Virus record (IMG/VR): IMGVR_UViG_3300026549_000054
Location: 32,001 to 96,000 of that record
DNA from: a virus
Lineage: Duplodnaviria > Caudoviricetes
Direction: 5' to 3' (one strand)
Length of the DNA: 64,000 nucleotides
Below are positions 1-64,000 of the stretch, one piece after another (the first letter of the stretch is position 1; the number at the start of each line of letters is the position of its first letter). The notes under the pieces are model-generated. The model made no database searches, had not been told where the DNA came from, and saw nothing but the letters and a program-made list of their open reading frames with translations. The translations under genes were made by a program, and so were the position numbers.

Positions 1-1409
1 TCTTTTGTTCCAAAGAATAGATTATCACTGAAATCTCCGAAACCCTTCAAATTTTTGTGTTCCAAAATAAATGTTCCACCTAATGTAGCAGTTTCCACAA
101 CTTTTCCGTTTTGGATTTTTCCTTCTTTTACTATATAGTTTGGGTCATAATAAATCTGGTAAATTCTATCACCATTTACATCAGGTTCCAAATTACCTTG
201 TAGCCAGTCACCGCTATTTGCCGTTACTTGCCAGTACTTGAGCGAAGGACCCGTTTTACCAAGTGGGTTTGTGGTGTAGTCATACCAACTTACTGGGGCA
301 GTACCGCTAAGGGGCGTCAAATACTGGTTTATCACTGAATATATGGCACTGGTTTCGTCATTTCGGATAGTTTTTGTTAATAAAAGTTTACTTCCGGTCG
401 GATAATTGGTAATATCTGGTAATTCTTCATAAAGATATTTGTAGTCCCAGCCCAAAACGGCAGATGTTGCTGGGTCTTTTACGGCAGTTGGAGCAGGTTG
501 TTCTGTAAATGGCAACATAGCGGAAACTCTACCTATTTTTGTACCGAATTGGTAATCAAAATCGTGACGAGAAACGAAACTTCCATCATAGTTACCAGCC
601 ATTCTTTCTTTCCAGTAATCTTTATCACCATTTACGCCGAGCTTTGTAATAATTTCGTCAATCACATAGGTTTCTCTAATTGGTTTATATAACCACGCTT
701 CTACACTGAATGAAAAAGATACAGTAATTTCTCGTTTATCTTCTTCACCGAAATCTTGTGTCATTTCTATATTAGAACTTTCACACTTCATTTTAATAGA
801 ACGGCGCTTGTTAATAAACCAAAACTCCTTCAAATCAAAATATGCTTCAGGAGCGAAACGAACTAAAATTTGTTCTAAAATTTGGTTAGCATCAGATATA
901 TGTTCTGTTTTGGCTTCCATAGTAATTGTTAAATTATATGGAACTGGGTGAACATCAGCCCAAAACTTGTTAGCCATTAAATAGTCAATACCATTTACTT
1001 CAAAGTATTTGTTGTAGAAACCTCTTGACTCACCAGCACCTGAGTATCTATCAGACGCAAAGGCTATATTCTCAATTCTGTAAGTCATATTTGGTAATTG
1101 TATATAATACTTCTTACCACTTTCCTGTTCCACTCTAAAATCGTGGGACTTCATTCTAGGTCCATATTTCAAAGGAACCTGAATCTGCTTAATTGGTTCG
1201 CCTTTTTCATCATAACGAATAACATAAAGGTCATTAAAGAAATTACCGAAACCTACAATAACAGAACGTATTGTATCGGCGAAGAAATAATTAGCAGGAT
1301 AACCACCACGTGGATGTCCATCAATCCAACCTTTCTTGAACTGATGGGTTGATGGGTCATAAACAGGGTCATTTATTTTATCAGGTGTATTTTGCGTCCA
1401 ATTACTCAT
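1..1409 (-). CDS. T4 gp15-like tail sheath terminator/stabilizer (runs off the window edge)
   Basis: Manual translation from ATG at 1409 (missing from the ORF track because no stop falls in the window): YFFADTIRSVIVGFGNFFNDLYVIR...QVPLKYGPR...VPYNL...DANQILEQILVRF, typical of gp15. Late-type TAAATA lies just upstream. Confidence 0.8.
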   Translation of the reverse strand, partial: MSNWTQNTPDKINDPVYDPSTHQFKKGWIDGHPRGGYPANYFFADTIRSVIVGFGNFFNDLYVIRYDEKGEPIKQIQVPLKYGPRMKSHDFRVEQESGKKYYIQLPNMTYRIENIAFASDRYSGAGESRGFYNKYFEVNGIDYLMANKFWADVHPVPYNLTITMEAKTEHISDANQILEQILVRFAPEAYFDLKEFWFINKRRSIKMKCESSNIEMTQDFGEEDKREITVSFSFSVEAWLYKPIRETYVIDEIITKLGVNGDKDYWKERMAGNYDGSFVSRHDFDYQFGTKIGRVSAMLPFTEQPAPTAVKDPATSAVLGWDYKYLYEELPDITNYPTGSKLLLTKTIRNDETSAIYSVINQYLTPLSGTAPVSWYDYTTNPLGKTGPSLKYWQVTANSGDWLQGNLEPDVNGDRIYQIYYDPNYIVKEGKIQNGKVVETATLGGTFILEHKNLKGFGDFSDNLFFGTK

Positions 1410-1419
1410 ATTGTATTTA

Positions 1420-2157
1420 TTATTTTGAGTGTATATTCATATAATTTACAATTCTATTTACTTTGTTCATATCTATATCAAAATTATATTTGCTTTTCAT
1501 ATAATTAACCAAGTTCATAAAGATTTCTGCTTTATAGTCACCTATATGTTTGTATAAAGCTGTATCATTATCAGAACATTCATAATCAAATTCTAAAGGT
1601 AAACATAAAGAAATATCAGTTGTTATCTTTATATTGTTTTTCAATAAAAATACATTCAACCAGCATTCATCGCATTTCGGTGAATACTCTAATCTATCAT
1701 TTAAATACTTTATATTGTATGCTTCTATTGGAAATGTTTTAGGTGGAATTATACACTGACCACAAAAACCCAAATCTACATTTTCGTATTTTTGTTCTAC
1801 TCTTGGAATATACAAATTAGTTATATACTTACAATTTACAGACTGTTCTACCAAATCATTAGGGTATCTTTTATCTTCATCTAATGAAATTACAACATCG
1901 TCATAATGTTCAGGATAAACTCTCCATCTCTTATGGCAGTATTCGTTATTTGCAATCCACTTCAAAATAACACCATATTTCTGTATGGCTACAAGTAGTT
2001 CAAGGGGCAAAATATGGTCTGGAAATTCTTCGGTAGCAAGCCATAGATAAAATAAATCAGGTTTCTTTGTTTGTGTAGCAAAGAAATAGTCCAAAAAGAT
2101 AGGCATTTGATTTATTCGTTTAGTCCAGCAAGTCATTGTTACTACAGTCTTCATCAT
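1420..2157 (-). CDS. GT-A glycosyltransferase-like protein
   Basis: VVTMT..RI N-terminus, VISLDED (DxD-like) and CDECW motifs; clustered with another glycosyltransferase. Confidence 0.55.
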   Translation of the reverse strand: MMKTVVTMTCWTKRINQMPIFLDYFFATQTKKPDLFYLWLATEEFPDHILPLELLVAIQKYGVILKWIANNEYCHKRWRVYPEHYDDVVISLDEDKRYPNDLVEQSVNCKYITNLYIPRVEQKYENVDLGFCGQCIIPPKTFPIEAYNIKYLNDRLEYSPKCDECWLNVFLLKNNIKITTDISLCLPLEFDYECSDNDTALYKHIGDYKAEIFMNLVNYMKSKYNFDIDMNKVNRIVNYMNIHSK

Positions 2158-2476
2158 CTACCTCAATAATATAAAATTTGTTTAAAATATAATCATTGTT
2201 GAAATGTTCAAGCTGCCATTTCAAATCAAAACATTCATCTCTGATTAAGTTCTTTCTTCTTTCTTCTAATTGGTAATAATCACTTGTTTTTATTTCTGTA
2301 TTACCAAATCTTAATACAGCTTTATCCATTCGTTCAGTTATTTCTCTATAAAGCCTTTGATAGTTTTCATTTTTGCTGATAAAATATGAATCAGGCAAAA
2401 GATTTATTCTATATTTTATTTTACCTGTGCGTTCATATAATTTTTGTATCTCAAAACCTTGTAATGTCTTAATCAT
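2120..2476 (-). CDS. hypothetical protein
   Basis: 118-aa ORF coupled to its neighbours. Confidence 0.55.
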   Translation of the reverse strand: MIKTLQGFEIQKLYERTGKIKYRINLLPDSYFISKNENYQRLYREITERMDKAVLRFGNTEIKTSDYYQLEERRKNLIRDECFDLKWQLEHFNNDYILNKFYIIEVDDEDCSNNDLLD

Positions 2477-3582
2477 TATGTCATTACCACATTTATTTTT
2501 CTTGACTTATAAAATACAATTTCATTTATCTTTTCAATTATATCTTTTTTGTAAGTTTCATCAGTGATGACACATTCTCTGTCATTATCCTTTAATCTAG
2601 GTTTAGCAAAAGCAAATGCGACTTCTTCAAAACCAAGATTTTCTGCGAAATCTATAAAATCCATAGTGTCTTTATAATTGTATTTAGAAATCGTAAAGCA
2701 AGAAGCCATTTTTACATTGTAATTTTCTTTTAAATACTTTATATTCTTTAAAAGATTATCCCATTGGTTATTATTGTTAGCTCTGACTAACTTATAAGTT
2801 TCTTTTGTGGCTGCGTCAATAGAAATTCTAACTTCTTTTATAATGTTCCAGTTATTTTGGTGAATTTCCTTCAATCGTTTTTCTGTCATACAAGTTCCAT
2901 TAGTGAAAATTTCAACATTTTCTAGTTCACTATCTTTTGTTAAATCTTCACTGAGAATTTTCATATAGATTTTACTGAAAAATGTTTCGCCATCACAACC
3001 AATTTTCAATCTTTTTACTGATTTGATTTTCTTTACGATTTTTTCGTAATCTTCAGTTGTTAAATCTGGTTCTTTTGTGATAAAATCTTTTCTACAAGTC
3101 TTACATTTCAAATTACAAACTTCGGAAATGTTCAAATTTATAGAATACAAAGGATAATCATCAATTTTGTCCTTATTGTAATAGTATCTCTTACCATACA
3201 ATCCATATTCTTCTATAAATGACTTCCAATTATAGAACGCACTATCCGAACCTTGTTTATAGTTTTGGTATTTGGAACACTTGGAACAATTAGAATAGTC
3301 TTCTTTGATTACATTACTCTTAAAAGACTTGATTTTTTCACTGTCAAACAATTCATCAAAATCGTCTGTGTGAATTTCAAAGTTTTTATCATCTAAAAAA
3401 CATAAACAGGGTTTCGTGTAAAAACGATAACCTTTATCATTGTCAAAACTGTATCTAAGTATATTTTGGTTGATAATTGGTTCTACACAGAAATGATTAT
3501 ACATTAAATCAGCATACGAAATATCAGGTAAAGACTCTTTACCTGTGTAAGGACTAATTATTGAAATATCTAATTCATTCAT
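2476..3582 (-). CDS. radical SAM protein
   Basis: CNLKCKTC (CxxxCxxC), GET, TNG and ISIDA motifs; additional N-terminal Cys cluster (PCLC, CSKC). Confidence 0.85.
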   Translation of the reverse strand: MNELDISIISPYTGKESLPDISYADLMYNHFCVEPIINQNILRYSFDNDKGYRFYTKPCLCFLDDKNFEIHTDDFDELFDSEKIKSFKSNVIKEDYSNCSKCSKYQNYKQGSDSAFYNWKSFIEEYGLYGKRYYYNKDKIDDYPLYSINLNISEVCNLKCKTCRKDFITKEPDLTTEDYEKIVKKIKSVKRLKIGCDGETFFSKIYMKILSEDLTKDSELENVEIFTNGTCMTEKRLKEIHQNNWNIIKEVRISIDAATKETYKLVRANNNNQWDNLLKNIKYLKENYNVKMASCFTISKYNYKDTMDFIDFAENLGFEEVAFAFAKPRLKDNDRECVITDETYKKDIIEKINEIVFYKSRKINVVMT

Positions 3583-4447
3583 TGTTAAATATACTCAAAT
3601 CTAATTCATTTGTCTGTTTGTTTGTGTTAAATGGATTTACATACTCAGTATATCCAATAGAAATTGTGGCAGGTTGTTTGAAAGTCTTAATATATTTTTC
3701 TTTTAAATTCTTATATGCTCTATTATCACAACTTGGACCAGTCATTTTTATTTCCCATTCTTCTAAACTTCGTTGTAGATAATGGAATAATTTAACATCA
3801 GCATTTCTAAAATCAACATATATATGTGAATCTACTATATCATTTGTATAATATACTTTATCATCATACCATAATTTGTAATTACCATCTATATCAGTAA
3901 AATAATGAACATAAGAATAAACGGCTGAACTCTTTGTTGAAACTATGGATTTAAAGCAAGTATCTTTTTTGTTATTTTGAAAATATGATGGATAAGTATA
4001 ATGACAATCTTCAATCATACTATTACTTCGTTTATATGGTCTTTCATTATCTTTGTATGAAATGTATTGCCAAGGTAAAATATATTGTTCTATATTCTCT
4101 TTATCCAAATAATTACAAAATTCGTGTAAATTCTTATATTTCTTACTATTCAACCACAGATATTCGTCATCATCTAAACATAAAATATAATCATAGTCAT
4201 TTTTATGCTGATTATAGAAATCAGTGTATATTTTATGTTGTGGATTTTTACAAATATAATCTTCGTCAATGAATGTATAAAAAACATTTGTGAATTTATC
4301 ACAAATGCTCTTTATATCTGATTTACTTTCATTATCATACACAAAAATATCAGTAACACCAATGCTAGTATAGTGTTTAATATATCGCTGCATATCTATT
4401 GGCAACTGATATCTGGTAATTAAACATAAAGCAATTCTATAATTCAT
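3575..4447 (-). CDS. glycosyltransferase (GT2/GT92-like)
   Basis: IFVYDNES, LCLDDDEYL, KSIV and HY motifs. Confidence 0.8.
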   Translation of the reverse strand: MNYRIALCLITRYQLPIDMQRYIKHYTSIGVTDIFVYDNESKSDIKSICDKFTNVFYTFIDEDYICKNPQHKIYTDFYNQHKNDYDYILCLDDDEYLWLNSKKYKNLHEFCNYLDKENIEQYILPWQYISYKDNERPYKRSNSMIEDCHYTYPSYFQNNKKDTCFKSIVSTKSSAVYSYVHYFTDIDGNYKLWYDDKVYYTNDIVDSHIYVDFRNADVKLFHYLQRSLEEWEIKMTGPSCDNRAYKNLKEKYIKTFKQPATISIGYTEYVNPFNTNKQTNELDLSIFNNE

Positions 4448-5919
4448 TAGACCTTCAACATTCTATCACGATAGAAAGGTTTGAGTTTATCCAATTCACG
4501 AATTACAACATTTTCAATATGGGCAATATCATTTTCCAAATCTTTAATGTGTGCTGTGAAATCGGTAATGTCTTGCTTGATTTTGTTCTGGTCTGTTTTC
4601 TGTAAACTAATAACCTTTTGGTCGCAAATATATTTTGCGGCATCATTAGCAAATGATTTACCTTTCAAACCAGGCATATTTTCCGCAATATACTTAATTG
4701 GGTCTTTTTCTTCCAATCCCTTTACTACAACCTTTAGATTTTGTGAAGCAAGAAGTCTCCAATTCATTTTTTGTTTCTTGTCCTCGTAGATGTTCTTTTC
4801 TACTTCGCACATTTTTGTTTCAACTTCTTTTCTCCAGTCAATCCACTTGTTCATTAGTTCAATCATATTAGGAATTAGAACTTTTGTATCTACGTCCTTA
4901 GAAACATCCTTAGACTTTGTTCGTTCAATCGCATAGTAACGATATGATTCACTCTTAATCAAGTGCTTGTGGATTTTGCTTTCAAAATCTGCTTCGCTCT
5001 TTAACATAACTTCCAACTTACAAGCTTCTGTCTTTGTTGAAGAGTCATTTACATACAAAACAGTTCCGTCATCAATCATTGAAATCATTTTGTTAATGAA
5101 GGAGTTTGGAGAGAAACCAGGACAATAACCTGTAATCGTCAAAAGAACATTCTTTTTATCACGAACAAGTGTGTAATCACATTCATACTTAATTGAGCCT
5201 TCACCTGTTTCGTACAAATGTTCAATTTCTTCAGGAGTAGAAAGGATTTTACCACCATACTTATAATCAGGACCTTTCAAGTATTTCATAATGTCCTTGA
5301 TTTTAGTTTGTTTGCCTTTCTTAACTACAACCTTCATAGCTTCTACAATTTCTTTCAAATTGTGAGCTGGAATGTTACAATTCAAACCAACAGCAATGCC
5401 GGAACATTCGTTAATAAAGAAATTTGGCAAGCGTGTTGTCAATACAATAGGTTCTTTAAATTCGCCTGTATAGTTTGGAATGTAATCTGCAACATCCATA
5501 CATTCCAACATTTTCATACCGATTTGAGAAATCTTTGCTTCTGTATATCTGTCAGCAGCAGGTCCATCTGTCAATGAACCCCAGTTACCTTGACCATGAA
5601 TAATTGGATATTCGCTTGTTGCCATTGTTACTAGAGAACCATAAGCAGAACCGTGTGGGTGATACTTACCCATACAATCACCTGTAATTCTTGCTGACTT
5701 AACGGTCTTGTTATCCCAAGTTGCTTTCAATTCTTTGGCTGTCCACATTAGTCTTCTTTGTGCTGGTTTCAATCCATCACGATAGTCAGCCAATGCTCTA
5801 TCTTCCAAAACATCCAAACCATAAACTTCCATATTCTTATGGAGCATCTGGTCTGTGCCTAAGGTTTTTCCGTCTGTTTCGTTTTCAAAAAAATTGTCTA
5901 TATTGCTTTGTTTTTTCAT
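4447..5919 (-). CDS. gyrA: type IIA topoisomerase subunit A (GyrA/ParC-like, no C-terminal pinwheel)
   Basis: DGLKPAQRR, GKYHPHG, catalytic AADRYTEAK, GIAVG..NIPAHNL; only 490 aa. Confidence 0.92.
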   Translation of the reverse strand: MKKQSNIDNFFENETDGKTLGTDQMLHKNMEVYGLDVLEDRALADYRDGLKPAQRRLMWTAKELKATWDNKTVKSARITGDCMGKYHPHGSAYGSLVTMATSEYPIIHGQGNWGSLTDGPAADRYTEAKISQIGMKMLECMDVADYIPNYTGEFKEPIVLTTRLPNFFINECSGIAVGLNCNIPAHNLKEIVEAMKVVVKKGKQTKIKDIMKYLKGPDYKYGGKILSTPEEIEHLYETGEGSIKYECDYTLVRDKKNVLLTITGYCPGFSPNSFINKMISMIDDGTVLYVNDSSTKTEACKLEVMLKSEADFESKIHKHLIKSESYRYYAIERTKSKDVSKDVDTKVLIPNMIELMNKWIDWRKEVETKMCEVEKNIYEDKKQKMNWRLLASQNLKVVVKGLEEKDPIKYIAENMPGLKGKSFANDAAKYICDQKVISLQKTDQNKIKQDITDFTAHIKDLENDIAHIENVVIRELDKLKPFYRDRMLKV

Positions 5920-5961
5920 ATTATCTCGCTTATATTACATTTGTTTGGAATGTATTTATAA

Positions 5962-6354
5962 TCAAAAATCTTTACTCAACTTTTTCTCTTTGTCAGCTAG
6001 TTCTTCTTTCTTGTGTAACAGAATTGCTTTATCTATAATTGTCTTCTGCAAATCACACCAGTTTCTAAAATTTTCTAAACCTGAAAAACCTTTACAGTCA
6101 TTATTATATACAAATTCCGAAGATTCATTTGAAGTAAAACTTTCTTTTCCATTAGGAAATAAAGTATAAGAAATCGTATTAAACTTTATTCTATAACATT
6201 CATATAAAGTAACAAAAACTACCCTTGGGCTTGGTCTTCGTTTGCAAGGATTGTTTAATGAAAATGTTTTAAACTTTGGGTCTTTGTTTGTGTTATTAAA
6301 CCCAAATTCCCTTAAAATATCTTCTAGCTGTGGTTGTAATTCATTCCAATTCAT
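5962..6354 (-). CDS. DF-tail family small protein
   Basis: ends KEKKLSKDF*. Confidence 0.7.
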   Translation of the reverse strand: MNWNELQPQLEDILREFGFNNTNKDPKFKTFSLNNPCKRRPSPRVVFVTLYECYRIKFNTISYTLFPNGKESFTSNESSEFVYNNDCKGFSGLENFRNWCDLQKTIIDKAILLHKKEELADKEKKLSKDF

Positions 6355-6371
6355 ACAACAAATATAATAAG

Positions 6372-6400
6372 AAATCCCACTTTGTGTGGGATTTTTTATT
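6372..6400 (-). terminator. intrinsic terminator
   Basis: aaatcccac-tttgt-gtgggattt hairpin with A/T tracts. Confidence 0.6.
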
Positions 6401-6411
6401 TTTTGAAACTG

Positions 6412-6678
6412 CTAGAAGTCTTCTTTCATTTTATTAAGTTTGATTCTTTCTTTTAATTTGTTCGCATACAAATTGAAAATTCCTTCTGTCATATTTGCTA
6501 TAATGTTTCTGGGAATTACAATTCGGTCATTCAATGAGGCTAGTTCTTGATAACTATAACCAGCATTTATTTTGTCATCGTGTTCGTCATAATAGAGAAC
6601 AAACTTATCTTTTTCGCTAATTCTCCCATTCAAAATGCTAAAGACTTTTACTGCTTGCTCATAAGGTATTACATTCAT
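6412..6678 (-). CDS. DF-tail family small protein
   Basis: ends KLNKMKEDF*. Confidence 0.7.
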   Translation of the reverse strand: MNVIPYEQAVKVFSILNGRISEKDKFVLYYDEHDDKINAGYSYQELASLNDRIVIPRNIIANMTEGIFNLYANKLKERIKLNKMKEDF

Positions 6679-6983
6679 TAAAAATCTTCCTGAACATTGT
6701 GTAGTCTAATCATCATCTTAATTTCATTTACCAAGTGGAAATACTTAAATTCTGTAAAGTTCTTAAAATCTTTGTTTGAAATCGTGATAAAGATACAACC
6801 ATCTTCCAGGTTCTTCTTTACATTCCGCTTCAAATTCATACCACCAGTAATTTCGTTGGTAACCGGACGATACACAATAGTAAGTACATTCTTCTTGAAA
6901 TCGGCACTCTTTGTATTTTCTGTAAGAATTTTATTTACATTCTTAAAGGAGTTAATCTTGAGGTTGTTGAGAGAAATGAGCAT
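6678..6983 (-). CDS. DF-tail family small protein
   Basis: ends RLHNVQEDF*; TAATG coupling. Confidence 0.7.
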   Translation of the reverse strand: MLISLNNLKINSFKNVNKILTENTKSADFKKNVLTIVYRPVTNEITGGMNLKRNVKKNLEDGCIFITISNKDFKNFTEFKYFHLVNEIKMMIRLHNVQEDF

Positions 6984-7399
6984 TAGAAGTCCTCCGCCAT
7001 AGATTTGAATTTTGTTACCTGTTTTGTGAGTGTTTCAGCCCTGATGGCTGCTTTAGCATTGTTCGCTAAAATTTCTTTGATTTGGGAAATCGTCAAGCGT
7101 TCCTTAGTTAAATCGTAAACCTTGACACCATACTTATTTTCAAAATTTTTACAATTTTCAACTGTAACTTCTTCACTGAGAAGTGCGGAAAAATCATAGA
7201 GAGTAGCTTCGTATTTGCTGTACATAAAAATTATTTTGTTTGCCAAGAAGCTATTTTCCGACCACTTGTAAGACCAAACGCGGTTAATAATTTCATCAGT
7301 AGAATAATCTACATTCGTTTTTTCGTCAAAGAACGCGGCGTAAACTTTCATTTCGTTTAGAATCGCTGCGAAATTATATACACTGGGGAAGTTCTTCAT
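6983..7399 (-). CDS. DF-tail family small protein
   Basis: ends KFKSMAEDF*. Confidence 0.7.
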   Translation of the reverse strand: MKNFPSVYNFAAILNEMKVYAAFFDEKTNVDYSTDEIINRVWSYKWSENSFLANKIIFMYSKYEATLYDFSALLSEEVTVENCKNFENKYGVKVYDLTKERLTISQIKEILANNAKAAIRAETLTKQVTKFKSMAEDF

Positions 7400-7413
7400 A
7401 TTATTATATATCG

Positions 7414-7755
7414 TTAAATGTGTTCGTTCATTCCATCAACAATCTTTTCAATGGCACCCTGAACATTCAGGCCAGAGCAATCAACGATAGTACCGCCCAT
7501 GTGGTCAGACCAACGAGAACCATCACCATCGTAACCAACCATAACTTCTTCAATCATCATCTGGTGAGTTTTAACTGGGCGAACAGTAATAATAGAAGCA
7601 TTGATGCAGTTACGCAAACCCTGCTTTTCACTGCGGATAGTAACAATCATTTCGTTAATACGGATTTCACAATGAATTCGGTCAAGAATCTTCTTGTTTG
7701 CGGTACCGAAAGCGATAACTAGTTTTTCGTAGAATTTGGAAAGTGTGTTTGCCAT
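7414..7755 (-). CDS. early hypothetical protein
   Basis: GAGG RBS and its own sigma70-type promoter. Confidence 0.7.
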   Translation of the reverse strand: MANTLSKFYEKLVIAFGTANKKILDRIHCEIRINEMIVTIRSEKQGLRNCINASIITVRPVKTHQMMIEEVMVGYDGDGSRWSDHMGGTIVDCSGLNVQGAIEKIVDGMNEHI

Positions 7756-7787
7756 AGTGTTACCTCTTTATTTCTTTTACACCATAT

Positions 7788-7854
7788 AATATAGTAATTT
7801 TAAACTGCGTTGTCAATTATTTTTGTATAGTTTTATGTAAAAACTTAGTTTACA
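7788..7854 (-). promoter_or_regulatory. sigma70-type promoter with upstream TGTAAA-N7-TTTACA box
   Basis: TTGACA (7816-7811)-17 nt-TATATT (7793-7788); palindrome at 7836-7854. Confidence 0.8.
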
Positions 7855-7904
7855 AAAGGAAAAACCCATTGTTTTTCAATGGGTTTTGTAAATAATTGTT
7901 TACA

Positions 7905-8336
7905 TTAGTCAAAATCTTCGTTCAATTTGTAAGACCTTACTAACATATCCAGCTTTTTTAATGCCAAATCTCTGTTTTCAGCATTTTTTATTTCATTCCA
8001 AACAGGAACTATCTTTTTGAAATCGTCTAAAATTTTGTTTCTGTCAGGATGTAGAAAATCCGTCTGGTATTCAAATTCATTTTTTTTACAATCATTACAA
8101 CTGCTAACTTCTATCGGCATATCTACAGTTGGAAAATCAAAAATGTATTCTAGTTTGATAGAAAAACTATAATTTGCTATATCATATCGTTTTGTAGCAT
8201 TTATTATTAACCTGATGTTATTCTGTTTAGAATAATCAGAAATAAATTCATAAAATGCAGTTTTGTGCTTTTCTAGCATTTTAGAAGCTACATTATCAAA
8301 TTCGTTATAATCTTTATCTAGTTTGTCAATAATCAT
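7905..8336 (-). CDS. DF-tail family small protein
   Basis: ends RSYKLNEDFD*. Confidence 0.65.
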   Translation of the reverse strand: MIIDKLDKDYNEFDNVASKMLEKHKTAFYEFISDYSKQNNIRLIINATKRYDIANYSFSIKLEYIFDFPTVDMPIEVSSCNDCKKNEFEYQTDFLHPDRNKILDDFKKIVPVWNEIKNAENRDLALKKLDMLVRSYKLNEDFD

Positions 8337-8815
8337 TTTAATTTACCTTCTTTATAAAGTTCGTATAGTTTGTTTATTCCATCTCGCTGAAAACATTTCG
8401 TATAGATTTTTCCATTGTATATTTTGTATAAACTAGAATTAACAAAACAATCAAGGAACTTTTGAACTTCGTTCTTCCATTCAGTTTTAATTCTCATACG
8501 AGGGTCGGATTTAGTTACAATTTTCTTTGCGTGGAAGTATTCAATAAAACAATTATCATTCTCATCATTAGACCAAAACGGTGCTGGATTTGAAGAAAAG
8601 AACTCGTTTATGTTTCCATTCAAATCTATAATGTGAATGTTACCAATACCGATGTCAGGAAAATCTACCCATTCAACATTATTATAAGTAACGTCTCGCA
8701 TAGCCGACAACTGGACAAGTATTATGTTGTTATCAGCATTTAGATTTTTGATAATGCGACAAAACTTGTTCGTATTCGTATATGGAGGGTTACTTAAAAT
8801 AACATCAAATTTCAT
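8333..8815 (-). CDS. truncated amino-methyltransferase-like protein
   Basis: starts MKFDVILSNPPY (motif IV); no SAM-binding motif I visible; 160 aa. Confidence 0.45.
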   Translation of the reverse strand: MKFDVILSNPPYTNTNKFCRIIKNLNADNNIILVQLSAMRDVTYNNVEWVDFPDIGIGNIHIIDLNGNINEFFSSNPAPFWSNDENDNCFIEYFHAKKIVTKSDPRMRIKTEWKNEVQKFLDCFVNSSLYKIYNGKIYTKCFQRDGINKLYELYKEGKLK

Positions 8816-10716
8816 TACTTACTAATTCCAAGTAATTCTTTACGGAACGCAGTATCTTCGCCCATAGTATTTTCACAAGCCTTTTCAACTAAGTCATTCC
8901 ACTGTAATTGAATCAACTTACGAGAATTTGGATTTAGACAAAGTTCGGATAACTGTTCAGCATTAGCTTCTCCCCAACCCTTTAAACGAGAGACTGTGTA
9001 GTCAGTACATTTGAGTGCCTTCATTTTCTTATCTACTTCGGCACGGGTCATACCAAATGCTTTGACCTTCGCACCTGTGGCAATAAACAATGGGGCATCA
9101 ATTATATACAAGTGTCCGTTCTTAATCAAATCAGGCATATAGTTAATAAAGAAACTTGTACACAAATTACAAATATGGAAACCATCCGGGTCCACATCAG
9201 CTAACAAAATGACCTTACCAAATCTCAATTTGCTTTCGTCATAATCGTCCTGAATACCACAACCTAGAGCAGCAACCAAGTCTTTAATCTCTCTATTACC
9301 TTCGCATTTAGCTTCGCCCTTCTTTGTTGGTTTACCAAACAATTCTTCAGGAGTTGCTTTAGCTGCGTTAATAATCTTACCGCGGATTTTCAATTCACCC
9401 TGGAATGACTCACGGGCCTGTTTAAAGTGACCACCAGCAGAATCACCTTCCACAATGAACATTTCCAAATCTTTAGGGTTCTTGTGCTTTCTTCTGTCTG
9501 CGTCCAAGAATTTATCACTAATGTAACGAGAACCAGCATTCAAAGTCTTTAGACCCTTCAACAAATCCTTAGAAGCTTTCATCTTCTCTTTTTGTTCAAG
9601 CATCTTTTCCGCATAAGTTACAATTCTGTTCAATAGTTCCTTATTCTTACGGAAGAATTTGGTAAGTGGTGGAGTCAACTTTTCAATGATTTCTTTTTCA
9701 ACAGGAGTGTTGGTTAATTCGTTCTTTGTTTGACCCTGATACTGTGGTTCAGCCATTTTGTGGTGAATGGCACCTACAATACCTTCCATAATGTCATCAT
9801 TGAGAATTTTCTTTTTGGAATTATCCTTGATTACATTACAAATAGCTTTCTTCAAGCCATTCAAGTGAGTGCCGCCAAGGTTCGTATAACATACATTAAC
9901 GAAACTTCTAAATGAGTTGCCATCTTTCTTTGTGAAATTCAAAGCAACTTCTGTGTAATCGTCTGCGTATGTAAACAAGTCAGCATTTTCGTCTGCGTCA
10001 GGACAAACAAGTTCTTCCAAACCTTTCTCGGAATAAAATTCGTTTTCTTCACCGTCAATGTTTGTGTGAATATGTAAGCCAGGGCACAAATACTGAATGT
10101 CTTTAATTTCTCTCTTTAGACGAGGCAAATCCAAGTCAATAGAATCAGTAAAAATTGTTTCGTCAGGAATCCAAGTTACAATGGTTCCTTTCTTCTTAAT
10201 GAGTTTCTTATATTCTTCAGGTATTCTACAACGAGTCACATCACTTGTAGCAATTCCCTTTTCAAATGTTTGTGTGTACCACCAGTTATCTGTACTGTTA
10301 TTAGACCAAACCTGTAATGTTTTAGAAAGAGCTGCAATAGCCTTTTGTCCGATACCATTCAAGCCTGATGAAGTAGCATAATTCTGCTTATCAAACTTAC
10401 CACCTGCGTGTAATTGAGTGAATACAAGTGTTAGAGAATCCATTTGGGCTTTTTCATTCCAACCAACTGGAATACCTCTACCATTGTCAATTACTGTAAT
10501 TCGTTTTGTTTTAGAATCGTAGAAAACATAAATTTGTTTGTTATAGCCTGCCAAGTATTCGTCAATAGAGTTATCTAATGCTTCACGAAAAAGTCTATAC
10601 AAACCATCAGATGGATTTCCTGATACTGCACCAATGTACATACCAGGTCGCTTACGAACTGTTTCTAGGCCTTTCAAAAAATCTATGCTATCCGCACCAT
10701 AATTATGTTCTGCCAT
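8815..10716 (-). CDS. gyrB: type IIA topoisomerase subunit B (GyrB/ParE-like)
   Basis: VRKRPGMYIG, DNSIDE, DNGRGIP, LHAGGKF, EGDSA and DVDPDG motifs (GHKL ATPase plus TOPRIM). Confidence 0.95.
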   Translation of the reverse strand: MAEHNYGADSIDFLKGLETVRKRPGMYIGAVSGNPSDGLYRLFREALDNSIDEYLAGYNKQIYVFYDSKTKRITVIDNGRGIPVGWNEKAQMDSLTLVFTQLHAGGKFDKQNYATSSGLNGIGQKAIAALSKTLQVWSNNSTDNWWYTQTFEKGIATSDVTRCRIPEEYKKLIKKKGTIVTWIPDETIFTDSIDLDLPRLKREIKDIQYLCPGLHIHTNIDGEENEFYSEKGLEELVCPDADENADLFTYADDYTEVALNFTKKDGNSFRSFVNVCYTNLGGTHLNGLKKAICNVIKDNSKKKILNDDIMEGIVGAIHHKMAEPQYQGQTKNELTNTPVEKEIIEKLTPPLTKFFRKNKELLNRIVTYAEKMLEQKEKMKASKDLLKGLKTLNAGSRYISDKFLDADRRKHKNPKDLEMFIVEGDSAGGHFKQARESFQGELKIRGKIINAAKATPEELFGKPTKKGEAKCEGNREIKDLVAALGCGIQDDYDESKLRFGKVILLADVDPDGFHICNLCTSFFINYMPDLIKNGHLYIIDAPLFIATGAKVKAFGMTRAEVDKKMKALKCTDYTVSRLKGWGEANAEQLSELCLNPNSRKLIQLQWNDLVEKACENTMGEDTAFRKELLGISK

Positions 10717-10994
10717 TACTTATCTCCTTTGAATTTAAACATTACTATTGTTTCGTCTGTTTCATTATTGTATTCTATTGACGCAATTTCAAATGCAGTA
10801 TCAAGTTGTTTAAACACTGCTAACCAGGCATTTGGATTTTTCTTTAAGTATTGGAGCACTTCTGCTTCAAACAAGTCAAACAATCGTGACTGACCTGGTG
10901 TACTTTCTGCATCGTCAATTATTGTCATTTGTTTTTTTACGATTTTTAACTTTACCATAACTTTCCTATATTTGTTTGGAATATATTTATACAA
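10716..10994 (-). CDS. hypothetical protein (start probably 10958)
   Basis: coupled to gyrB by TAATG. Confidence 0.55.
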   Translation of the reverse strand: MYKYIPNKYRKVMVKLKIVKKQMTIIDDAESTPGQSRLFDLFEAEVLQYLKKNPNAWLAVFKQLDTAFEIASIEYNNETDETIVMFKFKGDK

Positions 10995-11007
10995 ATCAAA
11001 TATAACA

Positions 11008-11040
11008 AAAAATCGCCCTGTTATGGGCGATTTTTATTTT
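11008..11040 (-). terminator. intrinsic terminator (possibly bidirectional)
   Basis: aaaaatcgccc-tgttat-gggcgattttt. Confidence 0.7.
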
Positions 11041-11057
11041 TTAAAACTTCAAAGAAA

Positions 11058-11918
11058 TTAGTCACCTTGATATTTTGCAGTTCTATAAAATTCGGATGCT
11101 CCGTGTTCAAACGCATCTGAAGAAGCACGATCAGATTTAATTTTTTTGATTTCATCGTCAGTTAAATAATCTTGTGCTTCGGAAAATTCTTTGACTGCTG
11201 GCAAGAATATATCGTATGGAATTTTCCAAGTATTTCTGTGTTCATCTTGATACTCGGCTAATTCAATACATTTCTTTGCTTTGCCATTTGAGTATCTACC
11301 TAATCTTCTTAAAGCACTGTAGTTTCCAATGTCTGCGTTTTCAAGACTAACTGGCATAGAGAAATAGAATCTATCAATACCATTGTTTATAGACAAAGTA
11401 ACTTTATCAGGAACATCCTGGTCAAATTCTTCACCTTCAGGGAAATCTTTGAAGAATGATGTTGCTTCATACCAGCGAGACCAAGGTTCTTTCTTTTCAA
11501 CTTTACAACCATATTTAACTAATTTAGATAAGATGTTTTCTTTAAATTCAGGCCAAACTTCAGTTACAAGGCGTTTAATACTTTCAAATTTTCTCTTTTC
11601 ACGATTATAACGTTCTATTTCTCTTTGTTTCTTATCATTAAGCTTTTCCCAAACTCGGCAAGCATCAGCAATTATTCTTGCTTCTTTGTAATCAAAAAAT
11701 TCACCAGCTTTCTTTGTGCCAATCCAACCTTTTATCAATGAAGGATTTAATTTCTTCATTTCGTTATACTGTTCGTCAGTGAGTTCAGTAATGTCGGCAA
11801 AATCATTTAAAATTGTTGTTGCCCAATCTACCTTTTCCTGAACAGCTTTACTTGTGGCTTCATCTATTAGATGATAACCCTTGCCATTTAAAAATTCTTT
11901 AGCTTCTCTTAAATCCAT
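11058..11918 (-). CDS. hypothetical protein with N-terminal MxLxEA..L...GY motif (putative internal head protein)
   Basis: starts MDLREAKEFLNGKGYHLIDE; GGAG RBS. Confidence 0.7.
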   Translation of the reverse strand: MDLREAKEFLNGKGYHLIDEATSKAVQEKVDWATTILNDFADITELTDEQYNEMKKLNPSLIKGWIGTKKAGEFFDYKEARIIADACRVWEKLNDKKQREIERYNREKRKFESIKRLVTEVWPEFKENILSKLVKYGCKVEKKEPWSRWYEATSFFKDFPEGEEFDQDVPDKVTLSINNGIDRFYFSMPVSLENADIGNYSALRRLGRYSNGKAKKCIELAEYQDEHRNTWKIPYDIFLPAVKEFSEAQDYLTDDEIKKIKSDRASSDAFEHGASEFYRTAKYQGD

Positions 11919-11927
11919 TTTATCTCC

Positions 11928-12239
11928 TTATTTTTTATATAATTTAAATGCCTGTATTACCATTTCATACTGTGGATAACGAAGCATAAGTCCATCTCTT
12001 AAATCGTTCCAAATGTCACCAATGCCATTATACCACATTACAAACCACCACAAGTTTGAAGTTCCGTAAATGTTTTGTGAAATAATATCTGGTCTACCAA
12101 CTTCGTAATAGTGAACCATATACGATTTAGTTTCACCAAAGTCATAATTGCCGAAATTAATACTCCCTAAATCATACTCAAGGAACCCTTCAGTATCTTC
12201 TTCTTTTAAATAATTTGGTCTGTATGTTATGTTGTTCAT
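11928..12239 (-). CDS. gp53-like baseplate wedge protein (LysM-like)
   Basis: RPDIISQNIYG..NLWWFVMWYNGI.D pattern. Confidence 0.7.
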   Translation of the reverse strand: MNNITYRPNYLKEEDTEGFLEYDLGSINFGNYDFGETKSYMVHYYEVGRPDIISQNIYGTSNLWWFVMWYNGIGDIWNDLRDGLMLRYPQYEMVIQAFKLYKK

Positions 12240-12247
12240 TTATTAAA

Positions 12248-12490
12248 TTAATACTCCAATTTTTTAGAGTCTATCCATCTGATTGTTTCGTATTCAAATT
12301 TTTTCTTAAACCAGACCAAGGCTTGGGTTTCTGCAAGGTTATCATTATCTGTAAATTCTATTTTTGTTTTTGTAGCCATTTCGCCATTTGTATCTGTATA
12401 ACAGATTGTAACAGAATAGTAATTACCTTCTTCTTTTTCAACCAAATAGCCATTTTTATTCAAAATATTTTCTGCTTCTTCTAATCTCAT
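12248..12490 (-). CDS. small protein with MxLxEA..L...GY motif
   Basis: starts MRLEEAENILNKNGYLVEKE. Confidence 0.65.
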   Translation of the reverse strand: MRLEEAENILNKNGYLVEKEEGNYYSVTICYTDTNGEMATKTKIEFTDNDNLAETQALVWFKKKFEYETIRWIDSKKLEY

Positions 12491-12510
12491 TTTTACCTCG
12501 TTTTAAATGT

Positions 12511-13602
12511 TTATATTACCCAATGTATATAAATCCGGTGGGGGGATTCTTTATCCACACGTTCAATTGCTGCATCGTATCTTTCTTTATATGAACTATA
12601 CAATGAATCGCCATTTAACTGACCACCACCAGCAATAGTCAAACTATACTTTCTCAAAGCATTAGTCCAAATCATACCGGCCTTACATACTACAAGTTCT
12701 TTGAACCAGTAGTCATTGAAAATCTTAAATGATTTTTGTTTCTTTACAACTTCAATCAAACCGTGAACAGGTCTTTTTGGTGTCGGCCATACAGAAAGTT
12801 CTTTTTCTTTCATATTATAACGAACTTGATAGCTTTCACCCAAATCAAATTTAACTTGTTCCAACCAAACTAATTGAGCATTAAAGTTACCCATTACATC
12901 ACCGTAACTGGAATCACCATAACACATTCCATTATAATTAAAGTTATTCATTCCCATCATCTGGTCATACAAAATGTTGTGTGGGATAGTGAATAATTCG
13001 TTAATGTTACCTAACCAGCTAGCTGTTTGGAAGTCCACAACAGATTCCAATTCTTGACAAAGTTTATAATGAGTTTTACCTGGTTGTAATTCCATACACA
13101 AATAATCACGATAGTTACCTTCACGATAATAGTATCTTTGTATGTACTGAACCATATCTCTAATAATGTCAATCAACTGGGCATCAGATATTTCAACACA
13201 AATTACAGGAGAACCAAGTTGACCTTTAATGTAAGCAATCAACTGTGGAATGTTCTGTATTTCGTGGTCAGCCATAAACATATCCTGAGCACAGCAATAG
13301 TTATCTCTAGGAATATGCTTTAAATGGTGTGGTGGAAATGGTGGAACAGGTGGTTTAGGAGGTGGAGGAGGTGGTTCAGGTGGGTCTGGATACTTTCCTG
13401 ATGGTGGCTCTACACTCCAATCTGGTGGAACCGCTTGCCAATCAGGTGGAATTTCCTTCCAATCTTTAGGCGGAATTCCTTCACCCGGATTCGGACAATG
13501 ACCCGGTGGGAATGGTGCAGGAAGAGGAGGATGTGGCTTATAAGCTTCATCCTTAGTCCAAGGTGGTCTGCATTTACAATCTTTCTTTTCGTTTTCACCC
13601 AT
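12511..13602 (-). CDS. gp13-like neck protein with Pro-rich N-terminal extension
   Basis: LIAYIKGQLGSPVICVEISDAQL and W..ALRKY..L..GG.QLNG motifs. Confidence 0.8.
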   Translation of the reverse strand: MGENEKKDCKCRPPWTKDEAYKPHPPLPAPFPPGHCPNPGEGIPPKDWKEIPPDWQAVPPDWSVEPPSGKYPDPPEPPPPPPKPPVPPFPPHHLKHIPRDNYCCAQDMFMADHEIQNIPQLIAYIKGQLGSPVICVEISDAQLIDIIRDMVQYIQRYYYREGNYRDYLCMELQPGKTHYKLCQELESVVDFQTASWLGNINELFTIPHNILYDQMMGMNNFNYNGMCYGDSSYGDVMGNFNAQLVWLEQVKFDLGESYQVRYNMKEKELSVWPTPKRPVHGLIEVVKKQKSFKIFNDYWFKELVVCKAGMIWTNALRKYSLTIAGGGQLNGDSLYSSYKERYDAAIERVDKESPHRIYIHWVI

Positions 13603-13627
13603 TCTGTTAATACCTCTAATGTATTTA

Positions 13628-14521
13628 TTAGACCACCAGGTTCTCTTGTTCCAAAGTATATAATTCTTCCAGTGTTAATTCTTGAACTTTTCCATAACTA
13701 TCTTGAACTTTTACTTTGGAATCTCCTGTCAAGCACATATATTCTTGTCTGACGAACATTTCCCCATTATCTTGAATTTGTTTTTGAAGCCATTTCTCAT
13801 CTCTACCTTCAACTTCGTACCATTGAACTTTACAAGGTATAAATGAGTTCTTTCCAGCAACGGCCTTAGTCCAAATGTCATAGAAGTGGTTCATACCCTT
13901 TGGAGTTGAAATTAGCATCATCATAGCGTCTTTCTTTGCAGCTTGTGTTGGGAAAACAGACTGCATAAACTTGGTAGCCATATTATCGTCAATGAACGCA
14001 AATTCGTCTACAAGCAATAAGTCAATAGATTTACCACGAACAGAAGAACTAGAACTAGCACCGCAGAAAATCTTTGTCTTATTTTCCATCGTGATTTCAC
14101 CATTGTTCCATTTTACAAGGCCCTGTTGAAGCCACATTGGTAATTCTGTATAAGCGTTCTTAATACGAAGCAAAATTTCTTCTGCCTGTGAAGCTTTGTT
14201 TGCTAGAACTGCAATACATTTAGATTTGTGGAAAAGAGCATACCAGAGAATATACAAAGTAGCAATAGTTGTCTTACCTGTTTGACGTCCCATCATAATA
14301 ATTCTGTTATTCTTTTCAGGTATTTTCGCACAAATTACTTTTACAATCTTTTCCTGATAATCACGAAGTTTCATCTTTTCTTCACCGGCAGGACCAATGA
14401 TAGTAAAATACTTAGCGAAATGGAAAATACTTTGTTTACATTTCAAGTATTCCTTAATTTCTTCTTCAGTCATTGGTACAGTTTCGCCGGCACCGCGAAG
14501 CTTTTCATTATTAAAAAACAT
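13628..14521 (-). CDS. terminase large subunit, N-terminal ATPase half fused to a split-intein N-fragment
   Basis: LRDYQ, GRQTGKTT (Walker A), LLLVDEFAF (Walker B), STPKG; ends QEYM|CLTGDS...; nuclease domain absent. Confidence 0.9.
   Translation of the reverse strand: MFFNNEKLRGAGETVPMTEEEIKEYLKCKQSIFHFAKYFTIIGPAGEEKMKLRDYQEKIVKVICAKIPEKNNRIIMMGRQTGKTTIATLYILWYALFHKSKCIAVLANKASQAEEILLRIKNAYTELPMWLQQGLVKWNNGEITMENKTKIFCGASSSSSVRGKSIDLLLVDEFAFIDDNMATKFMQSVFPTQAAKKDAMMMLISTPKGMNHFYDIWTKAVAGKNSFIPCKVQWYEVEGRDEKWLQKQIQDNGEMFVRQEYMCLTGDSKVKVQDSYGKVQELTLEELYTLEQENLVV
13631..13735 (-). other. atypical short split-intein N-fragment (35 aa)
   Basis: CLTGDSKVKVQDSYGKVQELTLEELYTLEQENLVV* resembles intein block A plus the IEELY motif, then stops. 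Confidence 0.8.
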
Positions 14522-14525
14522 TAAA

Positions 14526-15776
14526 TCACCTCATCAATTCTTCAACTTTATCTTCAATTTCTTCTTGACTTGGTTTACTATGGTTATACAAATAAGCACC
14601 ATAATACCAATTCTTAAGTTCATTTAGTATCGCACCAAATTGAGAACCGTGTACACCACTATCTATAATAGCATTACTCAATTTCTTATTATCAGGCAAT
14701 ACATTTTCTGCCAAATCAGTTAATACTTTTCTTTCTTTGTTAGAAATTGCTTCATCGTTGATTACATAATCTACTACATTCAAAATTTCAAAATCTTTAT
14801 TCGTGAAAATAGTTAATGTCTTGTTCAAGTCTCCATACAAATTATTTGTAAATCCAAGAGCACCATAAACATATTTCAAAGTTTTCATTAAGTCATTTTC
14901 CAATCTAAACAACTTGATACATTCAGGTAAATTGTCGCAATCGTAGAATAACAAACCAAACAAAACCTTTGGGTCAGCTTCTGTTTTATCCATCTGTGCA
15001 TATTTTCTAGTGAACTGTTTTGCGAACTTCCAGTTGATTAACATTTCAGGGTCAATTACTTCATTCGCACCTGTTTTCATTAACAATCCAATAACATCAG
15101 CAAAAGCTTGTTTACCATATTCGGCAGTTTTCATTAGTTCAGCACCAATTCTTTCTTTTGCGATTTTATCCAAATTGCCCTTAATGTTCTTAATGCCCTG
15201 CATTGTTTCAGGGTCTATCTTCATTCCAAATCTAGCTGCAAAACGCATAGCACGGATAATTCTTAAAGCGTCTTCACCAAATCTCTTATTAGAATCTCCG
15301 ACTGTTCTAAGTATATTATCGTCTAAATCTTTCTCGCCATTGTAATAGTCAATCAAATTACCGCGACAGTCAATACCCATAGCATTTATTGTAAAATCTC
15401 TGCGGGCTACATCGTCCTTAAATGACTTTGTAAATTGAACAGAGTCAGGATGTCTACCGTCACTGTAATCTCCGTCAGTACGGAACTGTGTTACTTCAAA
15501 TACTTCTTTCTGCCATTTAACGAGAATAGTCCCGTGGGCTTCACCATTGTTAGAAGTACATTTGAAGTTATCGTACAATTCGTCAATCGGCATATTAGTT
15601 GCTATATCAACGTCGTGAATTTTAGGGTCGCCTTTCTGTCCGTTTTTATACCAGCGGACTATATCACGAACACAACCACCTACTAGATATGCTTCGTAAC
15701 CGAATGATTCAATCTGTTGGCACAAGTCAGTACCAATTTGGACTTCTTCATTGAATAACGATAAATCAATTTTCAT
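14526..15776 (-). CDS. cca: CCA-adding tRNA nucleotidyltransferase (class II)
   Basis: VGGCVRD, DVDIAT, RRDFTINA and EDALRIIRAMRF motifs; nearly all window tRNAs lack an encoded CCA. Confidence 0.9.
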   Translation of the reverse strand: MKIDLSLFNEEVQIGTDLCQQIESFGYEAYLVGGCVRDIVRWYKNGQKGDPKIHDVDIATNMPIDELYDNFKCTSNNGEAHGTILVKWQKEVFEVTQFRTDGDYSDGRHPDSVQFTKSFKDDVARRDFTINAMGIDCRGNLIDYYNGEKDLDDNILRTVGDSNKRFGEDALRIIRAMRFAARFGMKIDPETMQGIKNIKGNLDKIAKERIGAELMKTAEYGKQAFADVIGLLMKTGANEVIDPEMLINWKFAKQFTRKYAQMDKTEADPKVLFGLLFYDCDNLPECIKLFRLENDLMKTLKYVYGALGFTNNLYGDLNKTLTIFTNKDFEILNVVDYVINDEAISNKERKVLTDLAENVLPDNKKLSNAIIDSGVHGSQFGAILNELKNWYYGAYLYNHSKPSQEEIEDKVEELMR

Positions 15777-15778
15777 AA

Positions 15779-16561
15779 TTACTTAATTTGTTTCTTTGTA
15801 TATTTCTTAATTACACCTTCTTTACACAAATATGTAAAGAATTTCTGTTTGTAGCCTCTAGTATATGCTGAACATACTCTCAATCCATATTCAGCTACTT
15901 TAGTTGGGTCATATTCAAATTCATAGATTTCTTTTACAAAGCCATCTTTTTTAGCAGCTTTTAATTCTTCATCATTAAGGAATGTAAAATATGTTTTCCA
16001 ACGAGTAATCATTACTGCATGATTACCTTCTGCTGCTTTAATAGCGGATTTCTTAATTCTACCACTAGCAGTTCTGTTAGCAACAGCGTTCTTACCACCA
16101 ATTCTTTGTATGTGGAGTTCTTTAAACTTCTTGTTTAATTCGTTTGCTTTTGCTTCCCAAACACCACTATGTCCAAGTCCATCAGTTCCCCAACCAAGAG
16201 CATTACACCATTTGCGGCTCATAGCATAACCAACTTTATTAGCAGCTTTTATTTGTTCTTTTGTAATGGAAGCATTGTGAAAATAATGGCACATTTCGTG
16301 AACGAAAGTGTTTCTAAAAGCAGCATAGTCAGTCAATTCATTTCTATTCAAAATGATTTCAAGAGTAATAATTTGTTGTTTAACTGTGTTAAACTGAGCT
16401 ACACATCTACCTAATGCTTTTAAATGACTGGACCAAGTTAATGTAATTGGCTTTAATTTGCCATTGAAATATAATTTGTTAAATCTTTTAAATTCAGTTT
16501 CCAAGAAACTTGTAGTGAATTTAACTTCTGGTAATTCTGCTTTTCTTGCTTCGTCTAACAT
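15779..16561 (-). CDS. SprT-like zinc metalloprotease
   Basis: FN..YFNG.L and HEMCH...GH motifs. Confidence 0.75.
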   Translation of the reverse strand: MLDEARKAELPEVKFTTSFLETEFKRFNKLYFNGKLKPITLTWSSHLKALGRCVAQFNTVKQQIITLEIILNRNELTDYAAFRNTFVHEMCHYFHNASITKEQIKAANKVGYAMSRKWCNALGWGTDGLGHSGVWEAKANELNKKFKELHIQRIGGKNAVANRTASGRIKKSAIKAAEGNHAVMITRWKTYFTFLNDEELKAAKKDGFVKEIYEFEYDPTKVAEYGLRVCSAYTRGYKQKFFTYLCKEGVIKKYTKKQIK

Positions 16562-16830
16562 TATTCAATCTCCACTGTTGTAGAAGCACCATCTTCAACA
16601 TAAACGGCTTTCCATACTGCTTTAAATGCCTGGTCTAAATCCATATCTCTACTGTATGCTTCAAACATTACAGTTTCCAATAGTTCAGGGTCTACTGTAT
16701 AATTCACTTCTTTCGCAAAATTTAGAATACGAGTTCTTAATTGGTCTAAGTATTCTTTCTCATACATTTCTTCATTAAGTACTTTATATCCAAATTTCTT
16801 TAATTTTTCAATAGCTTCTCTTAATAACAT
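16561..16830 (-). CDS. small protein with MxLxEA..L...GY motif
   Basis: starts MLLREAIEKLKKFGYKVLNE; late-type CATAAATA upstream. Confidence 0.7.
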   Translation of the reverse strand: MLLREAIEKLKKFGYKVLNEEMYEKEYLDQLRTRILNFAKEVNYTVDPELLETVMFEAYSRDMDLDQAFKAVWKAVYVEDGASTTVEIE

Positions 16831-16858
16831 ATTAAAATCTCCTTATATACTATTTATG

Positions 16859-16887
16859 AAAAAGACCGCTTTTTCAGCGGTCTTTTT
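16859..16887 (-). terminator. intrinsic terminator
   Basis: aaaaagaccgct-ttttc-agcggtcttttt. Confidence 0.75.
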
Positions 16888-16910
16888 GAATTTATGTGTA
16901 ATAGAAATTA

Positions 16911-17726
16911 TTACTTTACAAAGTGATTACGGATTCTTCTCTGCAAATTTACTACAGGGTCTTTTGTTCCGAAAACATCTTCAATTATTGTAAATGCGTA
17001 AGCCTTAATTTCTTTGTCATCTACTTCAAAGTCTGTATCTTTAATGATGCCAGATACGAAAGCAGGTGTCAAGGCTTTCTTCAAGAACAATGTTTTGGCT
17101 CTGAAATCGTCTTTGAAATCATCCCAATTATCTGTACCTTTCTGTTCAGTATTGGGCTTGCGGAAAGTTTCAGGAAAATCATCTTCTAATGATTCGTCCA
17201 AATCGTCATCATCGTCTTCGCACTTTCCGCCTTTCTTTCCACCACAGCAACCCTTTGGTTTTCTGCCGGCAACTTTTTCTTTGTGAGAGAACTTGTCACC
17301 CTTTGGCTTAGATTTGCCTTCGGTCATATATGCTTCGTCAACTGGAACATCGTCATATTCAACGGCAGTGTCATCAACAGTTTCGTCACCGAAATCTTCT
17401 GGGTTCTGTCCTTCACATTCGCAATTTTCGTAAGCAAGAATCTTAACAATGTCTTCAGCGGCAACACCCTTCTGTGAGAGTTCGTCAATGCGTTCATTGT
17501 TGGCTGTCATAATGTCAGCAACTTCTTGTGCGTCAAATCCTTCGTCACCGAGACCCTGTTCAACAGCACCATAGACATCACTGTCAAGCTGTTCTTCACC
17601 TTCAGCAGGCAAAGCTTCTTGGTTTGTATCAACAACGTCATCATAGACAGCGTCATCTTCAAAGTCTTCCGATACGATTCTGTAACCTTCGGAAAGCAAC
17701 AATTCTTTAGCGGTTTCGTATTTCAT
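16911..17726 (-). CDS. acidic protein with N-terminal GY motif (putative head/core protein)
   Basis: starts MKYETAKELLLSEGYRIVSE; D/E-rich; TATAAATA upstream. Confidence 0.7.
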   Translation of the reverse strand: MKYETAKELLLSEGYRIVSEDFEDDAVYDDVVDTNQEALPAEGEEQLDSDVYGAVEQGLGDEGFDAQEVADIMTANNERIDELSQKGVAAEDIVKILAYENCECEGQNPEDFGDETVDDTAVEYDDVPVDEAYMTEGKSKPKGDKFSHKEKVAGRKPKGCCGGKKGGKCEDDDDDLDESLEDDFPETFRKPNTEQKGTDNWDDFKDDFRAKTLFLKKALTPAFVSGIIKDTDFEVDDKEIKAYAFTIIEDVFGTKDPVVNLQRRIRNHFVK

Positions 17727-17755
17727 ATTATACTCCTTAAAAATTAAATTTATTA

Positions 17756-17763
17756 TATTTATA
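17756..17763 (-). promoter_or_regulatory. T4-type late promoter TATAAATA
   Basis: exact consensus; similar elements near 1413, 5953, 13623, 16851, 18303, 21548 and 41724. Confidence 0.65.
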
Positions 17764-17768
17764 AAAAT

Positions 17769-18284
17769 CTAGTCTTCGTCAAAGTCTATATTATTATCTT
17801 CTTGTAATTTAAACCAAATTTTATCAAATTCAGTCATAGATAATGTTTTTGTTTTATACTTTTTCTTTTGTCCTTTCCATTCCAATCTAATACAATCGTC
17901 ATCAAGTACAACTTCAATTATTTCATCAGGACCATTAAACCAAAAATCAGGCATTATGATATTTAATGTGTTATCATTAACTATCTTTACTCTGCCTTTG
18001 TGTTTCTTTAAATAGATATTGTTATCAAAAAGCCAGTCTCTAATATCTTCAATAGAAACTACTTTTGTATTAAAAGTTTTAGCATTACTGATTTTATCTT
18101 TTAATTTGGGTCTTTCTTCGTCAAGCCAAATTAGTCTGTCCATTTCTTTTTTAGTCAAATCACCGCGGCCGTGACCAGCATGGTATCTGCGCATCAAATC
18201 TTCATATTCTTCGTCATTAGTTTCTGTATCTTCAAGTATATAACCGTGCTTTTTCAGCAATTCTTTGGCTTCATTTAAATCCAT
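17769..18284 (-). CDS. protein with MxLxEA..L...GY motif
   Basis: starts MDLNEAKELLKKHGYILED. Confidence 0.7.
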   Translation of the reverse strand: MDLNEAKELLKKHGYILEDTETNDEEYEDLMRRYHAGHGRGDLTKKEMDRLIWLDEERPKLKDKISNAKTFNTKVVSIEDIRDWLFDNNIYLKKHKGRVKIVNDNTLNIIMPDFWFNGPDEIIEVVLDDDCIRLEWKGQKKKYKTKTLSMTEFDKIWFKLQEDNNIDFDED

Positions 18285-18344
18285 ATTAGTCTCCTTATAT
18301 GGTATTTATGAAAAAAGCCAGGTTTTTTAACCCGGCTTTTTAAT

Positions 18345-20177
18345 TTAATAGTAATAACCCGCTAAACTATCGTTTTCTTTGAACTTTTTCGCCATTTCTT
18401 CGTGTTTTGGCGAGTTATAAGGGCATTTATCGTAATCTTCCATATCGGCTATACCATCCATTAAATACAAATTAGAATTAGTAATGTCTTCTGGGCAACC
18501 TTTAGGGAAGTGTTTCTCCAAATACTCTCTGTTATCGTAATCGTCATTTCTCAACCAATCAAAGTTGTCATAAGGAATACGAATACAATAAGCACCGTGT
18601 TCATTTGGCACATTCTTTTCTTCGTCCTTCAAATGAGCATATTCAGGCTTATATTGAAGTTCTTGTGTAAATGAACTGTAGTCTACGTGGTGGTGGATTC
18701 TTTCAAACTTGTAAATCATTGTCGCATATTGTGGATAAGTTTCAACAAGCAACTGTGATTTTGGAATAGTTCCACCAATGTCCTTAGAATAGAACACTTC
18801 TGTATTACCGCCCTTAACGGCCTGCGTGTGCATCTTGTCTGCCAACATACAGTTGAATTGAACAGTACACCAACCGTGACTTAGAACATCCAAAGACTGA
18901 ATAGTATCTTCGTTATATCTTCCACGCTGCATAATATATGGGCAGTTCAAATTCCACAAACCATAAGAATAAATACGGGTGTTAATGATTACAGGTGGGA
19001 TATGTTCTCCGCCGATAGCGAAGCATTCATAATTCAAACCTGCCAAACCAATGTTCGTAAATCGGTCAACGTATCGTTCGCAACTTCTAAAGATTTCAGG
19101 ACTATGAGAAATGACTCTGCGACCTCTCCAATATCTTGTGAATTGGTCGGTGTTGTCATCCAAAATCCAACACCAGTTTTGCTTCAAAGTATTTTTAGCA
19201 TAATCAGCTGCCCAGTTTCTTGCTGCACCAGGGCCAGTTACTGGCTTACCATTTCTAGGGTCAATCTTACTTCCCAAATCAGGGTTAATGACATCGTACT
19301 TGTCCTTATAACTCATATCCATTTGTAGAATAGTACAGTATGGACTTTCATTCAATTTACATTTAACATAATTGTCATAGTCCCAGTCTTCTACAACAAT
19401 GTAATGGTTTACTTGCATCTTTGTAAGCTGGTGAGAAATGTGGTTTTTAAATTCACCACTTCTTCCACGGGACACAACAAAGATAGGATATTTTGGCTGT
19501 TCACCACCCAACCAGCGAATACGATGCTTTGTGTGTTCTTGCCATTTCTGTATAGGGTACCAACAGTCTTCAGGGCTGATACCAAAACTTTGTTCAAAAA
19601 TTTCCATTAACTGTTCAAGAGAATAGTCCTTCTTTTTGAAATACATTTGAATTTTTGTGAAGGAGTATTCCTTGAAATTGAAAATGAACTCTGGCATATC
19701 TCGCCAGGAATCCCAATAATTCCAAGACTTTGCGTTGCGTGCTTTTAGATGTTTGTATTTGTTCTTGAATTTGAAATCTGGAAATCTTGCTTCTTCAGTG
19801 AAATTTGTCATTCGGTAGTCTTCAATTCTTTCGTGACACAAACCAATGTCATCAGATACCAAATTTCTTTTACGAGCATCAGCACAAATTCTCTTATACA
19901 ATTTATCCAAATCTTCCTGGCAACGAACTTGCGTACTGAACTTCCAATAACCAGTATCTGTAACTTCTAAATCAGTGTAATTCTTAACCATTACACCATC
20001 TTTGTTGAAAAATCGGTATTCTTCGTTACCATATTTCAACATACTGATTTTGAAACCAAATTCTTCGCAGAAATCTTTTAAAGTATCTGGCTTGATTTTC
20101 ATTGTTGCCATATCGTCTTTTGTTAAATATGGCTTACATTTCAACAATTCCAATAAGTCTTTTTTATTTGATTGCAT
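18345..20177 (-). CDS. GREB1/TET-associated-type (TAGT) DNA glycosyltransferase
   Basis: PKYPIFVVSRGR, GPGAARN, WILDDN, NTRIYS, RYNEDT, KGGNT and RIHHHVDY motifs. Confidence 0.75.
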   Translation of the reverse strand: MQSNKKDLLELLKCKPYLTKDDMATMKIKPDTLKDFCEEFGFKISMLKYGNEEYRFFNKDGVMVKNYTDLEVTDTGYWKFSTQVRCQEDLDKLYKRICADARKRNLVSDDIGLCHERIEDYRMTNFTEEARFPDFKFKNKYKHLKARNAKSWNYWDSWRDMPEFIFNFKEYSFTKIQMYFKKKDYSLEQLMEIFEQSFGISPEDCWYPIQKWQEHTKHRIRWLGGEQPKYPIFVVSRGRSGEFKNHISHQLTKMQVNHYIVVEDWDYDNYVKCKLNESPYCTILQMDMSYKDKYDVINPDLGSKIDPRNGKPVTGPGAARNWAADYAKNTLKQNWCWILDDNTDQFTRYWRGRRVISHSPEIFRSCERYVDRFTNIGLAGLNYECFAIGGEHIPPVIINTRIYSYGLWNLNCPYIMQRGRYNEDTIQSLDVLSHGWCTVQFNCMLADKMHTQAVKGGNTEVFYSKDIGGTIPKSQLLVETYPQYATMIYKFERIHHHVDYSSFTQELQYKPEYAHLKDEEKNVPNEHGAYCIRIPYDNFDWLRNDDYDNREYLEKHFPKGCPEDITNSNLYLMDGIADMEDYDKCPYNSPKHEEMAKKFKENDSLAGYYY

Positions 20178-20182
20178 ATAAA

Positions 20183-20509
20183 TTATTCCTCAAAATCTTT
20201 GGCAATTTTATCTAATCTTTTTTGATTATCTTTTGCTTTATATATAAGCGAACATCCTTCGCTGACTAATTCGCTAGTTAAACAATACAAATCATCAAAT
20301 TTTGTTCTAAATAATTTTCCACCTTCATAATCTTTTCTAATTATTATGTTATCATAATTGAGTATCTTTACAGAAATTTTAACTGCATCTGGACACTGGT
20401 AATAACCAAATTCATTCCAGTCATCTTTCTTAAAATCAAATTTATTCGCAATCCAACCGATGTTATAAAATGTCATCAGTAGTTCACTCAAATTGTATTT
20501 TCTATTCAT
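20183..20509 (-). CDS. DF-tail family small protein
   Basis: ends RLDKIAKDFEE*. Confidence 0.65.
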   Translation of the reverse strand: MNRKYNLSELLMTFYNIGWIANKFDFKKDDWNEFGYYQCPDAVKISVKILNYDNIIIRKDYEGGKLFRTKFDDLYCLTSELVSEGCSLIYKAKDNQKRLDKIAKDFEE

Positions 20510-20588
20510 ACACCAAAATATAGCAATAAAATAAAAAACCAGGAAAATTTTTATTTTTCCTGGTACTGTTAAAATTTATTTGTTCAGA

Positions 20589-21515
20589 TTAGTTTGTGCG
20601 ATAGCAGTAATATCCGCAATCAAGTGAAATTTCATCACCATCATAACGAGCCAAAAAATTAGCAGGACCATCTGCATCTATGATTGCTTCAGCAAGTTTA
20701 TTAAGGTTAATCAAGTTGTTTTTCTTAACAATTTCAGTAAATTGTTTCTTACCGAAGTTGTCAATATACCATTGAACGTCATCACCATCATAATAATCTT
20801 CAAGATATTTTTCAACGGCTTCGTCTTCATCTACATCACCAAATTCTTCTTGGTATCTTTCAGGTTCACTTTCGTGAATATCAGATACATAGTATTCAGC
20901 ATCTTCTTTCTTGGCATCTTCAAACCAACCAGTATCTACAAATTGTTCAATTCCACCAATGTTTTCAAAACGAATACCTTCAATGCCTACATCGTCAAAG
21001 AGTTCCTTACAATCTTCCTGAGCGGCTTCTTCTGCTTCGTCATAAGATTCGTAGCAATAGTATTCTTCATTACCAAATGTAACTTGAACAGCTAATTGAC
21101 CTGGACCTTCATTGTATTCTACTTCAGCATCGGCATAGTCATTACCTGTGTATTCAGCAAGTTCACGAACCATTGTCTTAATTTCGTCAGATTCACCTTC
21201 TAATGGGTCATCTTCAGTTTCTTCGTCATCTGGTTCTTCAGCTACATCTTCGTCTTCGGCTTCTTTCAAGATACGATAGCCAAAGGATTCGCAAACCTTC
21301 ATAGCTTCAGCAAGGTCGGAACCTTCAACTTCTTCTATGAACATATCTTTAACAATAGGGAACAAATCTCTATCATTAACTTCTTCATCCAAGTTAGCCT
21401 TTACATAAGCAAAACACTTCTGCAAGTTTGGTTCTCTGCCGTGTGTTTCACAAAATTCCTTATAGTCATTGACTAACAAATTAATCTCTGACATGTAACC
21501 TTCGTTAATTTTCAT
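20589..21515 (-). CDS. acidic late protein with internal LAEA..GY motif
   Basis: contains SDLAEAMKVCESFGYRILKE; TATAAATA at about 21548. Confidence 0.7.
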   Translation of the reverse strand: MKINEGYMSEINLLVNDYKEFCETHGREPNLQKCFAYVKANLDEEVNDRDLFPIVKDMFIEEVEGSDLAEAMKVCESFGYRILKEAEDEDVAEEPDDEETEDDPLEGESDEIKTMVRELAEYTGNDYADAEVEYNEGPGQLAVQVTFGNEEYYCYESYDEAEEAAQEDCKELFDDVGIEGIRFENIGGIEQFVDTGWFEDAKKEDAEYYVSDIHESEPERYQEEFGDVDEDEAVEKYLEDYYDGDDVQWYIDNFGKKQFTEIVKKNNLINLNKLAEAIIDADGPANFLARYDGDEISLDCGYYCYRTN

Positions 21516-21586
21516 AATAACTCCTTCCTATAAAATTCGTTTATAGTATTTATAAATTTTTAGAAGTCTGTACTTATTTTCGCTAT

Positions 21587-21976
21587 TCATATTCTATTCA
21601 AGTGCCTTTTGTAGATTAAATCTATATCATTACTGATAGCCTTCGCAGTTTCAATGATTTTATCTACATCTGATATATCGTATTTCTTCAGTTTCTTTTT
21701 GTTTGTTTTGTGTTTTTTGATTAGTTTTTCCAAATTACCGCCATGATGAACAAAATAATTAGTAGCTTTTGAATGCAAATAAGGACTAATTCCGAACCCC
21801 TTTTGAGTACAATTCTTTTTATTTGCTATTTTTTCAGGAGCAAAACCCCAAGTTAAAATAAGATTTGGTAGTATTTTAGAAGGGGTATTATTTAAAAAAT
21901 AATTTAATGGCAATTCTTGTTTTATGTAGTCTTTAATTTCCTTTCGCATAGTTCTTGTAATACACTCCAAGTTCAC
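21587..21976 (-). CDS. basic hypothetical protein (start probably 21949)
   Basis: ORF within the gene run. Confidence 0.55.
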   Translation of the reverse strand: MNLECITRTMRKEIKDYIKQELPLNYFLNNTPSKILPNLILTWGFAPEKIANKKNCTQKGFGISPYLHSKATNYFVHHGGNLEKLIKKHKTNKKKLKKYDISDVDKIIETAKAISNDIDLIYKRHLNRI

Positions 21977-22547
21977 AAATTTTATCCAAAGTATTAGTTA
22001 AGTTATTCAATCGTTCTTCAATCTTATCATTCTTTTCTTTTAGGACTTTAACTGCCAATCTTTCTTCTTCCAAATTGTGCTTATGGATTTCCAAATCCTT
22101 ATTCTTCGCATCAATTTCGTCTTTCTGTTTGGCTATAATTCCATTCAACTTTGTGATTTCATCCAAACCGTGAGAAGTATTAACATTCTGTCTTAAAATG
22201 GTTTCGGACTGGTTCTTGATAAGTTCATTCTTTTCTGCCAATTCTTGTACTGTCTTTGCAGTTTGGATTTTGTATTCACAAATTGTTTCTGTATTTTCTT
22301 TGATTATATTTTCTTTCTTAATGAGTTCGCCTTGAAGAACGTCCATATCCTTCTTTAGAGCAGCCGTATCTTCAGCATACTTTGTTTTAAGATTTTCAAG
22401 TTCTTCTTTGGCTGTGCTATACCATTTTACAATTTCATCAAGTGCTTCATCCACATATTTTGCTTCATAAGCATCAATCGTAACTGTTTTACCCGCAGGC
22501 CAAACTTTTCTAGTAACTTCAATTTTGTTTAATTCTTCGTATTTCAT
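21933..22547 (-). CDS. coiled-coil protein
   Basis: heptad-rich K/E sequence; GAGG RBS. Confidence 0.7.
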   Translation of the reverse strand: MKYEELNKIEVTRKVWPAGKTVTIDAYEAKYVDEALDEIVKWYSTAKEELENLKTKYAEDTAALKKDMDVLQGELIKKENIIKENTETICEYKIQTAKTVQELAEKNELIKNQSETILRQNVNTSHGLDEITKLNGIIAKQKDEIDAKNKDLEIHKHNLEEERLAVKVLKEKNDKIEERLNNLTNTLDKICELGVYYKNYAKGN

Positions 22548-22559
22548 TAAATCACCTCA

Positions 22560-23111
22560 CTAAAAATCATTGTTTATATTTATAATTTTGGTTATCTGAT
22601 TTTGGATTTTAGTTTTTGTTTCTTTACGAAGTTGCTTAATTTCTTCTTCTTTCCTGTTAATTAAAGCCATCGTTTTCAATAAATTTTTAACTTCAGGTTT
22701 CTTATAAAATTCTACAACTTCTTTATATGTTGTTTCCATTTCAGTTAATTTGTTATCCAAATCTTCTAAACTATTTACTGGTTTCCAATCCCACTGAATA
22801 TCTTGGAAATCCTGAATTTCTTGAAGTTTAGGTGGCATACAGATGTCTTTGATAAAACCATCACTTATCCTTAGAACTGAAAAATCATTTGGAACATTTA
22901 CTACTTTCTTCGCAAAAGCCAAATTCTTAAACTTAGAAAACTTCACATATTCATCATCGCCATAATTAGCCTGAAAATTGTACATATCTCCCTTATACTT
23001 CTTATCCAAAATTTGTATGAATTTCGTATAATTAACCTGTACATTATGTTTGGCAAGTATTTCGTCTACTTGCTTACACATATCCCAATCAAATTTAATT
23101 ACATTTATCAT
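22560..23111 (-). CDS. DF-tail family protein (array A)
   Basis: ends KIININNDF*. Confidence 0.7.
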   Translation of the reverse strand: MINVIKFDWDMCKQVDEILAKHNVQVNYTKFIQILDKKYKGDMYNFQANYGDDEYVKFSKFKNLAFAKKVVNVPNDFSVLRISDGFIKDICMPPKLQEIQDFQDIQWDWKPVNSLEDLDNKLTEMETTYKEVVEFYKKPEVKNLLKTMALINRKEEEIKQLRKETKTKIQNQITKIININNDF

Positions 23112-23413
23112 TTGAAGTCCTCCTTTAATTTTTCAGTTCGTTTTTGTTCTTTAATTTGTTTGAACCATAAAGATTTTCTATCAAAAAATGCTCTTAATTT
23201 ATCTTCTTTATTAAACAGTGTAAAACCATCTATATTAGCTGTGTCATCTTTTTCAGGAATAAAATGGTAATCTTCCCCATAAGGATTTGAAATATAATCA
23301 AAATATCCAATTCGTTCACCCATAAAATAAACACCACTGGAAATTGAAATCTTCAGTGAATAATCACCAAATACTTTAAACAGTTCCTTCATCGTCATCA
23401 GTAAAATCCTCAT
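23108..23413 (-). CDS. DF-tail family protein (array A)
   Basis: ends RTEKLKEDFK*. Confidence 0.65.
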   Translation of the reverse strand: MRILLMTMKELFKVFGDYSLKISISSGVYFMGERIGYFDYISNPYGEDYHFIPEKDDTANIDGFTLFNKEDKLRAFFDRKSLWFKQIKEQKRTEKLKEDFK

Positions 23414-23720
23414 TCAGTTCTCTTATTTTCAATTCCTGTTTGTATTTCTTATATACAAGGTCAAATTCCATAAATTTTAATCTGCAAAATTCGTAACAAT
23501 CACCATTAGTTCCGAAAATCAAAGTATAAACTAAACCATTCTTGTCTATACCAGTTAAATATGAATTTAAATCATAAGTTCCATTAGTACACCTGAAATC
23601 AAATACATCTGGAACATTATGGTTTATAATTGGCATTGACAAAGTAATAGAATTTGTATACTTGTTTTTTAACAAATTAAATTCTTCTGCCAATTTAATT
23701 ATATCATCATAGTTAATCAA
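23376..23720 (-). CDS. DF-tail family protein (array A)
   Basis: KIRELNEDF followed by a short extension. Confidence 0.65.
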   Translation of the reverse strand: MINYDDIIKLAEEFNLLKNKYTNSITLSMPIINHNVPDVFDFRCTNGTYDLNSYLTGIDKNGLVYTLIFGTNGDCYEFCRLKFMEFDLVYKKYKQELKIRELNEDFTDDDEGTV

Positions 23721-23976
23721 AGTCGCTCTCCATTTTCCCGAGTTTCTTCCAAAGTAGTCTTTGCTTTAATTCTAACATTTTATCGTTTAAATACTCTTTT
23801 AAACTTTCTTCTTTTGTTGTTGCTATTACACCCTTATCAGTATACAAAAATGTTTTCTGTCCACTTGAAGAAAAATCGCAAATACAATAATCACCTGACA
23901 TGGCTTGATAAAATATATCTTTCTTTACTTTCAAACCATATTCTTCACATATTCGTAAAAATGATGGTAGTGTCAT
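23713..23976 (-). CDS. DF-tail family protein (array A)
   Basis: ends KLGKMESDFD*. Confidence 0.7.
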   Translation of the reverse strand: MTLPSFLRICEEYGLKVKKDIFYQAMSGDYCICDFSSSGQKTFLYTDKGVIATTKEESLKEYLNDKMLELKQRLLWKKLGKMESDFD

Positions 23977-24365
23977 TCAAAGTCCTTCTTCATACTCACA
24001 ATTCGTTTGTTCGCACCAAACTGTTTCTTGTAAAGAGAAAACTGACTATATGTTTCAATCAGATTCTTACAATGTTTCCTTAGTTCTTTAAGACTCCAAA
24101 TTTCTTCTGCTTCATCATCACCACCCCACATAATTTTCAAATTATTACTGTGGCTGTTATATTCTAATTTCATACAAGTTCGGCAAAAGGCATAATCGTC
24201 TGATGGGTCATATAAGAACACAGGACAATAGTAACCATCTTCGTCCTTGATTTTCGTGCCAGGAAAAGTTGCTACATAACAATCGTGTGATTTATCAAAT
24301 TTATAACTCAGCTTAAGTTCTGTGGCTAATTTTTTAAGACTGTCTTTGTTAATTTCATCGTTCAT
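23973..24365 (-). CDS. DF-tail family protein (array A)
   Basis: ends RIVSMKKDFE*. Confidence 0.7.
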   Translation of the reverse strand: MNDEINKDSLKKLATELKLSYKFDKSHDCYVATFPGTKIKDEDGYYCPVFLYDPSDDYAFCRTCMKLEYNSHSNNLKIMWGGDDEAEEIWSLKELRKHCKNLIETYSQFSLYKKQFGANKRIVSMKKDFE

Positions 24366-24631
24366 TCAAAGTCTCTCTCCATTTTTAAAATCTTTCTTTC
24401 TAATTCTTGTTGTTTCAAATATATCAAAATTTCATTTAACCATTCTCTACAGGCACTTTCCGTACTTGTAGCATAATAATATCCGTCCTCATCCAACACA
24501 TAAATTAAACCAGTACTCAATAAGTACATTACAACTCTACCGCGATAACAAGCAATAGGGTCACCATTAATCGGGTCCATTCTCAATTCAAATCCATATT
24601 CCTCAACAAGTTTATTAAATACTTTTTTCAT
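24362..24631 (-). CDS. DF-tail family protein (array A)
   Basis: ends KILKMERDFE*. Confidence 0.7.
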   Translation of the reverse strand: MKKVFNKLVEEYGFELRMDPINGDPIACYRGRVVMYLLSTGLIYVLDEDGYYYATSTESACREWLNEILIYLKQQELERKILKMERDFE

Positions 24632-24900
24632 TTGAAATCACTCTCCAATGCCTGTTCCTTAAAATGTACTTTCCACTTCTTAATTATTGGAATATATGCT
24701 TTAACACATTCTTCAGCAAATTTTATATCTTCTGTTTGTTCATACATTCTGGTTTTAGTGTTATACACAATCAAACCGTTAAATCCAGCTTCAATAACAT
24801 AATAATTACAGTATTTTCCTAATGTTTCTTGTCTTCTGTGTTCTATTACTAAGCCAAATTTAGCACTTAATTCGTGTACTGTCTGTTCCCATTTAGTCAA
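24628..24900 (-). CDS. DF-tail family protein (array A)
   Basis: ends KEQALESDFK*. Confidence 0.7.
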   Translation of the reverse strand: MTKWEQTVHELSAKFGLVIEHRRQETLGKYCNYYVIEAGFNGLIVYNTKTRMYEQTEDIKFAEECVKAYIPIIKKWKVHFKEQALESDFK

Positions 24901-25141
24901 AATCTTGCCCCAGTTGATATAGTCTTTTTTCGTTCTTTTCTGCTTTAATTTTCCTTAGACATTCACCAATCCGTAATCTTGCTTCTTCTTTAGTTCCAAC
25001 AAACTTTTTCATTAAACGATTAGTTCGGATATAAATTGTGTTATACATTAGGGACATCACGTATGTATCGTCATAAGTGGCATATTTTATTACACCATCT
25101 TCAACTGTCAATCCAAATTCACTAACCAATTCTTCAAACAA
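24893..25141 (-). CDS. DF-tail family protein (array A)
   Basis: ends RLYQLGQDFD*. Confidence 0.7.
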   Translation of the reverse strand: MFEELVSEFGLTVEDGVIKYATYDDTYVMSLMYNTIYIRTNRLMKKFVGTKEEARLRIGECLRKIKAEKNEKRLYQLGQDFD

Positions 25142-25412
25142 AATCTGCCTCCATTTTTCTCAATCTTTCTTTCCCAAGTTCTTTCTTAAATTCCAACTCC
25201 GCCCTAGCAATATAAGCTAAACACTTTTCTAATTTATCCACTGCATCATCCAAATTATCTGCGTATTGAAATCCAAAATCCGAACCTAACCAAATACTTA
25301 AACTATTTGTTCCAGGAAAATATAACATAACTGCATAGCCTAAATAACGAGCCACATTATTCTCTACTTCAAACTTGTGTTCATTACTTAGTTTTTCAAA
25401 AATTTCTTTCAT
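25134..25412 (-). CDS. DF-tail family protein (array A)
   Basis: ends RLRKMEADFV*. Confidence 0.7.
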   Translation of the reverse strand: MKEIFEKLSNEHKFEVENNVARYLGYAVMLYFPGTNSLSIWLGSDFGFQYADNLDDAVDKLEKCLAYIARAELEFKKELGKERLRKMEADFV

Positions 25413-25678
25413 TAGAAATCCTTCGCAATCTTCTTCAGTTTAATTTCTAATTCTTCTTTTTTAGTTTCTATAATAGTGTTTTTCAAAATTACTTCTATAT
25501 CAGATTTTAAATCCATATAATTACTAAAATTATGACCCATCCATACTGAAACTTTACCATCGGAATTATCATACATCAATACAACTAAATCCTTATAAAT
25601 GCAGTAAATGTAATTTTCCTGTCTCTCGGCTTTCAATCCATAAGATATAACAAGTTCATTAAGTTCATTATTAGTCAT
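25412..25678 (-). CDS. DF-tail family protein (array A)
   Basis: MTNNELNELV...KLKKIAKDF*; start moved to the ATG after GGAG. Confidence 0.65.
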   Translation of the reverse strand: MTNNELNELVISYGLKAERQENYIYCIYKDLVVLMYDNSDGKVSVWMGHNFSNYMDLKSDIEVILKNTIIETKKEELEIKLKKIAKDF

Positions 25679-25689
25679 AACTGACATTT

Positions 25690-26210
25690 CTCCATAGAAA
25701 ATTAAAAATTTTATAAGCGCAGATTTTTTTCTAACACCCATTTTCCTATAATATAGAAACTTTCCTATAACTTAGCAATATACAGAAAACACATTTTTTC
25801 CATAGAATACTTCATTTTTATAAGTGCTGATTTTTTTATTTTGCCCATATAGAGCGAAAAAGAGAACTGTTGCCTTAGCAACCCTAATTGGGTATTTTTC
25901 AGTACTTCTAGACCGAATTTTTGTATCAGATTTTTTTCAGATGCCACCCAGATTAAGAAACTGACGACTGATTTTTGATAGAGCTTTGGTTCGCCACCAT
26001 TCGCCCATACACCCCCTATATGCCCTTAATACAAATTTTCAGACCCATCTGACATCCATCCTGCGAAAAATATGCCCAAAAACGGGCATTTTTGGGTCAT
26101 TTTTGGGGTCTAGGAAATGACATATTTAGGGTCCCATTTTGGGTTGTATTTTATGACATACGCACTTTCGGCAGTTCAACTGGGTCAGCTCGGGACTGTC
26201 AGTAGGACCT
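25690..26210. other. non-coding A/T-tract element at a local GC-skew switch (origin- or terminus-like)
   Basis: no credible ORF; repeated GATTTTTTT tracts, CCCCCTATA, TTTTGGG repeats; C-rich left flank and G-rich right flank. Confidence 0.4.
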
Positions 26211-26537
26211 TTAGAAGTCGGACTGGAGGCGGTCTTGTCGGCGTTGAATCTCAAATTCTTTCAGTTCCTTGACCAGACGATTGAACTTCAAACACATTAA
26301 CTTGAAAAGTTTAGGGCTAAATTGAGAGACTGAGAACAAAAAGATATGTTGATTATCTCTATCAATGTTAGCGGGCATATATAGGGAATCTTTAATTATA
26401 TTATATTCTAGGATAAAAAAACCTTGAACATATTTAGAAGGTATGATGGCATTGATAATATATTGGGTTTGAAGGTTAATAGTAAGGTTATATTCCTTAC
26501 ATAGTGAATAGAATAGTTCTTTATTTGAAATCTTCAT
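26211..26537 (-). CDS. DF-tail family protein (array A)
   Basis: MKISNKELF...RQDRLQSDF*. Confidence 0.65.
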   Translation of the reverse strand: MKISNKELFYSLCKEYNLTINLQTQYIINAIIPSKYVQGFFILEYNIIKDSLYMPANIDRDNQHIFLFSVSQFSPKLFKLMCLKFNRLVKELKEFEIQRRQDRLQSDF

Positions 26538-26838
26538 TTGCTTTTTCAATTCGTTTCCTCTCAATAATACCTTTAAGGAATAAAACGGCTTCATTTATAA
26601 TAGGGATGGCCTTATCAACAGACTTAGTATCTGTATGGAAGAATTCGGGAGAACCCCAACGAAGTATATGAATTTTATTAGTAACTTGGAATACAGGTTT
26701 ACCTTTATAGAAACCTGTATAGGTATGTTCATAATTATATAATGGACGAACTGTGTCTTTAACTTCTGTAACATAGGGACGCAGTTTATCAACTACTTCT
26801 TCTGCATTGAAGGTATAATTTAATTTAGAAGTCCGCAT
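26521..26838 (-). CDS. DF-tail family protein (array A)
   Basis: ends RIEKANEDFK*. Confidence 0.65.
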   Translation of the reverse strand: MRTSKLNYTFNAEEVVDKLRPYVTEVKDTVRPLYNYEHTYTGFYKGKPVFQVTNKIHILRWGSPEFFHTDTKSVDKAIPIINEAVLFLKGIIERKRIEKANEDFK

Positions 26839-27139
26839 TTATTTGTGTTATCCTCAATAGGTTATCAAATTCTTTTATATTTCTCAAAGTGGTAGATAAG
26901 GCTTTTAGGGCGGGCTTTTCGGATTTATAAGTCTTTGTAGTCCAATCGGCCCATACCTTAAGTTTACCTTCACTATCATATTTTTTATGGTTATTGATGA
27001 TATGAATGGTTATATCTTTATCTGCCTTATTATAATAAAACAGATAGTAATTAGGGTCCTTATATCTACCTTCAATAGAATAATTTGTTTCATTAACAAT
27101 AGGTACTAAAGCTTTAAATTTATCTACATTAGCAATCAT
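26825..27139 (-). CDS. DF-tail family protein (array A)
   Basis: ends RITQINADF*. Confidence 0.65.
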   Translation of the reverse strand: MIANVDKFKALVPIVNETNYSIEGRYKDPNYYLFYYNKADKDITIHIINNHKKYDSEGKLKVWADWTTKTYKSEKPALKALSTTLRNIKEFDNLLRITQINADF

Positions 27140-27449
27140 CTTGAATTCTCTTAAGTTTTTCGTGATAACCAGGAAATTTAAGTTCTAGGAAAGTATCTTT
27201 GATTTTAGGTAATAAACGGCGGACATCAAAGAAGTTCTTACAGACTTCAAAATCCCATTCAAGTTCATTAAAGTCTTTTATATAATTAACACCCATAATA
27301 TGTTCACCGAAATAAGTAAACATTGTATAATTATAGTTACTGATTGAATGATTCAAGTGCCCGATTATCCAGCCACCTTGGGTTTTAAATTCCATATAAG
27401 GACTAAGTAAATCTTTTACTTTCTTCCATTCAAGTTCTTTAAAAGTCAT
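27129..27449 (-). CDS. DF-tail family variant (array A)
   Basis: ends KLKRIQDDC*. Confidence 0.6.
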   Translation of the reverse strand: MTFKELEWKKVKDLLSPYMEFKTQGGWIIGHLNHSISNYNYTMFTYFGEHIMGVNYIKDFNELEWDFEVCKNFFDVRRLLPKIKDTFLELKFPGYHEKLKRIQDDC

Positions 27450-27798
27450 CTTTAATCTTCTTCAATCGTTTAGATTCTAAGTGTCTTTTATAGTTTCGTT
27501 CAAATCGGGATAGTTTAGCGAGAAGATAATCTAACTTTCTGTAAGCTTCTTCTATGGTTGTATACTTACCCCAACCAATACAGGCTATATCGGAATCACC
27601 CGGAGTGTATTCAAAGTCATTTACAATTAAGAAGTTATTATGGTCATCAATCTTAACTGTGTAACCATAGAACTCTAGGCCTGACGGGAAATTATAACAA
27701 TTCCAACCATCAATCTTACTCAATGAATACTTTAGAACACAAGCATTCAACAGCTCTTGTGCAGTAAGTGTGTCCTTAGCCATAGTTAGTATCTCCAT
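27439..27798 (-). CDS. DF-tail family protein (array A)
   Basis: ends RLKKIKDDF*. Confidence 0.7.
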   Translation of the reverse strand: MEILTMAKDTLTAQELLNACVLKYSLSKIDGWNCYNFPSGLEFYGYTVKIDDHNNFLIVNDFEYTPGDSDIACIGWGKYTTIEEAYRKLDYLLAKLSRFERNYKRHLESKRLKKIKDDF

Positions 27799-27829
27799 AT
27801 CCCCAGGTTTACTGGGGCTTGTACGTCAA

Positions 27830-28318
27830 TTACTGTAGATTACTGACAATCTCGTCAAACATTCCGTCAATGGATTTGGCTTTAGAGAACAGTACAGAAT
27901 GTCCACCTGCCTCACGGTAGTTCGTTACATTCTTTTCCTTATCGTCAATTAGGATAGAATCGGGCGTAGCTTCTTTATGCTTAAAATTACCATTGTTGAT
28001 AATCTTAATAAGCTCTGCCGGAATGAATGGAGCATACTTCTTTAACCAAGCTTTCTTTCCACTCTTACCTTCCCAAAGGTGAACTGCAGAGAAGATACCA
28101 ACCTCAATGTCGGGATTCTCTTTAACATATTCTTCAACCTTCTTCAAGAGCATAAGGCCCTCTGGGATTGGCTTCATATCACTCCAAAATGACGGACCAA
28201 TCTCCTTCATCTTATTCCAATTACACTTATGAACATCGGGTTTCCAACATTCAAGTTCGTCACAACGGCCCTCAAAATCACAAAGCACACCGTCCATATC
28301 AAAGTAAATCGTTTTCAT
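27830..28318 (-). CDS. HAD-family 5'(3')-deoxyribonucleotidase
   Basis: IYFDMDGVLCDF, K.AWL and ILIDD motifs. Confidence 0.85.
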   Translation of the reverse strand: MKTIYFDMDGVLCDFEGRCDELECWKPDVHKCNWNKMKEIGPSFWSDMKPIPEGLMLLKKVEEYVKENPDIEVGIFSAVHLWEGKSGKKAWLKKYAPFIPAELIKIINNGNFKHKEATPDSILIDDKEKNVTNYREAGGHSVLFSKAKSIDGMFDEIVSNLQ

Positions 28319-28341
28319 TTAAACCTCTTTTTTATATAACA

Positions 28342-28397
28342 AATATAGATTATTTTGCGGTATTTGTCAATTAAAGTTATGTAAACTTTTATAAACA
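28342..28397 (-). promoter_or_regulatory. sigma70-type promoter with degenerate TGTAAA box
   Basis: TTGACA (28370-28365)-17 nt-TATATT; box 9 nt upstream of -35. Confidence 0.75.
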
Positions 28398-28455
28398 AAA
28401 AATGCTCCCGTTTGATAGGGAGCGGTAGGAATACACATGAACAGTTAAAAAAAGT

Positions 28456-28935
28456 CTAACTATGCCATTCTTCATTTAGATTATAACCAGGTTTTGTTTG
28501 TAATCTTTTAGCTTCTGTGATACCTTGTGGACATTGAACATTAAGCTGATGCATAAATCTCTTAAACATTCCATTGTCAAAAGCATAAGGAATCTGGTCC
28601 TTAATTACATATTCAACAGAGGTAGAATCGTAAAATCTGTCAATCAACACCCTAAGTGCTCGTTTTAATGCTAATGCTCTGCCATAAGCATACACATAAT
28701 TATCCTTATCTGCACATACAGCAACGGCTTTGGCGAGTAATAGTTTAGATACAGTTTCCGGGTGTTTAGGTGAAGGACACCCACGAACTGTTGAATTTGG
28801 GTATTTGTATTCAAGTTCATTCGTAGCAAGGCCTGTCATTTCCCATATTTCACAGGTACAAGTCTTATCTTTATGGGTGAAGAATACTTGGAATTTACGG
28901 TCTTTTCCGTCGGTACATTTAGTTGTAAAAATCAT
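28456..28935 (-). CDS. hypothetical phage protein
   Basis: AVAVCADKDNY...GRALALKRA motif common in phage proteins. Confidence 0.65.
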   Translation of the reverse strand: MIFTTKCTDGKDRKFQVFFTHKDKTCTCEIWEMTGLATNELEYKYPNSTVRGCPSPKHPETVSKLLLAKAVAVCADKDNYVYAYGRALALKRALRVLIDRFYDSTSVEYVIKDQIPYAFDNGMFKRFMHQLNVQCPQGITEAKRLQTKPGYNLNEEWHS

Positions 28936-29803
28936 CTATTTCTCCACTTGGAATTGAGCCATTCTCTACAGCAGCTTTTATATGTTCATATCCAATACCA
29001 TTACATTTTGGTATATTACTTTTTCTATTAATTTTTGTATTTTGTGATTGAATTGTAGATTTTTTTACTTTTTTAATTTTTAATGTATTATTTAAATTAC
29101 TTCTAAAAATTAAGTATTCATATCTGCTAGCCAAAATTAGCATTTTTTTAATTGCAGATCTATCTTTATATTTACCTTTATATCTTCTTGCATATTTAAA
29201 AGCTTCATCATAGTATTCGTGATAATAAGTATCATTAGATAAATTTATATTTAACTGTTGTTCAAGCGAAGAAACATCTTTTCTAAGTTTTTCCATACTG
29301 GTAAAACTTGTATTTGGCTTTTTATATAATTTATGATAAGATATACAAGTTTTATTTTGTTTTGTTAACTTATTTTGTTTAGAAGTCTTATTTTGACTGT
29401 TTGCAAGGATTTCATCACACACAATCTTTACAAATGTTTTATAGTCTGTATTATTTTCTCTTATAACTTTCAAACACTTTTTATCTGTATCATCAAGAGC
29501 ATTAAATGATTTATTAACTTGACCAAAACTTATTTCCCAGCAATTCTTTGTGACCTGTACTAAATTCAAGGTATGTTTTGATTTATTATATTTTTGTATT
29601 GATTTGTCACGAATTATTTTAGGTATTCCGGTTTCTAAGTGTATAGTTGATTTTGTTATTTTACTTTTATTTCGTTCAACAATTTCCGCATGAAGTCCAG
29701 TATACCCTATATATTTCTTTAATATATTTTGTTCTGTCTTACTATAATCGCTAATGTCAATACCGGATTGCTCCATATTCTTGCTTTTAGTGATTTGTTT
29801 CAT
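28919..29803 (-). CDS. basic hypothetical protein
   Basis: 294-aa K/N-rich ORF with AAGG RBS. Confidence 0.65.
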   Translation of the reverse strand: MKQITKSKNMEQSGIDISDYSKTEQNILKKYIGYTGLHAEIVERNKSKITKSTIHLETGIPKIIRDKSIQKYNKSKHTLNLVQVTKNCWEISFGQVNKSFNALDDTDKKCLKVIRENNTDYKTFVKIVCDEILANSQNKTSKQNKLTKQNKTCISYHKLYKKPNTSFTSMEKLRKDVSSLEQQLNINLSNDTYYHEYYDEAFKYARRYKGKYKDRSAIKKMLILASRYEYLIFRSNLNNTLKIKKVKKSTIQSQNTKINRKSNIPKCNGIGYEHIKAAVENGSIPSGEIDDFYN

Positions 29804-29893
29804 AATTTTTCCTTTTTATTTAGTTTTATTTTTACATACAAAAATGGTTAAAAACTAGCATCTTGTCAATATCAATTTGTAAATTTTAATTTA

Positions 29894-30880
29894 CTAGGAA
29901 ACTTTAGAGTCATTGTAATCAAGGTAAATATCCATAGCACTATCTGTTTTTGTTTTCAATTTATCAAGTATTAAATCAAAACATATAACATCGTCACTTT
30001 CACTATCAAGTATATTTTTAATGATATTCCAATCCTTATTAACTTTGCCCCAACCAAATTTAACACTAAGGCTAGTTTTATGATTAACTAAAGTAACCTT
30101 GGCTTTATCTTTCATAATTCTAAGGGCGCCTATTACATTCTTTTTATTTGCATCTTTGGAAGAAGCTAAAGAATTTGGTTTATGAGTTCCTTCACCTATG
30201 TAAACAAAAGGATATGAATTAGTAGTAATTCCTGCATTATAACAATCATAAAACCAAACAAAGTCTTCGGACAAATACTCAACACTTCTAAACATTAAAT
30301 CACGATGTTCTCTTAAAAAGTCATTGTTTAATATAGAATGTTGTGTCCACGCAGTTTTATTATTAACATAAAGTTCTGGTTTCTTTGCATAAGTACCTGT
30401 TTGAATTTCATAAGGACACCCGCCACTAAATATATCTTTATTCTTTAAGTGTAAATCACATAGAATACCTAATGCGTTCTTTAAAGGAATATAGATACAA
30501 TTTTTAGTAGATTCAGGTCTCAAGTCGGCAATTTTACAATTATTTAAATCGTCATCAATAATAATGTAATCTTTAACATCTGGACGATTATCTGCCATAT
30601 AATTCTGTAACCAATGCTTTTTTAATCTAAAGTTTCTCCATTGTTCTTTAATCTTTACAAAAGTTACATTAGGTGCGGTGATTTTATCATATCCTGATGC
30701 TGTATAGTCTTCATCATAAACTACACAAATAATTTCATTATCAGATATATTCTCCGGATGCTTTAATATACAATTACTTCTAAACTTGTATGATATAACC
30801 ACTACTGGAATTGTAGGTGTGTAATTCTTCCAGTTGTTATCGTATTCAATAATTTGGTTTCTTTCTTCTGTACTAATCAT
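29894..30880 (-). CDS. GREB1/TAGT-like glycosyltransferase paralog
   Basis: PVVVISYKFR, IIIDDD and SEDF motifs; paralog of the next gene. Confidence 0.6.
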   Translation of the reverse strand: MISTEERNQIIEYDNNWKNYTPTIPVVVISYKFRSNCILKHPENISDNEIICVVYDEDYTASGYDKITAPNVTFVKIKEQWRNFRLKKHWLQNYMADNRPDVKDYIIIDDDLNNCKIADLRPESTKNCIYIPLKNALGILCDLHLKNKDIFSGGCPYEIQTGTYAKKPELYVNNKTAWTQHSILNNDFLREHRDLMFRSVEYLSEDFVWFYDCYNAGITTNSYPFVYIGEGTHKPNSLASSKDANKKNVIGALRIMKDKAKVTLVNHKTSLSVKFGWGKVNKDWNIIKNILDSESDDVICFDLILDKLKTKTDSAMDIYLDYNDSKVS

Positions 30881-31839
30881 TCAAGAAAACTCCAATCACT
30901 CTCTGGTTTAATTAACTTTTCTTTTACAATTTGGTCTATTTTAGCAAAACAAACTTCAAATTGTTCATCCGTAAACTGCGTATTAATATCAGTCCAATTA
31001 GGTAAAACTTTATCAAGTATTTCTTTTATATCTTGATAGAATACACAAGGTTTACCTATACCAGGAATCCAACAATTCCAGGAAGAACTTATAACAATTT
31101 TACATTCATTCTTCATAATTCTCAAAGCATTAATTTGATTTTTCTTTAAATTGAGACTTGAAGAAGCTATACTGTTATTTGAACTATTTGTTTCTAAGTA
31201 TAATGGTTGAAAACAATTATAATGTTGTCCGTTTTTATTACAGTCAAACCAAATAATAACATCTTCTGCGACATTCTGTAAATCTCTAAATCTACATTCA
31301 GGATGTTTAATGACCCAATCATTCTCAAATAAGTAACACTGATAGAATGGATTTTGTTTTGAAATTTTAGTAGTATGAGCAAAGGCTAAACTATTAAATT
31401 CAGGACCAGATACTGTTCTATAACCAAATTTTAAATGGTATTCTTCTAATAACCCTAATGTATTTTTCAATGGAATATACATTGTAGTATCTTTATCTGT
31501 GACGATTTTACCGCGTTTCATATCGTCATCAATCATAATATATCGTTCAATTTCGGGTCTTTTTACGAAAAATTCTTGGATATATCGTCTTTTCTTTTGA
31601 ATACTGCGCCAATTTTCATCAATTTGTACAAATTCTACATTAGGTTGACAGTCATATTCTTTATAGTTTTCATAATCTTCTTTATAAACAAACACAAAAA
31701 TTTTATTATCACTTACATCCTGTAAATGCTGTACTATATTCCCTGCTCTATTTTTATATGAAGGAATCACTATAGGGCATTTAGGTGAATAATCTTGATA
31801 ATGCTCACTATAAAATTTTATTTGTTCTAATTCTGTCAT
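30877..31839 (-). CDS. GREB1/TAGT-like glycosyltransferase paralog
   Basis: PIVIPSYKNR, MIDDD and AEDV motifs; start moved to MTELEQ. Confidence 0.65.
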   Translation of the reverse strand: MTELEQIKFYSEHYQDYSPKCPIVIPSYKNRAGNIVQHLQDVSDNKIFVFVYKEDYENYKEYDCQPNVEFVQIDENWRSIQKKRRYIQEFFVKRPEIERYIMIDDDMKRGKIVTDKDTTMYIPLKNTLGLLEEYHLKFGYRTVSGPEFNSLAFAHTTKISKQNPFYQCYLFENDWVIKHPECRFRDLQNVAEDVIIWFDCNKNGQHYNCFQPLYLETNSSNNSIASSSLNLKKNQINALRIMKNECKIVISSSWNCWIPGIGKPCVFYQDIKEILDKVLPNWTDINTQFTDEQFEVCFAKIDQIVKEKLIKPESDWSFLE

Positions 31840-31918
31840 ATCAGTATGTATAAAGAAAAATGGAGCGGGCTCACAGTCCCGCCCCATTCAATTAACCGGA
31901 GAGTTAATTATGGTTAGA

Positions 31919-32563
31919 TTAAGCCTTCTTGGCTTCGGCCTTTGGAGCCTGTGGCTTCTTACCACGCTTCTTGGCATTGAAAGCCTTCGTCAAGAAGATA
32001 AGACCGCCACCTTCGGAAACCAGCTTATCATTGATGAACAACTTACGGCCGAACACACGCTTGTGTGCATTCTTCATTGGCTTTACATGACCCATTTCAA
32101 GACGGAAATCACCCTGTGGAACCTTACCCGTGAGAGTAGTGTCAGTCATGGTAAATTCGTCCTTGTGGTCCTTAATGTAGGCACACATAGACTTAATTTC
32201 GGAGAAATCAACATCTACAGTGAGACGCTGGCGAGGAGCCTTCGTAGTTGTCAATCCGTGGACAATCTTATACAAATACTCCTTCTTGTATTCGCCCAGT
32301 TCAACCTTCTGTTCCGCACCGTCCACAACGCGGTAGAGTTCACGCTTCTTGAACTGCTTGCCACTCTTACCAGTCTTGGCAACGAGCTTCACAATGTAGT
32401 CATTGACCTTGGAATCAACTTCAACACTCGGGAATCGCCAGGAGTTGTCATCAATCTTGACGATAGACTGCTTGTTGGTTGAAACCATATCACGGAGCTT
32501 ACTTGCTAGAAGTTCGCGGGAGTTCATCTTTGTTGGCTGAGCCATAGTTGAATTAGTTTTCAT
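31919..32563 (-). CDS. basic early protein
   Basis: strongly biased codon usage, AAGGA RBS, promoter at 32610-32638. Confidence 0.75.
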   Translation of the reverse strand: MKTNSTMAQPTKMNSRELLASKLRDMVSTNKQSIVKIDDNSWRFPSVEVDSKVNDYIVKLVAKTGKSGKQFKKRELYRVVDGAEQKVELGEYKKEYLYKIVHGLTTTKAPRQRLTVDVDFSEIKSMCAYIKDHKDEFTMTDTTLTGKVPQGDFRLEMGHVKPMKNAHKRVFGRKLFINDKLVSEGGGLIFLTKAFNAKKRGKKPQAPKAEAKKA

Positions 32564-32672
32564 AGTTTTATTCCTTTATAGTTAAATTGTTAAACATTCA
32601 ACATAATCAAATGTAAATAAAACGAAACAAGTTGTCAATAGTTACATTGACAACTTTTGTTCCGATTAGAAC

Positions 32673-33035
32673 TTAGAGTTTGATAGTCAAACGATACTTG
32701 TCTGCGTTGGGTTCTTTCTTGATTACTTCGGAGAGGGAGGCAATCATCTTGATGACCTTTTCACGAGGGATGAGCATATCAATCTTGTCATCGTCGGCCA
32801 CATACTTAATTCGCATTTGTTCCTTGGCGAGAGCTTGTTCAGCAGCAGCGAGTGCGTCCTGTTCCGCCTTAATGCGGGCCTTGCGTTCGGCAATTTCCTG
32901 TTCCAAAGACTTCTGTGCGGGACGAACCTGAGTTGCCGGCTTAATGACACGCTGGTCATACTGTTCCAAATCATTACCCTGAAGAACATTGAGAAGGTCA
33001 CCGAGGTTCAAGAACTGATAGTTAGTATTTTGCAT
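32673..33035 (-). CDS. early hypothetical protein
   Basis: AAGGA RBS; promoter at 33077-33105. Confidence 0.7.
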   Translation of the reverse strand: MQNTNYQFLNLGDLLNVLQGNDLEQYDQRVIKPATQVRPAQKSLEQEIAERKARIKAEQDALAAAEQALAKEQMRIKYVADDDKIDMLIPREKVIKMIASLSEVIKKEPNADKYRLTIKL

Positions 33036-33076
33036 TAGTTTTCCTTTTGTTAAAATGTTTTACATTGTCATACTAT

Positions 33077-33143
33077 AATATAGTAAATAAACTTATGGTT
33101 GTCAATGGTATTTTGCCCATTTTTATGTAAAATTTTATTTACT
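33077..33143 (-). promoter_or_regulatory. sigma70-type promoter with TGTAAA box
   Basis: TTGACA-17 nt-TATATT; box 20 nt upstream of -35. Confidence 0.75.
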
Positions 33144-33891
33144 TTTTAATAATATAGTTGTCATAGCAGTTCGTCATTACAGGTTTTTCAAACATTTTCA
33201 TATAACCTTCGGCAACTTGCTTAATTTCGTCATAAGTTCCCACATAATTACAGTATTCGTCTTTAACGAAAGGCCAATAAGCATTTATTTCCCAACACTG
33301 TACATTTTTTGATTTAACTGTGAATGAATCAAAGGTTATATTATATAAACTGTTGCCCTTATTGACAAACTTATAGGTATTATAAATTGACGCTGGGTTA
33401 GAAGGATGTTCTGAAGAAAACTCATAACCATACTTCTCTGCCAATGTCATAAAATCAAGTTCTATTTCATCGGTGTTAATATCGTTAATCTTTCGTGCAG
33501 TTTCCGTTTCTTTTCGTTTCAATTCATACTTAGAAGCTTCGGTAGCATATTTCTGTTTATATGCTTCAAACAGTTCTTCAAGTGTTAAGGCCATATTCTT
33601 AAAGAAAGGTCGGGAAACATAAGTATAATCGGACTGTATATCTGCTAGGTAATAATTATCCGAACCAGGATGTACTTCTTCAAACTTAAAGTATAACGTG
33701 GCGCCGCGTTCATTCCATACAATGTTTGAGTAAACTGTTATAGAATTGATTTTCCAGTTATAATTATATGTTCGGAAATTATACAACTTAGCAAAATCTT
33801 CAATTTCTTGCCTTGTATAATAAGAAAACTTCTCGGCAAAATAGGGAGAAGTCTTATCTTTTGAAATGTTATTATTAGTTACAATTTTCAT
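33139..33891 (-). CDS. hypothetical protein
   Basis: 250 aa; AAGGA RBS. Confidence 0.65.
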   Translation of the reverse strand: MKIVTNNNISKDKTSPYFAEKFSYYTRQEIEDFAKLYNFRTYNYNWKINSITVYSNIVWNERGATLYFKFEEVHPGSDNYYLADIQSDYTYVSRPFFKNMALTLEELFEAYKQKYATEASKYELKRKETETARKINDINTDEIELDFMTLAEKYGYEFSSEHPSNPASIYNTYKFVNKGNSLYNITFDSFTVKSKNVQCWEINAYWPFVKDEYCNYVGTYDEIKQVAEGYMKMFEKPVMTNCYDNYIIKK

Positions 33892-33908
33892 AGTTATCCT
33901 TTATGTAA

Positions 33909-33991
33909 CGGAAGGTGAGGGACTTGAACCCCCAAGGGATTTCTCCCGGCAGATTAGTAATCTGCTGCTTTACCAATTAAGCTAACCTTCC
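33909..33991 (-). tRNA. tRNA-Ser(ACT), A34
   Basis: GGAAGGT/ACCTTCC acceptor, GCAGA-TTACTAA-TCTGC anticodon arm, long variable arm, G73. Confidence 0.85.
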
Positions 33992-34000
33992 ATAAATCCG

Positions 34001-34156
34001 TTAGTAATCGTACTTTTCGGATTGTTTCTTTTCAGTCTTTTCCTTCTTAATTCCAGCTTGTTTTGCGAAAGACTTTGCCATCTTTCTCATCTTTTCCCAG
34101 CGTGCCTGTTTCTGTTCTTCAGTTTCTTTTTCTTTTACTTCTTTTCTCTTTTTCAT
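34001..34156 (-). CDS. 51-aa K/E-rich peptide
   Basis: MKKRKEVKEKETEEQKQARWEKMRK...YDY*; AAGGA RBS. Confidence 0.55.
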   Translation of the reverse strand: MKKRKEVKEKETEEQKQARWEKMRKMAKSFAKQAGIKKEKTEKKQSEKYDY

Positions 34157-34175
34157 CTTGTTTTCCTTCAAAAAG

Positions 34176-34346
34176 TTAGGGTATTGGTCTGCGCCCAGCG
34201 ATAGTTGAGTTGCTACCTAAACCATACATTCTCTTTCAAATCTTCGTGCCTTGCGACAAGGATAACTCACCAAACCTTTCACAGAGGTCTTACTGCGGGC
34301 TTCTTGAACACGCATTCTAGAACTGTGTGCAGAGAATTATACCCAA
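34176..34346 (-). ncRNA. candidate structured RNA (about 170 nt)
   Basis: closing GGGTAT/ATACCC stem plus internal hairpins; GC-rich; no ORF on the transcribed strand. Confidence 0.4.
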
Positions 34347-34364
34347 TTCTGTTTATAAAAATAG

Positions 34365-34481
34365 CGGGTGCCGGGGATTTGAACCACCACCTGGATGTTA
34401 TATATTACTATATTAAATGTAATATATGTTTTAATCTATTATTATATCTCTAATGTCCCGTACTACTTATACGAAGCACCC
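34365..34481 (-). ncRNA. tRNA-like RNA with a long AT-rich insert replacing the anticodon loop
   Basis: GGGTGCT/GGCACCC acceptor, CGTA/TACG D-stem, GGTTCAAATCC T-loop; promoter at 34567-34595. Confidence 0.6.
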
Positions 34482-34633
34482 ATCGTTTTAAGGCAAACCA
34501 ATTAGCCAATCCTATACAGCTACCACTTCAAGGGACTAATTGTAAACCATTTCATTCTATGTCTATAATATAGTTTATTATTTATAATTTGACAATACCC
34601 ATTTGAACATTTTTGTTTCAAGTGAGAACTTAC

Positions 34634-34660
34634 AAAAATCCCTCCCACGGATGGGAGGGA
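34634..34660 (-). terminator. intrinsic terminator
   Basis: TCCCTCCCA-TCCG-TGGGAGGGA-TTTTT. Confidence 0.8.
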
Positions 34661-34682
34661 TTGGAGGTAACAACAAAATTCG

Positions 34683-34850
34683 TTAGGTCACGGGACGTTC
34701 GTCAATCTCGGTATCGGCCAAGAAAGAACCAAACTGCTTGATGATCTTCTGTCGGTCTGCTTCAGCATCCGCCTTATTCTTACGGACAGACCAAATCATA
34801 CGGCGGTCCGGTTTATCGTTAGTGTTGTAAGTTACTACAAATACGTTCAT
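34683..34850 (-). CDS. 55-aa hypothetical protein
   Basis: MNVFVVTYNT...ERPVT*; GAGG RBS. Confidence 0.6.
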   Translation of the reverse strand: MNVFVVTYNTNDKPDRRMIWSVRKNKADAEADRQKIIKQFGSFLADTEIDERPVT

Positions 34851-34871
34851 ATTTTTACCTCTCTTTTTAAA

Positions 34872-35396
34872 TTAAAATCCCAAACGGCGGGCGGCAGTAC
34901 CCAAATTGCGGAGCTGTGCGGTGTAATTTGCCATATTAACCAAAGACATACCATTCACAGTATAATCTTCAACCTTCTTTGCGAACCGTTCGTAATGTTC
35001 ATTAAGAATCATAGCACACTTCACAAAAGCATTGATGCCATTCGGAACATACTTCAACATTTCCAAATGAGCGGGTTCATACACGAAATCAAAGAAACTC
35101 TGCTGGACACCACTTTCGCTCTTAAACAGAGCACGAACTTCATTTGTCTTCGCATGGTTTTCCTGAATCAGTTCGTTAGACTTCTTGTCAAACATCTGCC
35201 ACAGAAGGTCAAGGTCCTTGTTTTCGGGTCGGCGAGATGCTGCCATAAAATTGTAATTACCTTCAACCTTTTCAATCATATCAATCATAAGGTCCTTCAT
35301 AGTGCGAACATTGTGTTCAAAGTTGGCTCGGAACATATTGAGAGCCATTTCGGAAGTGGAAGAATTGATGTTGATGTTGATATTGATTGTTGTCAT
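34872..35396 (-). CDS. early hypothetical protein
   Basis: GAGGTAACAACT-ATG RBS; promoter at 35427-35455. Confidence 0.75.
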   Translation of the reverse strand: MTTININININSSTSEMALNMFRANFEHNVRTMKDLMIDMIEKVEGNYNFMAASRRPENKDLDLLWQMFDKKSNELIQENHAKTNEVRALFKSESGVQQSFFDFVYEPAHLEMLKYVPNGINAFVKCAMILNEHYERFAKKVEDYTVNGMSLVNMANYTAQLRNLGTAARRLGF

Positions 35397-35426
35397 AGTT
35401 GTTACCTCTTTTATTATTGTATTACA

Positions 35427-35492
35427 AATATAGTTAAAACTATGAACCTTGTCAATAAGAACTGCGCATTTTTATGTAAAATTTCGTTTACA
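35427..35492 (-). promoter_or_regulatory. sigma70-type promoter with TGTAAA-N6-TTTACA box
   Basis: TTGACA-17 nt-TATATT; perfect box at 35475-35492. Confidence 0.8.
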
Positions 35493-35496
35493 AATG

Positions 35497-35871
35497 CTAA
35501 AAATCTTTCTTAATTTTGGCTAATTTCGCTCTTTCCGCTAATGTTTTTATCCTTAATGCCATTTTTTGAAACTTTTTATCAACCTTTTCGGGTGTAATTT
35601 CGTTATACATTTCATCGTCTGCCCAATCTACTGTTACTTCATCCGCAGTCGCAATCCCATCTTTAGTAATATAAAATTTAGAATAGAACTGAATTTCTTC
35701 TAATTTTGGCTTATATTCGTCAAAGTCTAGAACTGCCAATACATTCCTGCTATCTGTATTATTCGTTAATGAGGACTTTGAATACACATACAGACATCTT
35801 TTATCTTTAGTTAGTTCTTCACAGAAAAGTCCATTCTTTTCCAGGATAGGTAGTAATTCTTCATAAGTCAT
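35497..35871 (-). CDS. DF-tail family protein
   Basis: ends KLAKIKKDF*. Confidence 0.7.
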   Translation of the reverse strand: MTYEELLPILEKNGLFCEELTKDKRCLYVYSKSSLTNNTDSRNVLAVLDFDEYKPKLEEIQFYSKFYITKDGIATADEVTVDWADDEMYNEITPEKVDKKFQKMALRIKTLAERAKLAKIKKDF

Positions 35872-35888
35872 AGTTTATTCCTTTTAAT

Positions 35889-35921
35889 AAAAAAAAGCAC
35901 CCTAACATTCGCTAGGGTGCT
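35889..35921 (-). terminator. terminator closing tRNA cluster 1
   Basis: AGCACCCTAG..TTAGGGTGCT followed by a T tract. Confidence 0.8.
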
Positions 35922-36024
35922 CTGAGTTGAACAACAACCCAAGGAGGTAACAACAATTTCAATAGATTTTCTTTTGATCGGTGGAGAAAATTGTAAAGAA
36001 CCAATTTATCGCGTTGCAAATTTA

Positions 36025-36097
36025 TAGCGGGGACCGGACTTGAACCGGTGACCTTTAGGTTATGAGCCTACTGAGCTACCAACTGCTCTACCCCGCG
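36025..36097 (-). tRNA. tRNA-Met(CAT), initiator-like
   Basis: CGCGGGG 5' end with unpaired C1; CTCATAA loop. Confidence 0.9.
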
Positions 36098-36257
36098 ATG
36101 AGTAAAATTTGGAGAAACATACAAAACTCCAGGTAAAAGGGGATTCTCAACCAACTAAGTCCAATGTTGAGTTTGTATATTTTTTAAACACACTGGTGAA
36201 AATGCTACCCCAACTTGGTCTGTCACATCCAAGTGTTCACAGATTATGCCACAAAGC

Positions 36258-36917
36258 CTAGCAAGTAACACCATTAATCTTTTCTTTGATTTGTTTCCAA
36301 GTTAAATTATCTTTATCCAAAATAATTATTCGTATTCCATTCTGTTGTTGAACTTTTTCAATTTTTTCAACATCAGTTATTCCAAATCGTTTGGACTCAT
36401 TGTTAATCAAATAATCATTTTTAGGGTCAAGATATACATTATATTCAGGAAGATAAAAATCAGGATAATAACGATGTTTTACACCATTAGAATCTTCCCA
36501 AAGATAATAAGTAGGTCTTTCCCATTTAACCTGGTTATCGTCAAGTTCTTTTGCTACTTCAAATTCATATTGAGAATCTAGTTTAATACCTTTATATTCA
36601 ATAGTTTTTGAAGTATGCCAACCGCCTAAATGTCTTTCAAATGCGATTTCACTCATACGTTGTTTAAATTCTTCTGTATGAGCACGTCCAAAAATTCGTT
36701 TACCTTCTTCAGTACCTTTGTATAATCTTGAAGTAGTTTCACCATATTTTCGTACACGTTCGTCGGTTTCTTTAGTCAATCCTTTGTTCCAAGCTTTAAG
36801 TCCGATAGTATGACTAACATAATTTCTATCAGGATTTTTAGGGCAAGTTCTTTCGTGATTTCTTAAAGAATTCGCATTTTTACATTCTTTTCCGCAAAAT
36901 TTACAAATAAATTCCAT
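36258..36917 (-). CDS. free-standing endonuclease (Zn finger plus PD-(D/E)xK)
   Basis: CKFCGK..HERTC, WNKGLTKETD and YYPDFYLPEYNVYLDPK motifs. Confidence 0.7.
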   Translation of the reverse strand: MEFICKFCGKECKNANSLRNHERTCPKNPDRNYVSHTIGLKAWNKGLTKETDERVRKYGETTSRLYKGTEEGKRIFGRAHTEEFKQRMSEIAFERHLGGWHTSKTIEYKGIKLDSQYEFEVAKELDDNQVKWERPTYYLWEDSNGVKHRYYPDFYLPEYNVYLDPKNDYLINNESKRFGITDVEKIEKVQQQNGIRIIILDKDNLTWKQIKEKINGVTC

Positions 36918-36951
36918 ATTATATGTATATTTTGGTAGAGCAGTTGATTAA

Positions 36952-37032
36952 AGCCGGAGAGAGGATTCGGACCTCCGAAGCTTTCGCGGCTGATTACAAA
37001 TCAGCTCCATTTGTCCACTTTGGTACTCCGGC
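36952..37032 (-). tRNA. tRNA-Thr(TGT) with long variable arm
   Basis: GCCGGAG/CTCCGGC acceptor, GCTGA-TTTGTAA-TCAGC anticodon arm, variable arm CGCGAAAGCTT. Confidence 0.85.
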
Positions 37033-37129
37033 AATTTAAAGATTTGGGTAGTTCAAAGCACTACCCAGCTTGCGGGAACCCTTATCAGGGGTATCGCTCC
37101 ACATAGGTTAAGCCTATGACTCTTTTTCG

Positions 37130-37214
37130 CTCTAGAGGCAGGACTCGAACCTGCGGCGGACTTGCGTCAAGAGATTAACAGTCTCCCCCCTGCTACCAGC
37201 TCGGGTACCCTAGA
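37130..37214 (-). tRNA. tRNA-Asn(GTT) with long variable arm
   Basis: GGAGA-CTGTTAA-TCTCT anticodon arm, variable arm GAC-GCAA-GTC, G73. Confidence 0.85.
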
Positions 37215-37229
37215 ATAAATCTAATCAAA

Positions 37230-37750
37230 TCCGTGGTATCTTCGGAGCCTCACACTTCCGAAGTTGTTTGTGGGCAAAACAAGAGGGCAACCACCCACAA
37301 AGCAAGCCAAACCACCGTGGCTCCCGCATGAAAAATCAACCAGACACACATACAAGACTTGGCACACTTGTAATAATATATTCAAACATTATTCTGTCAT
37401 CACTAACCATTTACTCTGGAGCGACCGTTTCAATGTATTGTCAGTGTTGGGATTTTCACACAAAAGATAGGAACCGATGCCTAAACAATAGCTTCACTAT
37501 CTACCGATTTCTTCATCATTGGCCTGTGCGACTATTAGTGAACTCTACCGCCACAGTAGTTTCGTACCAATAGGTCCCTGGGATTTCACCAAATACCTAT
37601 TGGATAATAACCATCACATAATGAATACTCACGCACATTATGTTTTTACGAATACATTATACCTACTTCCATACCTTTTCAGTATTTCCATAGTCCCTTC
37701 AAGCTCGGTTGGAACCTGTGTTAGGGGAATGTATGTCTGGTTGATTTCTC
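37230..37750 (-). ncRNA. candidate large structured ncRNA
   Basis: 14-bp inverted repeat 37333-37346/37734-37747 enclosing several hairpins. Confidence 0.55.
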
Positions 37751-37840
37751 AACCTTCGTTTTTTATTTATAGTTTTTGTTAAGGTCAGTGCTAATTAACT
37801 ACCTAGTACTTTTAAACTACAGTCCATAACAAAAGAGTAG

Positions 37841-37922
37841 TCGGTAAGGTGGGACTTGAACCCACACCCCTCTCGGGACCGGATTTTGAGTCCGGCGCGT
37901 CTACCAATTCCGCCACCTACCG
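37841..37922 (-). tRNA. tRNA-Leu(CAA)
   Basis: CCGGA-CTCAAAA-TCCGG; long variable arm; A73. Confidence 0.92.
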
Positions 37923-37924
37923 GT

Positions 37925-38633
37925 TTATTCGTAAACCCCTATTAAATCTTTATTGGATGGAAAATTAAATCTATTATGTTTGGTTTTGTTTGATAGATTT
38001 CTAAAATAAGGAATCCATTTTCTAAACTTTCTTCTACATTCTACGATGTTATTTTCTTCTCCAAATTTTGAAACACAATCCCAATTTTCAGAATGATATT
38101 TGTTCCATAATTTTCTATAAAATTCTTTTTGCGTTACTTTTATTTTTTCATTTTCGCCATGAAACAAATTTCTTCCTTCAATCCAAGTTTCATCAGGTGC
38201 GACAATAAAATGTTTACATTCACCAGTGTTTCTATTTGTGAACCAATGTTTACCAAAATGAGAATTATTAACACCACCTTGTTTTACTTTCATATTTTCT
38301 CGGTGAACATTAACATATTCTTTTCTAAGTAATTCATAAGCTCTAGCATTTATATATCTTTCACATTTTTGTGTTGGTTTTAATTTCATACTCCAAAAAG
38401 CATATAACATTTTCTTTCGTTCATTTGAACCTTTTGGATATATTTTAATCAGTAGCCAATGACATATAAAATGTTCTCTTGGTGTTAGTAACACCATATT
38501 ATAAGAATTGTTAACACCACCTAAACTTTTAGGTAATATATGATGATTCTCATAATAGTTAGACGAGCCGCTTGGTTCTATTTTCACACCTTGCGTTAAA
38601 AATAATTCTCAAATAAATTTCTCTATAATTCAT
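37925..38633 (-). pseudogene. HNH endonuclease, apparently frameshifted near the 5' end
   Basis: HHILPKSLGG..N..LTPREHFICH in frame 37925-38587; the typical MNYREIY..II N-terminus starts at 38633 in another frame. Confidence 0.6.
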
Positions 38634-38652
38634 AATGTATTTATTTTTTCTT

Positions 38653-38730
38653 TGGAGCGGGTGACGGGAATCGGACCCACACCATCTGACACCGGATATG
38701 CCAGTACTCTACCAATTAAGCTACACCCGC
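38653..38730 (-). tRNA. atypical tRNA-Gly(TCC)
   Basis: GCGGGTG/CACCCGC-T-CCA; 6-bp anticodon stem with loop TATCCGG. Confidence 0.7.
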
Positions 38731-38764
38731 CCAAATAGAGGACTATTCCGTCTCAACATTTAGT

Positions 38765-38793
38765 AATATAGTAAAATCTATTCTCATTGTCAA
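38765..38793 (-). promoter_or_regulatory. sigma70-type promoter inside tRNA cluster 1
   Basis: TTGACA-17 nt-TATATT. Confidence 0.7.
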
Positions 38794-38837
38794 TAGTGTT
38801 TGTATTTTCTTTGTTTCAAGTTAAACTTCTGTTTTCG

Positions 38838-38921
38838 TGGGTCCGGAGAGATTTGAACTCTCAATCCTTTGCAGGCTTTCGGGTTTAAGCCGAAATTGTA
38901 TACCAGTTCCAACACGAACCC
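38838..38921 (-). tRNA. tRNA-Leu(TAA)
   Basis: TTCGG-CTTAAAC-CCGAA; long variable arm. Confidence 0.9.
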
Positions 38922-38928
38922 AGTTTAG

Positions 38929-39002
38929 TCCACACTCAGGGACTTGAACCCCGGACCCGTGCCTTATAAGAGCGCTGCTCTCACCAACTGAGCTAAGTGT
39001 GG
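38929..39002 (-). tRNA. tRNA-Ile(TAT)
   Basis: loop CTTATAA; CCACACT/AGTGTGG acceptor; A73. Confidence 0.88.
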
Positions 39003-39069
39003 ATTTAGTTTGTCTTAATATCGCAGTTACTCTCTGCTTGGGGGATTCGCACCCGCCGTTACATTTTCG

Positions 39070-39144
39070 TTGAGGTGGCTGGATTCGGACCAGCGAATAC
39101 AGGAGTCAAGGTCCTGTGCCTTAGACCAGCTTGGCGACACCTCA
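39070..39144 (-). tRNA. tRNA-Gln(TTG)
   Basis: CAGGA-CCTTGAC-TCCTG (C33). Confidence 0.88.
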
Positions 39145-39380
39145 GAGTTTGATGAATTGGTGATTACGGACATCCATCAGGTCCGTGGTACGAACTTTAT
39201 CACCTAAGTCATGCTGTCCGATTAGAGGGTCTCGGGTAGGATTCTTTATTTCGCAATCTGTTTTTACGGGGAGCCAGCGCCCATGCCCCAACCTGTTTTT
39301 TGCCTCTAGCGAAACGGTTGTGAACCTTGCAGCAAGATTTGACTCTCGCCACTAATCGCTTGTAAACTAATCAGCATTAG

Positions 39381-39454
39381 TACACCCGGCAGGATTTGAA
39401 CCTGCGACCCTCTGTTTAGAAGACAGATGCTCTATCCAACTGAGCTACGGGTGC
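39381..39454 (-). tRNA. tRNA-Arg(TCT)
   Basis: TCTGT-CTTCTAA-ACAGA. Confidence 0.93.
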
Positions 39455-39664
39455 ATAAGACCAGTGTTGTTGCACTTACTTCACCTGTGCGATACATCGC
39501 AGCCTTTTCAACTTTGTCTTAAAAAGCTCATTTGTGTTAGATTGGTTACTAACATCGCCCGCGGAGTGCTATCTTCTCTGCCGAGTTGTTTGCACCATAC
39601 AGTTGCCGCCGGAGTACTAAGGATATGTGCTATTAACACATACTCATTTATACTAACAAATTAG

Positions 39665-39749
39665 TGCTAGCTGGTGGATTCGGACCACCGAAAGCCCAGG
39701 GGGCGGGAAATTTACAGTCTCCAGGAATTGACCACTATCCGAAACTAGC
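39665..39749 (-). tRNA. tRNA-Tyr(GTA)
   Basis: GGAGA-CTGTAAA-TTTCC; long variable arm. Confidence 0.88.
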
Positions 39750-40086
39750 ATATCAAAAACTTTCGTTGGTTTGCGAGAGTTCCAACTTCTCAGTGGGCTA
39801 CCACCTTTGCGTTGCAGGGCTACCTGCTATTGCGTTTTAAATGCGGGCCCCATTGTCATACAAAATAATTCGTACCAACGGGGTACTCGGTCCATGCTTC
39901 GGCTCTGTTTTATTCCTTGCATGATTCCAACATTCGTATAAAACCGGTGGAACTAGCAGAAAACTATCCTAGGTTTCGTTTCTGTTGTTCTAGTTCCATT
40001 TGAGTTATATTGTCTTTGGGCTTCACCATTCTTCTTACTATCTTACCCAACCAAGTACCGGGAAGGTCCCCTTTAGGCAGTGTTAA

Positions 40087-40161
40087 TGGTATCTGTGGAG
40101 GTGGTTGAATGTCCTCAATCTCCGGTGGTTACCGGTGTTTTTCCTGAAAAACTTCACAGGT
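40087..40161 (-). pseudogene. degenerate tRNA-like element (AAC in the loop, encoded CCA)
   Basis: ACCTGTG/CACAGAT-A-CCA; CCGG-TAACCA-CCGG; aberrant T arm. Confidence 0.45.
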
Positions 40162-40170
40162 GTTTAATAG

Positions 40171-40809
40171 TTAGTGTTCCAATGAACTACTCAAATTAAA
40201 GTCATAAAAATCTAAAAACAATTCAATTTTATCTTTCATCATTAGTTTGCCATCATTAGTTTTTATTTCATTCCAAGCAATACGATAGACAAAATAACCT
40301 TGTTTTCTTAAAAATTCATCTCTTATAGTATCAGATTCTTTTCTGTCTTTATATTTGTGTTGTTTGCCATCAATTTCTAAATCTATATTTCCAATAACAA
40401 AATCTAAAAAGTATTTTCCGACTTTCTTTTCACGATTATATTTTATTTTGTTATTATTTAATACAGTTTCAAAAAATCGTTCCGCATAAGATTTTATATT
40501 TCGTGTAGTCCAACCTTTATGTGTTCCATTTTGAACTTTTTCAAGTTGGATTTTACGAAGTTTTTCTTTTTGTTTATCAGAAATTTTCTTATGTTTTCTA
40601 CAACATATTTGACAGTATCCAGTACTATTTCTTCTTTCTAATTTGGTGTGACAATCTAAACAAAATTTATCTGGCAATCGTTTTAACTGCTTTGAAATTT
40701 TCTGTTTTTGTTCTTCAGTGTGTTTTCTTTTGTTAGCACAACTTCTAGAACAAAATCGTCCAGAACCAAATACTGAAAGCATTTCTTTTCCGCAACATTC
40801 ACATTTCAT
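40171..40809 (-). CDS. Zn-finger plus DUF559/Vsr-like endonuclease
   Basis: MKCECCGK, FCSRSCA and YFLDF..LEIDGKQH motifs; start corrected to 40809. Confidence 0.75.
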   Translation of the reverse strand: MKCECCGKEMLSVFGSGRFCSRSCANKRKHTEEQKQKISKQLKRLPDKFCLDCHTKLERRNSTGYCQICCRKHKKISDKQKEKLRKIQLEKVQNGTHKGWTTRNIKSYAERFFETVLNNNKIKYNREKKVGKYFLDFVIGNIDLEIDGKQHKYKDRKESDTIRDEFLRKQGYFVYRIAWNEIKTNDGKLMMKDKIELFLDFYDFNLSSSLEH

Positions 40810-40814
40810 ATTCG

Positions 40815-40889
40815 TCGGGATAGCTGGATTTGAACCAGCAATCTCTCGGTCCCAAGCCGAGCGACTTAACCAGGTTAGCCTATACCCCG
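40815..40889 (-). tRNA. tRNA-Pro(TGG)
   Basis: CTCGG-CTTGGGA-CCGAG; C1. Confidence 0.92.
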
Positions 40890-41027
40890 AGTTTCCGTGT
40901 GTCAAATCATCCTGCATTTATCGGAGCAGCGCCGGAGGCCTTCACATTCATCTTTTAGACGGGCGGGGACGAATCAACTGCTTTAGGAAGTGACAGACTA
41001 ACGTCCCGCTTGATTTGATTTTTTTTC

Positions 41028-41063
41028 GTGAGGATGGCGGGGGTCGGACCCGCGACCATCACT
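41028..41063 (-). pseudogene. orphan 3' half of a tRNA
   Basis: AGTGA-TGGTC-GCGGG-TCCGACC-CCCGC-CATCCTC-A; overlaps the stop codon of the endonuclease. Confidence 0.6.
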
Positions 41064-41718
41064 CAAGTTTTTCAAAAACTAATTTCAAGTATTCAGATTT
41101 CTTTTCTTTTGACAAATGTTTAAATTCACTCCATCTCACTCTTTCTATACAAGTCCATCCATTTTCTAAAAGTTTTTGGGTTCTAACTTTATCGTGTTCA
41201 ACTATTCGTTTATCCAAATAATGTTGTTCACCATCAACTTCTAAATAGATTTTCTTTTCAGGCCAAGCAAAATCAAGGAAATAACCACACTGATAATAAT
41301 TTTGTTTATATTCAATATGTTCATTATCAAAAACTTCTTTGAAGTATTTCTCTGGGTAACTATCACCTTTTGAATGGTGGTTAATCAAATATGGAACTTT
41401 ATCAGGATGTTCAATCAAATACTGTTTTCGTCCTTCCGAAATTTTCTTTTTATGTTCATCACTATGATGTGTTCCAGTATTAGGATTCACTAATCGTCCA
41501 GATTTATAACCTTCGCTTAAAGTTTCACCTCTCTGTTTTACTCTCTTATCAGTTTCTTTTGTTAAACCCTTATTCCAAGCATCGTGAGTTGCGTTCCATT
41601 TTACAAATGGTGAAATTTTCCTGTTAGGATTTTTCTTACACAACCTTTCGTGATTTCTTAATGAATTTGGGTTTAAGCACGGTTTTCCACAAAATTTACA
41701 AATACAATCATTTTCCAT
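41059..41718 (-). CDS. Zn-finger plus DUF559/Vsr-like endonuclease
   Basis: CKFCGK..HERLC and YFLDFAW...EVDGEQH motifs. Confidence 0.75.
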   Translation of the reverse strand: MENDCICKFCGKPCLNPNSLRNHERLCKKNPNRKISPFVKWNATHDAWNKGLTKETDKRVKQRGETLSEGYKSGRLVNPNTGTHHSDEHKKKISEGRKQYLIEHPDKVPYLINHHSKGDSYPEKYFKEVFDNEHIEYKQNYYQCGYFLDFAWPEKKIYLEVDGEQHYLDKRIVEHDKVRTQKLLENGWTCIERVRWSEFKHLSKEKKSEYLKLVFEKLE

Positions 41719-41761
41719 ATTGTATTTATAATTCGGTAGAGTATCGTACTTGTATCTCTTA

Positions 41762-41833
41762 TGCGGCCAACGGGACTCGAACCCGTGTCCCTAGATTAAA
41801 AGTCTAGTGCTTCACCATCAAAGCTTTAGCCAC
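41762..41833 (-). tRNA. tRNA-Lys(TTT)
   Basis: CTAGA-CTTTTAA-TCTAG. Confidence 0.92.
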
Positions 41834-41997
41834 ATAACGAGAGTTTTAACGAGTTTTCTTTCTCAACCCTATTTTCACGTCTCCAAAACATATATTTGGA
41901 TTTAAGCAGCCGTTAGGCATACATTATCGTCGGGTTATCTGGTTCCAAATTTTCAATCTTCTCATTGGTTTCACGAACCAATCTCATTGTATTCACT

Positions 41998-42063
41998 AAT
42001 ATAGAAAAATCTATTTGGTTTGTCAACCGTTTTTAGTGATTTTTTTGTAAATTGTAATTTACA
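41998..42063 (-). promoter_or_regulatory. sigma70-type promoter with TGTAAA-N6-TTTACA box
   Basis: TTGACA-17 nt-TATATT; box at 42046-42063. Confidence 0.75.
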
Positions 42064-42182
42064 TTGGGTTTATTGTTTCTGGTCAATAACTCATCGCCAC
42101 TTCAGCAAACATAAACCACAACGCAAATCTTTCAATCTACTAATCAAGCTCTCGGCTCAATTCATTCTCAATTACAGGTTAA

Positions 42183-42249
42183 AATATAGTAACTAACTAC
42201 ATCCTTGTCAATCCCATTTTGTTAATTTTATTGTAAATTTTTCTAAACA
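42183..42249 (-). promoter_or_regulatory. sigma70-type promoter with degenerate box
   Basis: TTGACA (42211-42206)-17 nt-TATATT. Confidence 0.7.
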
Positions 42250-42330
42250 AAAAACCGCAACATTTTTTATGTCGCGGTATCCTGTTCTCCTTCTAGAAAG
42301 AAATAATTAACTTACACAACAGAAATACCG
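42249..42330 (-). promoter_or_regulatory. attenuator (terminator/antiterminator) upstream of tRNA cluster 1
   Basis: terminator ACCGCGACAT-AAAAA-ATGTTGCGGT-TTTTT; leader segment GCGGTATTTCTGTT can pair with AACAGGATACCGC. Confidence 0.75.
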
Positions 42331-42386
42331 CTATCCTCCAAATAGTGTTTAGGCAATCTAACTTGTGTATTAATTATTAAATTCAT
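42312..42386 (-). CDS. 24-aa leader peptide of tRNA cluster 1
   Basis: MNLIINTQVRLPKHYLEDSGISVV*; codons match cluster-1 anticodons. Confidence 0.75.
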   Translation of the reverse strand: MNLIINTQVRLPKHYLEDSGISVV

Positions 42387-42407
42387 ATTGTATATATAAT
42401 AAATTTT

Positions 42408-42923
42408 TTAGAAATCTTGACCCATTCGTACTTTTCTGTATAATTCTTTACTTAGCTTTTCCCATTTGTACATAAAGGCATCAATCTTGTCCTTATGAGT
42501 ATGAGTATCTGCTTTACTCTTAATTGGCAGTTTACGATAATCGTCAATGAGTTCCTTGGCGGCTTTTAGATTTTCTACATTATATGTTTCAAAACGAATA
42601 CTGCCACCTAATGCTGGAACCCAATGTCCGAAATTTACCACATAATTAGGTTTATTATCGTGTACTTTACCAGGTCCCCAAAACGCAAATTCTCTATAAG
42701 AAGATGAAGGTTCTTGTTGTATCATACATATAGGTATCAGACGAGCCACTTTAACTTCCAGTGAAATCGGGAGTGTATGATTTATAAGGTTGTTATGAAC
42801 TACTTCATCTCCCCACAAGAAATTACTTTCCCAACCTTTCAAGATGAAAATGTCGGAGTCATTAACTGTATACTGTGTAAGAATGTTAATTACATCTTTA
42901 CAAGCAGATAATGCAGGTTTCAT
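42408..42923 (-). CDS. DF-tail family protein
   Basis: ends RKVRMGQDF*. Confidence 0.7.
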   Translation of the reverse strand: MKPALSACKDVINILTQYTVNDSDIFILKGWESNFLWGDEVVHNNLINHTLPISLEVKVARLIPICMIQQEPSSSYREFAFWGPGKVHDNKPNYVVNFGHWVPALGGSIRFETYNVENLKAAKELIDDYRKLPIKSKADTHTHKDKIDAFMYKWEKLSKELYRKVRMGQDF

Positions 42924-43522
42924 TACTTCTTCTCCGGGATTGGTTCACGTTCAATTTGAGCAATTTCTGTGTAAACCTTTTCCTTGAAAATCATTTCATC
43001 CACGAAGTGCTCATACATCATTAACTGCGAACAGAAAGCCATAAATGCGAGTTCACCGCACTTACCGAAATGACGCTTAATCTTCGGGAACTTGTCAATC
43101 AAATAGCGCTGGAGTTCCGGGTCCTTACATTTGCCCTTATTAGCAACTGCGAGTGCCATTAGCAAAGCCCCATTCACACCATCGGTACACTTCAGCTGGT
43201 CATTAACAATTCGGTCAAAAAGCATTTCATTCAAGTTCATACCGAGACGAGAAGCAAGCCTCATCATTACATCTTCTTCTGCGTCGGACTTATCATCAAC
43301 AAACGCATACTTGAAATCAGTAATCATTTTGAAAATCTTTTTCGGGCCTTGTTCGTTGATAGCTTCGTTATAAAGTTTTTGAGCTTCTTTATTGCGGATC
43401 TTCTCAGGAAAATTCTTACGAACCGATTCCAGGAGTTCGTCCTGTTCGTATTCGCCCATAGGGTCCTTACTCAGATTTCGCTTGAAATCTTCAAAATCCA
43501 TTTCGTCATCGTCTTTAAACAT
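42923..43522 (-). CDS. hypothetical protein
   Basis: 199 aa; coupled to neighbours. Confidence 0.7.
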   Translation of the reverse strand: MFKDDDEMDFEDFKRNLSKDPMGEYEQDELLESVRKNFPEKIRNKEAQKLYNEAINEQGPKKIFKMITDFKYAFVDDKSDAEEDVMMRLASRLGMNLNEMLFDRIVNDQLKCTDGVNGALLMALAVANKGKCKDPELQRYLIDKFPKIKRHFGKCGELAFMAFCSQLMMYEHFVDEMIFKEKVYTEIAQIEREPIPEKK

Positions 43523-43701
43523 TAGCCTCTCCTTGCGTCAGTATCTACAATGTCCAAGTCATAGCTTTCTTCGCCGATGCCTGACAAACCATTCTTTGCG
43601 ATGCCAGCTATAAATTCATCTACATTATCCAAGAAATTGAAGTAGTTCCCGGACTTAGTCAATGGTTCAACCCATAATTCAATTACAACCTTTTTAGCCA
43701 T
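43522..43701 (-). CDS. 59-aa hypothetical protein
   Basis: MAKKVVIELW...ARRG*; TAATG-coupled. Confidence 0.6.
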   Translation of the reverse strand: MAKKVVIELWVEPLTKSGNYFNFLDNVDEFIAGIAKNGLSGIGEESYDLDIVDTDARRG

Positions 43702-43714
43702 AGTTCAATCCTTA

Positions 43715-43963
43715 TTACTTGGTGTGAATTTCAAGGTAGGTAAGCATCTGGTTAGCAGACACATAGTCAAAATGAGAAAATTTTTCTTGACCGTGGAAGT
43801 TTTCCTTGAATGTGATAGAAAACATAGCACCATTCGGTTGCTTACAAGGATACTTAGACCAAGCAGTAATTTGGACACAGGAACGAGTACCAGGCTTAGG
43901 TGCATTCTGTTCGTTGAATTTGTTGATGTATTCCCAAACCTTCATTTCTTGTTCTTTATTCAT
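43715..43963 (-). CDS. early hypothetical protein
   Basis: starts MNKEQEM; GAGG RBS; promoter at 43992-44020. Confidence 0.65.
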   Translation of the reverse strand: MNKEQEMKVWEYINKFNEQNAPKPGTRSCVQITAWSKYPCKQPNGAMFSITFKENFHGQEKFSHFDYVSANQMLTYLEIHTK

Positions 43964-43991
43964 TGTTAACCTCTTTCTTTTTACATAAGTA

Positions 43992-44047
43992 AATATAGTT
44001 AAAACTGTGATTATTGTCAATAAAAATGATGTAAAATATAGTTTACA
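43992..44047 (-). promoter_or_regulatory. sigma70-type promoter with TGTAAA-N6-TTTACA box
   Basis: perfect box at 44030-44047, 9 nt upstream of -35. Confidence 0.8.
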
Positions 44048-44165
44048 TACTACTTTCGCAGTACTTGAGCGGTACGTGGCAGTTTAATCTGGTCAATTAA
44101 CTATACTAAAACAACAAAACTGGCCCAGTAACGAGCCAGTCCTGCCAAACAAAACGAAGGAAAAA

Positions 44166-44435
44166 CTATTCGTAGATACCCAAATCCATACACTTATCAC
44201 GGGCATTTGCCAAACCAATCAAAGCCCAGTAATAATCGTCATCATAAATCTTTTCGTAATTCGTGATGGGATCTGAGCCACTGATGAACTGTTCGTAATA
44301 TGCGACCTTGAACTTCGCAAATTCCAAACTAGCCTTGGCGGCTTCAACCTTCTTCCCGGCCTGAGTAAGGGTGTTGATTTCCTTAATCTTCTGGTCGGCA
44401 GTCTTCAAAAATTCTTCGTGATAAATTGTAACCAT
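44166..44435 (-). CDS. hypothetical protein
   Basis: AGGAG RBS. Confidence 0.65.
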   Translation of the reverse strand: MVTIYHEEFLKTADQKIKEINTLTQAGKKVEAAKASLEFAKFKVAYYEQFISGSDPITNYEKIYDDDYYWALIGLANARDKCMDLGIYE

Positions 44436-44509
44436 TTCTTTACTCCTTATTAGTAGTTAATCGCAAAGTCCACTCTGTTCAAGCTGGTCATTCAGGTCAA
44501 TGAAGTTCT

Positions 44510-45595
44510 TCAAAATTCGGGAGAGTTTTCAAGGCCCTGACCAGCAGCCTGTGCGTTATTGATGGCCTGACCCAAATTCTTTGCGGTCTGTTGCATCTGT
44601 TGCATCAGCTGCGGGTCCACACCTGTTTGTGCCTGAGCAGTATTATTCGGGTCGGCATCCACACTGGTGCCATCGTCCTTGGTAACATTCAAACCACGTG
44701 CACGAATAAGTGCGATAGCCTTTTCCAATTCGTCATCCACAGGAGTTTCAGCAACAGGAGCAAGTTCGTAGTCCAACACACCCTTAATTTCGTGTTTCGG
44801 ATCTGCCCATTCTGTGAACTTTTCAACCTTGGCAATCAAACCATCTGTAAATGCTCGGTAAGAGTCCAAATCTTCAACTTCGCCACTCTTAACTACCTTG
44901 CCCTGATTGTCAAGAATCAGATGACCTCTTTCGTCTCTGGCGTCCTTCATCCACGGTTTAATAATTTCACGATACTTATCCCACCATTCACGGGACTGAT
45001 TCTGCTTATCGTAGTTCATCATATTCGTGATATTGGTTTCAAGGATAGTACGGTCACCCTCAGGATACAAGCGGTGAATGGCATTGTAATAAACAGAACG
45101 ATAACCAGCTTCAAATTCTGCTTCGCGGCGGACCTTAGGGGAGTGAATGAGCTGTTCCATCGTGTAGGTCTTACCCTTCATAAGCGGGCTAGTAAATTCG
45201 CCCTGGTCACGGGAGAAATGGAGAAAGTGACATGCTTCGTGAACGAAAATAGCAAAAGCCTTTTCCGCAGTCATTGGTTCATAATCAGGATGTTCCTTCA
45301 TAAAATCTGCCGACACAGTTTCATCCACGAACTTAATGGTCTTATTCGCAATGTCTGGTACAGCAATTCGTGGAAGGTTGATCTGGTCCAAATTCAAAGT
45401 ATTGGTGAAATAACCACCAACACCTTCTTCCATCGGCACACCAACAGAGAAAGTTGCGAACCCAGATTCATTGTTTTCCATCGCATCCATAACAGTTGCG
45501 AAAAATTCGCGGCGACCAGGATTCGGGTCATCCAATGTCCAGTCCTGGAAATCACAAGAAATGTTAAACGGCTTTTCGTCTGATTTTACGAGCAT
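44510..45595 (-). CDS. putative zinc metallopeptidase
   Basis: FVHEACHFLH...EFEA motifs; promoter at 45629-45657. Confidence 0.6.
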   Translation of the reverse strand: MLVKSDEKPFNISCDFQDWTLDDPNPGRREFFATVMDAMENNESGFATFSVGVPMEEGVGGYFTNTLNLDQINLPRIAVPDIANKTIKFVDETVSADFMKEHPDYEPMTAEKAFAIFVHEACHFLHFSRDQGEFTSPLMKGKTYTMEQLIHSPKVRREAEFEAGYRSVYYNAIHRLYPEGDRTILETNITNMMNYDKQNQSREWWDKYREIIKPWMKDARDERGHLILDNQGKVVKSGEVEDLDSYRAFTDGLIAKVEKFTEWADPKHEIKGVLDYELAPVAETPVDDELEKAIALIRARGLNVTKDDGTSVDADPNNTAQAQTGVDPQLMQQMQQTAKNLGQAINNAQAAGQGLENSPEF

Positions 45596-45646
45596 TTATT
45601 TACCTCTTTTTCTAAGTTTTCTTAATTAAATATAGATTTTTAAAAT

Positions 45647-45883
45647 CTACTTGTCAATAGTTTTTTTATTTTTATTTGAAATAAATTTATCGTGAACTTT
45701 CATTGCTGAGACAAAATTATCAATCTTTTCATAAACCTTATCGTCTTCAATGTAAAACGGGTCAATTCCATACCAACGTTCAAAATTCACAATGAACTGC
45801 CAAAATCTCCAATCAGGGAAGTTCTGCTTATGAACTTGCTTGAGGTATTCATACAACGGGTCCAAACGATCTGCATCTCTCAT
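45647..45883 (-). CDS. small conserved phage protein
   Basis: MRD..R....L...H..FPDWRF.Q....DPFYIEDD pattern. Confidence 0.65.
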   Translation of the reverse strand: MRDADRLDPLYEYLKQVHKQNFPDWRFWQFIVNFERWYGIDPFYIEDDKVYEKIDNFVSAMKVHDKFISNKNKKTIDK

Positions 45884-45948
45884 TTCTGTTTTCCTTAAAA
45901 AAGAAAGGAACAGTCCCGTTTCCGGGACCCGTTCCGTTTTAGTTTCGG

Positions 45949-46758
45949 TTAGGCGTCAATGCCAAATTCGTCAAGATAGGTCTCAACATTGAGGTTGACG
46001 TCAAACTTATCGTTAATGCCACGGGCGAAGGCCACGGTCTTGAGCTTTTCGTAGTCCTTGTAAGAGTAGGCACAAACCACCTGACCATTCTTGGTGATGT
46101 AACGGAAGCTCTTCCAGTCGTAGTCCGGAACATTCTTTTCGGTTTCTTCAAAAATGCGAACCAACTTGCGGAAGATTTCAAGGTGCTTGCCATCCTTGGT
46201 AGCACGAAGGCGGTTGGTGACGAACGGACCGTTGTTCTTGCTATATTCGTCAAGTTCAGCAAGGATGTTGCGGTCAGTGCAAATGTGGTTAATCTTACGG
46301 AAGTAGACGTGCTTGGAAACCTTCCACTGCATAACGATGGACTTGTTCATAAGAAGTTCTTCTTCAACACGCACCATATTACGTTCGTATTCGTCATTCT
46401 TAATCTTCTTATCACGCTTGGTCATGACCTGTTCGGACTTCTTGACAACATCTGCGATGACCTGGTCCGGGTTGGCACGGTAGTCATCCGCCTGGATAAC
46501 ATACACAAAGTCCGGGGAAGTAATCATCTTGTGGTCCTTGTAGCCCTTGAAACGATAGACACGGGCATGCTTCTTACCGCTCTTGATACAGAGGCGATGC
46601 TTCATCAGGCGTTCCTGAATGTCAGCGTGTTCGGCGTCGGTGAGGGGAGCCGGTTCGTAATGGGTCTTCTTTTCAGCGGTCTTGACAGTCTTCTTCATAG
46701 AAACCTTCTTGGTGTTGAGGGTGGAAATCTTCTTGGTGGTGGTGTTGGTCTTCTTCAT
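45949..46758 (-). CDS. basic early protein
   Basis: strong codon bias; GAGG RBS; promoter at 46803-46831. Confidence 0.75.
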   Translation of the reverse strand: MKKTNTTTKKISTLNTKKVSMKKTVKTAEKKTHYEPAPLTDAEHADIQERLMKHRLCIKSGKKHARVYRFKGYKDHKMITSPDFVYVIQADDYRANPDQVIADVVKKSEQVMTKRDKKIKNDEYERNMVRVEEELLMNKSIVMQWKVSKHVYFRKINHICTDRNILAELDEYSKNNGPFVTNRLRATKDGKHLEIFRKLVRIFEETEKNVPDYDWKSFRYITKNGQVVCAYSYKDYEKLKTVAFARGINDKFDVNLNVETYLDEFGIDA

Positions 46759-46802
46759 AATTAGTACCTCTTGTTTTGTGGTTTTGTTTTGTTTACAGTT
46801 TA

Positions 46803-46868
46803 AATATAGTTATTTTAGACTGTCTTGTCAATGGATTTTGTGTATTTTTGTGTAAAAAGAAATTTACA
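46803..46868 (-). promoter_or_regulatory. sigma70-type promoter with TGTAAA-N6-TTTACA box
   Basis: box at 46851-46868, 19 nt upstream of -35. Confidence 0.8.
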
Positions 46869-47340
46869 AAGAGTCAGTTTTCTCAATCACCTCATCATAA
46901 GCGATGTTAATGAGTTTAACCATTTGTTCCCTCTCACGAAGGTAAATTTTCATAAACATAAAATACTCCTGGAGCATGCGATAACAGAAATCTAACTGTT
47001 TCTTAAATTCGTTCAGATCTCCTTTACATTCGCCTACTGTCCAGGTGAATCTCCAATCTCGGTCAACATCACGATAAAGGAGATTTTTGAAACCTTTACT
47101 GTCGGCCTGCTTACCATAACCAATGCAGACCAAAACATAGGTTTTATCAGTATGTTCCGGATCATTCCAATCAACACCGAAGATAGGAGCATTTTCGCTA
47201 TATCCAAACTGAATCATGGCCTTCTTCCAATCTTCCGGTAAATCCTTTACATACAGAGCATTATGGTAAATGACCCACGAACCAGGAACATTAGCTTCAA
47301 TTAGTTCCTCAATCTTTCCGATATTCTTAAAAATTCCCAT
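46864..47340 (-). CDS. hypothetical protein
   Basis: starts MGIFKNI; AAGGA RBS. Confidence 0.65.
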   Translation of the reverse strand: MGIFKNIGKIEELIEANVPGSWVIYHNALYVKDLPEDWKKAMIQFGYSENAPIFGVDWNDPEHTDKTYVLVCIGYGKQADSKGFKNLLYRDVDRDWRFTWTVGECKGDLNEFKKQLDFCYRMLQEYFMFMKIYLREREQMVKLINIAYDEVIEKTDSL

Positions 47341-47366
47341 TTTAAATTTCCTTTTTATTGCAGTTA

Positions 47367-47597
47367 TTAACATACTTCTGTTACTACTTCATATTGAATG
47401 TTCTGTTTATCAAGTTCGTCTTTTACCAACGGCAGTTCATATTCGGCAAAACAAACTCGGTCATTGAAATCATATCCCCACTTAAATTCGTAAGTGCGTT
47501 CAATAGGGCGACATCCGAGCATACCAGGTTTACCCATAGTGGCTCTTGTAATAAAGTCCACCATTATCTTATCACCACTTACAATATGATAAACCAT
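47367..47597 (-). CDS. hypothetical protein
   Basis: member of the gene run. Confidence 0.6.
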   Translation of the reverse strand: MVYHIVSGDKIMVDFITRATMGKPGMLGCRPIERTYEFKWGYDFNDRVCFAEYELPLVKDELDKQNIQYEVVTEVC

Positions 47598-47599
47598 TC

Positions 47600-47917
47600 T
47601 TACACCTTCTTCCAGTAAGTGATACGATACTTGGAACCTTCATACAGATATGGAACCTTACCGATATAATCGTGTTCCGGATGCTTTTCCATAAACTTCA
47701 AACATTCTTGCTCAGATCCCACGAACTCACTAAATTCATACTTATTCGGGTCATTGGGATCCGAGACCTGAAAGTCAACCGGACGCATACCCAAAACCTG
47801 CGGGTGTTCGTCAAGTTTCTTGTCAATCTTTGCCTGGAACTTTTTGGCAATCTTTTCGGCCTTCTCTGCGCGGGCTATTGCCATTTCTGCCTTAGTTCTA
47901 CGATGACGCTTTGCCAT
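47600..47917 (-). CDS. hypothetical protein
   Basis: KRHRRTKAEM N-terminus. Confidence 0.65.
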   Translation of the reverse strand: MAKRHRRTKAEMAIARAEKAEKIAKKFQAKIDKKLDEHPQVLGMRPVDFQVSDPNDPNKYEFSEFVGSEQECLKFMEKHPEHDYIGKVPYLYEGSKYRITYWKKV

Positions 47918-47921
47918 ATTC

Positions 47922-48164
47922 TTACCCCAACTTGTTCTGGTTCAAAAGTGTAACGAAAGTTGTATATTCGCACTTGGCATACTTCAAATGAAGCATCCTG
48001 CCATTAACCTTCAAATCTACTCCATCGTCCTTGAATTCGCCAATTTTGCCATTATTCTTATAAATCGCAAGTCCCATAACATTCGTCTTGTCATTCTTGA
48101 AACCCTTTATTTCACAGCCCGCCACAGAAAGCAACTGCATAACGATGTTCTTATTGATATTCAT
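47922..48164 (-). CDS. hypothetical protein
   Basis: AGGAG RBS. Confidence 0.6.
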   Translation of the reverse strand: MNINKNIVMQLLSVAGCEIKGFKNDKTNVMGLAIYKNNGKIGEFKDDGVDLKVNGRMLHLKYAKCEYTTFVTLLNQNKLG

Positions 48165-48181
48165 TCCGGTTTCTCCTTAGA

Positions 48182-48346
48182 TTAAAGTCCCATTTGAAGG
48201 TTGATAAAGCCATCCAAGAAAATCAAACCAAAGAACACTACCATACCGACAATACCCTGGAGAATGTACTTTCTCTTTTCCTTACGAGCCATAGCGCGGT
48301 TGTATTCTGTCCAGTTCGTGTAACCATTCGGGATGTATTCGTTCAT
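48182..48346 (-). CDS. 54-aa membrane peptide
   Basis: MNEYIPNG...GIVGMVVFFGLIFLDGF..GL*; GAGG RBS; promoter at 48377-48405. Confidence 0.6.
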   Translation of the reverse strand: MNEYIPNGYTNWTEYNRAMARKEKRKYILQGIVGMVVFFGLIFLDGFINLQMGL

Positions 48347-48452
48347 AGTTTAACCTCTTGTTTAATTTCTAAAGTAAATATAGATAATTTAAACTGAACT
48401 GTCAATAGTTTTATTCACCTTTTCTGTAACTTTTTCTTTACATACATAATCT

Positions 48453-48728
48453 ATGACTAATTTTGATGGCTTCTTAACAAATAATAATGCAGTTTTAATT
48501 AACTTCGTGTCAGTATATGACAATGACCCTTATTTACAAAAGTTTACAGAAGATTCATCAGATAAAAAAGAGGTAGTATATAAGACTACCTTCAATGGAA
48601 TTTTAACAAATACAGAAGATTACTTGAAATGTACTTTAACAGAATTTAAGAGCATTTATGAGAATGATTTGTATTTAAGTAACTTTAAAGAAACAATTAA
48701 AAATGAATTAGAAGAATTTTTAGAATAA
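48453..48728 (+). CDS. only credible plus-strand gene (91 aa)
   Basis: overlaps no minus-strand gene; followed by a terminator at 48750-48784; ends LEEFLE. Confidence 0.55.
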   Translation: MTNFDGFLTNNNAVLINFVSVYDNDPYLQKFTEDSSDKKEVVYKTTFNGILTNTEDYLKCTLTEFKSIYENDLYLSNFKETIKNELEEFLE

Positions 48729-48749
48729 TCTAGTTTGCTATCGCAAACA

Positions 48750-48784
48750 AAAACATTTGAAGGATAAACCTTCAAATGTTTTTT
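48750..48784. terminator. bidirectional terminator
   Basis: aaaacatttgaagg-ataaa-ccttcaaatgtttt. Confidence 0.7.
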
Positions 48785-49226
48785 ATTTTCTATAAAGGAG
48801 AATTAAATCTTTTTGGGCAACCGGGAAGTTTGAAACTTCAGCCTATTTAGGAACACTAGAACTGAAGTTTTTGATTCTTTTTGGTATAACGTATGAAGAA
48901 TCACTTCTGTGGGATTTACGAATAAGCTTATGGGTCGGTCTTCCTGTACTCCAGCTACATCTTATTCAACCAAGGCGGCTATGTGTTAAACTTGCGAAGT
49001 TTAACTACGATGTTAGATTTTCAATGATAGTTTACTCAGTCTTCAAACCTTTTAACCTATCCAAGTGTGTAACTAACTTTTACACATATTGGCTATCCCT
49101 CTACCGATAGTGGCATTGAATTGTACTTCGTTCCGAGGAAATAGACTTTCAAATGTCAATAGCCAAATATAGTAATTATTACTTTATGTGTAAAAAATTT
49201 TAAAAATTTTTGATCTGCAGAATTAG

Positions 49227-49298
49227 AGCCCTATACCAGATTCGGACTGGTGCCACCTGCTTGGAAGGCAGAAATGCTAACCACTACACCAATAGGAC
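49227..49298 (-). tRNA. tRNA-Gly(TCC)
   Basis: loop CTTCCAA; U73. Confidence 0.9.
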
Positions 49299-49302
49299 AG
49301 TA

Positions 49303-49378
49303 TCTCCCCTACTGGAGTCGTACCAGTGTTATTTTTCGGTGTAAACGAAGTGCCATAAACCATCTAGGCGAAGGGGAG
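49303..49378 (-). tRNA. tRNA-Val(TAC)
   Basis: loop TTTACAC; A73. Confidence 0.82.
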
Positions 49379-49382
49379 TTAG

Positions 49383-49451
49383 TTGCAGGTATGGGTGCCG
49401 ACACCACTGCCACAAAGATATGAGCTTCGTGTGTATGCCGATACCCCTGCA
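49383..49451 (-). tRNA. degenerate tRNA-Met(CAT)
   Basis: CGAAG-CTCATAT-CTTTG; reduced D arm and aberrant T arm. Confidence 0.5.
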
Positions 49452-49455
49452 ATAG

Positions 49456-49526
49456 TTGTTCGTGCTGGAATCGGACCAACATTAAGTGATTCAGAGTCAC
49501 CTGTACTACCGTTATACTAACGAACA
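49456..49526 (-). tRNA. tRNA-Gln(CTG)
   Basis: GGTGA-CTCTGAA-TCACT. Confidence 0.9.
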
Positions 49527-49534
49527 ATAATTTA

Positions 49535-49606
49535 TCCCAATGCCGGAGAACGATTCCGAACTACAAGTGCCACAAACTTGTGTGCTACCAATTACACCAC
49601 ATCAGG
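49535..49606 (-). tRNA. tRNA-His(GTG), atypical T loop
   Basis: CAAGT-TTGTGGC-ACTTG; no obvious G-1:C73. Confidence 0.7.
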
Positions 49607-49616
49607 GATGAAGTAG

Positions 49617-49689
49617 TGCTCCATCAAGGACTCGGACCTTGGACTCGCTGATTAAGAGTCAGCTACTCTACCAACTGAGTTAATGGAGC
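49617..49689 (-). tRNA. tRNA-Lys(CTT)
   Basis: GCTGA-CTCTTAA-TCAGC. Confidence 0.92.
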
Positions 49690-50316
49690 ATTAGTAATAA
49701 AATCTATAATTTTTTCAACATATTTTTGTTTTTCTTCTAATGATAATTTTTGGTATTCGGCCCAATTACATCTACCAATTAAAGTCCATCCTTCACTTGA
49801 TAAATTTTGAGTTCTTTTATTATCATATAGTTTTCCTTCTTCTGTATAATGTGTCCTTCCATCTACTTCAAAATATATTTTCTTTTCAGGCCAAGCAAAA
49901 TCTAACCAATAAGGTTTAACATAATAATTATTTTCAAAATTTATATTTTTGTTTGTAAAAATGTTAAACCAACTTTGTTCTGCATAACTTCTTTGTCTTC
50001 GCCCTATCCAAGAACTTGCTCTACCTTCTTTGTGTGCTTTTATCATTCCTTTTGATATATTTTTTCTTCCTTGCTCAGACATAATATATTTTTTATATGG
50101 TATTTTATTTGGATTTAATTCACAATGTTTTTCGTGATTAATCATTGTTGATTTTGTTGTATATTTTGAAAAACCACAAAATTTACAAGATAAATTATAT
50201 TTTGGTTGTTGTCCTCCATTATTTAATATATTATGAACTTTTATTTTATGACTGTATAATTCTTTCTTATCATCAAAGATTTCTTTACATATTTTACATT
50301 TATATTTTAATTTCAT
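49663..50316 (-). CDS. Zn-finger plus DUF559/Vsr-like endonuclease
   Basis: two C2H2/C2HC-like fingers; YWLDFAW..EVDGRTH; the ORF ends inside tRNA-Lys. Confidence 0.75.
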   Translation of the reverse strand: MKLKYKCKICKEIFDDKKELYSHKIKVHNILNNGGQQPKYNLSCKFCGFSKYTTKSTMINHEKHCELNPNKIPYKKYIMSEQGRKNISKGMIKAHKEGRASSWIGRRQRSYAEQSWFNIFTNKNINFENNYYVKPYWLDFAWPEKKIYFEVDGRTHYTEEGKLYDNKRTQNLSSEGWTLIGRCNWAEYQKLSLEEKQKYVEKIIDFITNAPLTQLVE

Positions 50317-50331
50317 ATTTTTATTTATTTA

Positions 50332-50405
50332 AGCACACTGAGGGATTTGAACCCCCGAATCGCGGAGTTGCAGTCCGCTGCATTACCAGGCTTTGCTAAG
50401 TGTGC
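50332..50405 (-). tRNA. tRNA-Cys(GCA)
   Basis: GCGGA-CTGCAAC-TCCGC; U73. Confidence 0.92.
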
Positions 50406-50465
50406 GAATTGATTACTGTGGAAATTTATTTAAATGGCGACGTATCCTCCACCACAGTAATCTTA

Positions 50466-50539
50466 AGTGGCTACTGGGATTTGAACCCAGGTAACCTGTT
50501 TGGTAAACAGGCTCATTAACCAGACTATGATATAGCCAC
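50466..50539 (-). tRNA. tRNA-Gly(ACC), A34
   Basis: CCTGT-TTACCAA-ACAGG; U73. Confidence 0.85.
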
Positions 50540-50548
50540 ATTTGTTCG

Positions 50549-50623
50549 TACATCTGATAGGAGTTGAACCTATATCACATCGGCGTTCGTAGCACCGGAC
50601 TCTTCCAATTAAGCTACAGATGC
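50549..50623 (-). tRNA. tRNA-Arg(ACG)
   Basis: CGGTG-CTACGAA-CGCCG. Confidence 0.88.
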
Positions 50624-50629
50624 ATTTAG

Positions 50630-50716
50630 AGGAGGTAGAAGGATTTGAACCCTCGTGTGATTTCTCACCCACTGTTTTCAGGACAGGTCCGATAAGCCAG
50701 GCTCCGGCATACCTCC
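50630..50716 (-). tRNA. tRNA-Ser(TGA)
   Basis: loop CCTGAAA; long variable arm. Confidence 0.88.
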
Positions 50717-50720
50717 ATAA

Positions 50721-50794
50721 TCGCCCAGGTGGGACTCGAACCCACAAAATTCTGCTTCTAAGGCAGACACGTATACCAGTTCCATCACCGGGCG
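50721..50794 (-). tRNA. tRNA-Leu(TAG) with short variable loop
   Basis: TCTGC-CTTAGAA-GCAGA; variable loop ATTTT; A73. Confidence 0.88.
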
Positions 50795-50808
50795 TTAATT
50801 TGTTTTAA

Positions 50809-50879
50809 CAGAAGTACCAGGACTCGGACCCAGACGAACAGACTTGGAAACTGCCATGCTACCGTTACATCATACTCCT
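50809..50879 (-). tRNA. tRNA-Trp(CCA)
   Basis: loop TTCCAAG; G73. Confidence 0.88.
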
Positions 50880-50885
50880 ATTTAG

Positions 50886-50959
50886 CGACATCGGCGGGAT
50901 TCGGACCCGCGAATGATGGTTAGACAGACCACTGTGTTAGACCACTTCACCACGATGCC
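50886..50959 (-). tRNA. tRNA-Asp(GTC)
   Basis: loop CTGTCTA; G73. Confidence 0.9.
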
Positions 50960-50965
50960 ATATAG

Positions 50966-51040
50966 TCCATAGGGATGGATTTGAACCATCAGTCTCCACC
51001 TTATCAGAGTGGCAAACGGAACCAGTCGTTATGCCTATGG
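50966..51040 (-). tRNA. tRNA-Ile(GAT)
   Basis: CCACT-CTGATAA-GGTGG. Confidence 0.85.
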
Positions 51041-51052
51041 ATAATTTGTTAG

Positions 51053-51125
51053 TGCCGCCCTCCCGTAACGATCGGGAATCTCAGGATTTTCAGTCCCGCG
51101 CATAGACCATCTTTGCTAGAGCGGC
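51053..51125 (-). tRNA. tRNA-Phe(GAA)
   Basis: CGGGA-CTGAAAA-TCCTG; variant T loop. Confidence 0.85.
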
Positions 51126-51129
51126 ATAG

Positions 51130-51203
51130 TGGATACATACGGGATTCGGACCCGTGACCTCTTCAGTGCTAATGAAGCGCTCTTCCAACTGAGCTAATGA
51201 CCC
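51130..51203 (-). tRNA. tRNA-Ala(AGC), A34
   Basis: CTTCA-TTAGCAC-TGAAG; G3:U70. Confidence 0.85.
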
Positions 51204-51212
51204 AAAAGTTTA

Positions 51213-51287
51213 TGGACACATAAGGGATTTGAACCCTTGACATCCTGCGTGCAAGGCAGGCGTTCTACCAAACTGAACTAATGGCCC
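51213..51287 (-). tRNA. tRNA-Ala(TGC)
   Basis: CCTGC-CTTGCAC-GCAGG; G3:U70. Confidence 0.9.
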
Positions 51288-51294
51288 GTTTTCG

Positions 51295-51366
51295 TAGTAC
51301 ATTCGGGAGTCGGACCCGAGTTTCCGCCTTGAAAGGGCAGCGAACTAACCACTATTCTAATGTACC
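51295..51366 (-). tRNA. tRNA-Glu(TTC)
   Basis: CTGCC-CTTTCAA-GGCGG. Confidence 0.88.
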
Positions 51367-51373
51367 ATATTCG

Positions 51374-51447
51374 TAGTGCTATCCGGATTTGAACCGGAGT
51401 TTTAAGAGTGAAATTCTTATGTCCTAACCAAACTAGACGATAGCACC
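51374..51447 (-). tRNA. tRNA-Glu(TTC)
   Basis: TAAGA-ATTTCAC-TCTTA. Confidence 0.88.
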
Positions 51448-51449
51448 AT

Positions 51450-51535
51450 AAAAGAAAAATCCCGTGGTTTGTGTTCCACAGGATTTAATTTGTTACGCCG
51501 GAAAATTATAACTAATCAAATGCCTGTGTAGAACC
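51450..51535 (-). promoter_or_regulatory. attenuator (terminator/antiterminator) directly upstream of tRNA cluster 2
   Basis: terminator AAATCCTGTGG-AACACAAA-CCACGGGATTT-TTCTTTT; leader segment GTTCTACACAGGCATTT can pair with AAATCCTGTGGAAC. Confidence 0.82.
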
Positions 51536-51625
51536 TCTATCTTCGCCTGCGACTGCACCTTCAAATCGTTCGTCAATGGCGAACCAATCCTGTGCGAGGC
51601 AAATGTGGGACTTAAGCATCATCAT
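51512..51625 (-). CDS. 37-aa leader peptide of tRNA cluster 2
   Basis: MMMLKSHICLAQDWFAIDERFEGAVAGEDRGSTQAFD*; AAGGA RBS; codons match cluster-2 anticodons. Confidence 0.8.
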   Translation of the reverse strand: MMMLKSHICLAQDWFAIDERFEGAVAGEDRGSTQAFD

Positions 51626-51753
51626 AATTTCTTTTTTCCTTATATTGTATATATAACTTTTAATTTCTGTTTTTTGATTCTTTTGTTAAACACATCCAAA
51701 ATAATTGTTATTGGTTTTTCAACCGCTACACAATCATTTTGTTTACATAGACA

Positions 51754-51782
51754 AATATAGTATTTAATTTTATATTTGTCAA
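51754..51782 (-). promoter_or_regulatory. sigma70-type promoter upstream of the leader and tRNA cluster 2
   Basis: TTGACA-17 nt-TATATT. Confidence 0.75.
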
Positions 51783-51819
51783 TGGGTAAATGTAATAATT
51801 TTGATTTTTTTGATCTTCG

Positions 51820-52287
51820 TTATTTAAAGTCTTTTGCAAATTTAGCTTCTTTGATATACTCCTGCATAAGTTTTGAGGCTTCGCTTACTTCCATCCATTT
51901 GCCAAATTTAGTAACCAACTTCTGTAACTGTTCAAAAGTCAAATTCTTACATTTTGATTCAAATTCACTCTGTATATTCCACCAATCGGGAACATTCTTT
52001 GTTCCGGTACTGGAGTAGGCAGGCGTGTAATAAAAACTGTATCTAGTATTATTCTTAACTGTTCCAATTTTTATACTTGCGTCATATCCATATCCATTGT
52101 AACCAGATGAAAAAGTGATTTTACATTCAATTCTCGGTTTGCTTTGTAGATTGCCTATAATGTCAAAGCAATCAAACTGCCCACCGAATTTTAATGTTGC
52201 TAGTTTATCAACTGCTACTTTAATGTTTTCAGCATTAGTAATAGCTGTGTTGCATAAATGTTTTATTCTTTCTTCTGCGTAACTCAT
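51820..52287 (-). CDS. DF-tail family protein
   Basis: ends KEAKFAKDFK*. Confidence 0.7.
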   Translation of the reverse strand: MSYAEERIKHLCNTAITNAENIKVAVDKLATLKFGGQFDCFDIIGNLQSKPRIECKITFSSGYNGYGYDASIKIGTVKNNTRYSFYYTPAYSSTGTKNVPDWWNIQSEFESKCKNLTFEQLQKLVTKFGKWMEVSEASKLMQEYIKEAKFAKDFK

Positions 52288-52355
52288 TTTAAACTCCTAT
52301 GAAAAAGAGGGTTAGGTTGTTACACCCAACCCTCTCGGGAGGTACAACAAACTAA

Positions 52356-53771
52356 CTATTCTTCAATGGAGAAGAGCTGTTCGGTAGTGAGATGGTACAA
52401 GCACCAATCCGGGATGTAACTCTCAGTACCTGGCGTGGAAATCATAAAGATTTTCTTGAAGAAATGTTCAGGCTTCGGGAAATCAAATCCCATATCAGTG
52501 AAATAGATGATACCATCAAATTTCGCCTTTCTTTCCTTAATTGCTTCAAGAACGCATTCAGGGTTCGTGCATCCGCGACCAATCAGCTTGAAGTCGGACT
52601 TCTTCTGCTTCTGTTCGGTGAATGGACCGCAAACACCATCCCAGAAACAATAGGACACATCAGCGTGTTTTACGAACTTGTTCACAATCGCACAACCACG
52701 TTCCACGTCCTTATCGTCCATAGAGCCGGAGCAGTCAATCGCCACCAAAATGCGAGAACGGAATTTGTGCTTCTTACCAGGAACATCAAATCCCTTTCTG
52801 CGATCTGGTCGCATACGGGTATCTTCAGTGTACTTATCCACTGTGTTCGCCTTGAATCTCTTCAGGACTGTCTTCGGGTCAAATTTTGGAGTATTGGCAG
52901 CAAGAATTGCCTGGAGCAAACCACCACTAATGTTACCCCACTGAGAAGCATTTTCTGCAATGTGGTGAGTGATTTCCTGGATTTCCTGGTCTACCAGAGT
53001 ATTTTCTTCCCAACCTTCCGTAGCCTTTTCAGCTGCGTCCTGGGAGCCATCAAAATACTCATCCAATGCGTCCTTCGTCGGGTTTCCGCTTCCGCCCTTA
53101 CCCTGTTGGTTTCCCTTGCCCTGGCCCTGTCCATTACCTTGTCCCTGACCCTGACCTTGTCCCTGACCCTGTCCGCCACCACCTTGCTTTTCAGCGCAAT
53201 CCATCAACATAGAGAACACCTTTTCAAGGAACCAGTGGTCTTCTTCATTGAACTTGATTTTGGCGGTTTCTTGACGGAATTTTGCCTTGTTCGGAAATTC
53301 CTGGAGCATCTGCATAACTTCTTGCTTGTGAGTATTCAACACAGAACGCTGATTTTCGTCAAACGAGATATAGTCAGATGCCTTCTTGAAAATCTGGAGC
53401 GGGTAGCATTTACGAGTAGTGATGTGGTGCAAAGCAATTCGCAAACATTCACTAAACATAATGTAAGCCAAAATGGAACATTCCTGAATCTTGTTCAACC
53501 AAATCGGGTTATATTCCATATTGATAGCACTACCAGTGCCACGGCAATTCAAGCGGAGAGTGACCTGCGGGTCCTTGACCGGCTTTAAATCACACAAACC
53601 AAAGTATGTGAGAACCGCCGGCTCAAATTGCATCAACTTCACCGCGGAAGTGATGAGCTGTTCGGACTTGGAATTACATTCATCCCACAGTTCCATATAT
53701 TTCTTATTATCTTCTTTATAAAGCTGGGCGAGTTCGTCCTTGGGAAGATTTGAAATTTGAATTAGAGCCAT
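52356..53771 (-). CDS. DUF2201-type metallopeptidase-like/vWA protein
   Basis: MIDAS DCSGS, GRGCT and IYFTD motifs; GQ-repeat linker. Confidence 0.85.
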   Translation of the reverse strand: MALIQISNLPKDELAQLYKEDNKKYMELWDECNSKSEQLITSAVKLMQFEPAVLTYFGLCDLKPVKDPQVTLRLNCRGTGSAINMEYNPIWLNKIQECSILAYIMFSECLRIALHHITTRKCYPLQIFKKASDYISFDENQRSVLNTHKQEVMQMLQEFPNKAKFRQETAKIKFNEEDHWFLEKVFSMLMDCAEKQGGGGQGQGQGQGQGQGNGQGQGKGNQQGKGGSGNPTKDALDEYFDGSQDAAEKATEGWEENTLVDQEIQEITHHIAENASQWGNISGGLLQAILAANTPKFDPKTVLKRFKANTVDKYTEDTRMRPDRRKGFDVPGKKHKFRSRILVAIDCSGSMDDKDVERGCAIVNKFVKHADVSYCFWDGVCGPFTEQKQKKSDFKLIGRGCTNPECVLEAIKERKAKFDGIIYFTDMGFDFPKPEHFFKKIFMISTPGTESYIPDWCLYHLTTEQLFSIEE

Positions 53772-53814
53772 AAATTTGTACCTCTTAAATTAGTTTTCGT
53801 TTTTCGTATAGTCT

Positions 53815-53870
53815 AATATAGTAAATTGTGAGACGTATGTCAATCCAAATTGGGTAAAATAAAATTTACA
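53815..53870 (-). promoter_or_regulatory. sigma70-type promoter with box
   Basis: TTGACA-17 nt-TATATT; GGTAAA-N6-TTTACA 9 nt upstream of -35. Confidence 0.75.
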
Positions 53871-53960
53871 AAGAAAAAAGGTGGTTTTCCCATTTAGTTG
53901 AGAAAACCACCCTCAACCACCAATAAGGAAATTTGGGCATTATACCCAAAACGAATTAGA

Positions 53961-55166
53961 TTACTTAAATTCGTTCTGGATACGGACAATGCTAGTATAG
54001 AGAGCGTTCAGTGCGTTCACTTCCATACCATTTTCGTCCTTGACGCGGATTGGGCAGCTCTTACCGACCAACTTCGTCCACTTCTGCTTCTTTTCACGTG
54101 CCGTTTCCACAGCGTTCGTGTACACTTCCACCTGGATTTCCTTGGCGAGATGGGTGAGGAAGTAGTAGTAGTTAGTTGCGTACTTCTTGCCGAGTTCGGT
54201 CGGAGAATCAGGAGTTCCCATCTTGGATTCCTGTTCGTGGAGATACTGGCACACAGACTGTCCGAGCTGTACCGCCTCAATCTTGGACTTCTTGCAGAGC
54301 TTTTCTACCTTGGAGCCAAATTCCTTTTCAAAGTCCTTGGACTCCATAAGAGCCTTAGCATCCATACCGGTACCATGCTGAGCATAGTAGGTCTTGAACT
54401 TGGCCGCTATAGCCTGACCAACATAACCGGCGCAGGATTCCTGGAGAATACCGAGACCCTTGTTGCCTTCAAACAAACCCTTTTCTGTTGCCATATCAAG
54501 GAAGTTTGCGAAATGAACCCAGGTACGGCGGGATGGGAGAATACCATCAAAGCTCTTACCGGCCGTCTTGCTAGCCTGGGCGTTGGAGTATGGGTCAAGG
54601 TCACCGGAGTACTGGGAGATATAACCCGTGACAACGCGGTTCACACCTGCTTCAGTTGCCCAGTCAAGCCATTCCTGGACAGTCGGAGTGAAATTGTACA
54701 CAACGAAACGGTCCATCTTTGCCGGGTCAAATTCTTCAACGTCATAATTGCCGTCGTCACCCGGATTGATAGCACAAATGACGTGAGAGCCAGGAGCAAG
54801 CTTGAAGTTCAAAATCTTGTGGTCAAGGCCCAGCTGCATCATAGCATTCGTTACGAGAGTAGTACCACGGTTGATTTCATCCAGGAACAAAGTCACTGGG
54901 AGCGGGTTGCCGTGTTCGTCCTTCTTATACCAATATGGCGGAACGAATTCGGTTTCACCAGTTTCGGAATTGATGCGAGGAAGACCAATAAGGTCACCGA
55001 CATCGGAAATCTGGGAGGCCTGGAATTCAATACAGTCCTGGTGCCAAACATTCTTTGCAAGCCAGCGAATGACTTCGGTCTTACCGATACCGTGCGGACC
55101 CTTCAACATCACGGTGTGAGAGTTAGGAGTTGCTGCGAGAACCATCTTGAGAGTCTGAATATCCAT
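53961..55166 (-). CDS. MoxR-type AAA+ ATPase
   Basis: GPHGIGKT, LFLDEINRG, DPAKMDRF and PSRRTW motifs. Confidence 0.9.
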   Translation of the reverse strand: MDIQTLKMVLAATPNSHTVMLKGPHGIGKTEVIRWLAKNVWHQDCIEFQASQISDVGDLIGLPRINSETGETEFVPPYWYKKDEHGNPLPVTLFLDEINRGTTLVTNAMMQLGLDHKILNFKLAPGSHVICAINPGDDGNYDVEEFDPAKMDRFVVYNFTPTVQEWLDWATEAGVNRVVTGYISQYSGDLDPYSNAQASKTAGKSFDGILPSRRTWVHFANFLDMATEKGLFEGNKGLGILQESCAGYVGQAIAAKFKTYYAQHGTGMDAKALMESKDFEKEFGSKVEKLCKKSKIEAVQLGQSVCQYLHEQESKMGTPDSPTELGKKYATNYYYFLTHLAKEIQVEVYTNAVETAREKKQKWTKLVGKSCPIRVKDENGMEVNALNALYTSIVRIQNEFK

Positions 55167-55229
55167 AATTTATCTTTTTCCTTTTTGTTTTATGGTGATT
55201 GTTTCAGTTAGTTAAAAATTACAAGTTAA

Positions 55230-55286
55230 AATATAGTTTCTGTTTTCTGCCTTGTCAATGGGTAGTTTTGTAAAATGATTTTTACA
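55230..55286 (-). promoter_or_regulatory. sigma70-type promoter with TGTAAA-N6-TTTACA box
   Basis: box 10 nt upstream of -35. Confidence 0.8.
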
Positions 55287-55664
55287 TTAGAAATCTTCCA
55301 TCAACGCAGCGAGACGTTTCTTTTGGAAATGAGCCTTGTATTCCTTACACAGTTCACCCAAATGTTCACACAACATTTCATCTGTGTAGGTCCACGCCGG
55401 AACACATCCATTGAAGACGAAATCCTTATTCCCCAGGCTATCCTGCATATCTTCTACAGTTTCCAAACACGCATAAACGCATTCATCAATCATAGACAGA
55501 ATGTAGCCTGAATTGTTCAGGAAACTTTCTTCATTCACATAAGCCATGACCGGTTCGTGTTTCATCCGTTCCGGATCATTCATAATCGCCTGCGAGTTCT
55601 GGTCCACATAAAGACCCAGGAGCATTACAATCTTATTAAAGCGTTCAATACCTTCTGTTACCAT
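55287..55664 (-). CDS. DF-tail family protein (array B)
   Basis: ends RLAALMEDF*. Confidence 0.7.
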   Translation of the reverse strand: MVTEGIERFNKIVMLLGLYVDQNSQAIMNDPERMKHEPVMAYVNEESFLNNSGYILSMIDECVYACLETVEDMQDSLGNKDFVFNGCVPAWTYTDEMLCEHLGELCKEYKAHFQKKRLAALMEDF

Positions 55665-55667
55665 TTG

Positions 55668-55892
55668 TTACCCCATATAAATGTTGTTGTAAATTTCGTC
55701 CGCAATTTCTGAAATTGACTTCTTGTCCTTCCAACCATCGCGGATATAGGTATAAATGTCTGCCTGACATTCAGCCGTAAATTCGTTGTATTCGTCTTCA
55801 TCTGCAGTAAATTCTTTAATGGCACGATATACACCATAGAAGAATTTATCAGGAACGATGGAATTTTTACGATTTTTAATATGGTTGAACAT
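55668..55892 (-). CDS. early hypothetical protein
   Basis: GAGG RBS; promoter at 55925-55953. Confidence 0.65.
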   Translation of the reverse strand: MFNHIKNRKNSIVPDKFFYGVYRAIKEFTADEDEYNEFTAECQADIYTYIRDGWKDKKSISEIADEIYNNIYMG

Positions 55893-55924
55893 TTGTACCT
55901 CTATTGTTGTTCGTTTCGTATTAT

Positions 55925-55991
55925 AATATAGTAAAAGAAAAACGGCTTGTCAATGGACAAACCGCTTAAATTGTGTAAAAAGATGTTTACA
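55925..55991 (-). promoter_or_regulatory. sigma70-type promoter with TGTAAA-N6-TTTACA box
   Basis: box 20 nt upstream of -35. Confidence 0.8.
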
Positions 55992-55992
55992 A

Positions 55993-56172
55993 TTAGTATT
56001 CTTCGTCTGAGTCACTCAAGCCAATGCCACACGCTTCATCCCATCCTTCTTTTTCAACAATGTCCTGGACAGTATCTGCGTCAATATACATTAGTAACTG
56101 CTCTACAACTTCAGCTGCGTCTAAGGCACCATCTTGTGCGGCAGTTAAGAGTTTTTCCTTTATATCATCCAT
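55993..56172 (-). CDS. 59-aa acidic protein
   Basis: MDDIKEKLL...DEEY*; AGGAG RBS. Confidence 0.6.
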   Translation of the reverse strand: MDDIKEKLLTAAQDGALDAAEVVEQLLMYIDADTVQDIVEKEGWDEACGIGLSDSDEEY

Positions 56173-56188
56173 TTTTATATCTCCTTTA

Positions 56189-56398
56189 TTAAAAATCGTT
56201 TGCTATGTTTGCTTGTTTACAGAAACTTTGTTTGTACTTCTTTTTTATATCTTTGATTTCGCCATTTATCCTTTCCAGGTCCGCTATTCTTTGTTTGTAC
56301 TGATTCGTCCAATTTCGCAAATCCTGAGAATTTTGTAATGATTTACATACCTTCAAATAAGTTAATAGTTCTGTATAAGCTTTTTCTAAGTCTTCCAC
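56189..56398 (-). CDS. DF-tail family protein (array B)
   Basis: ends KQANIANDF*. Confidence 0.65.
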   Translation of the reverse strand: MEDLEKAYTELLTYLKVCKSLQNSQDLRNWTNQYKQRIADLERINGEIKDIKKKYKQSFCKQANIANDF

Positions 56399-56754
56399 TG
56401 TATATATAGGAACTGGTTCGCTACTCCATCTGCGAAAAATTGAGGTGGAATCTTTCCCTTTTCCAAAAACAAATCTACATCGTAATTACTTATACTTGTC
56501 AAATCTGCTGGCTTATAAAAGAATACCGGAGCTTTGACTGTCTTTCGTCCTGTCATAGTCCAAACATATCTTTCAAAATTCATTAAAGAACTTCCATCAT
56601 GTTTGTATGAATCACCGGAAAATTCAAAGACATCCCACTTTGGTCTTCGCTCAAAGTATTGTTTTGTTTCTGGTATTTGGGCAAATCGTATACTGTTAAA
56701 CCCTAGTGCTATTTGGTGCTTCGCACACCATTCTTTTACTTCTTTCCAAGTCAT
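56386..56754 (-). CDS. hypothetical protein
   Basis: GAGG RBS. Confidence 0.65.
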   Translation of the reverse strand: MTWKEVKEWCAKHQIALGFNSIRFAQIPETKQYFERRPKWDVFEFSGDSYKHDGSSLMNFERYVWTMTGRKTVKAPVFFYKPADLTSISNYDVDLFLEKGKIPPQFFADGVANQFLYIQWKT

Positions 56755-56813
56755 ATTAAAAACCTCTTTTAGTTTGTTTAATAATAGTAAATTTACTTAA
56801 ACCTTCCAATACC

Positions 56814-57191
56814 CTAAAAATCGCTTTGAATACGATTAAGTTTCATTTCATACTTCTTCTGCTTGATTTCTTTTTCCAATTCTAACCACTTTAAATGCAT
56901 TTGTCCGACTTTGTAAATTAAGGTATTATCATCGCATAATTCCATCTTAAAAGTGGTATTTTCCCATATAAGTTCATAACTTTCTAATTCACCATTCTTA
57001 TCCCTATGTTCTAACCAATGCCATTCGTACTTTTCACGAACATTCAATAAACACCTATTCATCCCATAACTTACTACCCACTGCGTACCTTCCCCAAATC
57101 GCAGATATCGCATACCACTTCTATCCTTGGTTTCTACCATATTGAACTTTTCTTTCAATAGGTCCATTACCTCATCCTGCGACATTATCAT
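56814..57191 (-). CDS. DF-tail family protein (array B)
   Basis: ends KLNRIQSDF*. Confidence 0.7.
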   Translation of the reverse strand: MIMSQDEVMDLLKEKFNMVETKDRSGMRYLRFGEGTQWVVSYGMNRCLLNVREKYEWHWLEHRDKNGELESYELIWENTTFKMELCDDNTLIYKVGQMHLKWLELEKEIKQKKYEMKLNRIQSDF

Positions 57192-57723
57192 ACTTCAACT
57201 CCAATTTAGTAACTTCATCGTGTATAATTCCTATTGGATAATAACTGTCCGAATGATCAGTATAACACTCAAATATAGTCTTATGCTTACATTTAACTTT
57301 CAAATGAATCTTATATATCTTCTTATCAACCCAGGAATCTTTTACTTCTTTCTCAATCCTTTGATTTTCTGTATAACTGCAATTTAAGTCAAATGCTTCT
57401 AGGTTTTTCGTCAAGCACAGTTCTTTATTCTTAATTTGATATAAACCGGCATAACTGCGATAACCATCATCCTTATCCACAAAACAAATCCAATTATAAT
57501 ATAAATCCTTATTCTTCATTGTAACAAAGTATACTTGTTCACACCATCCTTCACTTACTTCATTTGGATGATAAGAACAATCTTCTACTTCATTTCCCCT
57601 TTCATTATATACTTTAATCTGGGAATTATCAAATTCATTACCTATAGTTTGTAACTTATGTAACATAGCCAATACTTTCTTGGCTCTGTCTAAATCCGTC
57701 CTTTCTATCCCTATTAACTTCAT
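57172..57723 (-). CDS. hypothetical protein
   Basis: lies in array B but lacks the DF tail. Confidence 0.65.
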   Translation of the reverse strand: MKLIGIERTDLDRAKKVLAMLHKLQTIGNEFDNSQIKVYNERGNEVEDCSYHPNEVSEGWCEQVYFVTMKNKDLYYNWICFVDKDDGYRSYAGLYQIKNKELCLTKNLEAFDLNCSYTENQRIEKEVKDSWVDKKIYKIHLKVKCKHKTIFECYTDHSDSYYPIGIIHDEVTKLELKYDNVAG

Positions 57724-57725
57724 AT

Positions 57726-58088
57726 TTAAAAATCTTCCTTCATCTTATCTAATTTCTGCTGTTCTTTCAGCTTTTTGCTCTTTTCTATATCCTTCTTAAA
57801 ATGCTCAATAACCTGCTCCATATTCCATAAATCACACCTATATTCATTTTTCTTTTCCTTCCCACCTATCCTCGCTATATAATAAAAACTCTTCGTATCT
57901 GTATGATAATATAACCTTATAAAAGTATCGTTCATTTCCCATTCATTACTAAATAATGGCAAATCCCCATAATATACCATTTCATAGAAAAAATCATCAT
58001 CTGGATGATGCTTCAATATAGGGCACTTTTCTAGTAATTCACTGATTACTTCGTCTTTTGTGTATCGCTTTAGTATCTTCATAACCAT
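57726..58088 (-). CDS. DF-tail family protein (array B)
   Basis: ends KLDKMKEDF*. Confidence 0.7.
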   Translation of the reverse strand: MVMKILKRYTKDEVISELLEKCPILKHHPDDDFFYEMVYYGDLPLFSNEWEMNDTFIRLYYHTDTKSFYYIARIGGKEKKNEYRCDLWNMEQVIEHFKKDIEKSKKLKEQQKLDKMKEDF

Positions 58089-58089
58089 A

Positions 58090-58266
58090 ATATAATAACT
58101 TTTCCAGGCTTTTACAATATATACCGCTTTTTCAAATTTTTTTTATTTTAAGGATGAACTTCACACAAAATGGGTCAAACAAAAGTCTCGGTAGGTGTAC
58201 CACATTATGAAGCACTTTTCGGTCGCAGATTTCACAAATAAATACTATAGGGTAAAATCCAACTGG
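58090..58266. other. non-coding element at a second local GC-skew switch
   Basis: no ORF; shares GCACTTT(T)CGG, CAACTGG and TGGGTCA with 26090-26190. Confidence 0.35.
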
Positions 58267-58680
58267 TTAGAAGTCATCCTTTATCTTTTTTAGTTTAATA
58301 AATTCTTTCATTCTTTTAATTTCTTTTAAAGTAAACCCACATAAATCTTCTATATCTTTAGGGGTAGGGGATAAATTCATTTGGTAATCATCGTACCTAG
58401 CAATTAGTTTATTATCTTTATCCATACAAGCTATACCTGTATAACCATAATAAGGTAAATCGTGAATATAATCTAAATGATGTGGATAAAGTAATCTATC
58501 GTTATCATATAATATAAGAACACATTGGCCTTCGTCTTTAAAATAATACTGAGCATGAAGATAAATTGAATAATTAGAAGGATGGTCAATAATAGCTTCT
58601 TTAGGAAAGTAATGATATAGGGCTTCTTTTACTCTATAATAGTTTTTAATTTGAGTTCTTTTGGTATTAGATTTAGTCAT
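58267..58680 (-). CDS. DF-tail family protein (array B)
   Basis: ends KLKKIKDDF*. Confidence 0.7.
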   Translation of the reverse strand: MTKSNTKRTQIKNYYRVKEALYHYFPKEAIIDHPSNYSIYLHAQYYFKDEGQCVLILYDNDRLLYPHHLDYIHDLPYYGYTGIACMDKDNKLIARYDDYQMNLSPTPKDIEDLCGFTLKEIKRMKEFIKLKKIKDDF

Positions 58681-59035
58681 TGAAGTCCTCGGAAAGGTTA
58701 GATAAGCGTTTATTTTGTATAGATTCTTTGTATCGTTTAAATGCGTGTATATACTTAGTTTTGAGTTGATTTAGTTTAGTTTTTGCTTCTTCAACAGAAA
58801 AGATAACATCAGCAGAGAAGTAGCACCATTCAAACTTATTAGGTGTTTGGAAAACGTATATATCGTGAGCAACATACCAAGCAGTAGAATCGTGCCAGAT
58901 TAGATGAGAATTATAATCTTTATTGGATTGGGTTATATCCACGAAAGCATATTCTAAAATGTTCGGAGTATTGACTTTCACATATAGGCCGAGTTCTTTC
59001 ATTACAGAAGGTGGAAGTTCATTGAAAGGTAGCAT
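58673..59035 (-). CDS. DF-tail family protein (array B)
   Basis: ends RLSNLSEDFND*. Confidence 0.7.
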   Translation of the reverse strand: MLPFNELPPSVMKELGLYVKVNTPNILEYAFVDITQSNKDYNSHLIWHDSTAWYVAHDIYVFQTPNKFEWCYFSADVIFSVEEAKTKLNQLKTKYIHAFKRYKESIQNKRLSNLSEDFND

Positions 59036-59036
59036 A

Positions 59037-59360
59037 TTAGAAGTCCTTTTCTAAATTAGATAGTTTCTTTTCTACTTTATATCGTTTATAGAGAGAGATA
59101 GCTGCATTATATTCTTTTTGCATCTGAATGAAGTACTGTTCATAATCTTCAGGATAGATTCTATTCCAACCGGCATACTCTATACAGGTTTCTGTCGCAA
59201 AGATATCGGTTGCAGCAAAGACATTATAAGGAGCAATCTTACTAAATGCGAACAAATTACCCACAATAGGATAGTGGCAGGGGTTTTTGAAAATATAATA
59301 GTTCTTAACAGGGAGCTGTTCTAAATCGTATTCTCTAATATAATCTTCTAAAGTTTTCAT
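59037..59360 (-). CDS. DF-tail family protein (array B)
   Basis: ends KLSNLEKDF*. Confidence 0.7.
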   Translation of the reverse strand: MKTLEDYIREYDLEQLPVKNYYIFKNPCHYPIVGNLFAFSKIAPYNVFAATDIFATETCIEYAGWNRIYPEDYEQYFIQMQKEYNAAISLYKRYKVEKKLSNLEKDF

Positions 59361-59692
59361 TTAAAGTCCTCTTTTATTTTCTTTAGTTTGTTCTTAACTT
59401 TTGTTTCTTTTACATAGAGAACTGCGTCATCTATCTGTCTTTTAAGGTTGATAAGGTGCTGAACCATTGCGGCCTCTCTATTCATTGGTATCGCACCAAA
59501 GTAATACCACACAGATAGATTTTTAGAGACTTTAACCTTTTCTGCTATTTTCCAACCATCTTCTATTTCGCTATACCACATTAGATGTGTCTCAAGTACA
59601 GGATAATAACCTTTAAACCCATACTCATCTTGATTTGGGTCTCTCAGTTCTAAATCTAATAAATCTATCATTTCTTGAGGTAGAGGTTCCAT
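59357..59692 (-). CDS. DF-tail family protein (array B)
   Basis: ends KLKKIKEDFK*. Confidence 0.7.
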   Translation of the reverse strand: MEPLPQEMIDLLDLELRDPNQDEYGFKGYYPVLETHLMWYSEIEDGWKIAEKVKVSKNLSVWYYFGAIPMNREAAMVQHLINLKRQIDDAVLYVKETKVKNKLKKIKEDFK

Positions 59693-60060
59693 TAGAAATC
59701 CTGTTTTATTTTGAGTTCTCTTAATTTGTTTTGAATTTCTTTAATTCGTTTAAGATACTTATGGCATTCTTTTTTGAATTGAGAGAGAGAAGGCTTTTCA
59801 ATTTTACGAAAATTACCTATATCCATAGCAGTTTCATCTCTATCTTTCTCTTTAGGTCTTATCCAGCCATTACCCTCTAATTCTAGTTTGTATGGAATAA
59901 AGAGATACTCTTTATCATACTGTAAGATAGTATAACCACAACGAGGTCCAAAGATAACCTCACCATCTAAATCAAAATACCAACCGTGATGGTCTGAGAG
60001 AGCATCAGGTCGGAAAATTTCTTTAGCCGCATTAAAATAATCTTCATAAGTGTGTTTCAT
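59692..60060 (-). CDS. DF-tail family protein (array B)
   Basis: MKHTYEDY...RELKIKQDF*; start corrected. Confidence 0.65.
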   Translation of the reverse strand: MKHTYEDYFNAAKEIFRPDALSDHHGWYFDLDGEVIFGPRCGYTILQYDKEYLFIPYKLELEGNGWIRPKEKDRDETAMDIGNFRKIEKPSLSQFKKECHKYLKRIKEIQNKLRELKIKQDF

Positions 60061-60407
60061 ACAAAATCCCTTTGCATTTTCATAAGTTTTCTGTGTGCTA
60101 TTCTTTCTTTGCCTTCTTTTATTCTTTTCTTTATAGAGGTTCTCAAATGATAAAGATGATTTCTTACTTCGTTCTCTGTTTGAAAATTTATAGAGCCAGC
60201 ATAACCCCACCAATAATGAGTGTCATCATTGTTCATATAAATTTGCTTTGCCATTCCAAAACTGCCATTATCATAGAACCACAGCAAATGCCCAGACTCT
60301 GGGATAAAGTCACTAAATCCATATTCAAGTCGGTCAGTATCTGTATCATAGTCTATTTTGACTAAATTTAATTTGTCTATAAGAGATTGAGAGAGCTGTG
60401 CTTTCAT
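60057..60407 (-). CDS. DF-tail family protein (array B)
   Basis: ends KLMKMQRDFV*. Confidence 0.7.
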   Translation of the reverse strand: MKAQLSQSLIDKLNLVKIDYDTDTDRLEYGFSDFIPESGHLLWFYDNGSFGMAKQIYMNNDDTHYWWGYAGSINFQTENEVRNHLYHLRTSIKKRIKEGKERIAHRKLMKMQRDFV

Positions 60408-60823
60408 TTGAAGTCCTTTTTCATATTAGCAAGTTTCTTATTTACAAGTTTTTCTTTTTCACACTTCTTATAGAGTTGAAGGAGATTAAATTGAGCTTCT
60501 GCCCATTGAGAGAGAATTTGGAAATTGAATTTATCTGTATCTTCTACTTTATAACTAGCAGTGTTACAAGAGAAGGAGTGTTTCCCTGTCGGAAGGAAAG
60601 AATACACCATAGTATCATACTCAATAGAGAGATAGCCAGTTCTAACATTACCTGAGATATAGACTGAACTACTCTTATCACCAAAATTCAAACAAGAAAA
60701 ACAATAGAAATCGTCATTACAAGTACGCTTAAAAGAGGTACTGTAATCATAACCATATTGTGAGAGAGTATCTTTTATTTTGTTCAAAAAGTTACTGAGA
60801 TTAGTGTATTCGTTACGCTTCAT
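60404..60823 (-). CDS. DF-tail family protein (array B)
   Basis: ends KLANMKKDFK*. Confidence 0.7.
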   Translation of the reverse strand: MKRNEYTNLSNFLNKIKDTLSQYGYDYSTSFKRTCNDDFYCFSCLNFGDKSSSVYISGNVRTGYLSIEYDTMVYSFLPTGKHSFSCNTASYKVEDTDKFNFQILSQWAEAQFNLLQLYKKCEKEKLVNKKLANMKKDFK

Positions 60824-61200
60824 TCAAAATCTTCCTTCATTTTATTAAGTTTCAAGTATTCTTTCATTCGTAAAATTTCACTGGAAACTATATCACAGAT
60901 GCGATTATATTCCTTTTCTGTATTGAATTTAGCCACAGAGTAATCACGCAAATCCAGTACACGTTTCCCATCTTTAGACGGAGAAATTTTATTGTTTATT
61001 TTGTCATAATAGAGATTTTCCGCATAAAGTATGTTTTTGTTCTCTTTGACAATTAGAACATAGGGGCACAGATCATACGTGAAAATTCTACTACCGTCCA
61101 AAAATATACCTTTGGAACCTTCATTGATGTAAAGAAGTTTTTCAGGAAATCTTTTTAAAAGAACACCTTTAATCAGTTCAAACACTTGTTTTTCGGTCAT
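60820..61200 (-). CDS. DF-tail family protein (array B)
   Basis: ends KLNKMKEDFE*. Confidence 0.7.
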   Translation of the reverse strand: MTEKQVFELIKGVLLKRFPEKLLYINEGSKGIFLDGSRIFTYDLCPYVLIVKENKNILYAENLYYDKINNKISPSKDGKRVLDLRDYSVAKFNTEKEYNRICDIVSSEILRMKEYLKLNKMKEDFE

Positions 61201-61409
61201 TCAAAATCTTCCTGCATTTTTTCCAAACGCTGTTTCATTTTGTGTTTCTTCTTTTCAAGTGGAGTCATTTCCCTTTCGGCCTTGTCAATATACCATTCTC
61301 TAATTTCTTTGAAAATTAAATTGTGTGTATCACAGACATGCTGAGCATATTCTTCAGCGGTTCGCCTAGTTTGGAAAATCACATTGTCGCAACCATAAAG
61401 TTTTTCCAT
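61197..61409 (-). CDS. DF-tail family protein (array B)
   Basis: ends RLEKMQEDFE*. Confidence 0.65.
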   Translation of the reverse strand: MEKLYGCDNVIFQTRRTAEEYAQHVCDTHNLIFKEIREWYIDKAEREMTPLEKKKHKMKQRLEKMQEDFE

Positions 61410-61600
61410 TAGAAGTCCTCCTCCATTTTCTGTAAACAGTGGTCAATTTTATCTATCTTTCTGTCATATTCAGTTTGTTGTTTAGCCAATACAGCACTAC
61501 GAAGATTTGTTTTAGCAATAGTATCAGTAAGACCAGTCGCCTGAGCATATCGCTGAGCGGCTCTCTTTGATATAAATGTTCTGCGACTGATCCAACTCAT
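61409..61600 (-). CDS. DF-tail family protein (array B)
   Basis: ends CLQKMEEDF*. Confidence 0.65.
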   Translation of the reverse strand: MSWISRRTFISKRAAQRYAQATGLTDTIAKTNLRSAVLAKQQTEYDRKIDKIDHCLQKMEEDF

Positions 61601-61715
61601 TTTCTTTCCTTTATTAGAAATGATGCGAAAGTTTCAATAATCAAATTAGGCTTGAAAAATCGCATACAAATTGCGATAGCTGCGCAAGCAATTAGAATAG
61701 CCAAATCCAAAGTCA

Positions 61716-61967
61716 TTAGCCCTCCCTCTTCACAACATCTTCAAATGTTTTACACGGTTCAGGCGGAACAATCGGATCCCCACAAACAGGGCAACAACGG
61801 AACGGGAAACTAATTTCCTGATGTCCGCAATCGTCAAGAATTTCAATCGTGCACTTGCTCAAATCACTGGTGATAGAGCTGTTGTGGTTATTGTCAGCCC
61901 AATGACAGGTAATCTGAATTGGGTGCTTTGTTGAAACATTATTTAGTTTGTCGCAAAATTCGCACAT
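61716..61967 (-). CDS. small Zn-ribbon protein
   Basis: MCEFC...CCPVCG. Confidence 0.65.
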   Translation of the reverse strand: MCEFCDKLNNVSTKHPIQITCHWADNNHNSSITSDLSKCTIEILDDCGHQEISFPFRCCPVCGDPIVPPEPCKTFEDVVKREG

Positions 61968-61968
61968 A

Positions 61969-62316
61969 TTACTTACCCTTCTTTTCTGCCTTCTTAATTT
62001 CGTTGTCAATTTCGGATTCGTCTGCCCAACCCTTGAGAACACGAACCATAGAAGTTACAATGTTGTCAATCTTGCTGAAACCCTTGGATTCCGGTTCCCA
62101 ACCTTCGCAAGAAAACGATGCAGTCTTCAATCCGTCAGTATTTTCCGGGAACCATTCGCATTCGTTGAATTTGGAGCAGCGACCACTGGTTGATACACAT
62201 TCACGCCAGCCATCACGAAAATGACGCTTGCCCTTGTACTGGGTTGCGGTGAATGTAAGTTCTTCACCATTGATGGTAGCTGTGCGAGTGATAGATTTAA
62301 TTGCCTTCATAGCCAT
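61969..62316 (-). CDS. early hypothetical protein
   Basis: GAGGTACAACT-ATG RBS; promoter at 62348-62376. Confidence 0.7.
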   Translation of the reverse strand: MAMKAIKSITRTATINGEELTFTATQYKGKRHFRDGWRECVSTSGRCSKFNECEWFPENTDGLKTASFSCEGWEPESKGFSKIDNIVTSMVRVLKGWADESEIDNEIKKAEKKGK

Positions 62317-62347
62317 AGTTGTACCTCTTGTTTTAGTTTCTAAGTAT

Positions 62348-62413
62348 AAAATAGAAAAATTTTATCGGTTTGTCAATAAGAAAATCACAAAATTATGTAA
62401 AATTATGTTTACA
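62348..62413 (-). promoter_or_regulatory. sigma70-type promoter with TGTAAA-N6-TTTACA box
   Basis: TTGACA-17 nt-TATTTT; box 19 nt upstream of -35. Confidence 0.78.
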
Positions 62414-62954
62414 ATTTCGGTCCGAAAACACTTTCATTCAGATGAAGTTCTGTAAACTTTTCGTTTAATTCGTGGCATTTTTCTTTAAATTCGGGACTGT
62501 GGTCATTTTCTGTATGAAGTCCAATAACATTGTTAATAGCAGACCAATAAATAGTTCTAATTAGTTCATTATCGGCGTGCTGGATAACAAAATCCCCCAT
62601 CTTTTCTTTTATCGCATTAGCATTTGCCCATTCCACAACAGAAGGCGGATTTTTAAGGCAGTCCCAGTAATGTACCATTTCGTGAATTAAAACATTTCGG
62701 AACAAATACTCATTTTTCAGTTCCTTCATATTTAACTGAATTTGTATAGGAGTTATTGTTTCTTCTTCAAGCTGAGTAAGGTAGTTGAACTGACCCCAAA
62801 TTTGCCATAAATCGTTATTAACAACCATTTTAAGGGCTGGTAATTCGCCATTGAAATACCGCTCATTGTATTCGTCAAACTTTTTGTAAATGTATTTTAA
62901 ATCATTCCTGTGAAGGAATTGTTTAAATGTGTTTACAATTTTGAGCATTCCCAT
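62409..62954 (-). CDS. SprT-like zinc metalloprotease
   Basis: YN.RYFNGELP, LIHEMVH and H..EF motifs. Confidence 0.75.
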   Translation of the reverse strand: MGMLKIVNTFKQFLHRNDLKYIYKKFDEYNERYFNGELPALKMVVNNDLWQIWGQFNYLTQLEEETITPIQIQLNMKELKNEYLFRNVLIHEMVHYWDCLKNPPSVVEWANANAIKEKMGDFVIQHADNELIRTIYWSAINNVIGLHTENDHSPEFKEKCHELNEKFTELHLNESVFGPKL

Positions 62955-62977
62955 AGTTGTTACCTCTTTTTTCTTTT

Positions 62978-63043
62978 AATATAGAAAAATAAACGCAGTT
63001 TGTCAATAAACAAACTGCGAAATTGTGTTAATTTTTGTTTACA
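62978..63043 (-). promoter_or_regulatory. sigma70-type promoter with box
   Basis: TTGACA-17 nt-TATATT; TGTTAA-N6-TTTACA 19 nt upstream of -35. Confidence 0.75.
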
Positions 63044-63045
63044 AT

Positions 63046-63666
63046 TTATGCGAACACTGCGTCTTCATCTCCATTAGTGCTGTCTAATTCGCAATCGTGA
63101 TTATTAGAGAATTTAACCCCGAGTGTAGTGTAAACACTGTCGCCATAATCATACACGTCCGAACTTGCGTATAATGTTGCGTTGTATTTTTTCAATAAAT
63201 CGGAAAGCTCATTTTTAAATTCAGTTTCATATTTAGTTTGTCTATCTTTCTCTATTTTCTTTAGTCTATCATTGGTTACTGTTTCAAAAAATCTCTTAAT
63301 TTCGTCATCAAAGTTGGTTCTGCCTTCAAACGGACAAGAAGGTTTACTCAACCAAGTTTTAATTGCTGAAGGAGTTCCTTTGTATTGTAAATGATATGGA
63401 ATATATTTTTTAGTTAAATCTGTGTTTGTATCAAAAAAGCTTGAATAACTTGATTTAGTACAAGCATTTAAAGATGTAGAATCTTTTACAAATTTATCTT
63501 TTTTGAGTGAACCCCATACAGACAAGACAAGATAAACACTTTTATCTTCTTTTAAATGACCTATAAGGAATTGTTCATAAACTCTATTTCCATCGTCAGT
63601 GTAACGCCATTCATTGAGTGTAAAGTTATGTTCTTTTAAAATTTCTTGTGCTTCTTTTAAATCCAT
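63046..63666 (-). CDS. protein with MxLxEA..L N-terminal motif
   Basis: starts MDLKEAQEILKEHNFTLNE. Confidence 0.65.
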   Translation of the reverse strand: MDLKEAQEILKEHNFTLNEWRYTDDGNRVYEQFLIGHLKEDKSVYLVLSVWGSLKKDKFVKDSTSLNACTKSSYSSFFDTNTDLTKKYIPYHLQYKGTPSAIKTWLSKPSCPFEGRTNFDDEIKRFFETVTNDRLKKIEKDRQTKYETEFKNELSDLLKKYNATLYASSDVYDYGDSVYTTLGVKFSNNHDCELDSTNGDEDAVFA

Positions 63667-63667
63667 T

Positions 63668-63901
63668 TTAATACCCAAAACAGTCCTGCCATTCGTTACT
63701 TACATCTTCTGTAAATTGTTCCAATTCGGGAGTCATTTCTGCTTCTAGTTTATCTTCCCACCAACCTTTGACATTTTTAATTTTTACATTTTTAGTAAAG
63801 TCTTTAAACACTAATTTAGCATTACCAAAATTAAATGTAACTAACAATGTATCAGTATTAGGGTCCCACTTATAATAAGTATCTACGTCATATTCTCGCA
63901 T
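63668..63901 (-). CDS. hypothetical protein
   Basis: 77-aa ORF in the gene run. Confidence 0.55.
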   Translation of the reverse strand: MREYDVDTYYKWDPNTDTLLVTFNFGNAKLVFKDFTKNVKIKNVKGWWEDKLEAEMTPELEQFTEDVSNEWQDCFGY

Positions 63902-64000
63902 AGCAGTACCAACAAATTCGTTTTCTTTATCACCAGGTTTAAATTCTTCGTCTTGAAATACAGCATTGATGATTTCACCAATTTCATATTTCCTTCTTGA

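Follow-up and report, generated by a model that had tools for sequence, protein, structure and literature searches.

A lineage-specific, hypervariable family of small proteins in giant rumen phages shares a C-terminal helix that may serve for docking

In a 64,000-nt stretch (the window) of an uncultured giant rumen phage contig, 104,766 bp in whole length, over a third of the genes encode small, fast-diverging proteins with a common C-terminal tail, a short helix closing on Asp-Phe (DF). We give about an even chance to the explanation that this is a lineage-specific, massively expanded hypervariable family, with a common putative docking helix for one partner. No published description of the family was found in the literature.

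The window contains 37 such genes, all on the minus strand, 36 of which end in DF and one in DC; about two would be expected by chance. A preliminary description had listed about 38 (37 DF and one DC), and the group is real. A stop-to-stop scan yielded 35 minus-strand and no plus-strand DF-tail frames in the window, and the total was completed by the genes at 42408 and 61409, both of which depart from the motif at positions -7/-6 relative to the Asp. Over the whole contig, 151 ORFs reach a length of 55 aa or more, and 34 of them close with DF, DFx or DFxx, compared with approximately 1.97 expected from the internal frequency of the DF dipeptide (binomial p = 1.4e-31), and 33 of these 34 have a hydrophobic residue three positions before the Asp. 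Among the 933 open frames in all six reading frames of the contig, an HMM trained solely on tails from another contig, G005, matched 24 (E < 0.01), 23 of them within the window, all on the minus strand and all with the match ending at the C terminus. Three members, at 6678-6983, 56189-56398 and 60057-60407, were absent from the first greedy ORF call. Three ORFs fall outside the family, namely those at 28919 (..IDDFYN), 17769 (..IDFDED) and 63668 (..QDCFGY).

The first cluster comprises genes at 5962-6354 (130 aa, ..KEKKLSKDF), 6412-6678 (88 aa, ..KLNKMKEDF; matched by the HMM), 6678-6983 (101 aa, ..RLHNVQEDF; with an ortholog in L001), 6983-7399 (138 aa, ..KFKSMAEDF; Thr at -14) and 7905-8336 (143 aa, ..SYKLNEDFD). 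Members outside the clusters lie at 20183-20509 (108 aa, ..RLDKIAKDFEE) and 35497-35871 (124 aa, ..KLAKIKKDF; solitary, adjoining a tRNA array), both matched by the HMM, and at 42408-42923 (171 aa, ..RKVRMGQDF) and 51820-52287 (155 aa, ..KEAKFAKDFK). The region 22560-27798, previously described as 15 consecutive genes, holds 14 members; an unbroken run of ten comes first, and the remainder of the region is interrupted twice (25742-26210 and 26595-26824). The ten are located at 22560-23111 (183 aa, ..KIININNDF), 23108-23413 (about 96-101 aa, ..TEKLKEDFK), 23376-23720 (with a 10-residue extension past DF, ..IRELNEDFTDDDEGTV), 23713-23976 (87 aa, ..KLGKMESDFD; with an N-terminal helix-YGL motif), 23973-24365 (130 aa, ..RIVSMKKDFE), 24362-24631 (89 aa, ..KILKMERDFE), 24628-24900 (90 aa, TTG start, ..KEQALESDFK), 24893-25141 (82 aa, TTG start, ..RLYQLGQDFD), 25134-25412 (92 aa, ..RLRKMEADFV) and 25412-25741 (..KLKKIAKDF; true start probably near 25678, giving 88 aa); the HMM matched the second to the sixth. 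Beyond the breaks are 26211-26594 (127 aa, ..RQDRLQSDF), 26825-27139 (104 aa, ..RITQINADF), 27129-27449 (106 aa, ..KLKRIQDDC, with DC in place of DF) and 27439-27798 (about 114-119 aa, ..RLKKIKDDF), with HMM matches in all but the DC member. The last cluster begins with 55287-55664 (125 aa, ..RLAALMEDF), directly upstream of a MoxR-like gene, and a probable member at 56189-56398 (about 69 aa, start uncertain, ..KQANIANDF). It continues, with HMM matches throughout, at 56814-57191 (125 aa, ..KLNRIQSDF), 57726-58088 (120 aa, ..KLDKMKEDF), 58267-58680 (137 aa, ..KLKKIKDDF), 58673-59035 (120 aa, ..RLSNLSEDFND), 59037-59360 (107 aa, ..KLSNLEKDF), 59357-59692 (111 aa, ..KLKKIKEDFK), 59692-60060 (122 aa, start set from orthologs P0006/P0023, ..RELKIKQDF), 60057-60407 (116 aa, ..KLMKMQRDFV), 60404-60823 (139 aa, ..KLANMKKDFK), 60820-61200 (126 aa, ..KLNKMKEDFE) and 61197-61409 (70 aa, ..RLEKMQEDFE), and ends with 61409-61600 (63 aa, ..CLQKMEEDF; Cys at -7).

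Motif statistics were compiled over 143 members, 33 from the contig of the window and 110 from G005. The [KR]-x3-hydrophobic-x2-D-F pattern first reported is present, but it is part of a longer motif that spans the last 16 residues rather than nine: K-x2-K-x3-[KR]-L-x-K-[IML]-x2-D-F, i.e., K(-14), K(-11), [KR](-7), L(-6), K(-4), [IML](-3), D(0) and F(+1). Lys occupies -14 in 128 of the 143 members and Lys or Arg occupies -7 in 136; position -6 is hydrophobic in 78% and position -13 in 16%. Pro and Gly together exceed 3% at no position between -26 and -2 other than -21 (7%), and they account for 8% at -1. In helical projection the conserved positions all fall within a 160-degree arc, where a hydrophobic stripe (-10, -6, -3, +1) runs beside a basic ridge (-14, -11, -7, -4) and the Asp closes the face. 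The motif residues thus all occupy a single face of a predicted helix of about 30 residues, as would be expected of a docking surface. An AlphaFold2 model of the 25412 protein (mean pLDDT 75.7, with blocks of 80-88 from residue 21 on) contains a helix at residues 24-33, four strands, and a helix at residues 79-108 that is unbroken up to DF; a single-sequence model of the 57726 protein was of low confidence (pLDDT 56). With a mean hydrophobicity of -0.39 and a hydrophobic moment of 0.30 for the tail, and a transmembrane-like segment in 4 of the 143 members, the proteins are predicted to be soluble and the tail is not a membrane anchor.

The bodies preceding the tail are highly divergent, as had been noted from the window. 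At E < 1e-3, 115 of the 143 are singletons; iterative HMM searches started from bodies did not enlarge the family, and hhalign related only 1 of 45 sub-cluster pairs. No Pfam or PHROG family was found among 34 members of the window, nor, at the curated level, among the 110 of G005. Traces of common descent persist: the N-terminal helix-YGL motif is present in 37 of the 143 members compared with 17 of 211 control ORFs, and 9 of the 15 similar pairs encoded on the same contig lie within 5 kb of each other, arrangements indicating that the bodies arose in part by tandem duplication. Common descent, visible through the N-terminal motif in at least a quarter of the members, accounts for the sharing of the tail but does not explain why the tail alone stays fixed. 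The idea of a variable effector repertoire needs qualifying: at least some of the repertoire consists of paralogs from a single family that grew by tandem duplication, and the term 'effector' is unproven because no body matches a known domain.

Comparison with related contigs indicates that the family is restricted to a sub-clade. G005, a 210-kb contig from a genome whose estimated size is about 375 kb, carries 110 DF-tail genes among 391 ORFs, occupying about 41.6 kb, and G010 carries 17 among 138; a relative with 55% clamp identity has none. DF genes occur at 12 of 16 topoisomerase loci in varying number, with three to seven between the two topoisomerase genes among close relatives. Of the best 120 database matches, 119 close with the motif; every match is between 72 and 175 aa in length, and none has a Pfam domain. 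Strong sigma-70-like promoters lie upstream of DF-gene clusters, although total promoter-like sites do not exceed those of shuffled controls, and stem-loops surround a TTGACA hexamer at 55967-55940 and 55265-55247. Gene position and promoter-like sites suggest that the family is probably expressed early. Parts of the 22560-27800 block also occur on contigs from the RNA libraries of three studies, which reflects presence in libraries and is not proof of transcription.

If the conserved face binds something, other members are one candidate: the terminal helices might form short coiled coils through which the proteins homo- or hetero-oligomerize, with no separate hub. The heptad-like spacing of charges (-14, -7, 0), the hydrophobic residues at -10, -6, -3 and +1, a conceivable pairing of K(-14) with D(0) in an antiparallel arrangement, and the probable simultaneous production of dozens of members would fit. 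We nevertheless regard self-association as unlikely, given that the hydrophobic seam comprises just three or four residues, that an antiparallel dimer would set the nearly invariant K/R(-7) against itself, and that position -13 is not hydrophobic.

Slightly less probable still is a tail devoid of external function, in which a single fast-evolving fold would have the C-terminal helix as its most constrained structural element. In the model of the 25412 protein the helix packs on the sheet within the fold, and the N-terminal motif and tandem duplication speak for common descent; as the predicted fold incorporates the helix, tail conservation may be partly structural. However, the best-conserved residues carry a charge (K, K/R, D) and are located at the extreme end of the chain, whereas buried core positions are conserved in character only. 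On our reading, the hydrophobic positions from -29 to -12 keep a different register from the tail end, and the same 16 residues are found on bodies ranging from 63 to 255 aa, whether or not these have the N-terminal motif.

A role as degron or adaptor tether, bringing the proteins or body-bound cargo to a protease or unfoldase, appears improbable. The tail is C-terminal and basic with a hydrophobic end, on early proteins that perhaps need timed removal, and phage contigs encode a MoxR/vWA-peptidase pair, M16 and M18 peptidases and a chaperonin. Yet the tail is a structured helix rather than a floppy end, and its conservation extends 15 residues inward, further than terminal degrons are known to require. 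Because 60 of the 143 members carry one or two residues after the Phe, the carboxylate need not be free at one fixed position. Of the common docking, targeting or degron tag first envisaged, the docking-like helix face is supported, and a strict C-terminal degron fits poorly. The MoxR/vWA machine had also been put forward as receptor, but the pair is common across T4-like jumbo phages (PMC7824862), so that nothing ties it to the DF tail.

The sliding clamp, previously the leading receptor candidate, is disfavored, and we consider a clamp-binding function of the tail very improbable. The DF tail resembles h-x-x-a-a PIP boxes loosely, in being C-terminal and in closing with D-F after a hydrophobic residue at -3. 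According to PMC2988020, T4 gp43, gp33 and gp55 share a C-terminal clamp-binding tail containing Asp-Phe, a short motif at the extreme end of otherwise unrelated proteins that serves one hub. Those epitopes are hydrophobic and acidic, with two aromatic or hydrophobic residues side by side; they are attached through a linker that is flexible and divergent, and a few DNA-related proteins bear them, in contrast to the basic continuous helix with a single Phe found on more than 100 ORFans. The clade evidently has a clamp-type motif of its own, an acidic ...[DE]FF tail: the G005 polymerase ends in ..SSGLDDFFV, a 117-aa gene adjoining the clamp gene in ..GSFEDFFV, three DNA methylases in ..EFDEFFS, ..PLTEFFE and ..GLNDFFE, and a phosphoesterase in ..VWNEFFI. 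Such tails terminate six ORFs outside the family, where 0.66 would be expected, follow G/S/P-rich linkers and carry two aromatic residues, unlike the linker-free DF tail with its single Phe and a net charge of +1.4. More than 100 competitors for the site of the polymerase would presumably also be costly.

That the tail merely reflects nucleotide-level needs, i.e., the Shine-Dalgarno (SD) site and spacing that an overlapping next gene requires, or else linkers for recombination, is almost certainly wrong, as the tail is conserved as protein and not as DNA. Coupling is indeed frequent: a start codon lies within 12 nt of the Asp codon in 104 of the 143 members (at exactly +8 in 74), the SD core GGA spans codons -1/0 in 73 of 104 coupled compared with 2 of 32 uncoupled genes (p = 5e-11), and for 15 of 17 genes that follow a DF gene the SD core lies inside the preceding tail. 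Selection on the protein is nonetheless indicated because codon use at conserved residues is that of the genome (GAT 19/GAC 16, TTT 19/TTC 15; Fisher p 0.10-0.47) and the motif is equally strong in the 32 genes without a downstream gene, with K(-14) in 30/32 uncoupled versus 92/104 coupled and K/R(-7) in 32/32 versus 98/104. As claimed in the preliminary description, the tail is kept at 5962, 26211, 42408 and 58267, where the next 42, 263, 689 and 178 nt downstream, respectively, are gene-free, and it is no mere by-product of the next SD site. The suggested comparison of tail and body revealed no reduction of synonymous change in the tail (pS 0.39, versus 0.32 in the body) and, for the whole 16 residues, a pN/pS modestly below that of the body (0.27 versus 0.40; 13 ortholog pairs, an estimate resting on four genes). 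Residues -14 to -3 are too far upstream for a ribosome site, and the nucleotide-level explanation, once tested, is confined to coupled genes and there to positions -2 to 0.

In the hyperplastic regions of T4-like phages, small early ORFans lie clustered between the core genes and are shuffled by way of promoter-early stem-loops. The DF genes are likewise small, packed between core genes, variable in number and accompanied by stem-loops with TTGACA; to our knowledge, the ORFs of the regions so far described are mutually unrelated, whereas nearly all DF genes share one 16-residue tail. The capsid-targeting sequence of T4 internal proteins is also a short terminal peptide that directs diverse small phage proteins to one destination, but it is N-terminal, cut off by the prohead protease and limited to few proteins. 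The DF tail, by contrast, is a C-terminal helix encoded by about a quarter to a third of all genes. Multiplication of one small-protein family in a single jumbo phage genome has a precedent in Bacillus phage G, whose zinc-ribbon family of approximately 35 copies is called 'unprecedented' in PMC7824862; the DF family has roughly three times as many copies (110 within the 210 kb of G005), no known domain, and conservation of the tail only.

The docking helix is the preferred reading. The phage is a T4-like jumbo phage of the cattle rumen, and its family members would be small and soluble, probably expressed early, each with a body diverging beyond recognition, predicted where modelled to be an N-terminal helix and a small beta-sheet, followed by a long C-terminal helix. 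The family has grown by tandem duplication and subsequent rapid divergence of all but the tail, and in coupled genes the codons for residues -1/0 are tuned as well to form the SD core of the next gene. The conserved face most likely binds one common partner, into which it would plug all members as a helix-in-groove docking surface.

A C-terminal tail ending in Asp-Phe (DF) recurs among the small proteins of the window's contig. Of the 151 ORFs of at least 55 aa, 34 close with DF, DFx or DFxx, where 1.97 would be expected (p 1.4e-31); a hydrophobic residue stands three positions before the Asp in 33 of the 34. An HMM trained solely on the tails of another contig matched 24 of the contig's 933 open frames at E<0.01, 23 of them inside the window, always on the coding strand and with the match ending at the C-terminus. 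The shared tail reported in the preliminary description was thus borne out. A stop-to-stop scan of the window found the tail in 35 minus-strand frames and in no plus-strand frame; counting two members that depart from the motif at -7/-6, the window total is 37 genes (36 DF, 1 DC). The blocks of DF genes lie where they had been placed, but the supposed row of 15 at 22560-27798 comprises 14 members with two breaks. DF-like ends at 17769, 28919 and 63668 were excluded from the family, and the plus-strand ORF 53898-55211 (..GDCFS), antisense to a MoxR gene, is a chance match.

Motif statistics were computed for 143 members, 33 from this contig and 110 from G005, a related contig, leaving out ORFs of at least 400 aa, the DC member and a member with a long extension. 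With Asp as position 0, D, F and I/M/L at -3 were part of the selection rule for this set. Beyond them, K occupies -14 in 128 of the 143 tails and K or R occupies -7 in 136; K is also the commonest residue at -11 and -4, and L, I, M, V or F is found at -6 in 78%. The motif is longer than the one described earlier, reaching back to the lysines at -14 and -11. Pro and Gly combined never exceed 3% at any position between -26 and -2 other than -21 (7%), and make up 8% at -1. On a helical wheel, all conserved positions fall in one arc of ~160 degrees, in which a hydrophobic stripe (-10, -6, -3, +1) runs next to a basic ridge and is closed by the Asp. Mean net charge is +1.4, and the Eisenberg scale gives a mean hydrophobicity of -0.39 with a hydrophobic moment of 0.30. 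Towards the N-terminus, from -29 to -12, hydrophobic positions follow another register, and we infer that this segment is part of a helix packing on the protein's own body. The chain ends at the Phe in 83 members; the other 60 carry one or two added residues, mostly E, K, D or ND, which come from an ATGA-type overlap with the next gene.

The tail is kept as protein rather than as DNA, as had been proposed. Codon use at D, F and two of the lysines does not differ from that of the genome, and synonymous change is not reduced: in 13 ortholog pairs of four genes, pS was 0.39 in the tail and 0.32 in the body, with pN/pS of 0.27 and 0.40, respectively. A start codon lies within 12 nt of the D codon in 104 of the 143 members (at exactly +8 in 74) and at 15-21 nt in seven, whereas 32 have no start within 25 nt. 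The trinucleotide GGA spanning codons -1/0, which forms the Shine-Dalgarno core for the next gene, was found in 73 of the 104 coupled genes versus 2 of the 32 uncoupled ones (p 5e-11). In contrast, K(-14) is kept alike in both groups (92/104 and 30/32), as is K/R(-7) (98/104 and 32/32). This indicates that the ribosome site is superimposed on the tail and is not its cause. Nucleotide-level, coupling-dependent conservation is limited to the wobble base of codon -1, and it is through this base that, where a gene follows, the Shine-Dalgarno core is accommodated.

The bodies have little in common. With at least the last 16 residues removed, 115 of the 143 were singletons at E<1e-3, iterative HMM searches from eight seeds brought no growth, and profile-profile comparison related only one of 45 pairs of sub-clusters. 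A membrane-like segment was found in just four members. Of 18 similar body pairs, 15 are on the same contig, nine of those less than 5 kb apart and mostly direct neighbours. An N-terminal helix-[YF]G[LFI] motif occurs in 37/143 members versus 17/211 other small ORFs and 11/143 shuffled sequences, at one fixed position in 15 of its 37 carriers. Close same-contig pairs and a shared N-terminal motif argue that the family grew by tandem duplication, all but the tail drifting afterwards; its members are not unrelated domains to which the same tag was attached. A 108-aa ORF of G005 at ~87198 has the N-terminal helix-FGL motif but ends ..EMFKRLEKFKRR, with no DF, and may be a member that lost its tail.

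The AF2 model of one member, 25412 (named by its lower coordinate), was built on a 49-sequence alignment and reached a mean pLDDT of 75.7, with ten-residue blocks at 80-88 from residue 21. Its elements are a helix (24-33), four strands and an unbroken helix (79-108) that reaches the DF; the first 19 residues are probably untranslated because orthologs start later. A single-sequence model of member 57726 had the same element order at a pLDDT of 56, too uncertain to use. The PDB fold search with the 25412 model returned no match at E<=0.001; the top-ranked rows, which included YjbR- and frataxin-like alpha+beta sandwiches, were weak and did not exceed a TM of 0.46. For 34 window members, Pfam-A gave a single sub-cut-off match (ARMH3_C, 22.9 bits versus a cut-off of 27) and PHROGs one weak match, to a functionally uncharacterised family, and none of the 110 G005 members matched Pfam at the curated level. 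In the ESM Atlas, unnamed viral clusters scored 0.88-0.89 and one named cluster 0.76, all below lead level. A profile of the 45-position tail, too short for tracing the family in 1.84 billion representatives, gave four matches there at E<=0.001, three members and one unrelated repeat protein. A full-length alignment retrieved 27 homologues, close relatives only, and of 111 loci returned by a degenerate DNA pattern scan, eight were true family loci and the others chance.

The window corresponds to bases 32001-96000 of its contig. The contig is 104,766 bp long and 31% complete (CheckV), has a GC content of 35% and carries nearly all genes on the minus strand. The window encodes T4-type topoisomerase II subunits, a CCA-adding enzyme, two TET-associated glycosyltransferase-like proteins and 31 tRNAs, and the remaining contig a tail sheath, a baseplate hub, a prohead protease and an anaerobic ribonucleotide reductase. 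Megablast and tblastn found no match in cultured phages for the window DNA or a DF protein; the best cultured-phage identity, for topoisomerase and tail sheath, is just 28-36%. Near-identical DNA (>=0.91 of sampled words) is present in four further bovine-gut runs from three studies and, among the matches listed, partial occurrence extends to 24 runs from 19 studies.

Among relatives, DF genes were found at 12 of 16 topoisomerase-gene loci (81-100% identity), one to seven per locus; the four loci without them extend little or not at all past its downstream end. G005 (210,185 bp, 56% complete), one end of which is syntenic with the start of the window's contig (58-62% identity between proteins), carries the DF tail on 110 of its 391 ORFs, and these genes take up ~41.6 kb or about a fifth of its DNA. 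In G010, whose clamp is 90% identical, 17 of 138 ORFs are DF-tailed; in G011 (clamp 55% identical, GC 42%), none of 126 is. This restricts the family to a single sub-clade of rumen jumbo phages, with genomes reaching 372-389 kb. The motif closes 119 of the best 120 database matches to the tail profile; all 120 measure 72-175 aa, with no Pfam domain and no longer fused form. At two loci of relatives with 55% clamp identity (L148 and L149, ~11.8-13.4 kb), five small ORFs directly after the neighbour of the clamp gene end ..E[AS]xVLK, ..GLK or ..GLR. Such LK/LR ends are too few in G011 (three 'LK' ends among 126 ORFs) for a second tail family.

Several other features of these genomes were recorded. 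The 31 tRNA genes form two arrays (33908-41834 and 49226-51447, -), among which lie four endonuclease-like genes (36258-36917, 40171-40917, 41059-41718 and 49663-50316, -); three match DUF559, two of these having a C2H2 zinc finger. One gene call in the arrays overlaps tRNA-Pro. Directly upstream of the second array is a full-length match to the orphan cow-rumen-2 RNA (Rfam RF02947; 48907-49011, -; 105.6 bits versus a gathering score of 66), which places this motif in a T4-like jumbo phage. The large terminase appears to be split over two ORFs, one ATPase-type (297 aa, 13628-14521, -) and one nuclease-type (344 aa, L019:3299-4330, +), ~52 kb apart on opposite strands. DNA hypermodification is hinted at by the TET-associated glycosyltransferase-like genes (18345-20177 and 30877-31887, -), along with genes for a radical SAM protein (2476-3582) and a GT2 protein (3575-4447). 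At 55967-55940 and 55265-55247 (-), strong sigma-70-like promoters have their -35 hexamer, TTGACA, inside a stem-loop; we take these stem-loops to resemble the promoter-early stem-loops of T4-type phages. Contigs from RNA libraries are no proof of transcription, and stretches without cover carry no meaning. G005 also encodes a GH10 xylanase-like protein (L134:4031-5809, -; E 3e-51), a chaperonin, Hsp20, an M18 aminopeptidase and NAD salvage genes.

The most economical account of the family, to which we give an even chance, is that it is lineage specific and that one constant helix docks its variable bodies onto a single partner. Its rivals are self-association through the helix, a purely structural constraint, protease delivery, clamp binding and a nucleotide-level by-product. 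Protease delivery would recall terminal degrons of the ssrA/ClpX C-motif type, in which the last residues are recognised together with the free carboxylate; the DF tail does not fit this type, since 60 of 143 members continue for one or two residues after the Phe. Nor does it resemble an amphipathic membrane-targeting helix of the MinD/FtsA type, which combines positive mean hydrophobicity with a high hydrophobic moment: its own values are -0.39 and 0.30.

Clamp binding was suggested in the preliminary description. The clamp candidate of G005 has 242 aa (phrog_223, E 1e-11); a PF02916 search found no clamp, and PDB sequence searches with the candidate gave no match. The clade has separate tails of another kind: the family B polymerase of G005 ends ..SSGLDDFFV, the product of a 117-aa gene adjoining the clamp gene ..GSFEDFFV, three DNA methylases ..EFDEFFS, ..PLTEFFE and ..GLNDFFE, and a phosphoesterase ..VWNEFFI. 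Six non-family G005 ORFs have [DE]FF-type ends versus 0.66 expected. ORFs ending ...[LF]x[DE]F[FY]x lie in G005 at L133:9434-9784, L133:1551-2078, L134:13937-14671, L134:16052-16747 and L134:16734-19490, and in the window a 294-aa protein (28919-29803, -) ends ..EIDDFYN. These ends are probably the clade's clamp-binding tails. They are of the same hydrophobic-acidic type as the clamp-binding tails of T4 gp43, gp33 and gp55, and hydrophobic plus acidic composition also defines the T4-type clamp epitope, or PIP box (PMC2988020). The DF tail is instead basic (charge +1.4, K at -14/-11/-4 and K/R at -7), has, in all 143 members as a result of the selection rule, an Asp before a single Phe in place of two closing aromatic or large hydrophobic residues, and, with Pro and Gly scarce and helix 79-108 of the AF2 model unbroken, offers no flexible divergent linker. 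Clamp binding is rated low because of these differences in charge, Phe number and helix continuity. An uncontrolled complex prediction of the clamp candidate with a 40-residue DF tail scored 0.02 and 0.00 versus a mark of 0.32, which speaks neither for nor against binding.

The other receptor put forward, the MoxR/vWA machine, is encoded in the window by a MoxR-like ATPase gene (401 aa, 53961-55166, -) followed by a metallopeptidase-vWA gene (471 aa with a run of GQ repeats, 52356-53771, -). Such pairs are described as characteristic of T4-like jumbo phages, with a proposed role in virion assembly (PMC7824862); nothing ties the pair to the tail. The weakest rival, a by-product of Shine-Dalgarno sites or gene overlap, fails since the motif is kept without a following gene and codon use and synonymous change are normal.

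Going beyond the docking helix as such, the DF helix could be a universal handle that couples 100-150 interchangeable, fast-evolving 'heads' to a single hub, a germline-encoded adaptor repertoire; we consider this rather improbable. Each head would recognise a different host or rival target, the hub might be a protease, an unfoldase, a polymerase or a scaffold, for instance, and the repertoire would serve host takeover or counter-defence, renewed by tandem duplication.

Full-text literature searches found no published description of the DF-tail family, and a term search of jumbo-phage surveys, covering their main texts, turned up nothing on paralogs, gene families or C-terminal motifs. A ~35-copy zinc-ribbon expansion in Bacillus phage G is called unprecedented (PMC7824862); the DF-tail family has about three times as many copies. 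In a phage of roughly 350-390 kb that is widespread in the cattle rumen, a quarter to a third of the genes belong to an undescribed family whose sole fixed part is a 16-residue helix. This tail is set apart from the clade's clamp-type ...[DE]FF motif, which marks the polymerase, three DNA methylases and others as probable clamp clients. As the tail is short, portable and easily mutated, docking is directly testable by pull-down. If the docking handle is real, its partner would give a mode of action to more than 100 'dark matter' genes at once, and it would represent a new way for large phages to organise host takeover.

What the first reader, a model, noticed from the sequence alone, without database searches (positions are those of the whole stretch)
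42245..42400. Second attenuator whose leader matches tRNA cluster 1
Seen: a 24-codon ORF 42386-42312 reads ATG AAT TTA ATA ATT AAT ACA CAA GTT AGA TTG CCT AAA CAC TAT TTG GAG GAT AGC GGT ATT TCT GTT GTG TAA. Codons 2-16 cover nearly every cluster-1 anticodon: Asn GTT, Leu TAA, Ile TAT, Thr TGT, Gln TTG, Arg TCT, Leu CAA, Pro TGG, Lys TTT, Tyr GTA. Its 3' segment GCGGTATTTCTGTT can pair with AACAGGATACCGC, which overlaps the 5' arm of the terminator ACCGCGACAT/ATGTTGCGGT-U tract. Both leaders share the upstream sequence TTATATATACAATAT (late-promoter-like) but are otherwise unrelated. Two independent instances with opposite codon choices (AAA/CAA/TTR here, AAG/CAG/CTY there) make chance unlikely. 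Caveat: two sigma70-type promoters (42183, 41998) lie between this attenuator and the tRNAs and could bypass it early in infection.
Basis: partly seen in the sequence, partly recalled or inferred. Interest (0 to 1): 0.93.

Follow-up and report, generated by a model that had tools for sequence, protein, structure and literature searches.

The report
Attenuator-like switch before phage tRNA genes
A T4-like rumen phage has a 24-codon mini-gene, starting right at a late-type promoter, wired into a switchable transcription stop ahead of a tRNA gene block; it looks like a trp-style attenuator, but its claimed match to those tRNAs' codons is only borderline.

Summary

New here:
- The ORF's 5' half pairs with its 3' end (helix 1:2). 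This gives three mutually exclusive helices, as in trp.
- The 2:3 pairing is far stronger than in shuffles (P 0.0025). Among 29 minus-strand terminator-like sites, only the two tRNA leaders and one other site show such pairing.
- Nine close relatives keep the ORF. A diverged relative (L017) keeps a 25-codon ORF through indels of -3 and +6 nt, and keeps 2:3 pairing through compensatory changes (P 0.0005).
- TATAAATA-N4-ATG heads four real genes, so a leaderless late transcript is plausible.

Weak points:
- The codon match of this leader to cluster 1 is borderline (P 0.03-0.05; plain count of cognate codons P 0.44). The companion leader is stronger.
- Two early promoters and about 420 nt separate the terminator from the first tRNA.
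- No transcript ends were seen, and translation is not shown.

Verdict: probably a ribosome-read attenuator (about 0.45). The tRNA-specific sensing is suggestive only. Earlier agents of this scan noted the same element and similar ones on other DNA. I found no paper describing it.

The parts
42385..42399 (-). Late-promoter-like motif TTATATATACAATAT; its last two bases are the AT of the ORF's ATG (TATATATA-CAAT-ATG)
   Evidence: Exact copies only here and at 51642-51656. TATAAATA occurs 19 times on the - strand and 2 times on the + strand. 4 of those 19 have ATG exactly 4 nt downstream, opening ORFs of 459, 219, 160 and 106 aa (P 0.001). The motif is kept in all 10 relatives.
42312..42386 (-). 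24-codon leader ORF with no Shine-Dalgarno sequence (presumed leaderless)
   Evidence: It stays open at 24 codons in 9 close relatives (L004, cut after segment 3, included) and at 25 codons in L017.
42352..42378 (-). Segment 1 (anti-antiterminator), codons 3-12
   Evidence: In the MFE fold it pairs with 42329-42302. Whole leader: -40.9 kcal/mol, z -4.9, 0 of 200 shuffles as low. The 1:2 helix alone is -18.8.
42302..42331 (-). Segment 2. 42331-42318 pairs with segment 3; 42329-42302 pairs with segment 1. The stop codon TAA (42314-42312) lies inside it.
42274..42286 (-). Segment 3 (AACAGGATACCGC), which overlaps the first 5 nt of the terminator's 5' arm
   Evidence: 2:3 duplex -18.0 against -8.9 +/- 2.2, P 0.0025. 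L002 keeps 13 bp despite a 3-nt insertion. L017 keeps the pairing with changed letters.
42246..42278 (-). Intrinsic terminator: stem 42278-42254, U tract 42253-42246
   Evidence: hairpin -13.9 kcal/mol
42183..42211 (-). Early sigma70-type promoter P1, downstream of the terminator
   Evidence: One of 16 uniform TTGACA-N17-TATATT sites, all on the - strand.
41998..42026 (-). Early sigma70-type promoter P2
33908..41834 (-). tRNA cluster 1 (13 tRNAs: Lys ttt, Pro tgg, Tyr gta, Arg tct, Gln ttg, Ile tat, Leu taa, Gly tcc, Leu caa, Asn gtt, Thr tgt, Met cat, Ser act), interspersed with endonuclease-like ORFs
51450..51656 (-). Companion leader before tRNA cluster 2: same 15-mer, 37-codon ORF 51625-51512, terminator 51486-51457
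   Evidence: 2:3 duplex -15.6 against -9.2 +/- 1.9, P 0.0045. 22-26 of 28 stall-window codons are cluster-2 cognate, P 0.0001-0.007.

Best explanation
This is a ribosome-read (leader-peptide type) transcription attenuator.

Proposed mechanism:
1. A late-type promoter (TATATATA) starts an RNA at or next to the A of the ATG. The 24-codon ORF is therefore read as a leaderless message.
2. The RNA can form three mutually exclusive helices: 1:2 (ORF 5' half with ORF 3' end), 2:3 (antiterminator) and 3:4 (terminator).
3. With no ribosome, 1:2 forms and the terminator follows.
4. A ribosome that reaches the stop codon, which lies inside segment 2, covers segment 2, so the terminator forms again.
5. 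A ribosome that lingers on codons 2-15 covers segment 1 and leaves segment 2 free. Segment 2 then catches segment 3 before the terminator's 3' arm is made, and RNA polymerase reads on towards tRNA cluster 1.
6. Most codons in that window are read by cluster-1 tRNAs, so the likely signal is slow decoding when these tRNAs are scarce. That would be a late-infection top-up of the tRNA block.

Shown: the ORF, the three helices, their conservation, and the promoter-ATG layout.
Inferred: the transcript start, translation, stalling, read-through, and which tRNAs are sensed.
For: Structure
- Fold of 42400-42240: -40.9 kcal/mol, z -4.9.
- Energies: 1:2 -18.8, 2:3 -17.5, 3:4 -13.9 kcal/mol.
- 2:3 duplex P 0.0025.
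- Of 29 minus-strand terminator-like sites, only 42278 (z -4.3), 51486 (z -3.5) and 53950 (z -4.5) have such upstream complementarity. The other 26 have z above -1.7.

Conservation
- The leader is 95-99% identical in 7 relatives, while the adjacent gene is 76-81% identical in 6 of them. In the seventh, L009, the adjacent gene is unrelated (43%). L002's leader is 80% identical and L004's is cut short.
- The ORF is kept in 10 of 10 relatives.

Diverged homologue L017
- Same TATATATACAATATG motif and a 25-codon ORF. Its indels relative to the window are -3 and +6 nt.
- 2:3 duplex -17.8 against -8.05 +/- 2.1, P 0.0005.
- One compensatory pair (A-U to G-C) in alignable columns and a second (U-A to A-U) seen in the fold.
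- A terminator-like hairpin lies directly upstream of the motif, so the leader is its own transcription unit.

Promoter and translation start
- The TATAAATA-N4-ATG layout occurs at 4 of 19 late-promoter motifs, all heading long ORFs, P 0.001.

Codons
- Stall window codons 2-15: 10-11 of 14 are cluster-1 cognate, P 0.03-0.05. Outside the window 2-3 of 9 are cognate.
- 9 of 10 distinct substituted codons in relatives are cluster-1 cognate, binomial P 0.013, not corrected for phylogeny.

Companion leader
- It has unrelated sequence but the same layout and a stronger codon match.
- One relative (L002) carries an in-frame 3-nt gap in it.
Against: - There is no Shine-Dalgarno sequence, and leaderless translation is assumed.
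- The whole-ORF count of cognate codons is ordinary (13 of 24, P 0.44). ATT, GTT and CAC inside the window are not cluster-1 codons.
- With a ribosome mask at any codon, the equilibrium probability of the terminator stays at 0.93 or more and that of the antiterminator at 0.03 or less. Only a kinetic antiterminator would work.
- Two strong early promoters and about 420 nt lie between the terminator and tRNA-Lys. In L017 the gap is about 900 nt.
- RNAalifold on the nine close sequences found 0 compensatory pairs among 54. The covariation rests on a single diverged homologue.
- Two synonymous AAT-to-AAC changes break a 1:2 pair.
- L009 shows no tRNA-Ile(tat) in the 14 kb held, yet keeps ATA.
- A more distant relative (L013) has no such element before its tRNAs.
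Confidence: 0.45

Rival explanations
1. This is a real terminator/antiterminator RNA switch, but it is not read by a ribosome. A phage or host protein, a small RNA or a tRNA binds segment 1 or the invariant apical loop and frees segment 2. The ORF is incidental.
For: - The three-helix architecture and its conservation stand without any translation.
- The 3' 42 nt of the ORF, including the apical loop, are invariant at nucleotide level in the nine aligned close relatives. This points to an RNA-level constraint.
- There is no Shine-Dalgarno sequence.
- The codon match is only borderline.
Against: - The ATG sits exactly where four real genes start relative to a late-promoter motif.
- The frame is kept through -3 and +6 indels in L017.
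- The stop codon lies in or beside segment 2 in both unrelated leaders.
- There is no Rfam match (T-box and others) at E up to 1.
Confidence: 0.2
2. This is an ordinary operon end. The hairpin pair (1:2 plus the terminator) merely ends and stabilises the upstream early transcript. The tRNAs are driven only by P1 and P2. The ORF and the 2:3 complementarity have no regulatory role.
For: - The element follows the stop of the 171-aa gene by 21 nt.
- Two consensus early promoters restart transcription just after it.
- The terminator is thermodynamically dominant.
- One unrelated control site (53950) also shows strong upstream complementarity.
Against: - The 2:3 pairing has P 0.0025 and 0.0005 in two diverged versions, with compensatory changes.
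- 26 of 27 control sites lack such pairing.
- In L017 a separate terminator-like hairpin already ends the upstream unit before the motif.
- In L009 the upstream gene is unrelated, yet the element is kept.
Confidence: 0.15
3. This is a small stand-alone late gene or small RNA: a roughly 135-nt transcript from the TATATATA motif to the terminator. Its 24-25-aa peptide, or the RNA itself, acts in trans.
For: - In L017 it is a self-contained unit flanked by terminators.
- The peptide core NTQ(V/I)RLPKHY is kept between the window and L017.
- Attenuator RNAs and leader peptides with trans functions are reported for rnTrpL/peTrpL in Sinorhizobium (abstracts of PMC7968998 and 10.1101/606483, as listed).
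Against: - The N-terminal and C-terminal residues change radically (L/R/Q at codon 3, V/I/Y at codon 9, and LEDSGISVV against YLIVVSGDYFV), while the nucleotides that pair are kept.
- This reading does not explain the 2:3 complementarity.
Confidence: 0.12

Closest known systems
Enterobacterial leader-peptide transcription attenuators (trpL, hisL, pheL, leuL; multivalent thrL and ilvL). Named from my own knowledge; no sequence was compared.
   Same: - A short ORF inside a leader with mutually exclusive helices 1:2, 2:3 and 3:4.
- A stop codon placed so that a finishing ribosome masks segment 2.
- An intrinsic terminator.
- As I recall, the terminator is thermodynamically favoured in trp too, and the antiterminator acts kinetically.
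   Different: - The genes downstream are tRNAs, not amino-acid biosynthesis genes.
- The candidate sensing codons are single copies of about ten different codons rather than runs.
- The message is presumably leaderless and starts at a phage late-type promoter.
- Two promoters and about 420 nt separate the terminator from the first gene.
- There is no sequence homology: no Rfam family matched at E up to 1.
The pheST (pheM) leader-peptide attenuator of an aminoacyl-tRNA synthetase operon (from my own knowledge)
   Same: A leader peptide senses the supply of a charged tRNA in order to set the level of a component of the translation apparatus.
   Different: It senses one amino acid (Phe) and controls a protein gene in a bacterial chromosome.
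T-box riboswitches
   Same: A terminator/antiterminator choice that reports on tRNA status.
   Different: T-boxes bind uncharged tRNA directly, through Stem I and an antiterminator bulge, and need no ORF. No T-box match was found, and the element here is only about 140 nt.
'Leader-peptide attenuators gating phage tRNA clusters', noted by earlier agents of this scan on other phages, including a homologue of this very element
   Same: The same idea. For e1-5915287 it is the same element family, and that agent reached the same reservations (moderate codon support, two early promoters bypass it).
   Different: Those are unchecked AI notes and not independent evidence. I could not see their sequences.

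Membership tests
Leader-peptide (ribosome-mediated) transcription attenuator, as a kind | Intrinsic terminator in the leader | tested here: met
   Stem 42278-42254 plus U tract; -13.9 kcal/mol
Leader-peptide (ribosome-mediated) transcription attenuator, as a kind | Antiterminator that competes for the terminator's 5' arm | tested here: met
   13 bp with 1 bulge, overlapping ACCGC. P 0.0025. Kept in L002 and in L017, P 0.0005. One compensatory pair in alignable columns.
Leader-peptide (ribosome-mediated) transcription attenuator, as a kind | Upstream segment inside the ORF that sequesters the antiterminator strand (1:2) | tested here: met
   (z -4.9); -18.8 kcal/mol; also present in L017
Leader-peptide (ribosome-mediated) transcription attenuator, as a kind | Short ORF that is actually translated | not testable with these tools
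   The ORF is present and its frame is kept, and the promoter-N4-ATG layout resembles real genes. There is no Shine-Dalgarno sequence and no ribosome data.
Leader-peptide (ribosome-mediated) transcription attenuator, as a kind | Stop codon placed so that a terminating ribosome masks segment 2 | tested here: met
   TAA at 42314-42312 lies 3 nt after the 2:3 strand and inside the 1:2 strand. The placement is the same in L017 and in the companion leader.
Leader-peptide (ribosome-mediated) transcription attenuator, as a kind | Sensing codons enriched for the regulated pathway's amino acid or tRNA | tested here: inconclusive
   Window codons 2-15: 10-11 of 14, P 0.03-0.05. Whole ORF: P 0.44 for count and 0.04 for coverage.
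Leader-peptide (ribosome-mediated) transcription attenuator, as a kind | Regulated genes lie directly downstream with no promoter of their own | tested here: not met
   Promoters at 42211-42183 and 42026-41998 lie before tRNA-Lys at 41834.
Rfam leader, T-box and other curated cis-regulatory RNA families | Match to a covariance model | tested here: not met
   No match in 42240-42400 at E up to 1. For L017 only a chance-level snoR135 match, E 0.22.

The most novel reading that the evidence does not exclude
The phage runs a two-channel feedback on its own near-complete tRNA set. Each of two sequence-unrelated leader ORFs is written in the codons of the tRNA block behind it and acts as an 'any tRNA is short' sensor. 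Late transcription then tops up a block only when ribosomes slow on its codons, for example after host tRNAs are degraded or cut by defence nucleases. This would be leader-peptide attenuation applied to tRNA genes, read from a leaderless late message.
Probability: 0.3. Interest if true: 0.85.

Novelty: new variant of a known kind. Interest (0 to 1): 0.7.

Why it matters
Phage tRNAs are now seen as tools against host tRNA loss and tRNA-cutting defences (abstracts of PMC10264068 and PMC11464382, as listed). How a phage sets the level of its own tRNAs is not known. A leader ORF that measures decoding speed and gates tRNA transcription would be a direct sensor of tRNA supply. It would extend a textbook amino-acid control to the translation machinery itself, and it gives a small element that is easy to test. 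Five literature searches (listings and abstracts only) turned up no description of such control of tRNA genes.

Tried and rejected
- Phage GenBank collection: megablast and blastn of the region found nothing.
- IMG/VR: scans with the upstream 171-aa protein and with its alignment gave no relative. Three DNA patterns returned only L009. Alignment A4 returned only the contig that holds L009. The 471-aa protein returned that contig again plus L012, which is cut before any tRNA, and L013.
- Exact 25-mer in genome contigs: no match.
- RNA runs: 22 runs hold the stretch or part of it, but only as contigs. Contigs of X1 and X2 bridge the whole leader. Contigs of X4 and X6 end at 42362 and 42367, inside the ORF at its polymorphic codons. 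This shows neither a start nor an end of an RNA.
- Equilibrium folding with a ribosome mask never favoured the antiterminator.
- RNAalifold on the nine close sequences gave no covariation.
- Co-variation of leader codons with tRNA content could not be tested. The relatives carry nearly the same set. L002's apparent lack of tRNA-Ile(tat) is probably an uncalled variant with an insertion.
- L013, L015, L016 and L018 hold no homologue of the leader.
- I considered whether the ORF is a relic of a homing-endonuclease 5' end, because the same promoter-ATG layout heads the gene at 41718. I dropped this because the peptides look unrelated by eye; no alignment was run.
I used a structurally defined window instead.

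Full report
**Setting**

The window is part of a 104,766-bp, 34% G+C phage contig. It carries topoisomerase II, glucosyltransferases and a CCA-adding enzyme, and almost all genes lie on the minus strand. ARAGORN finds 31 tRNAs in two blocks:
- Cluster 1: 13 tRNAs at 33908-41834, decoders of A/T-rich codons.
- Cluster 2: 18 tRNAs at 49226-51447.

Rfam also finds a cow-rumen-2 RNA. The sequencing runs that hold the stretch are bovine and sheep gut metatranscriptomes, so this is a rumen phage.

- The ORF at 42386-42312 reads MNLIINTQVRLPKHYLEDSGISVV.
- A canonical intrinsic terminator lies at 42278-42254, followed by a U tract.
- The 15-mer TTATATATACAATAT occurs exactly only before this ORF and before the 37-codon ORF ahead of cluster 2. 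A one-mismatch copy abuts the ATG of the endonuclease-like gene at 41718.
- Two promoters matching 11 of 12 consensus positions (42211-42183 and 42026-41998) lie between the terminator and tRNA-Lys. They belong to a set of 16 nearly identical TTGACA-N17-TATATT sites, all on the minus strand.

**RNA architecture**

Folding 42400-42240 gives -40.9 kcal/mol, z -4.9, with 0 of 200 shuffles as low. The leader therefore has three mutually exclusive helices:
- 1:2, -18.8 kcal/mol.
- 2:3, -17.5 kcal/mol (13 bp with one bulge).
- 3:4, the terminator, -13.9 kcal/mol.

The stop codon lies inside segment 2.

The 2:3 duplex is -18.0 kcal/mol against -8.9 +/- 2.2 in 2000 dinucleotide shuffles, P 0.0025. The companion leader gives -15.6 against -9.2 +/- 1.9, P 0.0045. 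As a control I applied the same test to all 29 minus-strand terminator-like sites found outside tRNA genes. Only the two tRNA leaders (z -4.3 and -3.5) and one other site (53950-53932, z -4.5) stand out. The other 26 have z above -1.7.

Against a simple thermodynamic switch: with a ribosome footprint masked at any codon, the terminator keeps probability 0.93 or more. The antiterminator would therefore have to act kinetically. As I recall, this is also the case for trp.

**Promoter and translation start**

TATAAATA occurs 19 times on the minus strand and twice on the plus strand. In 4 of the 19, an ATG follows after exactly 4 nt and opens ORFs of 459, 219, 160 and 106 aa. The expected number is 0.46, P 0.001. 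The leader has the same layout (TATATATA-CAAT-ATG) and no Shine-Dalgarno sequence, whereas ordinary genes here have AAGAGGT. A leaderless late message is therefore plausible. It is not shown.

**Relatives**

The upstream 171-aa protein has 34 homologues. These gave eight metagenome loci and one IMG/VR locus.
- All keep the motif. The eight that reach that far keep the terminator, and the six that reach that far keep both early promoters (L004 and L008 are cut short, and the region after P2 is cut off in L005).
- All nine keep the ORF at 24 codons, including L004, which is cut only after segment 3.
- The leader is 95-99% identical in seven relatives, while the adjacent gene is 76-81% identical in six of them. 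In L009 the upstream gene is unrelated except for its last ~50 nt. L002's leader is 80% identical.
- Substitutions cluster in codons 2-4, 6, 9 and 11. Indels occur only outside the ORF.
- RNAalifold sees 0 compensatory pairs among 54, so these sequences are too alike to test covariation.
- L002 changes segment 3 by a 3-nt insertion and substitutions, yet keeps 13 of 14 pairs in 2:3.

**A diverged homologue**

A scan of genome contigs with an alignment of the 361-aa neighbour gave L017, whose neighbour protein is 67% identical.
- It has the same TATATATACAATATG motif.
- Its ORF has 25 codons (MIMNNTQIRLPKHYYLIVVSGDYFV). Relative to the window its indels are -3 and +6 nt, both in frame.
- It has a 1:2 hairpin and a terminator.
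- Its 2:3 helix is built from changed letters: GCGGUGA..AUUUUGU with ACAAGAU..UCACCGC. The duplex is -17.8 kcal/mol against -8.05 +/- 2.1, P 0.0005.
- In alignable columns one pair changes on both sides, A-U to G-C (47 of 500 shuffles reach this, so it is weak alone). The fold shows a second such change, U-A to A-U.
- A terminator-like hairpin lies directly upstream of the motif. The leader there is therefore its own transcription unit and not just the end of the upstream operon.
- tRNA-Lys, Pro, Asn, Tyr and Val follow about 900 nt downstream, after three promoter-like modules.

**Codon match**

By standard wobble, 13 of 24 codons are cluster-1 cognate, which is ordinary (P 0.44). The coverage of 11 of 13 anticodons has P 0.04. 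14 of 261 similar genomic ORFs do as well.

I then defined the stall window from the structure: A-site positions that leave segment 2 free, which are codons 2-15. In that window 10-11 of 14 codons are cognate, against 2-3 of 9 outside it (Fisher P 0.03-0.04; shuffle and genome nulls P 0.03-0.05). Of 10 distinct substituted codons in the close relatives, 9 are cluster-1 cognate (binomial P 0.013, not corrected for shared descent). L017 has 11-12 of 15.

The companion leader is stronger. 22-26 of 28 window codons are cluster-2 cognate (P 0.0001-0.007). It uses the opposite synonymous choices, and one relative (L002) has an in-frame 3-nt gap in it.

For the leader under review, the codon claim is suggestive and not established.

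**What remains open**

- No data show a transcript start at 42386, regulated 3' ends, or translation. The RNA runs are held only as contigs.
- P1 and P2 can drive the tRNAs without the leader, so any control would concern late transcripts.
- A more distant relative (L013, 50% identical neighbour) has only a promoter and a 50-aa ORF before its first tRNA.

**Comparison and novelty**

The layout works like the enterobacterial leader-peptide attenuators. It is not a sequence member of any Rfam family, and it fails one feature of the kind: it has promoters between the terminator and the genes.

Five literature searches found no report of leader-peptide control of tRNA genes (listings and abstracts only).

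Earlier agents of this scan noted the same element in another genome, with the same reservations. They also noted a 25-codon version and many analogous claims on unrelated phages. These notes are unchecked leads and not support.

**Verdict**

- A functional terminator/antiterminator switch is likely, about 0.75.
- A ribosome-read attenuator has probability about 0.45.
- Specific sensing of cluster-1 tRNAs has probability about 0.3.

Noticed in passing
window 48907-49011 (-): Full-length match to Rfam cow-rumen-2 RNA (RF02947): 105.6 bits, E 6.6e-20. It lies just downstream of tRNA cluster 2.
   Followed up: no
window 42176-42110, 41990-41930 and 51747-51690 (-); L017:8000-8330: The early promoters that precede tRNA blocks (not those before protein genes) are each followed by a shared non-coding module. 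It has the form AATGA.TTG, then a short hairpin (GGTT..AACC type), then GTAGATTGAAA, then TTTGG. L017 has three copies. It could be a processing signal or an antitermination signal for untranslated transcripts.
   Followed up: partly
genome C1 97462, 73730, 29835, 23825 (- strand; 73730 = window 41730): TATAAATA followed after exactly 4 nt by the ATG of ORFs of 459, 219, 160 and 106 aa. This suggests that the phage uses leaderless late messages.
   Followed up: partly
window 42408-42460 (-); L009: The last ~50 nt of the upstream gene (tail ...LSKELYRKVRMGQDF) are shared with an otherwise unrelated gene at the same place in L009. This fits the 'DF-tail' small-protein family noted by other readers.
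   Followed up: no
window 53932-53950 (-): A small terminator-like hairpin after the ATPase gene has unusually strong complementarity to sequence upstream of it (z -4.5). It was the only control site to behave like the two tRNA leaders.
   Followed up: partly
L002:11745-11850: A tRNA-like sequence with a TAT anticodon loop and a long insertion before the T arm, which ARAGORN did not call. It sits where the window has tRNA-Ile(tat).
   Followed up: partly
L001, L002, L003, L005, L017 (for example L017:8330-8840): A conserved non-coding insertion of several hundred nt (it contains ...GACGAAAATCGGACCCG..GAATCGGGTAGATGG...) lies between the early promoters and tRNA-Lys. It has no Rfam match, and the window lacks it.
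   Followed up: partly
L013:9406-9558: In a distant relative, a 50-aa basic ORF with a promoter and a Shine-Dalgarno sequence ends 5 nt before the first tRNA, with no terminator between them.
   Followed up: no

What the first reader, a model, noticed from the sequence alone, without database searches (positions are those of the whole stretch)
51447..51656. Codon-matched leader-peptide attenuator controlling tRNA cluster 2
Seen: an unannotated 37-codon ORF (51625-51512, AAGGA RBS, MMMLKSHICLAQDWFAIDERFEGAVAGEDRGSTQAFD) is followed by an intrinsic terminator (AAATCCTGTGG/CCACGGGATTT plus U tract) that ends 2-3 nt before the first tRNA. The last leader codons (GTTCTACACAGGCATTT) can pair with the terminator 5' arm (AAATCCTGTGGAAC), forming an antiterminator. 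The peptide contains all 16 amino acids served by the downstream array (E,A,F,I,D,W,L,S,R,G,C,K,H,Q,M,V) and lacks N, P and Y, whose tRNAs lie only in the other cluster. Codons track the isoacceptors: AAG for Lys(CTT), CAG for Gln(CTG), CTY for Leu(TAG), CGA for Arg(ACG), GGY for Gly(ACC), GCC/GCA for Ala(AGC/TGC). The two exceptions (AGA, ACA) sit at or in the antiterminator segment. Known: this is the logic of his/trp-type attenuation. Inference: a ribosome stalled on any depleted codon permits read-through, so the phage makes tRNAs on demand, for example after host anticodon-nuclease defence or starvation. I am not aware of a described multi-codon attenuator on a phage tRNA array.
Basis: partly seen in the sequence, partly recalled or inferred. 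Interest (0 to 1): 0.96.

Follow-up and report, generated by a model that had tools for sequence, protein, structure and literature searches.

The report
Switchable terminator gating phage tRNA genes
A rumen phage puts a tiny reading frame and a switchable stop signal in front of 18 tRNA genes, and the conserved part of the tiny peptide resembles the tryptophan-sensing TnaC leader of E. coli, so it looks like a translation-operated switch for tRNA production and not a codon-by-codon mirror of the tRNA set.

Summary
The anatomy is real. On the minus strand lie a strong promoter, a roughly 295-nt leader, a 37-codon ORF, and an 11-bp intrinsic terminator that ends 2-3 nt before the first of 18 tRNAs. 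The terminator's 5' arm is also the 3' arm of a larger antiterminator hairpin (P=0.0005 against shuffles). None of six other terminators in the window shows this. In four relatives the antiterminator is the more stable fold. Modelled ribosomes at or before codon 26 leave it free; ribosomes at codon 33 or at the stop force the terminator. I rate a ribosome-operated attenuator as likely (about 0.6).

The codon-matched part is weak:
- Synonymous codon choice follows the anticodons only if U34 tRNAs read all four codons.
- Of 23 peptide forms, 22 carry Pro, 12 lack Val and 6 lack Trp.
- One relative lost tRNA-Phe and tRNA-Val but kept those codons.
- Still, codons 4-26 of this copy hold exactly the 15 array amino acids (P about 1e-6 to 1e-5, chosen after the fact).

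New here: the conserved peptide core matches the TnaC leader (Pfam E 0.006, below cut-off; hhalign E 4e-6), with Trp, Phe, Ile and Asp in register but without TnaC's Pro24-stop.

The scan has made the attenuator claim before on other phage DNA. I found no paper describing it.

The parts
51754..51782 (-). Promoter, TTGACA-17-TATATT.
   Evidence: 11 of 12 match. It is one of 10 identical-consensus sites on this strand. The hexamers are conserved in relatives while the spacer varies.
51626..51747 (-). 5' untranslated leader, with a long hairpin at about 51741-51697.
   Evidence: Fold. It differs by 0-3% among four relatives. The N-terminal extension of peptide form P0002 suggests a shorter 5' UTR in that copy (inference, DNA not seen).
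51637..51641 (-). Shine-Dalgarno-like AAGGA, 11 nt before the first of three tandem ATGs.
   Evidence: the phage's genes use AGGA/GAGG motifs, mostly 5-9 nt upstream.
51512..51625 (-). Leader ORF: 37 codons plus TAG.
   Evidence: 23 distinct peptide forms are known in relatives. Third codon positions are as conserved as the rest.
51566..51607 (-). TnaC-like core of the peptide (residues 7-20, HIC-x4-WF-x-ID-ER).
   Evidence: Pfam PF08053: E 0.0064, 16.8 bits, cut-off 25. 14 of 20 family members hit it. hhalign E 3.8e-6; BLASTP E 2e-6. No shuffle of 20,000 reaches the observed score.
51473..51535 (-). Antiterminator hairpin. The 5' arm is codons 31-37, the stop codon and the spacer. The 3' arm includes the terminator's 5' arm.
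   Evidence: (P=0.0005).
51448..51486 (-). Intrinsic terminator: 11-bp stem, 8-nt loop, U tract. It ends 2-3 nt before tRNA-Glu.
   Evidence: -15.3 kcal/mol. The stems are invariant and the loop varies in relatives.
49226..51447 (-). tRNA array 2: 18 called tRNAs for 15 amino acids, one endonuclease-like ORF (49663-50316) and one uncalled tRNA-like element (49379-49454).
   Evidence: No strong promoter match (at most 9 of 12) lies on this strand between the terminator and the last tRNA.

Best explanation
This is a ribosome-operated transcription attenuator that gates tRNA array 2 of an uncultured rumen phage.

Proposed mechanism:
1. Transcripts start at the promoter at 51782-51754 and carry a 35-37 codon leader ORF.
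2. The last seven codons, the stop codon and the spacer form the 5' arm of an antiterminator hairpin. Its 3' arm is the 5' arm of a strong intrinsic terminator that abuts tRNA-Glu.
3. If the leading ribosome runs to the end of the ORF, it covers the antiterminator arm. The terminator then forms and the array stays off.
4. If the ribosome is held at or before about codon 26, or is absent, the antiterminator forms first and RNA polymerase reads into the 18 tRNA genes.

What holds the ribosome is most likely the nascent peptide itself. Its conserved core (HIC-x4-WF-x-ID) matches the ligand-binding helix of the tryptophan-sensing arrest peptide TnaC, counted from the third ATG. I therefore favour a programmed stall, possibly ligand-dependent (free L-tryptophan or a related aromatic compound), over stalls at a collection of hungry codons.

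Shown: the sequence anatomy, the competing folds, and the similarity to TnaC.
Inferred: that the ORF is translated, that a stall occurs and where, the ligand, and the direction of regulation.
For: - The terminator is canonical and there is no strong promoter between it and the array, so the array needs read-through.
- Adding the terminator's 5' arm and loop to the upstream 73 nt gains -15.0 kcal/mol, against -5.2 +/- 2.4 in 2000 dinucleotide shuffles (P=0.0005). Six other predicted terminators gain -2.2 to -8.6, far less than their own stability.
- In the local region the antiterminator state beats the terminator state by 1.0 kcal/mol in the window and by 5.1-6.7 in L002, L007, L009 and L010. 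RNAalifold on six copies returns the antiterminator.
- With a modelled ribosome P site at codon 26, the free RNA folds into the antiterminator (-17.5 in the window, -22.1 in relatives). With the P site at codon 33 or 37, only the terminator forms.
- The common CCA at codon 33 adds a base pair to the antiterminator that the window's ACA lacks.
- The leader diverges by 0-3%, while third codon positions of the two flanking genes diverge by 3-24%.
- TnaC likeness:
  - The only Pfam hit is Tna_leader, E 0.0064; 14 of 20 forms hit it.
  - It is the only match in a six-frame search of the phage record, E 0.002.
  - hhalign probability is 87%, E 3.8e-6, aligning leader M3-F21 with TnaC M1-I19.
  - The Smith-Waterman score is 48, against a maximum of 39 in 20,000 shuffles and in 2,719 other open frames.
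- TnaC residues Trp12, Ile15 and Asp16 form the tryptophan pocket and Phe13 must be aromatic (passages of PMC8429421). The aligned leader residues are W, I, D and F. I, D, E, R and F are invariant in 20 aligned forms.
Against: - No expression or 3'-end data exist. The one RNA run laid gave only assembled contigs.
- All DNA copies are more than 95% alike here, so 0 of 57 predicted pairs show compensatory change.
- The Pfam score is below the curated cut-off (16.8 against 25).
- TnaC's critical Pro24-stop is absent. The aligned residue is Ala, and the nearest Pro is 19 residues after Trp instead of 12. Ile19 is Phe.
- Trp, strictly required in TnaC, is Cys or Leu in 6 of 23 forms.
- Three forms have a 2-codon deletion between the core and the presumed stall site.
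- Three of 23 forms (45 and 59 aa) end beyond the antiterminator arm, which would change or abolish the logic.
- The SD spacing is long.
- The peptide forms were found through predicted proteins, so copies with a broken ORF could not be seen.
- In the window's own copy the full-length minimum-energy fold has the terminator.
Confidence: 0.42

Rival explanations
1. One reading: a codon-matched multi-tRNA sensor. The leader samples one or more codons for every tRNA of array 2. A stall at any codon whose tRNA is depleted (starvation, anticodon nucleases) gives read-through, so the phage makes tRNAs on demand.
For: - The same switch geometry as in the best explanation applies.
- The peptide covers all 15 array amino acids with one off-array residue (P 5e-5 to 4e-4).
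- Codons 4-26, the stretch where a stall leaves the antiterminator free, hold exactly the 15 array amino acids and nothing else. P is 1e-6 to 1.3e-5, with the stretch chosen after the fold.
- AAG and CAG are exact cognates of Lys(CTT) and Gln(CTG).
- L002 has Phe instead of the only Val and lacks tRNA-Val.
- L010 changes CTT to CTA, the Leu(TAG) cognate.
- The match is 32 of 34 (P=0.005-0.025) if U34 tRNAs read all four codons.
Against: - There is no signal under standard wobble or for exact cognates (P=0.31 and 0.47). All five Leu, Ser and Val codons are Y-ending, the class normally left to G34 tRNAs (recalled rule).
- Only 10 of 23 forms keep full coverage. 12 lack Val, 6 lack Trp, 22 have Pro, 4 have Tyr and 2 have Asn.
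- L008 lost tRNA-Phe by deletion, and tRNA-Val to an endonuclease gene insertion that leaves 14 nt. It keeps three Phe codons and the Val codon.
- There are no runs of regulatory codons; nine amino acids appear once.
- The TnaC-like core already supplies the rare H, C and W, which drive the low coverage probability (my rough estimate, given the core: about 4e-4, not computed in a call).
- The Val covariation is a single event with roughly a 5% chance expectation (my estimate).
Confidence: 0.15
2. A generic coupling gauge. The ORF is translated, but there is no special stall signal. The switch simply reports how closely ribosomes follow RNA polymerase: tight coupling terminates, lagging or absent ribosomes antiterminate. 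The array would then rise whenever translation capacity falls.
For: - The antiterminator is the default fold of naked RNA in relatives.
- A ribosome near the stop is needed for the terminator to form.
- A precedent for tRNA arrays induced by translational stress exists in Anabaena, through a repressor, not an attenuator (abstracts of PMC8421152 and PMC10272220).
Against: - It does not explain why 15 residues are invariant and 7 more nearly so in 20 aligned forms (nearly all within the first 27 residues) while residues 28-32 vary freely.
- It does not explain the TnaC similarity.
Confidence: 0.13
3. An RNA switch worked by a trans factor (a protein, a small molecule or an RNA). The ORF is incidental, and the conservation is at the RNA level only.
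For: - Third codon positions are as conserved as first and second (0-1 of 37 differ, against 3-24% in the flanking genes).
- The PQAFD and PQHLIS forms could differ by a 1-nt shift (inference, DNA not seen). The frame would then not be kept beyond codon 34 while the nucleotides are.
- The 5' UTR is equally conserved.
Against: - No Rfam family, T-box included, matches 51450-51750 at E<=1.
- The stop codon sits inside the antiterminator arm in 17-20 of 23 forms.
- The frame from Met to Pro33 is open in all 23 forms despite a divergent 6-residue linker, though with ascertainment bias.
- The TnaC-like peptide similarity would have to be chance (E 0.006 across Pfam).
Confidence: 0.13
4. No regulation. 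This is a small gene, or a leftover, with an ordinary and somewhat leaky terminator or 3' stabiliser hairpin. tRNAs are made by constitutive read-through and released by RNase P. The alternative hairpin is fortuitous.
For: - A distant relative (L005; its match to the neighbouring 471-aa protein is 50% identical) has a promoter, a 50-aa basic ORF and tRNA-Leu with no terminator.
- Array 1 of this phage has promoters and no terminator.
- There is no covariation.
Against: - The alternative hairpin is an outlier (P=0.0005) and unique among seven terminators.
- The leader is much more conserved than neighbouring synonymous sites.
- A -15 kcal/mol terminator with a 9-of-10 U tract directly before 18 tRNA genes, with no strong promoter behind it, is hard to explain as a constitutive design.
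Confidence: 0.12

Closest known systems
Leader-peptide attenuators of amino-acid operons (trpL, hisL; multivalent thrL and ilvGMEDA). Textbook knowledge, recalled.
   Same: A short translated leader and an intrinsic terminator whose 5' arm can instead pair upstream. Ribosome position decides which fold forms. A ribosome at the stop codon masks the antiterminator arm.
   Different: The regulated genes are tRNAs of a phage, not biosynthetic enzymes. There are no runs of regulatory codons. There is no clear 1:2 hairpin, so naked RNA antiterminates in relatives. The conserved peptide sequence suggests the peptide itself matters.
TnaC, the tryptophan-sensing arrest peptide of the tna operon (Pfam PF08053; E. 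coli K-12 tnaC read; mechanism from passages of PMC8429421).
   Same: HIC-x4-WF-x-ID lies at the same distance from a Met. The Trp, Phe, Ile and Asp that build the ligand pocket are aligned. It is a leader peptide that controls transcription read-through.
   Different: The score is below Pfam's cut-off. There is no Pro24-stop; the aligned residue is Ala and Pro lies 7 residues further on. Ile19 is Phe. Thirteen extra residues follow. An intrinsic terminator and antiterminator replace Rho and a rut site. tRNA genes lie downstream instead of tnaA. Trp is not kept in 6 of 23 forms.
Arrest-peptide attenuators with intrinsic terminators in antibiotic-resistance leaders (for example the msrD leader; seen only as a search listing and abstract start for bioRxiv 10.1101/2021.11.29.470318; the rest recalled).
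   Same: A ligand-dependent nascent-peptide stall upstream of an antiterminator/terminator pair.
   Different: Those sense ribosome-bound antibiotics and control resistance genes. They have no sequence similarity to this leader.
Inducible long tRNA array (trn operon) of Anabaena PCC 7120 (abstracts of PMC8421152 and PMC10272220).
   Same: A supernumerary tRNA array that is kept off and switched on when translation is impaired.
   Different: Control there is by the RHH repressor TrcR at the promoter, not by a leader or terminator. It is bacterial, not phage.

Membership tests
Leader-peptide (trp/his-type) transcription attenuator | A short ORF with a start codon and ribosome-binding site in the leader. 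| tested here: met
   A 37-codon ORF with AAGGA 11 nt upstream. The spacing is at the long end.
Leader-peptide (trp/his-type) transcription attenuator | An intrinsic terminator between the leader ORF and the regulated genes. | tested here: met
   11-bp stem, U tract, -15.3 kcal/mol, 2-3 nt before tRNA-Glu.
Leader-peptide (trp/his-type) transcription attenuator | A mutually exclusive antiterminator that uses the terminator's 5' arm. | tested here: met
   Gain of -15.0 kcal/mol, P=0.0005. Unique among 7 terminators. Favoured in relatives.
Leader-peptide (trp/his-type) transcription attenuator | A ribosome at the end of the ORF masks the antiterminator; a ribosome stalled upstream frees it. | tested here: met
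   Constraint folds with modelled footprints. In silico only.
Leader-peptide (trp/his-type) transcription attenuator | Clustered regulatory codons for the controlled amino acid(s). | tested here: not met
   No runs. Nine of 15 amino acids occur once in codons 4-26.
Leader-peptide (trp/his-type) transcription attenuator | Read-through depends on leader translation and on charged tRNA. | not testable with these tools
   The phage is uncultured, and only assembled contigs of RNA runs were available.
TnaC / Tna_leader (PF08053) | Score at or above Pfam's gathering cut-off. | tested here: not met
   16.8 bits against 25. E 0.0064. 14 of 20 forms hit at E<=1.
TnaC / Tna_leader (PF08053) | Trp12 and Asp16 (with Phe13 and Ile15) in register. 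| tested here: met
   Alignment of leader M3-F21 with TnaC M1-I19. Trp is replaced in 6 of 23 forms.
TnaC / Tna_leader (PF08053) | Ile19, and Pro24 followed by a stop, 12 residues after Trp. | tested here: not met
   Phe at the Ile19 position and Ala at the Pro24 position. Pro lies 19 residues after Trp.
TnaC / Tna_leader (PF08053) | It sits before tnaA and acts through Rho-dependent termination. | tested here: not met
   An intrinsic terminator and tRNA genes lie downstream.
TnaC / Tna_leader (PF08053) | Tryptophan-dependent ribosome stalling. | not testable with these tools
   Needs toeprinting or in vitro translation.
T-box riboswitch | A match to the Rfam T-box model (specifier and T-box antiterminator bulge). 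| tested here: not met
   No Rfam hit in 51450-51750 at E<=1.

The most novel reading that the evidence does not exclude
A rumen jumbo phage carries a TnaC-derived nascent-peptide sensor. It has been rewired from Rho-dependent control of tryptophanase to an intrinsic terminator/antiterminator switch, and it uses it to switch on 18 of its own tRNA genes. The signal would be free tryptophan (or a related aromatic compound), or any decoding hold-up within the first 26 codons. This would be the first arrest-peptide or attenuation control of tRNA genes, and the first TnaC-like sensor outside tna operons.
Probability: 0.28. Interest if true: 0.85.

Novelty: new variant of a known kind. Interest (0 to 1): 0.68.

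Why it matters
Phage tRNA arrays are usually discussed as constitutive codon-usage or anti-defence cargo. A translation-operated switch in front of one would mean the phage meters its tRNA supply according to the state of the host's translation apparatus or amino-acid pool.

Leader-peptide attenuation and arrest peptides are known for enzymes, transporters and resistance genes. My four literature searches found no report of either in front of tRNA genes.

The TnaC-like core gives a concrete experiment: toeprinting with and without tryptophan, plus point mutants. It also offers an alternative explanation for similar 'codon-mirror' claims that this scan has made on other phages.

Tried and rejected
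RELATIVES AND DATABASE SEARCHES
- The leader and the neighbouring 155-aa protein have no match in the phage collection. The 471-aa protein finds only 27%-identical Aeromonas phage stretches.
- IMG/VR holds one other contig with this leader.
- Species genomes hold none.
- PHROGs has no family for the leader peptide.
- T-box or any other Rfam family in the leader: none.

RNA EVIDENCE
- I laid one RNA run (X6) and three DNA runs (X7, X10, X12) on 49100-51900. All are assembled contigs, so they give no starts, ends or levels.
- One X6 contig covers 51883-51450 and stops at the end of the U tract, and another covers 51464-51288.
- A DNA run (X12) also breaks near there, and the X6 contig starts upstream of the promoter. 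I draw nothing from this.
- The runs did show CCA at codon 33 and the 2-nt shorter terminator loop in other samples.

OTHER CHECKS
- Array 1 (leader 41990-41835) has two promoters and no terminator-like site, so there is no second cassette in this window.
- L005 has a promoter and a 50-aa basic ORF directly before tRNA-Leu, without a terminator.
- Covariation support for either hairpin: none is possible, because the copies are too alike.
- Whether variation avoids amino acids that occur only once: by eye, 3 of 9 singleton positions vary against 6 of 14 others. There is no difference.
- I could not fetch DNA for the 17 peptide forms known only as proteins, so array content against leader content could not be tabulated beyond the window, L002, L007, L008 and the partial L009 and L010.
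- Supplements of papers were not opened.
Full report
CONTEXT

The window is bases 32001-96000 of a 104,766-nt IMG/VR virus record that CheckV rates as 31% complete. GC content is 34% and nearly all genes lie on the minus strand. Sequencing runs that hold the stretch are mostly bovine gut metagenomes. ARAGORN finds 31 tRNAs in two clusters. The finding lies immediately upstream of the second cluster.

ANATOMY (minus strand)

- A TTGACA-17-TATATT promoter lies at 51782-51754 (11 of 12). It is one of ten sites with exactly this consensus on this strand. In relatives the hexamers are kept while the spacer changes.
- About 120 nt of 5' UTR follow, containing a long hairpin.
- AAGGA lies 11 nt before three tandem ATGs. 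The phage's genes mostly space such motifs 5-9 nt from the start.
- The 37-codon ORF runs 51625-51512.
- After a 25-nt spacer comes an 11-bp, 8-nt-loop hairpin followed by TTCTTTT (-15.3 kcal/mol).
- tRNA-Glu starts 2-3 nt later, at 51447.
- No promoter match better than 9 of 12 lies on this strand between the terminator and the array's end, so the tRNAs depend on read-through.

THE ANTITERMINATOR

Its 5' arm is codons 31-37, the TAG and the spacer. Its 3' arm contains the terminator's 5' arm.
- Adding the terminator's 5' arm and loop to the 73 nt upstream lowers the energy by 15.0 kcal/mol. In 2000 dinucleotide shuffles of the upstream part the gain is 5.2 +/- 2.4 (P=0.0005).
- For six other predicted terminators in the window the same measure is 2.2-8.6 kcal/mol, well below their own stability.
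- In the local region the antiterminator state is more stable than the terminator state by 1.0 kcal/mol in the window and by 5.1-6.7 in L002, L007, L009 and L010. RNAalifold on six copies returns the antiterminator.
- The difference comes from codon 33. The window alone has ACA. The five other DNA copies and all four runs laid have CCA, which adds a base pair.
- With a modelled ribosome whose P site is at codon 26, the free RNA folds into the antiterminator. With the P site at codon 33 or 37, only the terminator can form.
- This is the geometry of a ribosome-operated attenuator. All of it is in silico, and no pair shows compensatory change because the copies are too alike (0 of 57 pairs).

RELATIVES

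- One IMG/VR contig (L002/L003/L006) and four metagenome contigs (L007-L010) carry the same cassette.
- Pairwise among the window, L003, L007 and L008, the leader differs by 0-3%, while third codon positions of the two upstream genes differ by 3-24%. Third positions of the leader ORF differ at 0-1 of 37 sites.
- The stretch is therefore constrained at the nucleotide level. That fits an RNA switch, or a requirement for particular codons, and does not fit an ordinary small protein gene.
- A profile-free search of 1.8 billion proteins and a word-based search of 5.8 billion gave further peptide forms. Together with the loci there are 23 distinct forms.
- In 20 aligned forms, K5, S6, H7, I8, C9, A11, Q12, I17, D18, E19, R20, F21, E22 and A26 are invariant. 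Residues 28-32 vary freely, yet the distance to Pro33 is kept.
- Seventeen forms (35-39 aa) end inside the antiterminator's 5' arm. Three 33-aa forms end right after Pro33, though at least one may be cut by a contig end. Three forms (45 and 59 aa) run on to the terminator or through it.
- These forms were found as predicted proteins, so copies without an open frame would have been missed.

THE CODON-MATCH CLAIM

For it:
- The window peptide contains all 15 amino acids served by the 18 called tRNAs and one off-array residue. Under five null models P is 5e-5 to 4e-4, whereas having 17 distinct residues is ordinary.
- Codons 4-26, the stretch in which a stall would free the antiterminator, contain exactly those 15 amino acids and nothing else (P 1e-6 to 1.3e-5). 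I chose that stretch after seeing the fold.
- L002 has Phe in place of the only Val, and its array cleanly lacks tRNA-Val.

Against it:
- Given the peptide, synonymous choice does not follow the anticodons under standard wobble (27 of 34 against 25.8 expected, P=0.31) or for exact cognates (17 of 34, P=0.47). It does only if U34 tRNAs are allowed all four codons (32 of 34, P=0.005-0.025).
- All five Leu, Ser and Val codons end in C or U, although the array tRNAs carry U34.
- The sixteenth amino acid (Met) rests on a 76-nt tRNA-like element that neither ARAGORN nor Rfam calls.
- Only 10 of 23 forms keep full coverage. 12 lack Val, 6 lack Trp, 22 have Pro, 4 have Tyr and 2 have Asn.
- In L008, tRNA-Phe is deleted, and tRNA-Val is replaced, apart from its first 14 nt, by a 247-aa endonuclease-like ORF. 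The leader still has three Phe codons and the Val codon.

THE TnaC LIKENESS

- A routine Pfam scan gave one hit for the leader peptide: Tna_leader (PF08053), E 0.0064, 16.8 bits, below the 25-bit cut-off. Residues 7-20 match profile positions 5-18.
- It is the only family hit by any of the 20 forms scanned, and 14 of them hit it.
- In a six-frame search of the phage record it is the only match (E 0.002).
- I read tnaC from E. coli K-12. hhalign of the 20-form alignment against it gives 87% probability, E 3.8e-6, with leader M3-F21 aligned to TnaC M1-I19. BLASTP gives E 2e-6.
- The Smith-Waterman score of 48 is reached by none of 20,000 shuffles of the leader (maximum 39) and by no other of 2,720 open frames of the record.
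- According to passages of PMC8429421, TnaC stalling needs Trp12, Asp16, Ile19 and Pro24. The bound tryptophan sits between the rRNA pair A752:U2609 and Trp12, Ile15 and Asp16. Phe13 must be aromatic.
- Counted from the third ATG, the leader has W12, F13, I15 and D16 in the same places, but Phe at 19 and Ala at 24. Its only Pro lies 19 residues after Trp, and Trp is replaced in 6 of 23 forms.
- So it is TnaC-like, not a member of the family. The similarity explains why the peptide's first 22 residues are conserved. It also supplies the rare His, Cys and Trp that make the coverage statistic look so extreme.
- A stall at the position equivalent to TnaC's (P site at codon 26) would leave the antiterminator free.

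VERDICT

I put about 0.6 on ribosome-operated attenuation in any form.
- Within that I favour a stall programmed by the TnaC-like nascent peptide (0.42 for the whole statement). A codon-matched tRNA sensor gets 0.15 and a plain coupling gauge 0.13.
- A trans-factor RNA switch gets 0.13, and an unregulated small gene with a leaky terminator 0.12.

NOVELTY AND EARLIER NOTES

- Four searches for attenuation or leader peptides before tRNA genes or phage tRNAs found nothing relevant.
- The nearest printed case of inducible tRNA arrays is the Anabaena trn operon, controlled by a repressor (abstracts).
- Arrest-peptide attenuators with intrinsic terminators are known for resistance genes (listing only).
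- The scan's own notes show that the attenuator-before-tRNA-array claim has been made and followed up on other phages. I did not test those notes and do not count them as support.

LIMITS

- RNA runs were available only as contigs.
- Supplements of papers were not opened.

Noticed in passing
window 48907-49011 (-); also L007 7004-7108 and L008 6124-6228: A full-length match to the Rfam orphan motif cow-rumen-2 RNA (RF02947; 105-109 bits, cut-off 66) lies about 215 nt downstream of tRNA array 2 in the window and at the same relative place in both relatives. This places the motif in a phage, next to a tRNA array.
   Followed up: partly
window 49379-49454 (-); conserved in L002 and L008: A 76-nt element between tRNA-Gln and tRNA-Val folds stably (-27 kcal/mol, z -3.2). 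It has an acceptor-like closing stem and a 7-nt loop reading CUCAUAU (CAU). Neither ARAGORN nor Rfam calls it a tRNA. It may be an aberrant Met/Ile-type tRNA or a tRNA-derived RNA.
   Followed up: partly
window, minus strand: 51782, 48405, 46831, 45657, 44020, 42211, 42026, 38793, 35455, 33105; L005 10320 and 12506: There is a family of promoters with the exact consensus TTGACA-17-TATATT. It is also present in a relative whose neighbouring 471-aa protein is only 50% identical. In the leader promoter the hexamers are conserved while the spacer is a hot spot (5 of 29 differences against L003).
   Followed up: partly
window 49663-50316 (-); L008 4038-4868 and 5132-5875; L010 960-1697: Endonuclease-like ORFs (DUF559 plus a C2H2 zinc finger) sit between tRNAs at different places in different relatives. 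In L008 one replaces all but 14 nt of tRNA-Val. tRNA-Phe (L008) and tRNA-Val (L002) are cleanly missing. The arrays are in rapid flux.
   Followed up: partly
L005 10320-10564: In the distant relative, a promoter and a 50-aa very basic ORF end 5 nt before tRNA-Leu(TAA), with no terminator. This is a different kind of mini-ORF in front of a tRNA block.
   Followed up: partly
window 52356-55166 (-): A 471-aa protein with DUF2201 metallopeptidase-like and VWA-like domains carries a GQ-repeat insert. It lies next to a 401-aa AAA_5 (MoxR-like) ATPase, just upstream of the tRNA region. Its only phage database relatives are in Aeromonas phages (27% identity).
   Followed up: no
window 51587-51595 (-), codons 11-13 of the leader: A second copy of CACAGGAUU inside the ORF can also pair with the terminator's 5' arm (-15.1 kcal/mol duplex; P=0.01 against shuffles). 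The synonymous GCA>GCC change removes it in L002, L009 and L010.
   Followed up: partly
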